Source: Styela clava (lineage: Eukaryota). Taken from it: a stretch of 64,000 bases of DNA. Shown in pieces: positions 1 to 64,000 of the stretch. The notes under the pieces are model-generated. The model ran no database searches, was not told where the DNA came from, and was given only the letters and a program-made list of their open reading frames with translations. Numbering within the stretch: the stretch's first letter is position 1; the number at the start of each line of letters is the position of its first letter. The translations under genes were made by a program, and so were the position numbers. The stretch is from NCBI RefSeq assembly GCF_964204865.1, contig NC_135262.1, positions 13,888,001-13,952,000 on the forward strand, given 5' to 3'.

Positions 1-11900: not shown

Positions 11901-14344
11901 GAGTGGTAGCCTCATTCGTCAGTGGAATTTGCAAAAATTAGTTTTTTGTTAGAATTTCGCTATGAGCTATGAAAATTTTCGTCAAATGCTTGCAGAAAAT
12001 AGCCAATTCTTCATTTTGTTGTGTTGGTCTTTTTCAATACAATACCATCATCTAACTATGAAATTTGAAATTTAATGTTGTTTTCAAATTTGACATCTCT
12101 CTGACATGTGTTTGAAAAATAATTTTTCTTGGAAGAATTATATAAAAAAAAGGTATTCAGTAAATATTAAGTAGCATATGTTGGTGTCAAGCAAAAATGA
12201 AAGAAAATAGTGTGGTCTGACGAACGCGTGGCATGTTTGCGTGTCACGAACAGCATTTCATGAAAGAATTCTTAGTAAAATATTACAATAAAACTTAAAA
12301 TCGGGCTTCAAAATAATGATTAAATTAAGAGCAATATCAATTTCAACAACTTTCTAAAATAAAAGTCATAACAAAACAACAAAGTACAGCAAATAAACAA
12401 GATGTTTTTTGACGTAATTAGTCAAAATAGTACGAGCATCAAGATAGGCAAAATTGAAAAACGTATATACGCGTCAACCAATCGCTGTTTATGAATCCAG
12501 CGGAAAATTGAGAATCTCCTACGCCACCTTACGGAACGTGACTACATTCAAATTTTTCTTACGCAACAGTTATGTCTTGATTTTATTTGGTTGTTTTAAA
12601 GAAAACATGATACAAGTTTGTACATTTCAGATCTATGTTTAAGCATATTAACTGCGATTGCAACTCGAATATTCGGAATTGTCTTTATTCGGTCATTTAA
12701 CAAAATAAATATTTTGCTGCTTCATTTTTAGTGTAAATGATTACCTACTGCATTTTTGTTTTTATTGGGACAGTAATTTCATTTACCTTTATTGTATACT
12801 TTATTATTTCATCGTCACTCATGGTTCATATATTTTGGCATTTTATTTTTAATACTTGCCAAGCTTCTACATAAGTTTTTGAAATTCTCTTGAATCTTCT
12901 CGCTGGCAAATTTTGCGTGGCATATTCATGTGCAAGAGAATAGGTGAAATTATCACAGTCGCAGGTTGTTTCGAGTAAAAGCTGAGCAAATACGGTTTCT
13001 ATCACCCTTCAAGTAAGTTTGTAAAAGAAACTATTTCTATACTCGATATAAACTAGTAACTTGGCTAGGGAATATTTGCTTATCAAGTTATCAGTATTCT
13101 TCACCTGCCTCAACGGCTTCACTGTCTCCCTGAATAAATAAAGAGAATTTCTTAAATCCCATTTCCGTCTCGATAAAAGATATTGATGCTGATCAAAATG
13201 TCTCTTTTATTGCTGAAAATATATTAAGTGTCATTGAGTTAATTTTTTTGCTTGGTACAATTATACAAATCTTTTCCTATTACTTTTACATTGCAATTTG
13301 GAATTGACGAAATAAATCCGCTCTACTTAGCTATCCACGGGTTAACATTTTGATCAATATGCCATTTTGATGGGATTTTTATATCATATGTCATTGACCA
13401 TAAAATTATTGATAAAAGTATTTGAACACAAAAGAAACATACCCGCATAAAAGTTGTAGGTAAAAAGAAAATAAATCCTGATTCTGGTTGTTATAATACA
13501 CTCATTAGGATTTTTATACTGCGGACTCGAGGCTGCGTTCACATTGGAGTAACAAAAATTAAATTTGACTGAATAATTCATGACATGTATTTACGACCCA
13601 TAGGTTCCATGACCCAATCGGAATATCCGTGCCATATCAGGCTATTGTTTGAGGATTTATATGACCAGCATCGAAATATAATACCCATCGTATCTTACAA
13701 AGCAAATACAACTGAAACGAATAACAAACAGTCTTCAGAATAGGTGTACTTGTCTGATATATATACTCTGTTTGAACACTCTCCGTGGTATCAATAAGTC
13801 AACAACTTGATTCTGTTCTAGTTCACGCTATAGCAGAAGGAATCAGATGTGTGAATACTAGACATATTAGTGTCGTTCGTTTATAATATATTATATACGA
13901 GCTAAGCTATAGGGAGCGTTTAGTAGCGCTGGGATGCAAAAGTTCTTTAATGGCGACAATTCTAACCATTTTTTTTGTAATATCTAAAGTAATTTTACCG
14001 TCTAAACTAAAAGAAGTATACGAGTATATATATCGAAAACCGTCAGACATGAAACTTATATATATTATATATATATATATCATTATAGGCAGGCCAACTG
14101 GTCACTCGAGGAAGTGTTAGAAACGATATCTGCTCTAAATACCTGGCTTGTATCAGTAACCGAGAAAAAAGCCGTTGTTTGTGACATTAGCAGTAGCGGT
14201 TTTCAACCTCGTATATAAATTGTGTCAAATATCCGTTACATATAATTTCTCTATTTTCTGTAAAATAAGATCTCTTTGTGATATATGATGAGTGAACACT
14301 ACGGACAGGAATAAATGTAGTCCAAGTAGTTCTTTACGAGAAGC

Positions 14345-15115
14345 ATGAGGGCACTGGCTAACAAAAATATTCGCATTGGATTAATTGAAATTGAAGATTT
14401 TTATCAGGAATTACCACCATGCTTCAGCAGAGACAATGCCAGCAATGAATCTGTTGATCACGATGTAGAAAGAGCCACCGTGTTTTCCTATGACACCAGT
14501 TTTTTTAAAAAAGGATACCCTGAAATTATTAAAACATCAAACCTTGGTGAATTTGAAGCTTTAAAAAGACGTCTTCCAAATTTACCGATGTTTATGAATG
14601 TAAGTGTGGGGGTTGAAGGTCGTCCAGAGAGCGAAGTAGGACTCATAATGTTTATTAACACAAAGCACTCCGAAATTTCACATGCTCTAAGAGGAAAATT
14701 GGACGAAGCAGAAAATTACTTCAGACGTGGAAAAAAATTTTCTCTTCAGATTGATTTTAGTCGTTCGCTGATAAATTGGTATAAGCATGATCGCTTACAA
14801 GGGGGCGGGGATTGCTATACAAAACGGGCACGATTTTACATAACTAATTCGAGTATTCCATGTGGTGTAGGCAAAAATTACTTGTCTCGCATATTTTTCC
14901 AACCTCCGTATTCCATATACAGAAGTATAATTTTTAATGACTTGAAAGCTTCTATCTCCAGCCCTACCCAGCTGATATTACCAACAAATCAGGGATATGC
15001 AAATGCACAACAAGAACAGTTACAAGATGACGACCCAAACGTTCCTCAGCCTGCATACAATCCGGGCGCACCTCCTCCATATAAAACATTTCTACCTGGA
15101 ACCGCAATGCCTTGA
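14345..15115 (+). CDS. 256-aa uncharacterised protein (single coding exon) with C-terminal PPxY motif
   Basis: Longest ORF in the window, far above chance length for this AT-rich DNA; TATA-like 'tatataaat' at ~14213; ends PQPAYNPGAPPPYKTFLPGTAMP. No domain recognised. Confidence 0.7.
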   Translation: MRALANKNIRIGLIEIEDFYQELPPCFSRDNASNESVDHDVERATVFSYDTSFFKKGYPEIIKTSNLGEFEALKRRLPNLPMFMNVSVGVEGRPESEVGLIMFINTKHSEISHALRGKLDEAENYFRRGKKFSLQIDFSRSLINWYKHDRLQGGGDCYTKRARFYITNSSIPCGVGKNYLSRIFFQPPYSIYRSIIFNDLKASISSPTQLILPTNQGYANAQQEQLQDDDPNVPQPAYNPGAPPPYKTFLPGTAMP

Positions 15116-16306
15116 CGAATTATCCATCATAGGCATAAAATGGATGTATAGCAAAGAAGCGAAATTAACTTGACGAACTTAATTTAAATTGACGCATTCA
15201 CGAACAGACAACAATGAGACAAAAAGTACAAAAGCTGTTTCAAATGTGATACCGTTCACTTTATTAGGACGTTTTTCAAAAGGTCACTAAATCCATCTAT
15301 TTTTTATGTTTTTTAAAACACTATACAAGTTTACCAGAAGTTCGTTGGGAATTTCCACATGTATTTTGTGTAAATTGTAAGCAAACCTAAGATGAGAATT
15401 ACTAGACATGAATTGTGCATCGTTTTGCTAAATTGTTGCTGGTACTTGTGGTTGTTGTCTCAAAAACATCACAGAGCGTTTTGAGAATCGCTATTTTCCA
15501 ATTCACTGTTTATTGAATTATATAGTCATTTCATTTTGTAACTGAAATTATTTTAAATATATTTTATATATGTGTTATGTAGTATGGTTATCAAGCTTTT
15601 ATCCGATTTGTAGTTGATATGTCTCTAATCATACATGGGGGTAGGTTCCTACGGGAAGCTTTTTTTTGTATCCAAACATGTTTAAAAGCGCTTGTTCTAC
15701 AAAAAAGATTTGTTTTTAATTTGATTTTATAATGTTGAGGCACCATAATTGATGAAGCCATGGGCCTGATAAGAATGGAAAATTTCAATAAATCTTATGT
15801 CGTTTTTAAAATGAGGAAAACATTTTCATATTTTGATATTTCCCTATAATCTCAACGCCACGGATAGGAATATGTAAATATTATTACGAGCAGCACAGAA
15901 ATTTGATTTCATGGTATAAATGTTTGTAAAAAACGAACAGTGGTCTCAAACCTTGTTGTTTCAATATTGCACAACTTGATTTAAATTTAAAATTGGGCAG
16001 TGTTGCATTAAATCGCCTCAATTAATTTCTCTGATGATCATTTTTAAGACAGTGGAACGCACATGCATGTAACGTATACCTGAAAATTTGATTCAGGAAA
16101 TTCTGAGAGGAGGACAGAACGTCATAACCAGACCAAAATCTATAAATAACACGCATTAGTCTAGAATAAAATTGGTGGATTCGACAGCAAAACACCAGTT
16201 ACTCTCATAAATCCTGATTATTACAGATTTATTCGAAATAGGTAAGGAATATACATTAATTATTAGAAATTTCCTCTTACAAGAAAGTGAATCAATGTGG
16301 TATGAT

Positions 16307-16903
16307 CAGGCTTGTCCCTGGGACGTATTTTTCTGTTCCATTCCATCCCATTTTTCCATTGGAATACAATTCAATAAAAATTAACAAAGTGGCGCTTCCC
16401 ACGAGGGCAAGTTATAGGTAAATATGAAGGGATGCTGGTTAGGGGGTGGATGGATGCAGGCGGGTCGTAGCACCGGACGAATCCCGAATATTCTTCCGGC
16501 TCGGGGCACGGCCCCCACCGCAAAAACTACTCGAAAAGTTTCCAGTGATCGCACAAATGCTATTCCATTCTAGAAACAACGCTAAACGATCCCTAAACCA
16601 CAAAATCATTCAAGTGTGATTTATTTGATGGTATGATTTACAGGTACTCGCCTCCAATTCACAAAACTCCTCTTTCTCTTGACCGGTCTCAATGGTGGAG
16701 TATGTATGTGGACACCGTTCCGGACTCAAATGTCCAGTTTTGTCCAAATCGCCCCGCCAGGACATAATGTTAATTTTGTTGACGCACAAAACGTAATCTC
16801 ATATAAATTTTTCCCAATTATCTTTCGTGTCCCGCTTGTCCCAATTGCTTCACGTGTAACATGGCAAATACAAATGTGTGGTGCCCCATCTCATCCAAGC
16901 CTG
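16307..16903. mobile_element. hAT-like MITE
   Basis: TIR caggcttg / caagcctg, internal gtccc/atccc motifs, degenerate 8-bp TSD ggtatgat / gatataat. Confidence 0.65.
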
Positions 16904-18426
16904 GATATAATATAGAAGGGCGCGCCCTATTGATCCCGAAGACGAATTTAGCTATTTTATGAGATGAAGGGAATACGAAATAAAAGTTGATAAAATCTTT
17001 TGGTAGCGCATATATGCTTATTATTTATTGTATTATCACCAGAACTCTGGAAGTATACAAGTATTTTTCTTATTGAAGAAGAGATCGAAATCAAGTCAAG
17101 TGTTTCTGGTCGGGTGCTTGTTTGAGTTCAGGTTTGAGTACAAATGTACAAATAGTTAGCTTATTCATTCAATGAATTTTGCTCTACAATTTTATATTAA
17201 TTCTGCATGTCGTAAAATGATATTTAATAAATTATATTCAATAACTATATTGTAAAGCAGCTCAGTTGGAACATTAAATTTATCACGTTAAATTCAACTT
17301 AATAAATTTTGCGTAATTTTTCACTGAGGTTTAGTTTAGAATAACCAGAAACTGTATGTTGCAAAAATTGTCAATAATTCTTTTTCTTTTTCAATATTGA
17401 TAAACTTTTTTTTGTCCAGCCTTCTCACGAATGTGGTAAAGCCGAAAAAAACAATAGTTTTTGATTTCCATTTTTAGTATATTGGGAGGGTTTGCGGTGG
17501 TTAGCTACTACAAATATAATAGGAAATCCCTTAAATACCATCACATCTCCGTGACGACGGGGGATAATCACACTGGAAAAATTAATACATATAACTTAAA
17601 TATTGCGGTATTTGCAATAAAACAAACTTTATAAATACGGAAGTGTTTTGTATGAATTCAAAGAAATAAAGGAGATAATTACGTAAAAGGTACAAAATTC
17701 GAAAGCAGTTGAACAGTAAAATTATTATTAATTTTGCATCACTTTAAAAGTATCCTATTACAGAAAAAGTTATTCCGTATTTCATGTCTAGTCGAGCATC
17801 GATATTGTGGCGGCTTTCCGCAGCACATCCTTGGTCTGCTTATTGATATAATGATATGGGTATATATATGACTTTCGTGAAAACAGACATAAATTACCCA
17901 CTTCAAATTGCGGAATGGGTCAGGGTGTCTGAACGCCAAAGTTTAGTAATGTCGCAGTAATATGGTCTGATACTATATGTATTCCGATGTGCCAAACAGT
18001 GAAAGATTTTTATAATTTAGTTTCAGAACTGCTATAAAAACTAACAAAGTGTGGGTAAATATACTGTAATTTGCGTTTCTTGATTTTACAAGCTATAGAC
18101 CAGACCAGACAGGGTCCTGTAATATTACATTGATACGCTGATAGAACACATTTTTCACATAACTATAATAGTTATTGGGAAGTATTCAATCGTCTTAAAT
18201 AATGAAGATTTTTATTTATTTTTTGACAAATATTTAATATTTAAAATTTTTATACCAATTTTCGATAGATAAGCAAAATGGGCGGAAAATAAAAAAAAAT
18301 GGTTCTTAAAAATTTGAGTTTTAATACTAAGAAATATAATCAGCATGTAGAAAATAAGAAAACAAATATTGTACTGAAATTTTATTCATTAATTTTTCAA
18401 ATGAGATATAAAGCTACTCTGCTGCT

Positions 18427-21400
18427 ATGTATTCTAATATACTCACTACGCTTGTAATGTTATGTATCCAACAATTCAACAGTATCTTGGGATTAATGGA
18501 AGATCAATTTGATAAATCAGTGAACGGTAAGGGTAAATGTATTGTTTGTTGCATTATTATGTTAAGATTTATTTTATTTTATTGTATTGCTTCTCTCTTT
18601 TGCTTATTGATCTTATTTTGATATTGATCTGTTTTGATATTGATTTGACACGTAATTTAGGAAAATCTTAGAACTTTAAATGATATAGATCTATTCACTA
18701 TTGTATGTTACATCATCGTTGATATAATGATTTTGATATTGGTCTCTTATAATTGAGCAAACAAATTAAGCTTAAAAGGATCCGAACCAAAAACTATGCC
18801 CTATCGTAACTTCATATTTTATAGACATATATACTAAAACAATAATGAAAATAAAATACCCAAATATAATAATTCAATGATTTTATTGAAACAAAATATA
18901 CCATTGTGTTAGGATTCTATATTAACAATATTGAAAGAATAAAAACGTATAAGAGAATTAAATAGTGGTACGATACAGTTTTCAAATACAATGAGCTAAC
19001 AAGCCTAAAAATTAGAAGTTCAGATCGAACTAACTACTATAAATGCAATAATAATTACATAGGTCATAGATGAATCTTTATCAAGAAAAAAATTCAGCAA
19101 TCCTCCTATTGTAGTTTTCTGTTACATTATTCCATTTTTATATGAGAGAGATAAAAATGTTTGTTACAGAGGAAAATGCAATCGCTGAATCAGTAAGAAT
19201 TTCTGATTCTTGGAATTCTATGGTTGATCAGTCAAGAGTGGAAATTTTCAATGCAGCATCCTCTTCTAGTCATATCAGACCAAGAAAGAAACGAACAGTT
19301 TCAACAGGTGAAGTAATATGTTTAAAAAGAGGAAGGTTTTCAAGGCTCGTATGTTTCAACATTCGGGCATCATCAAATCACATCATTGAATTATAACTAA
19401 AAAAGTTTAATCGAGTAATTAAGGCAATTTATTGAAACAAGTTCTATTTCAGAAAACAACGCGTGTGTAACCGGAGAGCATAATTGCGGAGAAAATGCAG
19501 TTTGTTTGATAACTTCGTGGTCTGATTACAAATGCAATTGTAAGATTGGATTTGTATGGAATGGTAACCAGTGCACAAGTGAGTTTTTCAATCCTGAAAT
19601 AAGCTGGACGGTACGATAACTTTATGATATTTAGACTATGAAATCTTAGATTTACAAATAATTAATCAATTTTATTTGGGGAAATCGCTTAATTTTGGCC
19701 ATATATTATATCATGTGAGTAGAATTAGAAACATGACACTTTAAAACAGAAACATGACACTTCAAACAAAGCGGAAGTAAAAAGGAAACTCGAATCTTAT
19801 CACGTTTTAAAATAATTGCGGAGAACATAGTTCGACAAATCCACTTAGCTCATAGACGAGGTCAAGATGTCTAACATGATTTGTCAAATCTTTTAAAAAA
19901 AAATGTAATGATAGATTTGTAAACTATTAGTTTTTGTCCATGAATACAGGTCACATTCACGATTTAATTGTAAAACTAAAAATTGAAATACCAAGTATAG
20001 GCAAAAGTAGCTTTTCGTAAGCTATACTACTACTTTATAATATATTGAAGTAGAAAAATGCTCAACATGTGAACTAGAATCTTGACAGCAATGTCTGACA
20101 ATGTCAGAATGTCTGACAGCAAAATTTTGAACAAAGTAACAATTTATGTAAATATGTAATTTTCATTCCGCAGGAGCTAAAACTATTTATATGGTATCAA
20201 ATCAAGGAATTTCTATACAGTTGTCGCTAAAAAGCAATACATACACTGTAAAATATTTTTGTTTGTTTGTGAAAAAAATAAGTATATATCCGTAAAAATA
20301 CGAGCTGTGGTGAGGGGAATTTCGCATTAGGAAGCCATTGCGTACGAACATTTTGTAACACTTCGTATTCTTACGTTTGTTTGGCCAATTGTCTGAACAT
20401 TTGGGTATATGTCTGATTGGTGTCGCGTTTGAAAACTTGATTATTTTTTCAAACAACAAATATTCCTGCAGACGTATTGCCAGAATGCGCAATATAATGG
20501 ATCAACTGTAAATCCACAGTCATTCTGCAACTTTTGAAAGAGGTTTTCTCATTAATGGCAAGTTTGTTGTATAAACAACAAAGTTTTGAAAATAGACCGA
20601 AAACACCCTTCAATTTTAAAAAAGTCGTACTGCAAAACAGAAACCCTGTATTAGATTACAGGAAGTTGTATACATAAATATTACTTCTTGCTCATCCGCT
20701 GTTGAAAATGTCTGAGCAAAATAGGGTTAAGATTAGAATTGATTTCACATTTTTCTTTTAATTCAAATTTTATTCAACTTACAGATAGTTTTTATTTATG
20801 AATTTTTAACCAGTTTCTCCCAAGAAATGGATTGATATAATAATTGTTTACAAAAATAAATTCTCATTGGACCTCCTGAAGTATGCGCACCAAGATGGCG
20901 CACAGCCTGAAATCAGGTTGTGTACCAGGTTAGGTTTCAGGTTATGCGACATCTTGGTGCGCATACTTCAGGAGTACCGTCTCATTTTTGGATATGATAT
21001 ATATATGGTCCACACTATTTATAAAAAAAAATGAACGCAAAGATTATCCGGCATCATAGGCTATCAATTAAGGGGTCTCATTTCAACATCAAAGAAATTG
21101 TGATGAATCTAATACAGAAAGAAACAAACTTGCATATATACTAGCCTTTCATAAGCTCAAACGTCAACTAAGAGTCTCAAAGCAGCACAAACCAAAAAAT
21201 GAATTTCAAATCAAAACACCATGCTATTAAAGGACGAACAATATACGTCACCAGGGTCAAATGTCGTGGCTGTTTTATGCGTTGCTAGATTTTCAGACAT
21301 AAATCAACACAAAGTACTGTCCTCCGAAGAATGATTTGTATTTGCTACATATATAATTTGATTAATAAAAATTTCTGCGTATTTCCCCAAATTTTTTGAA

Positions 21401-24400
21401 CTGTTGCTGTGTGATTGTTCGGTTACTTTGATAAAGTCAGCTATTCCCAAAACAATCATTTATACAGGGACTGATGAAGTATACGTTCGTCTGAATGGAG
21501 TATTTTCTTCAAATGCTGGAGTTAATCGTGGAAGAGCAGAAATTTTCCACGACGGTGAATGGGGAGCAATATGTGATGATGGATTTGGTATAGAAGAAGC
21601 ACAAGTAATTTGTAGAATGGCGGGATTTATAGACGCGTTAGAGGCTCCTTTAGCTGGATATTATGGACTACCGGATGTGGATGTAAAAATTTTGATTACT
21701 AGTTTGGATTGTGATGGAACGGAAACAAGCATAAACGATTGTAAGCATTCTGGGTGGGGAAATCATTCTTGTAACAGAGGAGAGGAGGCTTCTGTTGTAT
21801 GTACAGGTATAATTTTCCATAATGATTTTTACATATCTAAATCCAGAATAAAATTATTCCTGAGGGTATTAAATGAGATAGAAATTTAATACTATATATC
21901 GGAGTTTGGTGAAAGATTGGAGGAACTTAAATATTCACAAACAAAACTATTCTACGTAATAAAAACAATTGGAAATGAAATTTTTTTCAAACAAACAAAA
22001 TACTGAATATTTTACGAAAAGATAATTTTTTTTAACTCAAATTTTGTTTTTTCTAATTTCCAGGTAACACAATTCGTTTAAGAGACTCAAAATATAATTA
22101 TGAAGGAAGAGTTGAAATATTTCACGACGGAGAATGGGGAACAATTGGTGATGATTCATGGGATAACCTCAATGCTTTGGTAGTTTGTCGAATGCTTGGA
22201 TTTCCTGGAGCGGTATGGGGAATCCAAGACGCCTATTTTGGCGAAGGTACAGGAAAAATTTGGTTGAATGACGTCTCATGTAGAGGAGATGAACATAATG
22301 TGGAATACTGTCGACGTAGTGAGTGGGGGAATCCAGGTGCCGATCACAGTGAGGATGCATCTGTTGTTTGCATGCCAAGTAAGCAGCATTATCCGTGGCT
22401 ACCGGTAACTGACTTTTTTCAAAAATTTAAATAGTGAAATTTGTTCTATAGGAGAGAGTCGGAAACACTTTTTTTCTTTTACATCTTTTGGAGTAATGTA
22501 GAGAAGAGTAAAATGTAGTTTTTAATCAGCGACTAAGATTATACCCAAGCAAGATACACTCACCACCAAAATACCTTGTAAAACGTTTGTCACGAGCCTA
22601 CTTCACCCCACTGGTTGAGCACATTCGGACACACTTTGGTGCACGGTGAAGGAATTTGTTCAACTCAACAAAAATATCAACAAATCAGAATCGTTATTCA
22701 AACATTTTGAGGAACTGCGGAATTTCAAATTTGGAGATTTATTAGTTTGAAATTAATTTTCAATCAAAATATTCCAGACCTTTTTCAGAAAAATTCTTGA
22801 TAGTTTTTTTCCACATTGGCAGTATAAAGCTATCTCAACGACATACGTATCTGAATAGATTTTTATTGTTGAATTGTCTGTTAAATATTTTAGATCCTTA
22901 TTATTAAATATGAAATAAATTCATTGTGTTTTCCTTTGAATAATGCGTTATTCCAATCAGGTGAAAAGGCGTTTTGAAAGTTAGATTCTCGACAATTATA
23001 ATTTTCTTGTAAAAGGGCCGAAGAGTCTCTGAGTGCTTAAAAAGAACAATAATTGAAAGTGTAATTTTTTCCAATGGCCTGAACTGTTCACGGTGTTAAA
23101 CAAAACAACGAAATCACCAGATATAGAAACATTCGAAATGCCTGGCCAGAGCCCAGAGGCGACTAATTTCCTCTTTCGAATAAATTCAAAAATTTTATGT
23201 TTGAATCTGGGAATATATTCCAAATTGGCCCGGAAAATTGCACACAACATAACGCATTCCCAGGTCTTTAAGTACTCAATGGATAAAGGGCTGATATTTT
23301 TCAGCAATTATGGTGCGTCTCTATGGATCAACAGGAAAGCATCAAGGAAGAGTGGAAGTTCTGCATGATGGAGAATGGGGGACAGTTTGTGACGAATCAT
23401 GGGACATACGAGCTGCTGATGTCGTCTGTCGGATGCTTGGATATATTGGTGCAGACTCCGCACGTAGTGGCGCTTATTTTGGGAAAGGAATGGGAAAGGT
23501 TTGGTACAATAACGTTAATTGTACTGGATATGAAGATCACATGGATGAATGCAAAATATCGATTGGAGACGGGAGCTGTGGACATGATCGTGACGCCTCA
23601 GTGATATGCATACCTTCAAGTACCCCTTATCATACTTTATTGTTTACGCATTGCGTATTCTATATTGTCTTCGATATTATTTTTCCTTTATATGATTCTA
23701 ATTCAATATTCTCCCAAGAAAATATTTTGATCTATGGTATTACAAATCAATTTACGTTGTAGAAAAGATGATATAAGTGCCTTGTGTGAGCGAAGAAGTT
23801 ATGTCCATGAGATTCTATCATATGCTTTTTCAAGTTATAAATCTTTTATTTCAGTATCTCCCAGCAAAGTTCGTCTTGTAGATGACAAAACAGGTTTACA
23901 AGACAGAGGTCGAGTTGAAATTCTGCATCACGGAGTTTGGGGTACAATATGTGATGATAACTGGGATTTTGAAGACGCAAGAGTTATTTGTCGCATGTTG
24001 CAGTTTCAAGACGCGATGGATGCACCAGGTCAGGCTTATTTTGGGGAAGGAAAAGGAGTAATTTGGATGGATGAAGTTGAATGCACAGGAATGGAAACAG
24101 ACATCAAAACTTGTCCACAGAGAAAATGGGGTTTGCACAATTGTTATCACGACGAAGATGCATCTGCAGTGTGCATTGGTAATTATAATATAGAACAGTT
24201 CTTCGCTATTAATTATTTATTACTAAAATAATATCTAGTTTTGAACATTTTACAATATGCTCATAAGGTGTGAATCACTAAACAATATTTTAGCTGACAC
24301 ATTAAATGCTATAATATGATACGACTTTCCTGCTGAAATATTGCCATGAAAATCTGCAGTGAAGTCGTATGTACTATAAGCTAAAAACACCCAACCAATT

Positions 24401-26391
24401 TGTCAATTAGATGTTGATTGGCCTGGCTCAGTCTAATGTTTAATGCGGTCATTTCTTCAGCTCGCGGCTGGAATATCTTAATTTCATATATTGTAGTTAT
24501 AAAACTTAAATTATTTAAAATTAGAATAAAAAACAAGGTATTTAATTAGTCTTATATTATGTGCTCAAGATGTTGACGAGTGTTCTTCGTCTGATATGCA
24601 CAACTGTGATACAAATGCAATTTGCACAAATATTCCTGGTCGATTTGTTTGTACTTGTAAGAGTGGATGGAGGGGGAACGGAATCTCTTGTAAAGGTAAA
24701 AAAAAATGGCATATATAATTAATATTTATATAAACATTATTGTTATACAACTTATAATATCAAGATTATGAAATATATTTTTACAAAATATGAGAACAAT
24801 TATTTTCAAATTTTGTCACACATTTTCATTTGCCACATTTTTTAATACTTATGAATACTACTAAAATATTCGGCACAAGTTACTTTTACTTGTTAAAATT
24901 TCAAAACCATATTACGAACAAAGAAATAAAAGGATTTGAAAAACATTCCATGTATTCAAACCAAACGATTTTTCTCAAATAACTACAAACAACTGATATT
25001 AATAATAATTTTATAAAACACGTAAAATTGCAGTTTTTCAAATATAACCATTTTAGTATGAGTGTACATCAAACGTTTTTTTTTCTTCTTTTCAGATGTG
25101 GATGAGTGTATTGAGATGAATGACTGCGATCCACTCAATGGAATATGCACCAATACAGATGGAGGATATTATTGCTCGTGCCCTACTGGGTGGAGTGGAA
25201 GTGGAAGTGAATGCATAGGTAGATGAATTTCAGAAATAAAATGCTCTTCATTGACATTGTATCGGTTGATTGAATAGGAGCTATAGCGATAAACTATAAC
25301 ACAATAGTACTGGATTATGTGTATGTATATAAGTAGACAAAAGAAAGCGATCAACTATTTTTTGTCTCTCAATGTCATCTCTGATTCATCTAACGCTGAC
25401 ATGGGCAAACTACGACTCGCAGGCCAAATTCGGCGAGCTTAGTAATTCAATCTGGCCTGGCTGATGCCGTCACAAACAAACCCAACCTCGAATTTTGATG
25501 TTTTAGATAAAAAATAGCACAAGTAATTTGTTGAGATTGCGATTAAATTTGGTTTTGGCACAAGGATTATTGTTTTTGCTTTTGTAAAACTGTAAATATT
25601 GTTCCTAAAATGAAACTTTTTGCATCACGATTACTCGACCCGCCAGTCTATTTGGGCAAAAAATTTTTGCCCCTGATCCAAAAACCGTATCACCCCTGAA
25701 TTTTAACGTTATGATAACAAAAACAAATTTATATTATAAACACAGAATATGCTCTTAGACAGTTTTTGTAATAATCCAATGAGAAAATGTAATAATCGGA
25801 AATAAAATAAAACACACAATTATCGTACATTATTCAAGTTTTTTTTATTGCAATTAAACCCATTTTTAAAATTGTAGGGACTAAAAAAAATAGGTTAGTC
25901 TGCATAACATAGAATATTTAAGAGTGTGATTTATCTATTCATTTCTCTCTATTCATCAGAGGGATTGACCCTACCGAAGTTGGCAGGTATAATAGCCGGA
26001 GTAATCGTGTTTTCACTCATCGTTGTACTGTTGATAAGTTGGAAGTTTTTGAAAGATAAGGAACTGATAATTTGCTGCATGCGCACGAGAGGAAACAGAG
26101 AACGAAATCAAGTATTTATATTTTATACTTATTCATTAAGATCAGATTGTATTCTCAGATCCCCTTTTTCTCGTCATTATCTTAAAATTCAGCTATAATA
26201 CTCATGAAAATATTTAATTTCACCCAGGGATTAGATGAGGATGGGACACCGCGTCCGAATGAAAGAGCTGGAAACGTATTTCATGGTAAAATGAACTTTA
26301 TCAATCAAATGTGAAATGCCTCTTTGTGCATATGTATATATTTATATTATTTTTTTGTTTTTCAGTGAACGGAAACATAAATTTGGCCTAG
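18427..26391 (+). CDS. Type I membrane scavenger-receptor-like protein, 713 aa: SP, propeptide (RKKR), EGF, 4xSRCR (group A), 2x calcium-binding EGF, TM, short tail
   Basis: Exons 18427-18526, 19170-19307, 19453-19578 (EGF), 21468-21806, 22064-22378, 23305-23619, 23855-24178 (SRCR: [16 protein letters not shown] ... EDASVVC), 24570-24695, 25096-25218 (DVDEC...CTN..G.F/Y.C.C), 25960-26111 ([22 protein letters not shown]), 26228-26285, 26366-26391. Total 2142 nt, open frame; all ectodomain introns phase 1. Confidence 0.92.
20869..20978. mobile_element. Palindromic GG-ended MITE (same family as 5398)
   Basis: ggacctcctgaagtatgcgcaccaagatg ... catcttggtgcgcatacttcaggagtacc; TSD ttctcatt / gtctcatt. 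Confidence 0.8.
25396..25698. mobile_element. Degenerate hAT-like MITE in an SRCR-gene intron
   Basis: 5' ctgacatgggcaaactacgactcgcaggccaaattcggc and 3' ...cacccctg resemble CAGGGGTGGGCAAACTACGGCCCGC-type ends; no clear TSD. Confidence 0.55.
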
Positions 26392-26964
26392 CAATTTAAT
26401 GATGGCCCGAAATTTTATGAAATTTCATGAAGTGATTCGAATATGACTTTGAGACATCACAATTTTTCGAGCAATGCCCTTCTTTGCACCACTGAGAGAT
26501 GCCAAAATAAACAATAAATCATTTGACCGAGGCGAATATGACAGCGGAAAACACATTTAACAACATTTCTTTTTTAGCTCTGTGATATATTTTGTATTTT
26601 ATGAACCTATGGCAATCCCAATTATAACAAAAAATTCTCGTATGGATTTTAGACGAAAATAAAATATTAGTAATCAACATTTTTGAAGCAAAATATATGA
26701 CATGCTTTACGTTGTATTATTTGCTGGCCTGTCCTTATAATAGAGAAACCATAATTATTAATATAATTTTAATTGCGGGCTTTAAAAAACTAGGGTATAA
26801 CCCATCATATTCAATATATATAAGAGTGCGCACATTCCGAGTTGAAATTTACTTCTTGTATTCTGTCATTTTATGTTTCTTTGCCAAAAAAGGTTCGTAA
26901 AATTCTTAAATCATAAATAATACACATTAGTTATGAATATAACAATCTCGTCGTTATTACAAAC

Positions 26965-28780
26965 TTATGGTTTCTCGGTTTCGCTTTTATCTGAAACTGT
27001 TGATACTTCTTTTATTTGTCCAGTTGCATAGTTATCGCTGATTGTCGTTCCGCTGGATATTTCCGGTTTATTCAGGTAAAATCTAACTCTTGCATAGCTT
27101 TTGCGAACCGGCCCTTGTTGTTGAGTGTTGAGGGCGGTCTGAGTTGTAAGTTTCTGCACAGAACCATATTCAATTTGTTTGTAATTAGCAAGTGTCAAAA
27201 AAACTACCAAAAAACTTATTAAAGCGCCTTAGTAATGTATCATCCGCAGGTCTATTCCATACATTATTACACTGAACTAAAATCGATCTAGTCATTATAA
27301 ATTGGACTAATCGTGTGTATTCAAAATCGGATAAATACTACTTTTTTAAAATTAATTTTCTCGCTGAAAAAAACTGTAGCTCAACTTGCGCTAAGCAAGT
27401 AAAAACGTCGTGTAAAACAAATATTACGATTTAGTAAAAATAATGAATTTTGAAACTCACAGTACAAATACATATGCTGAAAACGCATACCAATGTCAAT
27501 AGGACAACTGAAAAAGAAGAAAAGAATAGGAGATTTATAGAGTGAACAATATTTTCTAGCGGATTCCAGGAGTTGAGACGCTTTTGTCAATCACCTAACG
27601 ATACAAAAATTCTTCTAAAACACAAGGAGCATGCAAGTGGAGCGCCATCTTGTGGCGTTTGCGTTTGTTAATAAGCATTACAAAAATAAAATGTTTGCAG
27701 TTGTCACGATAAAAAAATCAGCCTAATATCATCAAAGTGAAACAGATATGACATCACTTCCAATTAACTATCATTGTATTTATTTCAAAATAGAATTCAC
27801 GACTGGGACTGGGCTAAAACAACGCTGCCACCATACATTTTAATAAAACTTACTTATTACTAATCCTACGACGACTATTGCAATCCAATTTGGATTAGCA
27901 CATGTGCATTCACACTTACAAATGCAGGTAAAATTTTTGTCGTCTTTAGAATTTTCCTCAATCTATTTAAAATAATATGTGTGAAAAGTAAGAAAATCCA
28001 AACGATTGAATATTCAAAATCGCATGCAATTATTTATTTTATTGACTCAACTTTAGAAAAGCGTAGAAATTTGTTTTGTAAGTTCAAACATTACAGAGAA
28101 ATAGCTCCCATATGTCAAAATGCAACAAAAAATGTCACATTAAAGTTTAATAAAAGTATGCCTGAAATATAAAATATTATATAATATAAATGATTAACTG
28201 GATTCGTGACTTAATCTGTTTTTAAAGTTAATAATTTGAAGGTTTTGTCGGGAACCTTGTTCGAGATTAACTCAAATGCAACTTGAAAAGCAAGGTCGCC
28301 GAATGACTCCGATTACAGATATCTGTGTAAAATGAAAATTCAGGTTCACGGGGTTTTAGAAATTTATGTCTTTGAAAATTAATCAAAATATTTATTATCA
28401 AATAACGTCATTTGGTGATTCACGACTCTTAAAATTTTGTCACGGGCATTTTAGAGCCTCTTTTCAATTATATTAGTTCATTTAAAAAAAGTTCTTTTGA
28501 TCAAATTATTTTCTCATAAAAACCAACAAAAATCGTTGATAATTAAAATTAGAGACTTTTTCTATTTTTGCTAAACTATACAAATGGAAGTGAATGAGCC
28601 AACTGTGGACATGGGCAATCAGCTTATAGTGATTTGAGTACCTCTGCTTTAAGGAAATTTTATGGGAATTCGTTACATTGCTTTCAATAAAATAAAATTC
28701 CGTATGATCAGAAAACAGTATCTTACCTCTTGACACCATGCTATACTTGCTACGAATAACACGATTACTAATTTCCGCAT
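26965..28780 (-). CDS. Small single-pass membrane protein (micro-receptor M1, ~122 aa)
   Basis: Exons 28780-28727 (signal MRKLVIVLFVASIAWCQE), 27962-27854 (IEENSKDDKNFTCICKCECTCANPNWIAIVVVGLVI), 17-nt 27507-27491 (IVLLTL), 27153-26965 (KLTTQ...SYARVRFYLNK...SETEKP*). An alternative phase-1 acceptor near 27203 also keeps frame. Confidence 0.75.
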
Positions 28781-31700
28781 TTTATCTAACCACAATAAAG
28801 CAATACTAATCTGATATTGACCTTTGATCTCAGTCACTGCCTCGTTATAGAATCTTTAGCAGGAATAGATGAACTACAAATGCTTTGAATGCACTTTTCA
28901 AGAAATCAAATATTTTGGTTTTAGTTTTTAAACTGCATTACTACTGATGAACTATTTTCAAATCTATTTTTATAGTAAATAAAAAGATTGAAAACCGCAT
29001 AACCAGTGACAATGCAATGTTCGTTTTCAATTTTTCAAATGCAACTTTCTACAGAAATTACCAGTTACCTTATACCGACTGAATTAAATATACGAAACAA
29101 TATGTTTATATGCAGCAATGACTGGCTGTTGCATTGTTCGCATGACGCTTGTCACGTTCACAGATGTAACGATTAATGAACAAAATTTCGACTGAGACTC
29201 GAGATTTAATTATTTGTCTTTTGAACGGCACATATTTTAAAACGATAAATTAATGAGAAAATTGTGTCGGTAAATTCTACGAGAGGTATGACAATTTTCT
29301 CAAATTTGGGAAAATTTCCGGACAATTTGATGTTGCCAAATAAGACTGTTGGAAACATTTTGTACACTATAAAGTTAAAATCTAAATATAATATGAAATT
29401 ATGAATGTACACAGGTTTAAGCGTGACATAAAGTTTGTTTGTAGCACAACGCGTGGTGGACGCTGGTTGGACACGTTAGTGGACATAGCGATCGTTTTGT
29501 TATAATGTTGTTGTGGTTCTTGTTCTTCTTTGTCACAGAAAAAATCGCTTTTTTCTCTGATCACCGGAACAATAGCTTTGGAATTTTCAGTGCTCAAAGA
29601 TTAAATTATTCTCTAAAATGCTATTACTTTTATTTATTTTAAATATTCCGGTGAGCTGTATGGAATTCGATTTTTGTGTTCTACCACGTCATTAACATTT
29701 GCCACTATGTAGCGCTACGTGTCCATATATTTGAGCATAGCTCTCTTGTTTTTATTTATATCATCAGGTATACCATATCATTTTATATTATATCGTTCAT
29801 GAGAAAATATGACAAACTAAATCAATTACTTGCAAATATTTTATTCTAAATACGAGTTGTATCCATTTTATTGCTTATAGTTATTGGGATAATATATTTA
29901 ATGCCCGTTGATACCGTTGTTTAACCTGGGTTCGATCGAACCCCTGGGGATCGGTGGAGCTGTTGCATGTGTTTTAAGAAGGTCTTCTGGAATAGTTTTT
30001 CTCACAATTATGAAAATATCCAAACTTGCGTTGCGTTGTCTCGCACAGATATAATCCTATTGGAACTGTCAATGACGGTTATACTTTAGAAAGTTCACTA
30101 CTTCGAAAACTCGATTTATCGTCACAGATGGAGCGAGTGTACTTCTGTATGATAGCGTTTTTAGATGTTTTCTGCTTATAGCTTCACAATATCTTAGGTT
30201 GTTAGTTACAAACCTCGGGGGTTTAAGCCCAATATTTGCGTGATCGACACCTCATTCAAAATATACTATTAAAAACTACATGTTGCAGACAAGTTGAAAG
30301 TCGAAATTAAGATAGCATGAATGAAAGTGAAATCAGATAAGTTTGAAGATTACTGACTGATAAAAGTTGCGGCAAAGGGTATTATAGCAGTTCAATATAG
30401 CAGCTCTTGTTGCAATTTATGTTGTTATAACCAGTCGAGAATCCATAGGGTTGATGGTTGATCCCTCTTTGATAATGCATGCCATTTGAATTCAAACCTA
30501 AAAGCCTAACCTGTGCACAAAAATAACGCAAAAAATTCATAGTCTATCAATTGAAGACGGTTGAATTTTGTATAACCTGCTGCACAAAAGTAGCTTCCCC
30601 TTTTTTTAAGTGCAAATGCTCCTGGTTTTCAACTGTTCGAAACGTTGGATTTCGGCGGAAGCTTGCAGAACAACTTATGAATTCAGCAGGTTCACAAAGG
30701 TTAAGAACGACTACTACCTTATACCCAAGAGAATATACTATTGCTTACTGCGTTATATCGCTATTCGATTCAAAGAATTTGGTTTTGGATGTGGCGGCAT
30801 AAACTGTTCTAAATCAGTATGATCGTCCCTCGACTGACAGCGTTTACAATTCTAGCGGTTGAGTGCACGCTTGGTTTGAAACCAGAGAATAACTTGACTG
30901 ATTTCAATAAAAACGTAATGACCACTCGTATAGTCACATGTGAACAAAGTAGCATTACATTCAACCGAACCATCAAGCCAAAGTACTAACAGTGTATTGC
31001 AGATATACTTTGGGAAACGTCTTGAAATTAAACCATTTTTTTACTAAATACCTCCCAAAATCTGCCTGTTGGTATATTCAGACGGTGGTATGAAACATTC
31101 ACTAAAGCAATGTCTTACTCCAAGGTTTTTGAAATAGGTTTATGGTTTCCACAAACTTTTCAAATCAATTGATTGTCGAATAAATAACCTTCCGTACATA
31201 TGCCGTCAGGCGAAGCGTCTGATACCTGCGACCAGAATCATCAACTTTGAATGTACAATTGATTGTTCATAGCGTTTGCTTGAATTTTCCACACTCAGAA
31301 AATTTGTATATCACATCCTATTTTACAGTATTGATTTGCTTGAACTATTTTTTGTATAGTTGTTTATCTTTTATCATTGTCTATCATGGTAACTTCGCGA
31401 GCATGAGTGTAAATGCAGGAAGTTGAAGAAATTTTGTATTCGACACATCAACTGGGGCAATAATAAGATTATTATGCCAAACAAGAGACAAATCATACAC
31501 GAACGGAAGAATTCTAACTAATAAGAATTTAAAACAATTAAAAGGTCAATGAGATGAAAAATCATTCTGATCGTTGCTCCTGAAAGAATTTTCTGCTTTT
31601 GTGTACTATTTATATTTTAGTTGTGCTCTGATATAATTGTTCCATAATATTAATTGGAGGGTATTTATTATGATTTACTCAATTACCTAATTGCAATAGT

Positions 31701-32745
31701 AAATAAAAACATAAAAAAGGCAATAAAAATAATTTGACGAATGATTAAAGAGTTCCTGTCGTTTAAAAAACAGAATATTATATATAGCACCAAAATACTT
31801 TTCAGCGGTGTTTTACGAAATCATATTCAGAAAAGAATTTTTAGATTGATGAGTCCACACACAATATCAAAGCCGTATTCGGTCTAGACCGGAGATACAT
31901 TCTACTTGAAAATAAAAGCAAGGCCAAATAATTGAACATCATTCATTTAAATGAATAAATGAATTTATAAATTTAGCACAAAATATAAGTAATATTTTAT
32001 TCAAATTAGCGGATGAATTTTCTGTAAATAATAAAAAAATTAATTATAAACTATAAAATTATACGGGTCATGTCAAACTTGCTTTAAAAATAATTATGAA
32101 CAATTGTTGGTAATTTACATGTCAGTAAATCGTATGCCAATAAGTGTCATGGGTGTCGTGAAAATCCTAGAGTGTTTTGCAACATGTATTAATTAGAAAA
32201 ATTATTTGCAATTTTCATAAATAGTATATTTGCATAATTTTGATAGCTTGCATAAAAAGGTTGTGACAAACAGGTAAAGATGTATTATCGCGAAACCTAT
32301 TTCGAGTGTCAGACATCGTTTGCTAAAATCGCCCAGGGCGAGGCAGCATCCGCAGACTTCCTCTGAAAAATAATTTATAAATCACATGAATGTTGAATAC
32401 TTGATGTAAATAAAGGTCGATTGGGTTTCCGTTTTGGTCACATCCTTACATTGAGGAAGGTCTGTGGTTTCAAGTCTGTGGTTACTTTTGAAGCGTTTAG
32501 TATGTGAACCGAATCTCATTTTACACCCGCGACATCAAATTTCAAGAATTGAAACATTTTGTAAATATCATTTGTCGGCTTGGTCAAATTAAAAGGTTTG
32601 AGGTGCAAAGAATATTGTAGGAAGTAATGGGATATATAAAACTGATCAAAATTCAATCAAAAATGTGTATTGAATGCTAACGAAACTTTTTGTTTATTAG
32701 ATACACAATTAGGAAAATTATTTTCAAAATTACTAATATATTTAC

Positions 32746-33335
32746 CGATAGACATTTTATGACAACAGCCGCAAGTAGAATACCTGAAAAATAAAAAAAT
32801 GAACATTAGAAGTTTGACACGTTGAGCTTGCTATCCGTATATTGGTCGTGATATGGTAAATTGTTAAAATTTGCTACAAACTTGATGAAAATTTTATTTA
32901 ATTGAAAAAAAAAAAGATTTTATTCTGAGAATTTGACTTCAGCAAATTCATATAGGCATTGTGTTTAAATATTTATGCATTAATTGGGATTAGTTTTAAA
33001 AATTTGTAGCAGCCAAACAGTCGGTGTATTATGCTGAGTTTTCAAAATTACGACCACGACTGATTATTGACCAGCTAAATTCATGCATTTAGTCGGTAAC
33101 ATCAACAATTTGAAGTTGTCCTATCGGTTTACCACTTTCCCATTATATGTTAAGTATATTTCATGTTTCATTTTTTGACAATTTCTAGTACTATATACTT
33201 ACATAATATTACGACTATTATAACAGCTTGCCATGGTACTACAATTATTGAGTCATTTCCTTTGCAATCACATTCATTATCACAGTTACATTTAGGCGTT
33301 TGGTTGGCTGTACTCGTCATAGCAGGAGTTGTAAT
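32746..33335 (-). CDS. Small single-pass membrane protein (M2), core exons only; ends unresolved
   Basis: Exon 33335-33203 (ITTPAMTSTANQTPKCNCDNECDCKGNDSIIVVPWQAVIIVVIL, phase-1 donor) and exon 32783-32746 (CILLAAVVIKCLS, phase-0 donor). Candidate upstream exons 34100-34046 and 33861-33832; candidate downstream acceptor near 32362. Confidence 0.7.
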
Positions 33336-33579
33336 CTTGATGTAAAAACAAGAGAGATCAAAAATATTTACCTTTACTGAAGATTGAATGAAACAACTAC
33401 AAAATAAATTAAAAATAGAATATAGTAAAGATCAAAATAGTTGTTCCATATATATCTCAATACCATGTTAGGGTACAAACGCACAGAAAAAGGATGGATT
33501 TCAATAAGAAATCGATAAAGATTAACAAACTTATCGGTAGCATGGGGCCTCCTAAAATAAAGTCATACGACCATTTGTT

Positions 33580-33693
33580 GGCGCTTCGTAGGTTTTCTTA
33601 CCCAAGATGACGTACAACCTGAACAACCCTAACCTGGTACCCATACTATGTTCAGGTTGTGCGCCATCTTGATACGAATACTTCGAGAGCACC
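33580..33693. mobile_element. Palindromic GG-ended MITE
   Basis: Perfect 8-bp TSD catttgtt (33572-33579 / 33694-33701); same core as 5398 and 20869. Confidence 0.8.
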
Positions 33694-36600
33694 CATTTGT
33701 TGAAAATTATAGTGTGACATAAAGTATTTCAAACTATACGGCTCGTGGCAAGGAAATGATAAAATGCAACATATATTGCAATAGTAAGCGGTAGACTTTT
33801 GCTTAAAATGTAAAAAAAGTACGAAAATTACCTATGATTACTGAAATTATAATTGGATCAGCTATCAATGAAATAGTCTGAGGATTTATACTTGTTAAAT
33901 TGGACATTATCAATTACAATTAAAATATTTGTTTGTGATGAATATTGCAAATTCTACCATTACGATTCTACATAGAATAATATTAATTAATAATGTAGTT
34001 CTATAATAGCATGTATTTGAACAGGAAGAAATCTTGCCCACTTACCGCCAATACAAAGCCATTCATCTGAAACAACATCAAGCAACGAATGAAAATCCAT
34101 ATTCTGTTTGCTACCTGAGCCATTTCCTTTTCGAAAGCATTTAAAATGTAATTAGTATATAGTATTTTACAGTGGAATTGAAACCACTATACAGTAAACA
34201 AAATAAATAGGAAATCATTAAACTGACGTCACTTCATTAACGTTTGAGGAAATAATTCTGCATTGGGAACATCTATCGTTGAAGAAGTCGTGTTTAAATG
34301 AATTCTATTGACTTGACTCATGTCACTTCACTCATGCTAATTGTTAAGATTACTCTCATGTAGTAAATTTGGTAGTCCATAGCGAACCTAAAAGATTCCG
34401 GTCCTCGTTGCTTGTTCAGCGACATATTTGTAGTGAAAGCGAGAAAGCGACGTATAAAATATTTTCCTCAAAAATTGACATCCACTTATGATAAAGACGA
34501 AAAAGCACAGTTAACAAAATGCAAGTCATTCATTGTCCATTGCGGTAATTGGCCGTGAAGTACGAGAAGTTATATTGGATCGCATGCTTTATGTTACATT
34601 GCTTGACTCTCGACACAGCTATTGCATTTTTGGAATATATCAACTCTTAAACTAAATTCCATCCAACTTTGGTAACTTTCTACGTGCTAACGATCGAATT
34701 TAAAAGAAAAAAACGATACAGACTTTTGATGATCTGATTAAATACTAACTACTTCAACCTTGTCACATTTGAATCAACATCTTGAAATTTTGATAAAAAA
34801 TTTTAACAAAAAAAAAAACGCACCTAAGCGTTTGCTTTGAAGGGAAATTCCACCGTGTTGTAATAGTTTATCTGGAGGGCATGAGAATAAACTCTCGGCG
34901 TGACGGCGGTTCACATTTTTGCGAGATTGGGCAAGCGATACTGAATTACGTAAGACTGGAATTCAAAACTTCGTAGATAATCGTTTAATCTTGGCCGTCG
35001 ATAGTCTGAACGCAAATTGCACGTCTATAACACGTCTGACATTTAGCAATGAATGAAGAATTTTTGAATAGCGCACGCTATGACTACAACAATCAATATT
35101 GCGCTTATATTCAATACGCGACATTATTCATATAAATCTAAATAATATTAAATACTATCTTGTCCTATTGATTTGATACGACTCGCATCACCAATTTACA
35201 TACCTCTTGCTGTGTTTCGTTTTTTTCTACTTCTGTAAGTCTGAAGCTGGTTTTTAAAATGCTACAACTGTTATTTGCAAATGTATCAACTGTTGAACAA
35301 ATGTAAAGATGTCTTTGAATAATCACTCGACCACGATGGCTTAGTCGCGCGTATCGAGATTTTTATCAATGGAAATATTAAGACATGTAGCATGTCCGGA
35401 GTTAGTTGACGCAAAATTGTTCATGAAGCCTTTAGCATCTTGGCATATATATATTTGGCATGAGCATGTGAAGGCCAAGAAATACCTCAACCACGTTTAA
35501 AAAGGATGTAAACTCAAATTAGGTAAAGATAATAACCGACCACTGCAATATTGAATAATTATAAAAAAACATCTGTAAAATTGCGGCGTTGTACTATCCA
35601 GCGCATATATTGTCGTGGTACTTAAAGTATATGGACCCCTAATAGTCAAAAAATACTCAGCATGATTTGCTAATAAACTCATATACTTGATAAAAGATTA
35701 ACTGGACTTCATTCCCTTCAGTAAATATTGAAGAAAATTTATTTTTACCAGAGTTCGTTTTGAATAACTAATCGCCAAAAGGTAACAAATCAATAAACCC
35801 GAGCGCACTTTAACAGAGCTAAATCGAAAGTATTTTATCATATTGAAAAGTTCATCAAATTGCGTTCTGGTATTTGAACAAGTTAATATTTCAAATACTA
35901 GAAGTAGACAAATAATATATATACGAAGCTCACCGATCCAGTCTCAATATAACATTGAAAGTAACTCACAAAAGAATTGTGTTTACTTACTTACTCTCAG
36001 CTTGAGCTGCTCGTCAAACGGATTAGGTTTAAGCGAAATTTTCTTGAATAAATTAGCAGATGGATAATTCAGCTTTTAGATCGCAGTATTGCGAGAATTA
36101 ATTTTGAATAATAAGTCACAATAAAACATTCATCATTCTTAAAATAGGTTTCGTTGTAAGAATTCACACTATGAAAACTATGGCATAAACGTTAAGTCAA
36201 GCGATTTAAAATTTGAATAGATCAAACTTGCCATTAACGTCCAAGTTTACAATTACCCCTTTAATTAACCCAATCGATATCTTGGAATTTCCCCCTCAAC
36301 TGTCATATTTTGAGCAAAAGCGGTTGCCACTGCGAATTTTTCATACTGAAACACATGAAACACTGAGGATTGAGAAAGTGAAATTCTCCCATGATGTAAT
36401 TTCTGTACACGAAAACACACATAACGTCATTCGCACGTTCAATTCAAGTTCAAACTATTTTTACATGATAGTGAATCTTAAGTACAGTTTCTTGTGAACA
36501 GTGCTCATGAGTTTTGAAATAACATATTTTGTGATAACAGGTATGTGCTACTAAACGTCAAAACCTAAGCGGAAATATTCTTAAGCGTCAAATGTAAGAC

Positions 36601-37841
36601 GCAAAAATGCGAGTTACCGTGGCAAAATTCATTCAAAACTTAGACTTTGGGTAAAAAAGTTTCCGTAATTAAATAATAATTTTTTTCAAATTTTATGTTA
36701 AATCGATCTGTCATGATAACAAGATGACATTTTGAAACAAAAGCTGCTAAAGTTGCAAAAGTAAGAAAATCCATTTTAAGCTTTTTTTTCATTTTTGAGA
36801 AATGAACAAAGTCAGTAAATGTATCGTTATTTATTTTATTAAATAAATCGTATATTCCATAAAAGTACAGGTAAATGTTGTTAGGTAATATGTCAATACA
36901 AATTTACTATAACATTTAATCTTCCTCGTATTCATAGAAGTTTTCTGCAATACTATTGTTTTGTAAACAGTATTTCCGGCAACAGAGAAATTTTTACAGC
37001 TATCAATGGCACATATTTGATTTGCATCTTACAAAGATATGAGAAATTACCTGTTAGATATTTAAAAGAAATCAACCAGAAGCTATTAAAGATTAAGGAA
37101 ACAAAAACGAACGGTTTAAATTATTATCAACCATCGATTTATTTCAGATTGTATATATCGTATTTTAATCAAGACGTATAGGCTACTAAAGAGATGTATA
37201 TGCTACTAAAAGAATATGTATATCCAAAACAATTGATGCGCTAGACTAGACAGAAATAAATGCAATTTGGGCATCTTACACTTTCTTGATTAGATCAGTC
37301 AGTAGTGCAGATGGTTATCATATATTTTTTTAATATTTGAATAAGTTGAACTCAACCAAATGACGCACCCAACGTTTTGTTACGTAATCGAAACCTAATT
37401 ACACGCAACCAATTGTTTTTGAATTTGGACCAAGATTCCAAAACATTTTGCCGTATACTTTAGTTTAATTTCTGGGATTTGAATATAATATTTTTCTTTA
37501 TAGTGTGTCTAAACTTTAAATCATGTGTGGAAATCGAAGCAAGTAATAATATATTTTGATATCAAATTCTTTCATATGTTCTTTCAAATTCTTTCAAGTG
37601 CTTCAAAAGTGTTGAAACTTTCAAAATAGAAGGAAATAACAAATCAGGTTGAAACCTTAACAATAACTGAAACTATTGGAAACAAAATGTTTCATAAAAC
37701 TAACAAAGCAAATTATAGATTTACGGAATTCTCGAATATCTTGGACAAACCCATCCACCTTTCACAATCGCCCCCCCAACTTTATATTAAAAGAGAACGA
37801 TCGTTTGTTCCACGCATATATATGCTAATATAGGTGACATT

Positions 37842-39037
37842 TCATGGGTCTTTATCTTTATTATTGTTTTCCTCTTTCTTTTTTGTTCCAATTTGATCAT
37901 TAACTTCCATATCATTCATAATTATGTCAAATTTTTCTATTCGTTGTTGGTGTTGGAGGTCTTTTTCGGGGACTTCATTTTCTACAATTGCCTCAGTTTT
38001 GCTGTTTTTATGCTCATTCTCTGTGCCATTGGCTTTATTATTTTCTTTATTAACATTTTGTTTTTTGTCAGCATTGGCAATATTCAAATTGTGAGACGAC
38101 ATAGGTCTGGCAGGAACCACTCTTTGTTCAAATACACGATATTCATCGTATTTTCTTAATGATGGTTCGGAAATTTGACGACCGTCAATGTCGTAAAACC
38201 GTATTTCTCCTCCTTTCCTTCTACCTTCTATAACTCGAGATGATTTTTCGGGATCATATGCTGATTGTCTGCTGTATTTGTACTGAAAACAAAAATATTT
38301 TCAAGAACCATATAATTAATTCATGCGATTTGCAAAATGAAAGCCTTGTTAAGGCATTCGAAACACGACATAAAAATTTTGAAACAGAAAATCTAAGAAT
38401 AAATACGACTTAAACACATACAGATACGTGGAACTGATTTATACACCAGCTAAAAAGTGTATTCATACATCAAGAAGGCTGGACAACATATCATTATTGT
38501 AATTCATAAAAATATTTACTCACCTTGTAATTTGCATAAATTAACACAGCAATACAGAGTAAACCTGTAAAATAAATAGCCTCATTATAGAGGTAAACTG
38601 ATGCAGTATTAGCATGATACAATGATAGTGTCAATAATTTTTCTAATATTCAAAATGAAAATGATTTAACGAAGATATTTAGCAAAATTGGCCTAATCAC
38701 GTGATTGTGATTAATTAACACGAGGTGCTCTGACTAAATTTATAATAAATATTATTAATATATTAAAATAAATATTATTTGTATACGGAAATCTTAAATC
38801 ACCAATTTTGTTCTCAAATCGAATCTTGATAGAATGAGTGAACAAGTGAAAAACGCATAATATCATATGACTTTTCTCTTCTTTCATGTATTAGGTACCT
38901 GCAATAACAGCTGGAATAATAATCCCCCATTGCGTTGATGACGGATCATCTTCAACAACACATATACAAACGTTGTGACATATCTTTTTCAAGCCTTCGG
39001 TACAATTGGCATTGACAGGAGTTGTAAAAGTTGTCAT
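37842..39037 (-). CDS. Small single-pass membrane protein without signal peptide (M3, 206 aa, Tyr-containing tail)
   Basis: Exons 39037-38899 (MTTFTTPVNANCTEGLKKICHNVCICVVEDDPSSTQWGIIIPAVIA), 38564-38524 (GLLCIAVLIYANYK), 38282-37842 (YKYSRQSAYDPEK...IRFYDIDG...KYDEYRVF...KDKDP*). An in-frame TAA lies 4 codons upstream of the ATG within the same exon. Confidence 0.82.
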
Positions 39038-39167
39038 TCTTGTGTGTTATCTGAGAGATTCATGATAAAGTTTTACTTTATATAAAATTATTTACAAAAA
39101 ATATTCAACATTATGTGAAAGTGAATGAAATAGTTTAAGGCCCTCACGCCAACCCGATGCTATAGAC

Positions 39168-39573
39168 CAGTGTGGTTTCCAACCTTTTGTTTCAAGCGGC
39201 CCAAATTTTGTAAAAAAAATTATTTTGTAAAATCTCGCGATTCGAAGATATATTCAAATACTTCACGACATGTAGTGCTTTTATATCCACAAAATTAAAT
39301 ACAAAAACAAAATCATTTTTACATAACATTATCTCATTATTTCAAAATTATTGCTTGCTTGCCCTCAACGATTTATTTAAATCATGGCGTGGATACTTTT
39401 TACGCTGTGATACTTCCAACATATACAATTACGATTGATAAACACTTCAATACCAGAAATAAAAAAGGCAACAACATTTACAAAAAATGAAAATCAATAC
39501 ATTTTAGGTTTTCGATGAAAAAATTAGCAATTCTAAAAAAATTGGGTCGCGAGCCATAGGTTGGGAAACACTA
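39168..39573. mobile_element. hAT (Charlie-like) MITE
   Basis: cagtgtggtttccaacctt ... ggttgggaaacacta; TSD ctatagac / ctatagaa. Confidence 0.75.
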
Positions 39574-39582
39574 CTATAGAAT

Positions 39583-39769
39583 GGTGATCGTACATTTGAA
39601 TCCACGTACATTTGAACCCATGTGTATATCCACGGGTTCAATCTATATGCGGGTGCTCAAACCCATGGGTTAAGGTTAGTATAGGTTCGAATATCCGCAA
39701 AACAAAAAAAATTCTATAGGTGCAATAAAATGCAGGTGCAATTGTCGTGGGTTCAAATGTACGGGAACC
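39583..39769. mobile_element. GG-ended TIR MITE abutting the hAT MITE
   Basis: ggtgatcgtacatttgaatccacg / cgtgggttcaaatgtacgggaacc; ~9-bp TSD ctatagaat / ctataaaat. Confidence 0.7.
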
Positions 39770-42700
39770 CTATAAAATATAGAGACTTGAAAGTCGCTTG
39801 AATACTGTACTATAGGTACAGTGAGTACCAAATGTTCAAAGAAGAAAGCAATCACAGGATGTGGGTTTTCTCGTTTTATGTTGCGTTATCATTACTATCA
39901 TTACATTACCTCTAATGAGAATATTATATTAATTTAATATACCTGTCATAGTTGGCTAATATTGCTATATGACAGTTACTGATTGTGCTATACTATTTCC
40001 TGCAGGGCTATTTATTAATACAAATACAATCTTTCACTATCAACTATTCTCAATTCGATAACACACTGCTATACATACCATGCAGGAAGAACCAACAAAA
40101 TTATTATTGCTACTTTAGCATGACTGTCTGTTTCTTTTCATGCTACTTTCATGCTGTTGCAGACGAATCCGCTATGTTCAAAGTTTACATTAGATGACAC
40201 ATCAATGACCATTGCTTAACCGGTTTATGTTGAATTAAATTCACATATGTACCACACATCAAAAACGCATTTATCTAGGCATCATCCTTGATCGGAATAA
40301 CGACTCATTGTTCGGTCAGATCAATATGTACATTGACGCAATTAATCATGTTGTCACGTGACTTCCTGTGGTCCGTCCAAAGTTTCAAACTCCAAGAAAT
40401 ATGGCGCCTAATGAATTGATTTAATGAATCTTATGCATTATTTTTAGAAAAGAAGTAATGTGTTTTCTGAAACCTATAATTAAATTGCGAGGTTGGTTGT
40501 AATTAGCTGTCAGGTTTTATTCCCTGGCACCATTGATGAAGTTGTGTCAAATTATTAGATATTACTTTCTGTGTACCATTGTCAATTCAAGATTGAAACC
40601 AATTGATAATAAAATAAAATTAACTTGATCATTCTCTTCGTATTTATGGTGATATTTGAATCTTATGTACAGAAAACACGTTATGGTATGTGAACTGCTT
40701 GATGATGAATTGGCCTGAAATTTCCGTATTACGGAAGTTCAACAATCGAACGATAAAATAGTTCTAATAATTTTAATTTCATTCCTGTATTTAGCAATTT
40801 CATTTTTATTTCATATGTTCGATTTATTATAGTAATTATACGTAAATGTATTATCAACATATGGCAAACTTTATAGATTTCCTAACAAATTTGAAAAATC
40901 AAGACTCTTCTTGTCATATAACTGCCTAACGGCGTGAACAATATCAATGAAAACATTCAAATCTGTTCCCGCATATGTTGAACCCAAATTTAACCCAAGC
41001 TATGTTTGCTTAACTATAAAACTGTGTAACGTAGATTTGTCAAACAGATGTTATCCATGCACACGAGGACAACTAGTATTAATTTATCTCCCTCGATTAG
41101 TCAGTTCTATGGACTTGTCTCTGACGTAAATAATCGGCAGTCTATAAATAACACCAAAAATGTAGCCATAAAGTGTCACTAAAATGCTCACATTTTCGTT
41201 GACTGATGTGACATCGTATTTGGCATTTTTCAGTGGTTATTCTAAAGTGAAAAAAAAAAACTAATTGAGCATGACAATGAATGACGTTAACATCTACCAC
41301 ACATACTGCACTTTTATAAGTAATTTATTTTTAGAAATTGCAATTTGTTATTTTAGATATAACTTTGGAAATTTATGCAATATTTCATGTTTATTTTATT
41401 TTTAATTTTACGTTCAAATTCATTTCGGATATTGTAACCTCAAAATATGACAAACTTGGAGTGAGGTCATAATGGTTGCAAATTACTAATATATAGCGAT
41501 TGGAAAAGCACCTTTGGTTAGAATTTAGCGCTGAAAAACACTGGACTTGCTACTGATGTAGATTTTCCCAGTAAGAAATATCCAAACGTAGCTGAGGAAA
41601 CTTCAATATCAATTTTGGACAAAAAAAAGTGCAAATATAGATATGATAGTTTTTGAATAGTGCTTATTTTTTGACCTACTTGAAATAATTCAAATGTACA
41701 TAACTATAGCTATAATTGGTCTAAAACTTAAGTCACTTGACTCAATTGTATAACCTTTTTTACCAAACTTCAAATTTATATATATATATACTTTAAGTGT
41801 TGATGAATGCTGCCTAACATGAAGAAGACGATGTGCGCAATGTTTATTTTATATGACTCAGTATGGTTCGTAATATTCGGTCAACAGCAATTTATTTCTT
41901 TCATATTTATTACCTATATTATTATCCTATGATTATTAATGACTATAATATATATTTAGTCTTTGTTGTTTGATGTATGGTAGGTGGTGTTTCTTGAGTG
42001 CTTTGTTTTGGAAGTCAACAAGAACCACACGTTGATATTGAATATTGTGATGTTTGATTATTTTTTTGTATAAGTTTGCCCAATTGCAAATTGTGAGCTG
42101 TACGATCTGGAACAATTTACCAGCACCACTGACACTGGAAGGTCTTGTAAGATGAAAATGTATATAAGGATGTATAATGCAAGAGTTGAGACTTAAGACT
42201 ATCAGGGAAACATACATAGTGAAACATTATAAAAAAAACTTTTTAGAAACAAAATGACACAAAGGCATTGTCAACAAAGACGACGTTATTAGATTAAGAC
42301 TAGTCGATAATCCATTAGATCCCCCTCAATGTTTAACTCACAAAAATATTTGATGTTCTCGTCATTTTGATCAAAGTATGCTAGATACTTATGAATACAC
42401 CCTGAGGCGTATCACTAGGGGGAATCACCGTTGAAGAGAAGTTAGTTTCGAATAACGTTGAGCGAAAAATAACATACAATTAAGTTGGATTCTCCTGTTC
42501 CATAATATTAGTCAGCTGATAGAATTGAAATGAAAATTTAAACAAAAATTTCCGGATTTACGTAAGATCGTAATTGTATGGTACAGATATTTAAAGAAGA
42601 GAAATCCATATACCATGCTATTCGGAGTATTTTCGACAAAGAGGCGCGTCGCTTATTATCTCAATTTTTACCAAATTCGTAAAGATCGGCCTCATCATAT

Positions 42701-42919
42701 GAAAAGTCATATCTTGAATATATTATGTCTATCGCAAAAAGAGCTTTGAAAAAGACGGATCCTTTTCGTTCCGGAGAATGTTTATCGTCTGTATTAATAA
42801 TTCGCTTATATAATATGTCATGTACTGCTCAAATATCATGAATACCGTTTTTTTTTATACTTGTTTTTGTTCTTGACAAAATGTGGATTTACCTAATTTA
42901 TTTTATACCGATTATGACT

Positions 42920-43136
42920 GACCGTTCAAGATGGCGGGAACCTGACTGTAGTATGTGTACCAGGTTAGGGTTAGGCCACATTTTCAGGTACAAATACTAC
43001 GTAGGTCACTTGGATAGTCCCCGAACTCGTAATAGAACTAAAATAAGGAAAATTGGAATAAAATTATGACCTAACCTGGTACAAATACTACGTTCGGGTG
43101 TCCGCCATCTTGGTTCACATATACTACGAGAGTACC
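42920..43136. mobile_element. Longer variant of the palindromic MITE just upstream of M4
   Basis: caagatggcgg...gtagtatgtgtaccaggttagg / cctaacctggtacaaatactac...ccgccatcttgg inverted arms. Confidence 0.7.
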
Positions 43137-43225
43137 AAAATCTTTTATGTCGCTTCACTAGATCTACTACACTTTGTTTCAGTTTAATCTCTTAATCTGA
43201 TTTTCAATTTAGAAATTGTAATATA

Positions 43226-44247
43226 ATGCATGTACCTGATATAATAATATTCTTCACATTTTCATTTGCTGCATTTCTGTCGACATATTCAGCATCAACC
43301 ATCGTAAGTAGTAGAAGTAAAAACGAAAAAATGTTCTGAAATGGTATTTTCATTTTATATATAGTTCTTGAAACTTCAAAACTTCAAAAGCATAAAGAAT
43401 GAATATTTATATGACGGAATTTCAACTTCAAGCTTAAAGCTTACTTCACTTTTTTATAATTTTCTATATTTTTATAAACCCATTGAAACTTTTACATTTA
43501 TGGGGAATAATGAATTGTGCTTACCCACTATTAAAACTATATTGTTGGGTATATTTAAAAATTTGTACATAAATATTATACTTTCAGACTGCAAACCTGG
43601 ACAAATCCGAACTGAACAACTCTACAAACTGTACTAACAGTGCAAATTTGACTGATACCAAAAATTCAACTAGCTTTACGTGCCCAGAAGAAAGCAAAAG
43701 CCGTGCTTGGATTGCTGGTGTTGTTATTTTTATAGGTGAGAGATAGTAAAAATAGTAATATTTAATAAATTATTTTGTTTAGTTCAAATTTTTGAAGCTA
43801 TGGATCTTTATTTTTAATGTTGCTGAAACTCGCAAGGATATTATTAAAAAATCGAGTCTACCGCAACCTACGTCTAGTTTTTATAATAATGTTTTACAAT
43901 ATTTCTTAATTATCTTCACTATAATAAGTTTTAGATAAACGAAAAATCAAAATAATTTTAGTAAAAATAATAAGTCGTAGATTGCAATTGTAATGTATAT
44001 GCACCAACCAATTGCAATTTATCAGACCCATTGCATCAAAATATTTGCATTAGTAGTCTCATTGTAAAACAGTGCATATCGTCAAAAATTGAAAGTACAT
44101 GAGTTACCATTAGGCAAGTAGAAATGTACTATATTTTTTTCAGTGCTCTCCCTATTTGGCGGTATTTGCGGAAAAGGAAACGTATCCGTTTCAATTGGTG
44201 GCGGGGGTTTCGGTGCTGGAGGAGGGGACGGCGGGGGTTGTGGATGA
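43226..44247 (+). CDS. Micro-receptor M4, 109 aa, Gly-rich tail
   Basis: Exons 43226-43303, 43588-43735, 44144-44247: MHVPDIIIFFTFSFAAFLSTYSASTI | TANLDKSELNNSTNCTNSANLTDTKNSTSFTCPEESKSRAWIAGVVIFI | VLSLFGGICGKGNVSVSIGGGGFGAGGGDGGGCG*. Confidence 0.88.
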
Positions 44248-45996
44248 AGAGATTTTGTTTTTGAGGTTTTATAAGAAAAATGTAACAATATATAATTATC
44301 ATCAAGCACAGTTTTTTTCATACGTATTTATGTATATTGTAAATGTTTCATTTAACGTAAAATCAACGTTCTATTTTAAATCAGACGAGTTTTAAAAATA
44401 GTAAGATCTATATATCATTGGTCATTCCGTACATTTCTAAATATTTTAAACATTATTTCATTATTATTCGTTTTTGTGTGCATAATAATGACATGTACCC
44501 AAATTTTGTATGGTATATTTTTACTTCAATAAAATAATAACCAATAAGTAACAATATATTATATTTGAATATTGCTTTTTTTGTTACGTGCTAACTCATT
44601 ATGTTCAAGCTTAGAAACAATTAATGCCTATTTGAATAAAGTTAAACCCGGTATAATATGATCTATGAAGTACGCTCCATGTAAATAAAAAAAGCTATTG
44701 CACTCATTGAATTTAAACTAATAAAATACTGTAGATAGAACAATAATATTGCTATCGTTCATACGATTTTTATGTTTAAATTGCTCGTACTATTTCATAA
44801 TTTTGATTTTAAAATGGATGTGCAATTTCGGTATTGCAACATCATTTTCATAATTAAAACATATGATTTTGAAATAAATAATTCTGACAAAAACAAGAAT
44901 TAGCAATTTTGGATGAAATAGTAAACGTGAATAAAATGAAAAACGTCATCGCCATGCGATCAACACAATACTGATTGATAGCCCGGGGGTTAATGAGTAG
45001 GGAAATAACCTGCACAAAGAATTTAGTTTTGGCATAACATGTCAGTCGATACCACAAGCAACTGTGATGGAGCATTTCTTAACAATTATGTCCAAGTCGA
45101 GAGACATAGAACCCAGAACAATACGAAATCGAGACAGCGGAAATGTAAAATGATAATTTTATGTAGCATGTAGTGAAACATTTTTTTTTATCTTTGTCGT
45201 ATTTCATGGAGTGCGTTGAAATACTAACTTAATAAGTGCGCGTATTTCGTCTTTGATTAAAAATTCTCGTTGAAAAAGGAATGGTCGCAAGATGATCAAA
45301 ACTATTTAAAACTAATAGTAGTTTTACTAGCCTAGCAAAGTCAGGTCTAATGTTAATATATTTGATTATGAATATTGGCGGACAAAATGTTAGACGTTTA
45401 AATTAGTTCCCATTTTCCCAATATTGGAAGCTCACAATACAATTTTGAACGAACTAAAAATCGTCACACAAAATTGTGGAAACATGCATTGAAATGACGT
45501 ATGATTTATAGATAGTCAGATATTTACTGTTGACAATCATTGAGCGTGTACTACTAACATAAATGTCTTCTATAAATAATGTCAAACGCAAGCTGAGAGA
45601 CATAAAATAAAAATGTTTGTAAGATAACAATCGCATGTAGCAGATAATTGGAGAACAACAGGCCAGATACCATACCAACAGTAATATTTCTTCAAGTATC
45701 AAATGGAGTTACTTTATTACTATAATTTGCTTCCATCACGAAATATTATCCAATATACCAAAATATGATTTGCTAGGCATTGCCATCGTAAAAGTTATAT
45801 TGCTAGAACTACTTTAATATTTATACCGGGAAAATTGAATAAAAAAATTAACGTTTTGACATTTGGTACGCAGTTTCCTAAGTTTTCGAAGGGTATAAAA
45901 CAGCTACTCAAAAAAATCATTTGGGGCATACGAATTTATTTTCATATTATTTTTTCTCTTTGTATTTTGTTATTAAAGTTCAAGAAGCGTAACAAA

Positions 45997-47073
45997 ATGA
46001 GTATTTCTCAACTTATGATAATCTACACATTCTGTTTTTCTGCATTTCTTTTGACATATTCAGCATCAATCAGTGTAAGTACTACAATACGAATTCAATT
46101 TTTTTTTAATATATCTCACTTTCTGTGAGGAAATATTTTGATTGGATTTACTAGTCATAATCATTGACTCGGTTCTAGTTGGAAATCAGTCATCATTTGT
46201 CAAAGAATCTAACTACCTTGACGTGTCTGAATGGAATAACTCGCACATGTCATAATTTAATCACCAGTGAGACTTAACTGAGTGATAGAATCGACTTTGG
46301 GTCAGAATCGACGCTTAGATAACCATAAACAGATTTGACTACCACGCACTGCTTAGATTTTTATCATATTCCCAAGTTCTTCAAATTCCCATTGACTGCA
46401 AGTTTAGCCCGTCACCTTCTTATATTTGCCGAACATGATAATGGAACCGTTAAAATTTATAGGCCTGCGTCTTATGAGATCAGTGAATGAATCAGGTGAA
46501 ACTAATATAAAAGTGGAAGTGTACATAAATGTTAAATATATCAGAATTACCTTTGTTAGTTGTTGTCGTATATGAACTTCCAGTATATTAACCATAATTA
46601 TTGTTTTAACTCTAGACCCAAACACCAGATATCTCTGAACTCAAAAACTCGACGAAATGTGCTCAGGGTTCAAATTTAAACAACAAAGACGATAGAAATA
46701 ACTTCCCGTGCCCTGAAAAGACCAGACATCTGGGTTGGATTGTGGCAGTAATTTTTGGTGGCATAGTAGGTGAGAAAATGTACAATTTATAAAAGATATG
46801 CAATAATATGATATATATGTGCAATAAATAGTTGTAATATAGCAAGGTTCATTGGTTTCTATATATATTATGGGAATTTCGGCTTCACCATTAGATTGCG
46901 TTAAATCCTGTTTTGTTTTAGCTCTCTTCATAATTGTAATAAGTATGAAAAGATTAATTTGCGGGGGACTATCACATCCAGGAGGAGGAACAACAAGAGG
47001 AGGAGGTGGTGGAATAGGTTTTGGTGGCGGGGGGTTCTCTTCTGGAGGAGGAGATGGGGGTGGCTGTGGCTAG
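45997..47073 (+). CDS. Micro-receptor M5, 127 aa, Gly-rich tail
   Basis: Exons 45997-46074, 46616-46769, 46922-47073: MSISQLMIIYTFCFSAFLLTYSASIS | TQTPDISELKNSTKCAQGSNLNNKDDRNNFPCPEKTRHLGWIVAVIFGGIV | ALFIIVISMKRLICGGLSHPGGGTTRGGGGGIGFGGGGFSSGGGDGGGCG*. Confidence 0.9.
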
Positions 47074-48072
47074 GAAGGATTTATGAGCATTAATCATGAT
47101 TAAATCGATTTTTAAATAATACCAGAATTCCAATATAGAAAATGTTTTTTTTGTGTCATCGTTCGACATATTATAATTGAAATGGAACTTTCGTCTAGCT
47201 TGTTTTGTAATACATCTTGTAGACTCATCGGAAGTTATCAATCATAACAATTTGCTTTAAAGAGAAGTGCCGAAACCCAGTGATTTGATATTTTTTCTTT
47301 CACTTGATTTTCATTGACTAAGTGTGCTAGACAAAAGCTTCAGTTGCGTTTATACTTTGATAGTGATTAATTGCTAAAATAAAACCTCCCATAGCAAGTT
47401 GAGTAGCAAGCACCCTTACAACGTATAGGTAAATAACAATCTTTGACAAAACAATAAAGTTTGTGAAATAGTTATTGGGTATAAGAGTTTTGAAGTGTAG
47501 AATCATTTATTTCGTTGCTCATGGGGTAATCTATAAAACTGAGTTTAAGGTGGGATATATAATCAATCAATTCTTATATCAAAAATATACTGAAACGTAT
47601 TCAATATTATAATATTGTTTTCAAACGTGACGTAAGGTCGGCGTCTAGATTTAGAGCCACCACTTGTTTTTATGTGTAATTCATTTTCTTTGTAAGTTAA
47701 TGTTTCAAAATTATTCCATAATACGTTCAGAATCCATAGTTTCTATCTAAAGTTTTATAACTCAACAAAGTCAGTAATGCATTGTCTGCCTGTGATATAT
47801 AATGCAACCTGGTCTGAAGCTGGTCAAAAAATTGTGTGTAGGGCGGTATCTGAAATTAAAGATAGACATTTAAAACGAAGTTGAAATTAATCATTACTGC
47901 CAAAAGGGCATTACTGACGTTCTTTAAAAAATGAAACGCAATGCTCACGTAAATAATTTTATTCATAAGTAAAGATTTGTCAAAAATGGCTCTGATAGTC
48001 GGTGTCTTTGATAGTTGGAATTGGTGATTGTGATATGGTATTTTTCCAGTAGTTTCATATTCCATATTAAAA

Positions 48073-48568
48073 CAGGCCCATAGGAACCCAGGATCTCCAC
48101 TGTTATATGAAGCGGCAGCACTCTAGTAAACCGTTGCCATCAGCGCAAAGTTGTACCTTAAACACCTGTACCTGTACTGCAGTGACCGGGATACCGCATC
48201 TCGTTAACGGCATAATATAATAAAATATGTTCACTAAAATTCCTAAGGCTTACCCAGTTTATAAATTAACGAGATGAAAAATGGGTTGTTTAATTAAAAT
48301 AGTATTTGCTGTTGTCTTCTGTTACCAGGTAGTTTTCGAGAAAATGGCAAAAAAAGTGTGGAAAAACTAGAAAGTATTCAACGATCGGCGCGTTTTCGCT
48401 GATGCCATGTGAATGAAACACCAATCCTGACTTTTGGTGAAACGCACATTACCAGGATGACAGCATAACCCACGTAAAATTTTTTAACCAGATTGACCCA
48501 GCAGTAAGCTACAACTAGACACACAGACAGAACGACCGAGAATAGGGGTCTGCTAGCGCGGATATCCA
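48073..48568 (-). mobile_element. Non-autonomous Helentron derivative (HINE-like)
   Basis: Reverse complement matches both ends and the (CTGT)n-adjacent core of the 49476-52120 element; sub-terminal repeat ggatctccact at ~48090. Confidence 0.75.
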
Positions 48569-48959
48569 GAGAATATTATTATCATTTTTTTTTATTAAAT
48601 GGAGAAATGAAAAGCACTCCGCAAAATAGCTTTTCGTGTTGAACAATGGAAAATATGTCAGTCAAATGTTGTGAAAAAACAACCTCCAAGAGGAAAGTTC
48701 CACAATAAAAACAGTTAAAAGTATATAAGATTAAAGATGTCTGAAACAATTATTCGAGTAAGAGTAAACACTACAAATTGCTGTAGATAGAATGATTCAC
48801 TTTATTTTACCAAGCTATGCGGTATGTTTATTCAACTGTTTACAATAATAGTGCATTAAATAGAATATGATAGTACCAGCTTCTAAGATACATAAAACGA
48901 CAAAAAGTATTTTCTTATATAAAATAAATCGATTTATTTATTTTTATCCTGCATTTTCA

Positions 48960-49477
48960 AGATATATGAGTTAGAATAGGAAATCAAGTCAAGACTGTGA
49001 CAGAATTTAGGAAGCTTAAAAAATCTACACATGCTGTTTCGTTATCGTATTCGTTAGGTGATGTCAGTATCAGAATGAATGAACTAAATTGTACCAGCAC
49101 GTAAATTATAAAGGTAAAGTACACGAGAGAGGAATTTTCTCAATAAAAATGTGTATAAATCTGATTAAAGTGTAGTGAACAAAACTATTGCATGTACTAA
49201 CTACTAACTATTGCATATCGCATGAACTAACTTTAACAAGACTGTAGCAAAATGTAATGCAAAATGTAACCAAATCAGTATTTTGTGACAAATTGGCCAC
49301 AATTCAACAGAAAAATATTGGTCAAAGATTAGTAAAATATTGTCCTTCATGTGCGAACATATATATTGCTTTTTAAATTATGCTTTTTCTTTATTTGGAG
49401 TCAGAACGCTACAAATACATTAAAAATGGGGTTATGTTTTATGCAGTCGGAACCATCTCAATAACAACGTTTAATAA
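48960..49477 (+). pseudogene. Fused relics of M7-like and M8-like first exons
   Basis: 48975-49075 matches M7 exon 1 (ATG now AGG, donor lost). 49435-49470 matches the start of M8 exon 1, with ~50 bp deleted and the Helentron inserted next to it. Confidence 0.7.
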
Positions 49478-50511
49478 TTGGATCTCCGCTGTATAGGAGA
49501 CCCTTATTGTCAGTCGTTCTGTTGGATCTCCGCTCTATAGGAGACCCTTATTATCAGTCGTTCTGTCTGTCTGTCTGTCTGTCTGTGTATCTGTCTGTCT
49601 GTCTGTTTAGATGTAGCGTCTTAATGGCTGGACCAATCTGGATGAAATTTTTCACATGGGTTATCCTGTCACCCTAGTAATGTGCGTTTTATAGAAAGTC
49701 CAGATAAATGTTTCGTTTCCATGGTAACAACGAAAAACGCTCCGATCGTTATGAAATTTCTATTTTTTTCACAGTTTATCGCCGTTTTCTCGCCAACCAA
49801 GTCGAAAATTAAAATTCCAAGAGCGCTTCCTTCCGCATGGCAAAGTACTCTTTCCAATAAGTCGTCTTTGGTCTCGATACTTCATAAACTGGAGAAGCCT
49901 TAGGGATTTCAGTGAACATAATTTCCCCATTTAGTCACAGTATATCAGTCACGTGAGTATGTCAACGGAACGCGCAGCGTTTGAAATGAACTCAACGGAA
50001 CTGGTGAGCCGGTGCAGGTGTTCTTGATATACGGAATTATTATTTGCTTGAGATTTGATGTACTTCTCGCTGTTAGTGGGTGGTCTGTCTGTCTGTCTGT
50101 CTGTGTATCTGTCTATCTGTCTGTCTGTCTGTTTAGATGTAGCGTCTTAATGGCTGGACCAATCTGGATGAAATTTTTCACATGGGTTATCCTGTCACCC
50201 TAGTAATGTGCGTTCGAAATGAACTCAACGGAACTGGTGAGCCGGTGCAGGTGTTCTTGATATACGGAATTATTATTTGCTTGAGATTTGATGTACTTCT
50301 CGCTGTTTGTGGGTGGTTCACCCAAACGCTGGCTACAGTTTTTTTAACTATTTAAGTCTATAAATTAGGATTGCTATATCCGAATCAAACTGGTAAGCAG
50401 ATATCGTTGTATAAATATGATAAATAAATAATCCTATTAAACCGTGAAGTACCGGGGAAAATGTTGAGTCTTGCATGTATATATGTTCCTTCAGCTTAAG
50501 TTGTAATCATA

Positions 50512-51565
50512 ATGCCTAGGCGAAAGAAAACTATTAAGCGATTATTGGAAGCACAAACACGCCAAAATTTGGACGAATGTTGCAGCAGCAGTCAGATTGA
50601 AGATGACCCGCATAGCGTACAGTCTACTACTTACTCGCAACGTTACTGACGTTACACAACATTTCAGTAATAGAATGAAAGTTATTTTTAGACACTTGCA
50701 AAAACCAGGTCTGTTGGGCAAATACAAAGTTTCTGACTATTTCTTCCGAATCGAATTTTAGATGCTAGGTGCACCACATGTCCATTCTTTATTGTGGCTG
50801 CAGGATGAAAATGGCAAAATTCCCCCTTGACACTTGCAAAAACCAGGTCTGCTGGGCAAATACAAAGTTTCTGACTATTTCTTCCGAATCGAATTTCAGA
50901 TGCGAGGTGCACCACATGTCCATTCTTTATTGTGGCTGCAGGATGAAAATAGCAAAATTCCCCCTCGTTATGATTCAGAAGAGTCTCGATCTGCTTGTGA
51001 AGCATTTATCGATTCTGTGATAGCTGGAAAACTCCCTCAGGGTAACTCTGATATTCTGGACACAGTGTCTACTTTTCAAAGACATAGCCACACTTTTACA
51101 TGTCGCAAGAAGAGTCGTAAAATTACTATTCATTCCGATGAAGGCCATGGTGTTAATGATTGTACAATAGAAAGACAAAGAATTCATTTAAACACGTGCA
51201 GATTCAAATTTCCCCACTTTCCAATGCCTAGAACAATGATCCTTGATGCACCAAATGAAAATGTTGACCCAGAAGATCGCAAAATATGGAAGAGCGATTA
51301 TGTCATGCTTAGAAAATGTATTTTACGTCAAACTCATTCTGATCGAGACACTCAATGTAATCAAGAGTTTTTGACCCTAACATTTAATGATTTCCTTCAT
51401 GCAGTGGGCCTAACGGAAGAAGCATATTATAATGCGCTTCGGGCATCTCTTGCTGAGAATAAGTGTGGATCGCAGGTGTTCTTAAAGCGTGACTGTTGTG
51501 ATTTGTGGACCAACAATTACAACAAGAACATTCTGGAAATACACCAAATGTCCTGGCTACCCTGA
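50512..51565 (+). pseudogene. Fragmented Helentron Rep (HUH endonuclease) ORF
   Basis: N-terminal MPRRKK... from 50512, then a jump to the Rep core: DYFFRIEFQMRGAPHVHSLLW (HUH motif), FQRHSHTFTC, CRFKFP, LKRDCCDLWTNNYNKNIL. Homology breaks near 51548; no helicase region. Confidence 0.85.
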
Positions 51566-51885
51566 GTTTCAGAAAACTCTGATTGTGATGAAAAAGCTTC
51601 ATCCATTTCACCCTTTTTAGTGGGACTTTTGAGGCCTGTTATAGTTCTGTTCATTACTGTTATTTTAGCGTTCCGTGCTTTTATTACACGCTCCTGTCGT
51701 TTGTAACTGCTTTCCATTCTTTTAATCAAAGCTGCAATACGAGCTGCAGACGCTGATACTTGTTGTGTTGCTAAAATAGCGTACTGGCTGTCGTACCCTT
51801 TTTTACGAAGGTGGTCGGCAAGTGCTTCTACGGAATCTTTTATGAATTCTGCATCACGTTTACAATCTTTGAAATACGCCGTCAT
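51517..51885 (-). CDS. Antisense ORF inside the Helentron, probably helical/coiled-coil, 3' truncated
   Basis: 122-codon ORF (MTAYFKDCKRDAEFIKDSVEALADHLRKKG...) starting ~235 bp from the element 3' end, convergent on Rep. Confidence 0.45.
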   Translation of the reverse strand: MTAYFKDCKRDAEFIKDSVEALADHLRKKGYDSQYAILATQQVSASAARIAALIKRMESSYKRQERVIKARNAKITVMNRTITGLKSPTKKGEMDEAFSSQSEFSETQGSQDIWCISRMFLL

Positions 51886-53560
51886 TGCCCCGCAACAAAT
51901 AATCGTCAGCTAGTGCAAAACCTACTCGCCTCTCGCCTATTTCTTGCGAGGAAATTTTCATGAATTCACTTCCAAGCGCACAAATTAAAGAGATTTAAAT
52001 CTGAACGAAGTTAGGCCGACCACTAAAGTGCTACAGAGACTAAAATAAATTGGATCCTCGCGATATACTGTATGCCGCGGGCCTGGGTGTCAGCGGAGAT
52101 CCTGGACGCCTACCGGCTTGTACTTATTTACTAAGTACTAAAAGAAGTTTTTTTTATAGTCTTTACTTTGTTCATTGCCGGAAAAGCCATAATAAAATTT
52201 TTTTTAAATTGTAATTTAAGAGTTTTTATATAAAGATTCTTCAAAAAACATAAACAATTATTGCTTTGTAATAAAACTTTAATTTATTTTCAAGTTGGCA
52301 ACCATGACGTTCAAGCTTAAAAAAAGATACCTGCCTATTCGAATAAATCAAACTAGATATAACATGATTTATCTAAGAAGCACGCACCATGTAAATAAAA
52401 TAAGATATTACTCTCGTTGAATTTAAACTATTCAATAGATAGGACAGTAAACTTTGCCATCATTTCTAAGATTTTCAGGTCAAAATTGCCCGTACTATTT
52501 CATAATTTTTATTTCAAAATCAATGTGCAATTTTGTGATTTGTCATATTATTTCCTATAACTACATACTTTAATTTCGCCATTGCTATCAACACACTACA
52601 TATTGAAAGCACTTAGTGAGTTGGGAAATTACCTTAACAGAGAATTCAGTTTTGACAAAACATTGTAATCGATACCTCAAGCAACTGTGATGGGCATTTC
52701 CTAACAATTATGTCTAAGCCGAGAGATTTTGAATTGAACAGAAACAGTACAAAATCAAGACAGCGGAAAAAATAAACATGTATGTAAAATGATAATTTTT
52801 TGTATCATATATTGAAGCATTTTTCTTATCTTTGTGATATTTCATGAAACGAGTCCGTTGTAATACTAACCTAATGGTAAAAGTGCGCGTATTTTTTATC
52901 TTTGATTGAAACCTTCTATTGGAAAAGAAATGGTCGCAAGATGATCAAAAAATCGAACTCTTCTAAACTGATGGTGATTTTAATAGCCAAGGAAAGTCGG
53001 GTTTAGTAAAAATATAATTGGCTATGAATATTGCCGGACAAAATGTTAGACGTTTAAAATGAATTCCATTTTTCTAATATTTAAACATCACAATACAATT
53101 TTAAACGAACTAAAGATCGTGACAAAAAGTGTGACGTTATATATTGAAATAACATGTGATTAATGGATAGGCAAATGCTTGGTATACTACAGGCAATCAT
53201 TTAGGGTGTACAACTAACATAAATGAGATTGAGATAATCGCATGTAGCAGACGATTAAATAACAACAGGCAAGATACCATGCATGTAGTAATATTTCGTC
53301 AAGTATTAATGAAATACTTTCTTGCTTTAATTTGATTCCAGTGTTTTCTACGCGTCGCAAACTTAAGAGATATATTGTTAGAAAAACTTTAGTGAAATAT
53401 ACCAGAAGAATTAAATAAAAAATTACCGTTTTGACATTTAGTACGCAGTTTTCTAAGTAGGGTACACAACAGCTAATCAAAAAACTATTTGAGGCTCACG
53501 AATTTAATTTCATTGTATTCTCTTTGTATTTTGTTATGGAAGTTGAAGAAGCGTAACAAA

Positions 53561-54708
53561 ATGAGTATTTCTCAACTTATGATAATCTACACATTCTGTT
53601 TTTCTGCATTTCTTTTGACATATTCAGCATCAAACAGTGTAAGTACTATTATACGAATTTTATAACTACCTAAAATATTTTAATTGGATTAAATAGCTGT
53701 ATTGGAAAGATCAAAATCATTGACTCGATTCGAGTTGAAATGGAGTCACCATTAATCAAAAACTCTAAGTACCTCGACGCGTTTGAATGGAATAACTTGA
53801 ACATGTCATCATTCATTCGCCAGTGAGACTCAACTTAGTGATAGAATCGACTTCGGGTCGGACTCGTCACGTAAATAATTGTACTATAGACCTGACTCAC
53901 GGGTTTAAATAATTCTACCAAGCACTGTACTTACACAATTACATTTTAAATCATATTCACAATTTCTTCAAACACCCATAGACTGCCTGTCATCTTCCCA
54001 TATTTGCTGTCCATGATAATGAAATCGTTCAAAGTTACGAGCCTGCGTCTTACAAGATCAGTGAATGACGACTAATATAAAAGTGGAAGTGTACATAACT
54101 ATTAAATATATCCGAATTTCCTTTGTTAGTTGTCGTCGTATTTGAACTTTCAGTATATTAACCATAAATATTGTTTTAACTCTAGACCCCAAAACCAGAT
54201 ATCTCTGAACTTAAAAACTCAACGAAATGTGCTCGGAGTTTAAAATTAAACAGCACTGATAATAGAAACAGCTCCACGTGCTCCGAAAAGCCCACAGATC
54301 GGGGTTGGATTGTAGCTGCAGTATTTGGTGGCATAGTAGGTGAGAAAAAGTACAAATTATTGAAGATATGCTAAATTTATGTAAACGAGGTAAACCGAAT
54401 AACGAATGGCGTTAGTTTATTAACAGACACTTTGTAGTTATATTTTTTTGCATTGTTCTATTGTTTAATAACTAGATGTAACACAGCAAGGATTTCTATA
54501 CATATTGGGGATTTCGAATTATCCATAAAATTGCGTTAAATTCTATTTTCTTTTAGTTCTTTTCATAATTGCGATAATATACCAAGTAATATGTAACAAA
54601 GAACTATCAGATTCAGGAGGAGGAGGAACAAGAGGAGGAGGTGGTGGATTGAGTTTTGGTGGCGGGGGGTTCTCTCCTGGAAGAGGAGGCGGCGGGGGTT
54701 GTGGATGA
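53561..54708 (+). CDS. Micro-receptor M6, 127 aa, Gly-rich tail
   Basis: Exons 53561-53638, 54186-54339, 54557-54708: MSISQLMIIYTFCFSAFLLTYSASNS | TPKPDISELKNSTKCARSLKLNSTDNRNSSTCSEKPTDRGWIVAAVFGGIV | VLFIIAIIYQVICNKELSDSGGGGTRGGGGGLSFGGGGFSPGRGGGGGCG*. Confidence 0.9.
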
Positions 54709-57563
54709 AGATATTTTGATTTGGGTTTTTTATAAATATGAAACAATATAATTATCATCAAGCACAGTTTTATTCACACCTCTTTATGTATTTTCTAAAT
54801 GCTTTAATCAATGTATAATCAACGTTCCAATTTAAACTAGACGAGTTATAAAAACGGTAGAATCTATATATCATTGGTCATTCCGTACATTCTCATTTTA
54901 AACATTACTTCATTATTATTCGTTTTGTGTGCATCATAATGACATTTACACAATTTACATATGATATATTTTCACTTCAATAAAATGATAAAAATAGGGA
55001 ATTGTGTGTAAATTGGTGTTTGGTGCGAAAGGCAGGGATAGGTATATGTATGACCACCGCCGTATATATCCACAGCAGTTTCCATAACACAGACACATTT
55101 ATGCCTGCCACACGAATATAATACTCAAAACAATATAGCAATTTGAATATTGTTTTTTTTGTTTCGGGACACCCCATGATGTTCAAGCTTATAGAAAAGA
55201 TAACTGCTTATTTCAATAAAGTCAAACCAAATATATCATGATTAATATAAAAAACACGTTCCATGTAAATAAAATAAAATATTACACTAATTGAATTTGA
55301 ACTATTCAATAGAAAGAACAGTAAACTTTGCCAGCATTCCTATGATTTTCAGGTCAAAATTGCTTGAACTAGTTCACAATTTTAAAATAAATGTGCAATT
55401 TGGGTATTGTAAAATTATTTTCATACCTAAATCCTTTGATTTCGAAATAAATTATTCTTACAAAAACAAGAATTTGCAATTTTGGATGAAATAGTAAACG
55501 TGAATAAAATGAAAAATGTCATCGACATGCAATCAACACAATACTGATTGATAGCCTGGAAGTTAATGAGTAGAGAAATAACCTACACAGATTATTTAGT
55601 TTTGACATAACCTGTCAATCGATACCACGAGCAACTGTGATGGGGCATTTCCTAACAATTTTGTCCAAGTCGAGAGACTTAGAACCCAGAACAATACAAA
55701 ATCAAGACAGCGGAAATATAAAATTATAATTTTAGGTAGCATTGAAACAGATTTTTTTTTCTATGCCGCATTTCATGAAACGAGCGCGTTGAAAAACTAA
55801 CTTGAAGGTACAAGTGCGCGTATTTCGTCTTTGATTAAAACTTCTTGTTGGAAAAGAAATGGTCGCAAGATGATCAAAACTATTTAAAACTAATTGTGCT
55901 TTTACTAGACTAGCATAGTCAGGTCTAATATTTATATATTTGGTTATGAATATTGCCGGACAAAATGTAAGACGTTTAAAATGAATTCTATTTTTCCGAT
56001 ATTGAACATCACAATACCATTTGATCTAAAATCGTGACAAAAAGTGTGACGTCATATATTAAAATGACATACGACTGATGGACAGCCAGACTCAGTATCG
56101 ACAATCATTGAGCGTGTACAACGAATGTAAATATCTTTATAAAAATGTCAAAGCCAAGTTGAGAGACATAAAATAAAAATGTTTGTAAGCTAACAATTGA
56201 AGAACAGATAGATACCATACCAGCAGTGAAATTTATTCAAGTTACTGAAGTTATTTAATATTATGAAGTTACTTTATTACTTTAATTTGATTTCATTATG
56301 GAAAATTAACAACATATGATTTACTAGGTATCGCTATTTTAAAAGATATATTGATAGGAATACTTTAATCAATTATACCAGGAAAATTAAATAAATTGAC
56401 GTTTTGACATTTAATTAATGTCATATTATAATTACGTATGTGTCAAGTCTTGCGTCCTGGTGGACATTGGCGTTAGTTTTTTTTTATTTATCGCAGAATT
56501 GTGGTGCGTTCTGTTCGACGAACTCGAAAGATATTTCGCGATTATCGGGGATGAACGCTGATCGCAATTATAGGAATGAATTTGGAGCCTAAATTTGCAA
56601 ATTATTTTCATTTTGATTGCTTTCTTTCGTATCGGCCTTGATTGTCTTTATCGTCAACGTAAAATAAATACCAATAACTTTAGTACTGGCTCAGGGACTC
56701 ATTTTATGTTTGTATTTTTGTTTATGTTATGTTTTCCTTAAGTAAGATTTCGGCAATGTCGTCAATGCGTATCCGCAAATAATTATATTAAAATTGACTT
56801 AATGTCATTACTACATATTCAATTTAGTATATATCTATGTGTCCAGTAATCTTTGTACTGTTATTTTATTAAATACTTGTATTGATGTTTCAAAATTTAC
56901 AAAACGGCGCACTAAACTTGATATTCCCGCGACATTGGCGCACACTATGCTCATTTAAACTTTGAGACAGTATCATAGACACTGCAAATTAATGAATTAA
57001 TGAATCTCTATAACACAAATAATACTATCAGTTTAGACGTTTTTGTTTATTATTGGAAACTGTGTCTAGATTCTTGTGTGGTCTTCAGAAATTCGCGAGT
57101 GTTATGTCATTAATGATTCTTTGATTTGGCGACCCGCGAGTGTCATGTCCCCGACCCGTGTTACCAGATATTCGAATCGTAAACTGCTATTCTAATATTC
57201 GATTTGATATTGGAATAAAGTATATTATGTGAAGTATACCGAAATCAGGACTTAGCTGGTATTTAAAGTTTGGTATGTTTGCATCCCGGAACGAATTTCG
57301 TCACGTGAAAGAGGAAAAAGGTTTGGCAGGCCTGGGCAGGGTATCTGAAATTTCAGAATTGCCATGGAAACGAAGTTGCCATCAACCATTACCACCAAAA
57401 GGACATTACTGACCATCTTTAAAAAATGAAACGGAATGCATACGTAAATAATTTTATTTATAAGTAATTGCTTGTCAAAATGGCTCTGATAGTTGTGTTT
57501 GATAGTTGGATTTATTGATTGTGATATGATATTTTTCCAGTAGTTTCATATTCCATATTAAAA

Positions 57564-57803
57564 CAAACCGGTAGCCACGCAGGATCTCCATTGATATATG
57601 AACGATCTTCTAACGATCGGCGCGTTTTTCCCTGATGCCATGTGGTGAAACGCACATTACCAGGGTGACAGCATAACCGCGTAAAAAATTGGAACCAGAT
57701 TGTCCCAGCTGAACGCTATAGCTAGACACACAGACAAACAGCCAGACGAGATAGCACAACTGAGGATAAGGATCTACAAGAGAAAAGGGTCTACGGAGAT
57801 CCA
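57564..57803 (-). mobile_element. Short HINE-like Helentron derivative
   Basis: Reverse complement 3' end caatggagatcctgcgtggctaccggtttg vs Helentron cagcggagatcctggacgcctaccggcttg; shares core 'cattac.aggg.gacag'; same left flank as the 48073 copy. Confidence 0.75.
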
Positions 57804-58648
57804 GGGAATACAAAAAAATTTACGTTCATAGTTTTATGTGGCTGGACTGAACCAACATATCCGAAGATGCCCAATCAAATCAAAATTGCAAGTTCCACAT
57901 GAATCAATTTGCTCTTTATTAAAAAAGTTGCAAGAATCACTGAATATCAATCACTAGAAAATGCGGTGACGAACCATATATATGACTTCAAGTCAATTTA
58001 CTAGACAATCGATCAAACCGAATATTATCATTTTACCGAAAAATGATTTTTAATGAGAAAAATAAGTTCTATTTTACCACTTTTTACTTATTATTCTGTT
58101 CTTTTTTAGTATTATAATATTGTATGAAATAAGGAATTAGTCTCCTTCAAATTTAAAAAAAAAAAAAAATTTTTATACAAAGATTCGGTCAAATATAAAA
58201 CATGACAAAATAATATGACGCAATCTCAAGTGTTAAAAATATATTACTCACAAATAGCCTCGAGGTTATCAATCGGGAAATCACCTTTAAAGAGAATTTT
58301 TTTTATAATTTGTGTGAAACAACGTGAGACTGGCCGCGCTTATATTTAGGCTGAACCTTCAAGTGGAAATTTCCACAAAAAAGTTAGAAGTATATAAGAT
58401 AACAGTTGTCTAAAACAATTATTTGAGTAGGAGCAAACAGTATCAATTGTTGTAGATAGAATCACTTTATATTAAGCTGTGTGGTATGTTTAGTCAGATG
58501 TATGTTTAGTCAGACAGTAATAGTGCTTTAGATTAAATAAGATAGTACCAACTTCCAAGATAATAAAAAAAAAACACCAAAATATTATCTGATATAAAAT
58601 AATTTCTTTTTTATCCTGCTTAGCTTTGCAAATAGTATAAGTCAGAAT

Positions 58649-60267
58649 ATGGAATCAAGTCAAGACTGTGGCAAAGTTTTGAAAGCTAAAACAATCTACA
58701 CATTAATTTTTGTTATATTTTTATCGACATATCCAGCTTCAACTATTGTAAGTATCAGAATAATTTGTGAAGTTCTATTACTAGATTTGGACTCTACAGA
58801 TTAGGATTAAACTAAATTGTATCAGAACGTAAATGATAAAGTTATAGTATATCAGAATGAAATATTTTCAATAAATATTTGTATAAATCTGATTAGAGTA
58901 TATTGAACACTGTTCCATTTTTAATGAATACATAAATACACATATTCTGACGTTAATGGCACTATAACAAGAAACTTTTTTTTTTAAATTCAAGACGAAT
59001 GATGTAGCCTACCTTAATAGGTATTTTGTTTTAGCCATAAGGAATTTGATAAACCTTAGAAATAATTTTTAAATAAACATTTATACAGAGAGAAGAACAT
59101 TTAAATGCATCCACACAACAGAATTCAACAATGTGTGTACAATGCACAAATTCAAATTGCACAAGGAATAGAAATGAATCTATGTGTCAAGGTACAACTA
59201 AGTATCGCGTTTGGATTGCAGGCGCTGTTGTTGGGGGTTTAATCGGTTAGTAATAAAAAATGTTATAGCATTAGCAATTTAAGGATTTAGAAAAATATAC
59301 CCAGAAAAGAAATCTAAGTGTCAATAATTTTTGAACATACAAAAATCTTTAACCTGACATTTTCAATAGAAATGCCATTTTTGTTTCAAATTACCATGTT
59401 GTGGATTGAATGTCGAGTCAAATTGATCACATTCGTTAGTCTAAGAGATAAAATAGTGTTATTATGTAATAAAAACGCCTCTCATTTGTAGATTCTCATT
59501 TTCAGCTCTCCTCGTGATAATTTCTGCTTTAAAAAACTGCCGTCAAGTGAGTACAAATGTTTTTTGAACTTTCTTTAAAGCTTCATAAAATACAACAAGT
59601 AAAATAAATAGAAAATTTTCAACAAGTGTTTATGATTATACATTGTTTTCAACAAAACTATTATATTGAATTCGGTGCGAGTTTCACGCCCTTACCCCAA
59701 CCAGGAATTGAATAATTTATTAAGAATCATATTATGAAATAAAATAATCATATTCGTCCGGAAATAAAACGATATTTTGCAAATACATTTGTAACTGCTT
59801 TTACCTATACTAGTTTGAAAATACGGCGCGCAACACTTACAAAGATTCATAATTGATAATAGTGTTAATAACTAATAGTATTTTATAATCCAAAATAAAT
59901 ATTTGGATATTTCAATAAAAAGAAATTGTCATTTTAACAGGTAATTTGTTCAAAAAGTGATATACGATTAGGAAATTCAGGAAACTCAGTTGTCCAGTTT
60001 TGGGCACCGAGCAATGGATATAACAACAGAACGCAAAATCACACCTTGCAATCGAGTTCAACTACAAATAATCACTTTGCAGCAGACAGCACAAGCAATT
60101 GCAACGTAATAAGCAATCATTGTTTGCCTCATGGTGGAAACTATGATGTTGGTTGCCATTCAGGAGGATTCGAATCGAGTGGAGGCGGAGGTGGCGGATG
60201 CAGTTTTAGTGGCGGAGGAGGATGTGATTCTGGGGGCGGGGGTTGTGATGGAGGAGGGGGTTTTTAA
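58649..60267 (+). CDS. Micro-receptor M7, 207 aa, 4-Cys ectodomain, long Gly/Cys tail
   Basis: Exons 58649-58747, 59089-59245 (REEHLNASTQQNSTMCVQCTNSNCTRNRNESMCQGTTKYRVWIAGAVVGGLI), 59506-59546 (ALLVIISALKNCRQ), 59941-60267 (...GGGGGGCSFSGGGGCDSGGGGCDGGGGF*). Confidence 0.88.
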
Positions 60268-61710
60268 ATAATAGGAACTGAGTTTACTGTACAAATATAT
60301 TTTAAAACTACAATGTAGTTTATGCAATGTAAATATTTACTTATATTTTAACCCTATTAGAAAATCCGCATTTGTCTCAATGTTTAGTACTGAAACATGT
60401 TGCAATTTCTCTCGATATTTTGTTTTATTGCTACATTTATTAACAGCTTTTATTTTGAATAAAATGAGTCGTCCTCAATAACTGATTATTCATGCATTGA
60501 TTACAATAGTTTGTTATTTAGGCGCATTTTTAATAACTTGAGCTATATAAAATTTACCAGGGTCAATTTTCATTGCGGGGTACGTTTTAGCGCATCCGTA
60601 AGGGATGACCTTATCGGTAAGGCATTTTTAACTCTTGCTGATAGGCCCCGCCCTCTTCATACAACGTCAAAAATCTGTCCTAATGGGCAAGTGTTTCCAC
60701 TTTCGGATAAAAGTTTGTATTATTCAATATTGATTTGCATTTACTTTAAAAATATTATGAAGTATCAATATTGTCGAAAAATAAAAGTACATTTCAAGAA
60801 AAGTGGTTACTTTTGTCCCAAAATTATAACCTCAAAGTTAATCGACCAAATATATATATACTTTTACACATACTTCAATTTTGTTCAAAAATTAACAACA
60901 TGAAATTTCAATGTTTAGGCATTAATTAAAGTATACCTGGTCCATATGTTGGGTTTCGGGCGCCAAACTTGTGTTCTCGTTCAACGTATTAGTGATATTG
61001 GTGTTGTTACAAAAAAGGGAGGCTGAAATGCTATCGTGAGTTCCGATATAAATTCCAATTCTATCAATACGTTAGACACGGTTGAGTGGTTGATAAAATG
61101 AAATTTGTCGATTGAATGTTATAACACGATGCTAATCATGCGCATAAAAATGATTCTATTATTTATATGTTGTCGATATGTGAGAAAGCGATTTTGCATT
61201 CGTAACGCGCTAACGTAATGTAAAGATAACATTTTACGAAGAACTGGAGTTAACCTACTTGCACTATTTGACAAAAATTGTGCTAGACAGACATTTTCAC
61301 GAATTGGTAATGATTCATCGAAAAACAAATATGATCAATAGTTTATGAGACAGAAAATAGTTTATTGATTTTGTGGAAATGACTAAAAATTATTACTAAA
61401 TATTACTGCAATAAGTTAACACAGAAAGCATATGTGTTGTATTACAATGCAGGAAGTTTTATTTTATCATTTAAATAAAAATATGATGGGAAAACATTGT
61501 ATGCATACTTTAGGAAGGTAATATATTGGATATTATCAGTTTGATCAAATCAGTAATTTGTGTCGAATTGGCCACAATTCAAGAGGCAAATATTGGTCAA
61601 AGATTAGTAAAATATTGTCCCTTATGCGCAAACGTGTATCATGTTTTTTTTTAATTATGCTCTTCTTATATAGAGTTAATACGCTACAAATACATATATA
61701 AAATAGGGTT

Positions 61711-63059
61711 ATGTTTTATGCAGTCAGAACCATCTCAATAACAACGTTATTTCTAGCATTGGAAATTACAGCAAGTAGCAATGTAAGTATATACAATTTA
61801 ATAATACTTATTTACTAAGTACTGAAAGAAGTATTTGCAGTCTCTATTTGTTAATTGTCGGGAAGAGACATATTAAAATTTTGCCTCCGTTGTGAGTTGT
61901 AACAATGAAATCTTTTTATGTAAGATTATTTCACTAAACTTGAAAAAAATGTATTGCTTGGTCATAAAACTCCAATAATTTCAAGTTGCTTACAATAAGT
62001 TTAATGCACTCTTATTCATAATATATTCATTATAATTCACATGCATCTTGGCACTGCTGAGTCATAGTCTGAAATGGTTATGAATTCATTTTTAAAATGC
62101 GCTCCTATGCACAGTGGTAAAATCCTTTTTATTTTTTATTTTTTCAAAATTCTTGGTTAATTAGGTCTTGTCTGTGTTATATATTTTTTAGAAAAACAAA
62201 GCAGGTGGAGTTTATACCATAAATTCAACGCATTGTGAATATTGCTACAACACTACTTGTAAAATAAGACACGATGCCATATGTGGTAACTACAATCTAT
62301 CAGATAACAAAGCTATTGGGATAGGCATATCAGTCGGAGTTGTTGGTAAGCACGAAACACAAAATTAAAATTATTTTTAACAAGGAAGTAATTTGAATTG
62401 GAAAACACAATGGATGTGTTCATACATTAAGTTTGAAGTCGCTTCATGTCCACAACCTGCTATGCTCTGATAACGCAAAACTAGACGTGATTTAATTTTG
62501 GTTATTATTAGAGTAGAGAATTGATAGATAATCTTTTACTAAAACAGCAAATAACATATAGCATTGGCTTCGTCTTGATTTTTTTTTCCGATTTCCAATT
62601 TATTCTTCTGCAAGTGATTTCAAATTTTAAAGAAGAGAAAGGGAGTTGGTTGCAATAAAATGTCAAAATATGAATTTCGTAATTATGCTGTTAAGTAAAA
62701 TAACCTAATATAAAAAATTAATATTGCTGAATTGTCAAAGTAAAGTATGTTTACTGTTCATAATATTCACGAAACAATATAGCAGTACTGTCCCACAGGC
62801 TTTAAAAGTCTTCCGCTGCAGTTAACAATCTGAGACAACCCAATCAGAATAAGCCCAAACCAATGAGAAAATCCTGGTGAATCTCAAATAATTTACTCGC
62901 TTTAGAGGCGCACGATTCAAATTTAATTTTGTGATTGTGTTTTCTGTTTCTACTCATTGCTTTCTAGTATATTTAAAAAAGAACTTTTTTTTCCAGAGCG
63001 CTATTGTTATCATGTGCTTTTATGTTTCAGGTTTTATTCTGATCGTCTGGCTATGTAAT
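61711..63059 (+). CDS. Micro-receptor M8 (last exon not found, probably beyond the window)
   Basis: Exons 61711-61782 (MFYAVRTISITTLFLALEITASSN), 62192-62345 (KNKAGGVYTINSTHCEYCYNTTCKIRHDAICGNYNLSDNKAIGIGISVGVV), 63031-63059 (GFILIVWLCN, donor gtgagt). Confidence 0.82.
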
Positions 63060-64000
63060 GTGAGTATGTATTTGTTCTTAATTTGTAAAGGCATGTAGAA
63101 AAGGTTATTAATCATCTATAGAAGTAAGGCAGTATGATGGATTGATATCGAAACATTTTCAGCATTATACTTCACTCGACTAACTTACAAAATTCAAATT
63201 AAAAAAATATATTGTTAACTTAAGATACAAAAAATATTAGATAAAATTCGATTAATAAGATATACGTTCTTATATACAGAAGCTACTTTCAAGAAAGAGA
63301 ACGAACACACTTCCAAACACCCAAGATTTGTAATTAATTTTGATGGCGAATTCCCTGACGATGGGATAGAATAGGATTTAAAAGACTGTGTGATACTGAT
63401 ACCACGGAGTGTGATTGGATAGTGCAAGTGCAAACAATGGCAGAATTGATGAAACGACTCGGATGGCAAAGATATGGATAATACTAGTAATAAATATACA
63501 AACTTGGTAATCAAGACACAGTGTACACAATGTATCTCCTTTAGTAATATAACCTTTATTTTCAAGTTAAATATGCATTATTGTTCTAAGCTTCGTGATT
63601 TTGGTGTCTGTACATATGAATACATTCTATGTCTGAATGTTCAATGCTACAGGAGGCAGATCATGTTTCTGGGCCCAACGTGGCTTAATTGTAAGCATTT
63701 GCATAGCCAGCCCTAATTTGTAATTTTGTGCAATGACATTGGATTTAAGACACCACTTCTTTAAGCAGAAAAAAACCGCATTTGGTCAATAATCAACTAA
63801 TTTAAAATCTCGGCTGACTTTTCGTAAATACAAAATCTATTTTCCCAAACAACTTTTTATTTAAATTTTTTTTTTTTTAACGCAATCTGAATCAGTAAAA
63901 GACATCACCACGATTAAAAGTCCATTCTTCGCTTTTCGACAACTATGCTCGCCACAACCCGATTGATCTTCTTATCAGAGACTATTTCACAGTGACAATG

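What the first reader, a model, noticed from the sequence alone, without database searches (positions are those of the whole stretch)
26965..63059. Array of at least 8 unannotated micro-receptors sharing one exon plan
Seen: the recurring plan is signal exon (phase 0; absent in M3, unresolved in M2), one exon with a 30-45-aa Cys/N-glycosylation ectodomain plus the first half of the TM (mostly starting at Trp: WIA, WIV, WGI, WQA), a phase-1 intron inside the TM, then the TM end and tail. Three genes lie on minus and five on plus, head-to-head around 39-43 kb. Ectodomains and tails are highly divergent while the plan is fixed. Inference: a diversified lineage-specific surface family (recognition receptors, adaptors or accessory subunits) that ORF-based annotation would miss. 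Common ancestry of the plus and minus groups rests mainly on gene structure.
Basis: partly seen in the sequence, partly recalled or inferred. Interest (0 to 1): 0.87.

Follow-up and report, generated by a model that had tools for sequence, protein, structure and literature searches.

The report
Sea-squirt cluster of tiny membrane glycoproteins
Eight neighbouring genes of the sea squirt Styela clava encode very small single-pass membrane glycoproteins built on one exon plan; they are real and expressed, have no detectable relatives elsewhere, but most are already in the public annotation as "uncharacterized proteins", so this is an undescribed orphan family rather than a hidden one.

Summary
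All eight gene models exist at the stated places with canonical GT-AG introns, and each has a phase-1 intron in the middle of the membrane helix. Spliced transcript contigs from three studies confirm every junction of the two genes I could test, A and M3. Six models (A, C, D, E, M2, M3) are residue-for-residue identical to NCBI RefSeq proteins of Styela clava named "uncharacterized protein LOC...", so "unannotated" is wrong for at least six of eight. B could not be checked and M1 was not found.

The five plus-strand genes are clear paralogs made by tandem segmental duplication. They share a conserved signal exon and an invariant NST-x-C motif, and four have Gly-rich tails. Two broken relics lie beside a Helitron-like insertion.

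The three minus-strand genes share only a Cys motif, the exon plan and adjacency. Profile comparison of the two groups gives 5% probability. The exon plan is rare, with 0 hits in 160 kb of other genome sequence, so common ancestry is likely but unproven.

No Pfam, PDB or cross-species homolog was found. Function is inferred only: small glycosylated, probably palmitoylated bitopic proteins with disordered tails, more likely accessory or scaffold subunits than stand-alone receptors. Interest is modest.

The parts
43226..44247 (+). Gene A, 109 aa, 3 exons: 43226-43303 signal; 43588-43735 ectodomain plus first half of the TM; 44144-44247 TM end plus Gly-rich tail ending GGGCG
   Evidence: Model. 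Both introns are seen as GT..AG joints in transcript contigs of 3-4 runs. Identical to RefSeq XP_039256614.2, LOC120333285.
45997..47073 (+). Gene B, 127 aa, 3 exons: 45997-46074; 46616-46769; 46922-47073
   Evidence: Model. 71% identical to C, with exon 1 matching at 77 of 78 nt. Its annotation status was not checked because a spliced sequence has no reference.
53561..54708 (+). Gene C, 127 aa, 3 exons: 53561-53638; 54186-54339; 54557-54708
   Evidence: Model. Identical to RefSeq XP_039256679.2, LOC120333345.
58649..60267 (+). Gene D, 207 aa, 4 exons: 58649-58747 signal; 59089-59245 four-Cys ectodomain plus TM half; 59506-59546 TM-end micro-exon; 59941-60267 tail with GGGGC repeats
   Evidence: Model. 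Identical to RefSeq XP_039256296.2, LOC120333015.
61711..63333 (+). Gene E, 102 aa, 4 exons: 61711-61782; 62192-62345; 63031-63059 micro-exon; 63280-63333 short basic tail
Evidence: Identical to RefSeq XP_039256194.2, LOC120332917.
26965..28780 (-). Gene M1, 132 aa model, 4 exons: 28780-28727 signal; 27962-27854 five-Cys ectodomain plus TM half; 27507-27461 micro-exon; 27153-26965 tail
   Evidence: Rests only on the open frame and canonical splice sites. A search with its tail found no database protein. No RNA test was possible. The last exon is the least certain part.
32309..34123 (-). Gene M2, 100 aa, 4 exons: 34123-34046 signal; 33335-33203; 32783-32746 micro-exon; 32362-32309
   Evidence: Model. 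Identical to the RefSeq protein of LOC120332990, P0015.
37842..39037 (-). Gene M3 coding part, 206 aa, 3 coding exons: 39037-38899 (starts at the ATG, no signal peptide); 38564-38524 micro-exon; 38282-37842 tail
   Evidence: Model. Both introns are seen in contigs of 3 runs. Identical to RefSeq XP_039255876.2, LOC120332648.
39943..40059 (-). M3 non-coding 5' exon, spliced to 39050
   Evidence: Joint 39050<39943 (CT..AC on the plus strand) in runs X1 and X3. Its only upstream ATG opens a 7-codon uORF, and an in-frame TAA precedes the main ATG.
48982..49032 (+). Relic copy of D's exon 1 (86% identity); the rest of this D-like gene is missing
49434..49471 (+). Relic copy of the first 38 nt of E's exon 1 (97% identity), cut off by an insertion; E-like intron sequence resumes at 52121-52297
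49472..52120 (.). Inserted block of tandem repeats (49.47-50.35 kb) and a Helitron-like ORF (50834-51565) that interrupts the E-like relic
   Evidence: Self-alignments. Sub-threshold Pfam Helitron_like_N match: E 8e-6, 26.6 bits against a cut-off of 28.9.

Best explanation
This is a real, transcribed gene cluster of the tunicate Styela clava, found in no other species at the sensitivity available. It encodes eight very small (100-207 aa) single-pass membrane glycoproteins.

Shown: the shared exon plan. A signal-peptide exon ends in phase 0. A second exon carries a 25-40 aa Cys-stapled, N-glycosylation-site-rich ectodomain and the first half of the membrane helix. A phase-1 intron sits at mid-helix. 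The helix end follows, as a 29-47 nt micro-exon in D, E, M1, M2 and M3, or fused to the tail exon in A, B and C. A divergent tail comes last.

Shown: the plus-strand group grew by tandem segmental duplication with birth and death, leaving 5 intact genes and 2 relics. Its signal exon and an NST-x-C motif are conserved, while the rest of the ectodomain drifts almost neutrally.

Inferred (about 70%): the minus-strand group descends from the same ancestor, judged from the exon plan, its rarity and adjacency.

Inferred mechanism (about 35-40%):
- Seven proteins insert as type I proteins. M3 inserts N-terminus-out without a signal peptide.
- They display a small disulfide-closed, glycosylated stub on the cell surface.
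- They are S-acylated on the Cys next to the helix.
- They act through the helix, which is Gly/small-residue-rich in the plus group, and through a disordered tail.
- In this view they are accessory or scaffold subunits of other membrane proteins, in the way FXYD, KCNE or LAT/LIME-type small bitopic proteins work, rather than self-sufficient ligand receptors.
For: Gene models and splice sites.

Transcript joints at exactly the predicted introns of A and M3, with zero depth in introns and in the intergenic DNA.

Identity of six models to RefSeq proteins of Styela clava.

Tandem duplication and relics.

Invariant N-S-T-x-C and a second Cys in the plus group.

D and E share C-x2-C-x4-C-x7/8-C (pairwise E 0.008).

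B versus C: signal exon 77 of 78 nt identical; dN/dS 0.85 in the ectodomain, 0.37 in the TM, 0.70 in the tail; intron identity 72-80%.

Topology features:
- hydrophobic N-terminus in 7 of 8;
- one 20-27 aa uncharged segment per protein (M2's includes one Lys near its cytoplasmic end);
- K/R after the helix;
- Cys at or near the cytoplasmic end of the helix in A-E, M1 and M2 (mid-helix in M3);
- small-xxx-small motifs in all five plus-group helices;
- 49-54% Gly in the tails of A-C and 23% in D's tail, concentrated in its C-terminal GGGGC repeats.

AlphaFold models show only the signal and TM helices with a low-confidence hairpin; the tails are modelled with low confidence, read here as disorder.

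Restriction to this locus and species:
- own-genome profile searches find only these 5+3 loci;
- a profile search of 1.84 billion representatives finds only the S. clava proteins plus two repeat artefacts.

Rarity of the exon plan: 0 hits in 160 kb of other genome sequence.
Against: No function has been measured. The accessory-subunit reading rests on architecture only.

Signal cleavage, glycosylation, disulfides, palmitoylation and surface location are all untested. SignalP and DeepTMHMM were not available.

The plus and minus groups have no significant sequence similarity. Within the minus group, pairwise E-values are only 0.039 and 0.18.

M1 has neither RNA nor database support.

dN/dS of 0.65 overall between B and C is compatible with weak constraint.

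Absence from other species is limited by what the protein libraries hold. Other stolidobranch genomes could not be searched as DNA.
Confidence: 0.7

Rival explanations
1. There are two unrelated families. The plus-strand NST-C / Gly-tail genes and the minus-strand CxC-type genes arose independently and merely share the generic architecture of small type I proteins.
For: Profile-profile probability is 5%. Neither profile hits the other group in the genome at E<=10. Tails and signal exons are unrelated.
Against: The four-part plan is identical in D and E and in M1 and M2, including a mid-helix phase-1 intron 9-11 residues after the Trp and a 29-47 nt phase-1-to-phase-0 micro-exon. M3 has the same plan apart from the signal exon. 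The plan was not seen in 160 kb of other genome sequence. The two groups are immediate neighbours.
Confidence: 0.25
2. They are stand-alone recognition receptors, the first reader's 'micro-receptors'. The variable Cys/glycan ectodomain binds a ligand, a pathogen or a self/non-self cue, and the tail signals.
For: The ectodomain evolves nearly neutrally or faster (omega 0.85) while the helix is constrained. All coding differences between alleles of A are amino-acid changes. The D alleles differ at 10 residues plus an indel. The neighbourhood holds an SRCR surface gene.
Against: 25-40 aa, partly covered by glycans, is very small for a binding domain. No tail carries an ITAM, ITIM, kinase, death or TIR-type element, and none matches Pfam. 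M3's ectodomain shows no amino-acid difference among three alleles. Ascidians are highly heterozygous in general (my own knowledge), so polymorphism alone is not informative.
Confidence: 0.15
3. They are young orphan genes with little or no selected function. They are transcribed and translatable, but drift and turn over by duplication and decay.
For: No homolog was found outside the species. Overall omega is 0.65. Two decayed copies lie in the cluster. The low-complexity tails vary in length between alleles.
Against: All eight frames are intact. The motif N-S-T-x-C and the Cys spacing are invariant across paralogs that are only 24-49% identical overall. The TM omega is 0.37. The signal exon is better conserved than the introns. 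Transcripts were found in three independent studies.
Confidence: 0.15

Closest known systems
FXYD family (phospholemman and relatives), small type I regulators of Na,K-ATPase
   Same: Size; a single helix containing conserved Gly; a short ectodomain; Cys next to the helix (palmitoylated in FXYD1, from my own knowledge); a basic juxtamembrane stretch; genes built of several tiny exons (from my own knowledge, not checked here). This is the best model for how the proteins may work, as accessory subunits acting through the helix.
   Different: No FXYD motif and no Pfam PF02038 match at E<=10. The ectodomain here is Cys-stapled and glycosylated. Gly-rich tails are unknown in FXYD proteins.
Opalin, TMEM154, stannin, LIME1 and SMIM-type small bitopic proteins
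   Same: For M3: a short glycosylatable N-terminal ectodomain without a signal peptide, one helix and a long tail modelled with low confidence. These are its nearest protein-language-model look-alikes, at 0.83-0.86.
   Different: Scores under 0.9 are leads only. The only Pfam match is TMEM154 for M2, at E 0.02 and 15 bits against a cut-off of 30, and it covers the helix. There is no sequence homology.
Single-CRD TNF-receptor family members (BCMA, BAFF-R, Fn14)
   Same: Very small Cys-rich ectodomain, type I or III topology, and a 3-4 exon gene with ectodomain, TM and tail parts.
   Different: No TNFR_c6 match. There are 2-5 Cys instead of a six-Cys module. The helix here is split by an intron. 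The tails have no TRAF-type motif that I could recognise.
Loricrin and glycine-loop proteins
   Same: The composition of the tails of A-D (GGGGF and GGGGC runs). 'Loricrin-like' was the nearest look-alike of D, at 0.76.
   Different: The match is compositional only and below any useful score. Loricrin is a soluble cornified-envelope protein without a signal peptide or membrane helix.

Membership tests
FXYD (Pfam PF02038) | PFxYD motif in the ectodomain just before the helix, and a profile match | tested here: not met
   No Pfam hit at E<=10 for the exons or the full-length proteins. No FxYD appears in any ectodomain.
FXYD (Pfam PF02038) | Small type I single-span protein with Gly in the helix and basic residues plus Cys after it | tested here: met
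   These are generic features and are not sufficient for membership.
TNFR single-CRD (Pfam PF00020) | Six-Cys CRD module with a profile match | tested here: not met
   2-5 Cys per ectodomain. No TNFR_c6 hit. No PDB sequence hit with profiles A1 or A2.
Shisa (Pfam PF13908) | N-terminal Cys-rich domain with a Pro-rich tail and a profile match | tested here: not met
   No hit. The tails are Gly-rich or polar, not Pro-rich.
DAP12 / CD3-zeta type signalling adaptors | Acidic residue inside the helix, and an ITAM or YxxM in the tail | tested here: not met
   No acidic residue lies in any helix; the only charged residue is one Lys near the end of M2's segment. No YxxL/I-x6-8-YxxL/I is visible in the tail sequences printed.
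Opalin / TMEM154 | Pfam profile match above the curated cut-off | tested here: not met
   Opalin: no hit, though that model may be missing from the Pfam copy used. TMEM154: 15.2 bits against a cut-off of 30.3, for M2 only. Look-alike score 0.84-0.86.
The family proposed here (plus group A-E) | Signal exon ending ...TY(S/P)AS.. in A-D, N-S-T-x-C plus a second Cys, and a mid-helix phase-1 intron | tested here: met
The family proposed here (minus group M1-M3 as members) | Detectable sequence homology to the plus group | tested here: not met
   hhalign probability 5%. The three genes share only the exon plan, a Trp at the start of the helix, and adjacency.

The most novel reading that the evidence does not exclude
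The cluster defines an undescribed, styelid-specific class of membrane proteins. Their loricrin-like Gly/Cys cytoplasmic tails (GGGGF / GGGGC runs ending in GGGCG) would form a flexible, cross-linkable or condensate-forming layer under the membrane. The fast-changing, polymorphic glycosylated stubs would act as individual-specific surface labels, for example in gamete or haemocyte self/non-self recognition.
Probability: 0.08. Interest if true: 0.6.

Novelty: new variant of a known kind. Interest (0 to 1): 0.3.

Why it matters
If the family has a function, it would be a compact example of how a chordate lineage invents and diversifies surface proteins. The signal exon and the split-helix scaffold stay fixed while ectodomain and tail are replaced. 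A membrane-anchored poly-Gly/Cys tail is an unusual module whose cell biology is unknown.

The practical results are more modest:
- the genes are already predicted, so nothing was missed by annotation;
- one earlier automatic name, 'YEATS domain-containing protein 2-like', was a low-complexity artefact;
- the family deserves a common name and an expression survey.

Tried and rejected
- **Typed sequence in a script (the call between 11 and 12).** All later work used coordinates or references only.
- **Spliced models in search tools.** They were never sent as joined letters. I searched exon by exon by reference. Full-length searches used only protein ids that the tools returned. The joined step was left out for B and M1, so their annotation status is open.
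- One call each was allowed, so only M3 and A could be tested against RNA.
- **Complex prediction, homodimer of C residues 27-100.** No verdict, score 0.02. This is not evidence either way.
- **AlphaFold of D and M3.** Mean pLDDT was 42.6 and 45.1, so I ran no fold search, because matches to such models are meaningless.
- **ESM Atlas look-alikes.** All under 0.9, so leads only.
- **Pfam and PDB profile searches.** Only sub-threshold, helix-driven hits: KIAA1549, TMEM154, Flu_M2 and Glycophorin_A.
- **A tail motif 'RFY...IS' that I thought M1 and M3 shared.** Not significant by BLAST.
- **Rfam and tRNA scans of the window.** Nothing found.
- **Literature searches.** Searches for the LOC identifiers, for ascidian Gly-rich single-pass proteins and for FXYD gene structure found nothing that describes this family.
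- **Reading the Gly tails as minus-strand poly-Pro ORFs (44082-44321, 54543-54761).** Rejected, because the transcript joints are GT..AG on the plus strand.


Full report
**What the window is**

The window is 31% G+C eukaryotic DNA without N runs. A protein search identified the organism: the tail exon of the minus-strand gene M3 is 100% identical to "uncharacterized protein LOC120332648 [Styela clava]". The window is contig 17, 13,888,001-13,952,000, of a 377 Mb assembly.

**Checking the observation**

I read 26.8-47.5, 53.4-54.8 and 58.5-63.2 kb on the relevant strands. I then rebuilt the eight models by coordinates. Every intron is GT-AG, most with a polypyrimidine tract before the acceptor, and every frame closes.

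Plus-strand genes:

| Gene | Exons | Length |
|---|---|---|
| A | 43226-43303, 43588-43735, 44144-44247 | 109 aa |
| B | 45997-46074, 46616-46769, 46922-47073 | 127 aa |
| C | 53561-53638, 54186-54339, 54557-54708 | 127 aa |
| D | 58649-58747, 59089-59245, 59506-59546, 59941-60267 | 207 aa |
| E | 61711-61782, 62192-62345, 63031-63059, 63280-63333 | 102 aa |

E's last exon was found.

Minus-strand genes:

| Gene | Exons | Length |
|---|---|---|
| M1 | 28780-28727, 27962-27854, 27507-27461, 27153-26965 | 132 aa |
| M2 | 34123-34046, 33335-33203, 32783-32746, 32362-32309 | 100 aa |
| M3 | 39037-38899, 38564-38524, 38282-37842 | 206 aa |

In all eight genes a phase-1 intron falls 8-13 residues into a 20-27 residue hydrophobic segment, which is 9-11 residues after the Trp that opens it. 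In D, E, M1, M2 and M3 the second half of the helix is a 29-47 nt micro-exon that ends in phase 0. In A, B and C it is fused to the tail exon.

A mechanical scan for this plan recovers 6 of the 8 genes in 73 kb. It finds nothing else on either strand, nothing in 20 shuffles, and nothing in 160 kb taken from 16 other places of the same genome.

**Transcription and splicing**

One read-laying run was allowed. I placed it on 38230-44229 so that it tests one gene of each group. The four runs come from three studies and are labelled "RNA?". Their contigs cover exons but show zero depth in introns and in the 2.6 kb between the genes, and they contain intron-less joints. They are therefore transcripts.

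- Gene A: joints 43303>43588 (four runs) and 43735>44144 (three runs), both GT..AG.
- Gene M3: joints 38524>38282 and 38899>38564 (three runs).
- M3 also has an unpredicted upstream exon, 39943-40059, spliced to 39050 (two runs).

That leader has only a 7-codon uORF, and an in-frame TAA lies directly before the ATG at 39037. M3 therefore really lacks a signal peptide.

**Annotation status**

A profile of the five plus-strand ectodomain exons was searched against 1.84 billion representative proteins. It returned four real hits. Cluster look-up and one further search give NCBI RefSeq entries of Styela clava. My models A, C, D, E, M2 and M3 are identical to these over their full length:

| Model | RefSeq protein | Locus |
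|---|---|---|
| A | XP_039256614.2 | LOC120333285 |
| C | XP_039256679.2 | LOC120333345 |
| D | XP_039256296.2 | LOC120333015 |
| E | XP_039256194.2 | LOC120332917 |
| M2 | not listed | LOC120332990 |
| M3 | XP_039255876.2 | LOC120332648 |

All are named "uncharacterized protein". An earlier version of C had been named "YEATS domain-containing protein 2-like", which is a low-complexity artefact.

"Unannotated" is therefore wrong for at least six of the eight.

B is 71% identical to C, so it would hide behind C in the 50% representative library. It could not be looked up, because a spliced sequence has no reference. M1's tail exon found nothing. M1 is either unannotated or annotated with another 3' end, and it remains the least supported model.

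**Family relations**

The plus group is a clear paralog family.

- Exon-2 proteins align with an invariant N-S-T-x-C and a second invariant Cys.
- D and E carry an extra Cys pair, giving C-x2-C-x4-C-x7/8-C (E 0.008).
- A-D share the signal-exon ending ...TY(S/P)AS...
- A-D have Gly-rich tails, which make up about half of the residues in A-C. A-C end in GGGCG and D ends in GGGGF.

Self-alignment shows that 44.2-49.5 kb matches 54.7-58.9 and 61.5-61.7 kb, and that 44.9-47.1 kb matches 52.6-54.7 kb, at 74-85% identity. These are tandem segmental duplications. The first copy of the D-E pair has decayed. Only 51 nt of a D-like exon 1 remain (48982-49032), together with 38 nt of an E-like exon 1 (49434-49471). 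The E-like relic is cut by a 2.6 kb insertion of tandem repeats and a Helitron-like ORF.

Between B and C:

| Region | Result |
|---|---|
| Signal exon | 77 of 78 nt identical |
| Ectodomain | dN/dS 0.85 |
| Membrane helix | dN/dS 0.37 |
| Tail | dN/dS 0.70 |
| Introns | 72-80% identical |

The scaffold is constrained while the ectodomain loop drifts almost neutrally. The counts are small.

The minus group is much looser. M2 versus M3 gives E 0.039 and M1 versus M2 gives E 0.18. Only a C-x3-C-x-C core and the Trp align.

Plus against minus is not significant: hhalign probability is 5%. Neither profile hits the other group in the genome. The case for one family rests on three things:
- the identical four-part exon plan, including the micro-exon;
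- its rarity in the background sample;
- direct adjacency.

I put common ancestry at about 70%.

**Distribution**

Within the genome, the exon-2 profiles and the tails of D, M1 and M3 find only these loci. Outside S. clava, nothing was found with the plus-group profile or with the M1, M2 and M3 queries. This supports lineage restriction, with two caveats. The profile is short, at 51 positions. Other styelid genomes could not be searched as DNA.

**What the proteins look like**

From:
- Seven have a hydrophobic N-terminus followed by a small-residue cleavage-type site.
- All have one uncharged 20-27 residue segment, apart from one Lys near the cytoplasmic end of M2's, with K/R after it.
- All have 1-5 N-x-S/T sites and 2-5 Cys in a 25-40 residue ectodomain.
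- A-E, M1 and M2 have a Cys at or near the cytoplasmic end of the helix. M3's is mid-helix.
- The plus-group helices are rich in Gly and in small-xxx-small motifs, and the central GG lies at the exon junction.

AlphaFold models of D and M3 have mean pLDDT 42.6 and 45.1. They give only the signal and membrane helices, a low-confidence hairpin over the Cys motif, and tails modelled with low confidence, which I read as disorder. I did not run fold searches on such models.

Pfam shows nothing above any cut-off for the exons or the full-length proteins. PDB sequence profiles find nothing.

Protein-language-model look-alikes are all under 0.9. For D the nearest is "loricrin-like", at 0.76. For M3 they are opalin, stannin, TMEM154, TMIE, LIME1 and SMIM33, at 0.83-0.86. 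This describes the class, small bitopic proteins with such tails, but not a family.

**Allelic variation**

Older RefSeq versions from an earlier assembly give second alleles.

- A differs at 4-5 residues. Five of the six coding differences seen in the RNA contigs fall on three of these residues, and all six are amino-acid changes.
- D differs at 10 residues plus a 6-residue indel in the Gly tail, and loses one juxtamembrane Cys.
- M3 differs only in its tail. Its two ectodomain SNPs are synonymous.

Six non-synonymous against zero synonymous changes in A is not significant on its own. Ascidians are highly heterozygous anyway (my own knowledge).

**Most likely mechanism (inference)**

The proteins are inserted with the glycosylated, disulfide-closed stub outside and the tail in the cytosol. 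The Cys at the inner end of the helix is a typical S-acylation site.

A 25-40 residue, glycan-covered ectodomain and tails without recognisable signalling motifs make an autonomous receptor less likely. More likely is a small partner or scaffold subunit that acts through lateral helix packing, in the way FXYD or KCNE proteins, or transmembrane adaptors, do. A glycan-carrying surface protein is the next possibility.

A homodimer test of C gave no verdict and counts for nothing. None of these steps has been measured.

**Comparison with known families**

Membership in FXYD, single-CRD TNFR, Shisa, DAP12/CD3-zeta-type adaptors and Opalin/TMEM154 was tested. It failed on the defining features in each case (see the membership table). 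The resemblance is one of architecture only.

**Novelty and score**

The genes are known to the annotation but are not described as a family in any paper I could find. They form a new, apparently species- or genus-restricted family within a familiar kind of thing: tandem, fast-evolving small membrane glycoproteins. Two features are unusual, the split-helix exon plan and the membrane-anchored Gly/Cys tails.

A specialist would find this mildly interesting but not surprising. I score interest at 0.3.

**Limits**

- One reads call only, so six genes were not tested against RNA.
- Joined spliced sequences were not sent to any search tool.

The scan had noted this same stretch before under two other titles, on the Gly tails and on the Cys pattern. 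It had not noted it on other DNA.

Noticed in passing
window 21362-26198 (+): Directly upstream of the cluster lies a gene with four SRCR domains (Pfam PF00530, E 1e-25 to 2e-30). It has its own single-exon membrane helix at 25.9-26.2 kb. Unlike the family, that helix is not split by an intron.
   Followed up: partly
window 49465-52120: A block of near-identical tandem repeats (49.47-50.35 kb, 95-100% at protein level) is followed by a duplicated segment (50691-50827 matches 50829-50965 at 97%). After that comes a 243-aa ORF with a sub-threshold Helitron_like_N match. The block sits inside a decayed E-like gene copy.
   Followed up: partly
window 39600-39770 and 42930-43100; copies at 5411-5466, 20882-20935, 33625-33687: Two short repeats reach summed depths in the thousands in the transcript contigs of all four runs, against 3-26 for the genes. 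The one at 42.9-43.1 kb forms an inverted pair just upstream of gene A and has copies at the three other listed places. The one at 39.6-39.8 kb matches only itself, in inverted orientation. No Rfam or tRNA match. Their nature (SINE or MITE, or part of many transcripts) was not determined.
   Followed up: partly
window 44082-44321, 46972-47241, 54543-54761 (-): Long poly-Pro ORFs on the minus strand are mirror images of the Gly-rich tail exons. They are not genes, because the transcripts are spliced in the plus orientation.
   Followed up: yes
gene C, window 53561-54708: The first RefSeq version of this 127-aa protein was named 'YEATS domain-containing protein 2-like'. The protein has no YEATS domain, so the name was a low-complexity artefact. 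It has since been changed to 'uncharacterized protein'.
   Followed up: yes
window 3653-9029 (+): A tandem DNA duplication at 71-83% identity joins 3.65-5.76 kb to 6.07-9.03 kb. This is the stretch that another first-stage note calls a family of secreted cationic 8-Cys peptides. I did not examine it.
   Followed up: no
window 39943-40059 (-): M3's 5' leader exon ends with an ATG that opens a 7-codon upstream ORF running across the splice junction.
   Followed up: partly
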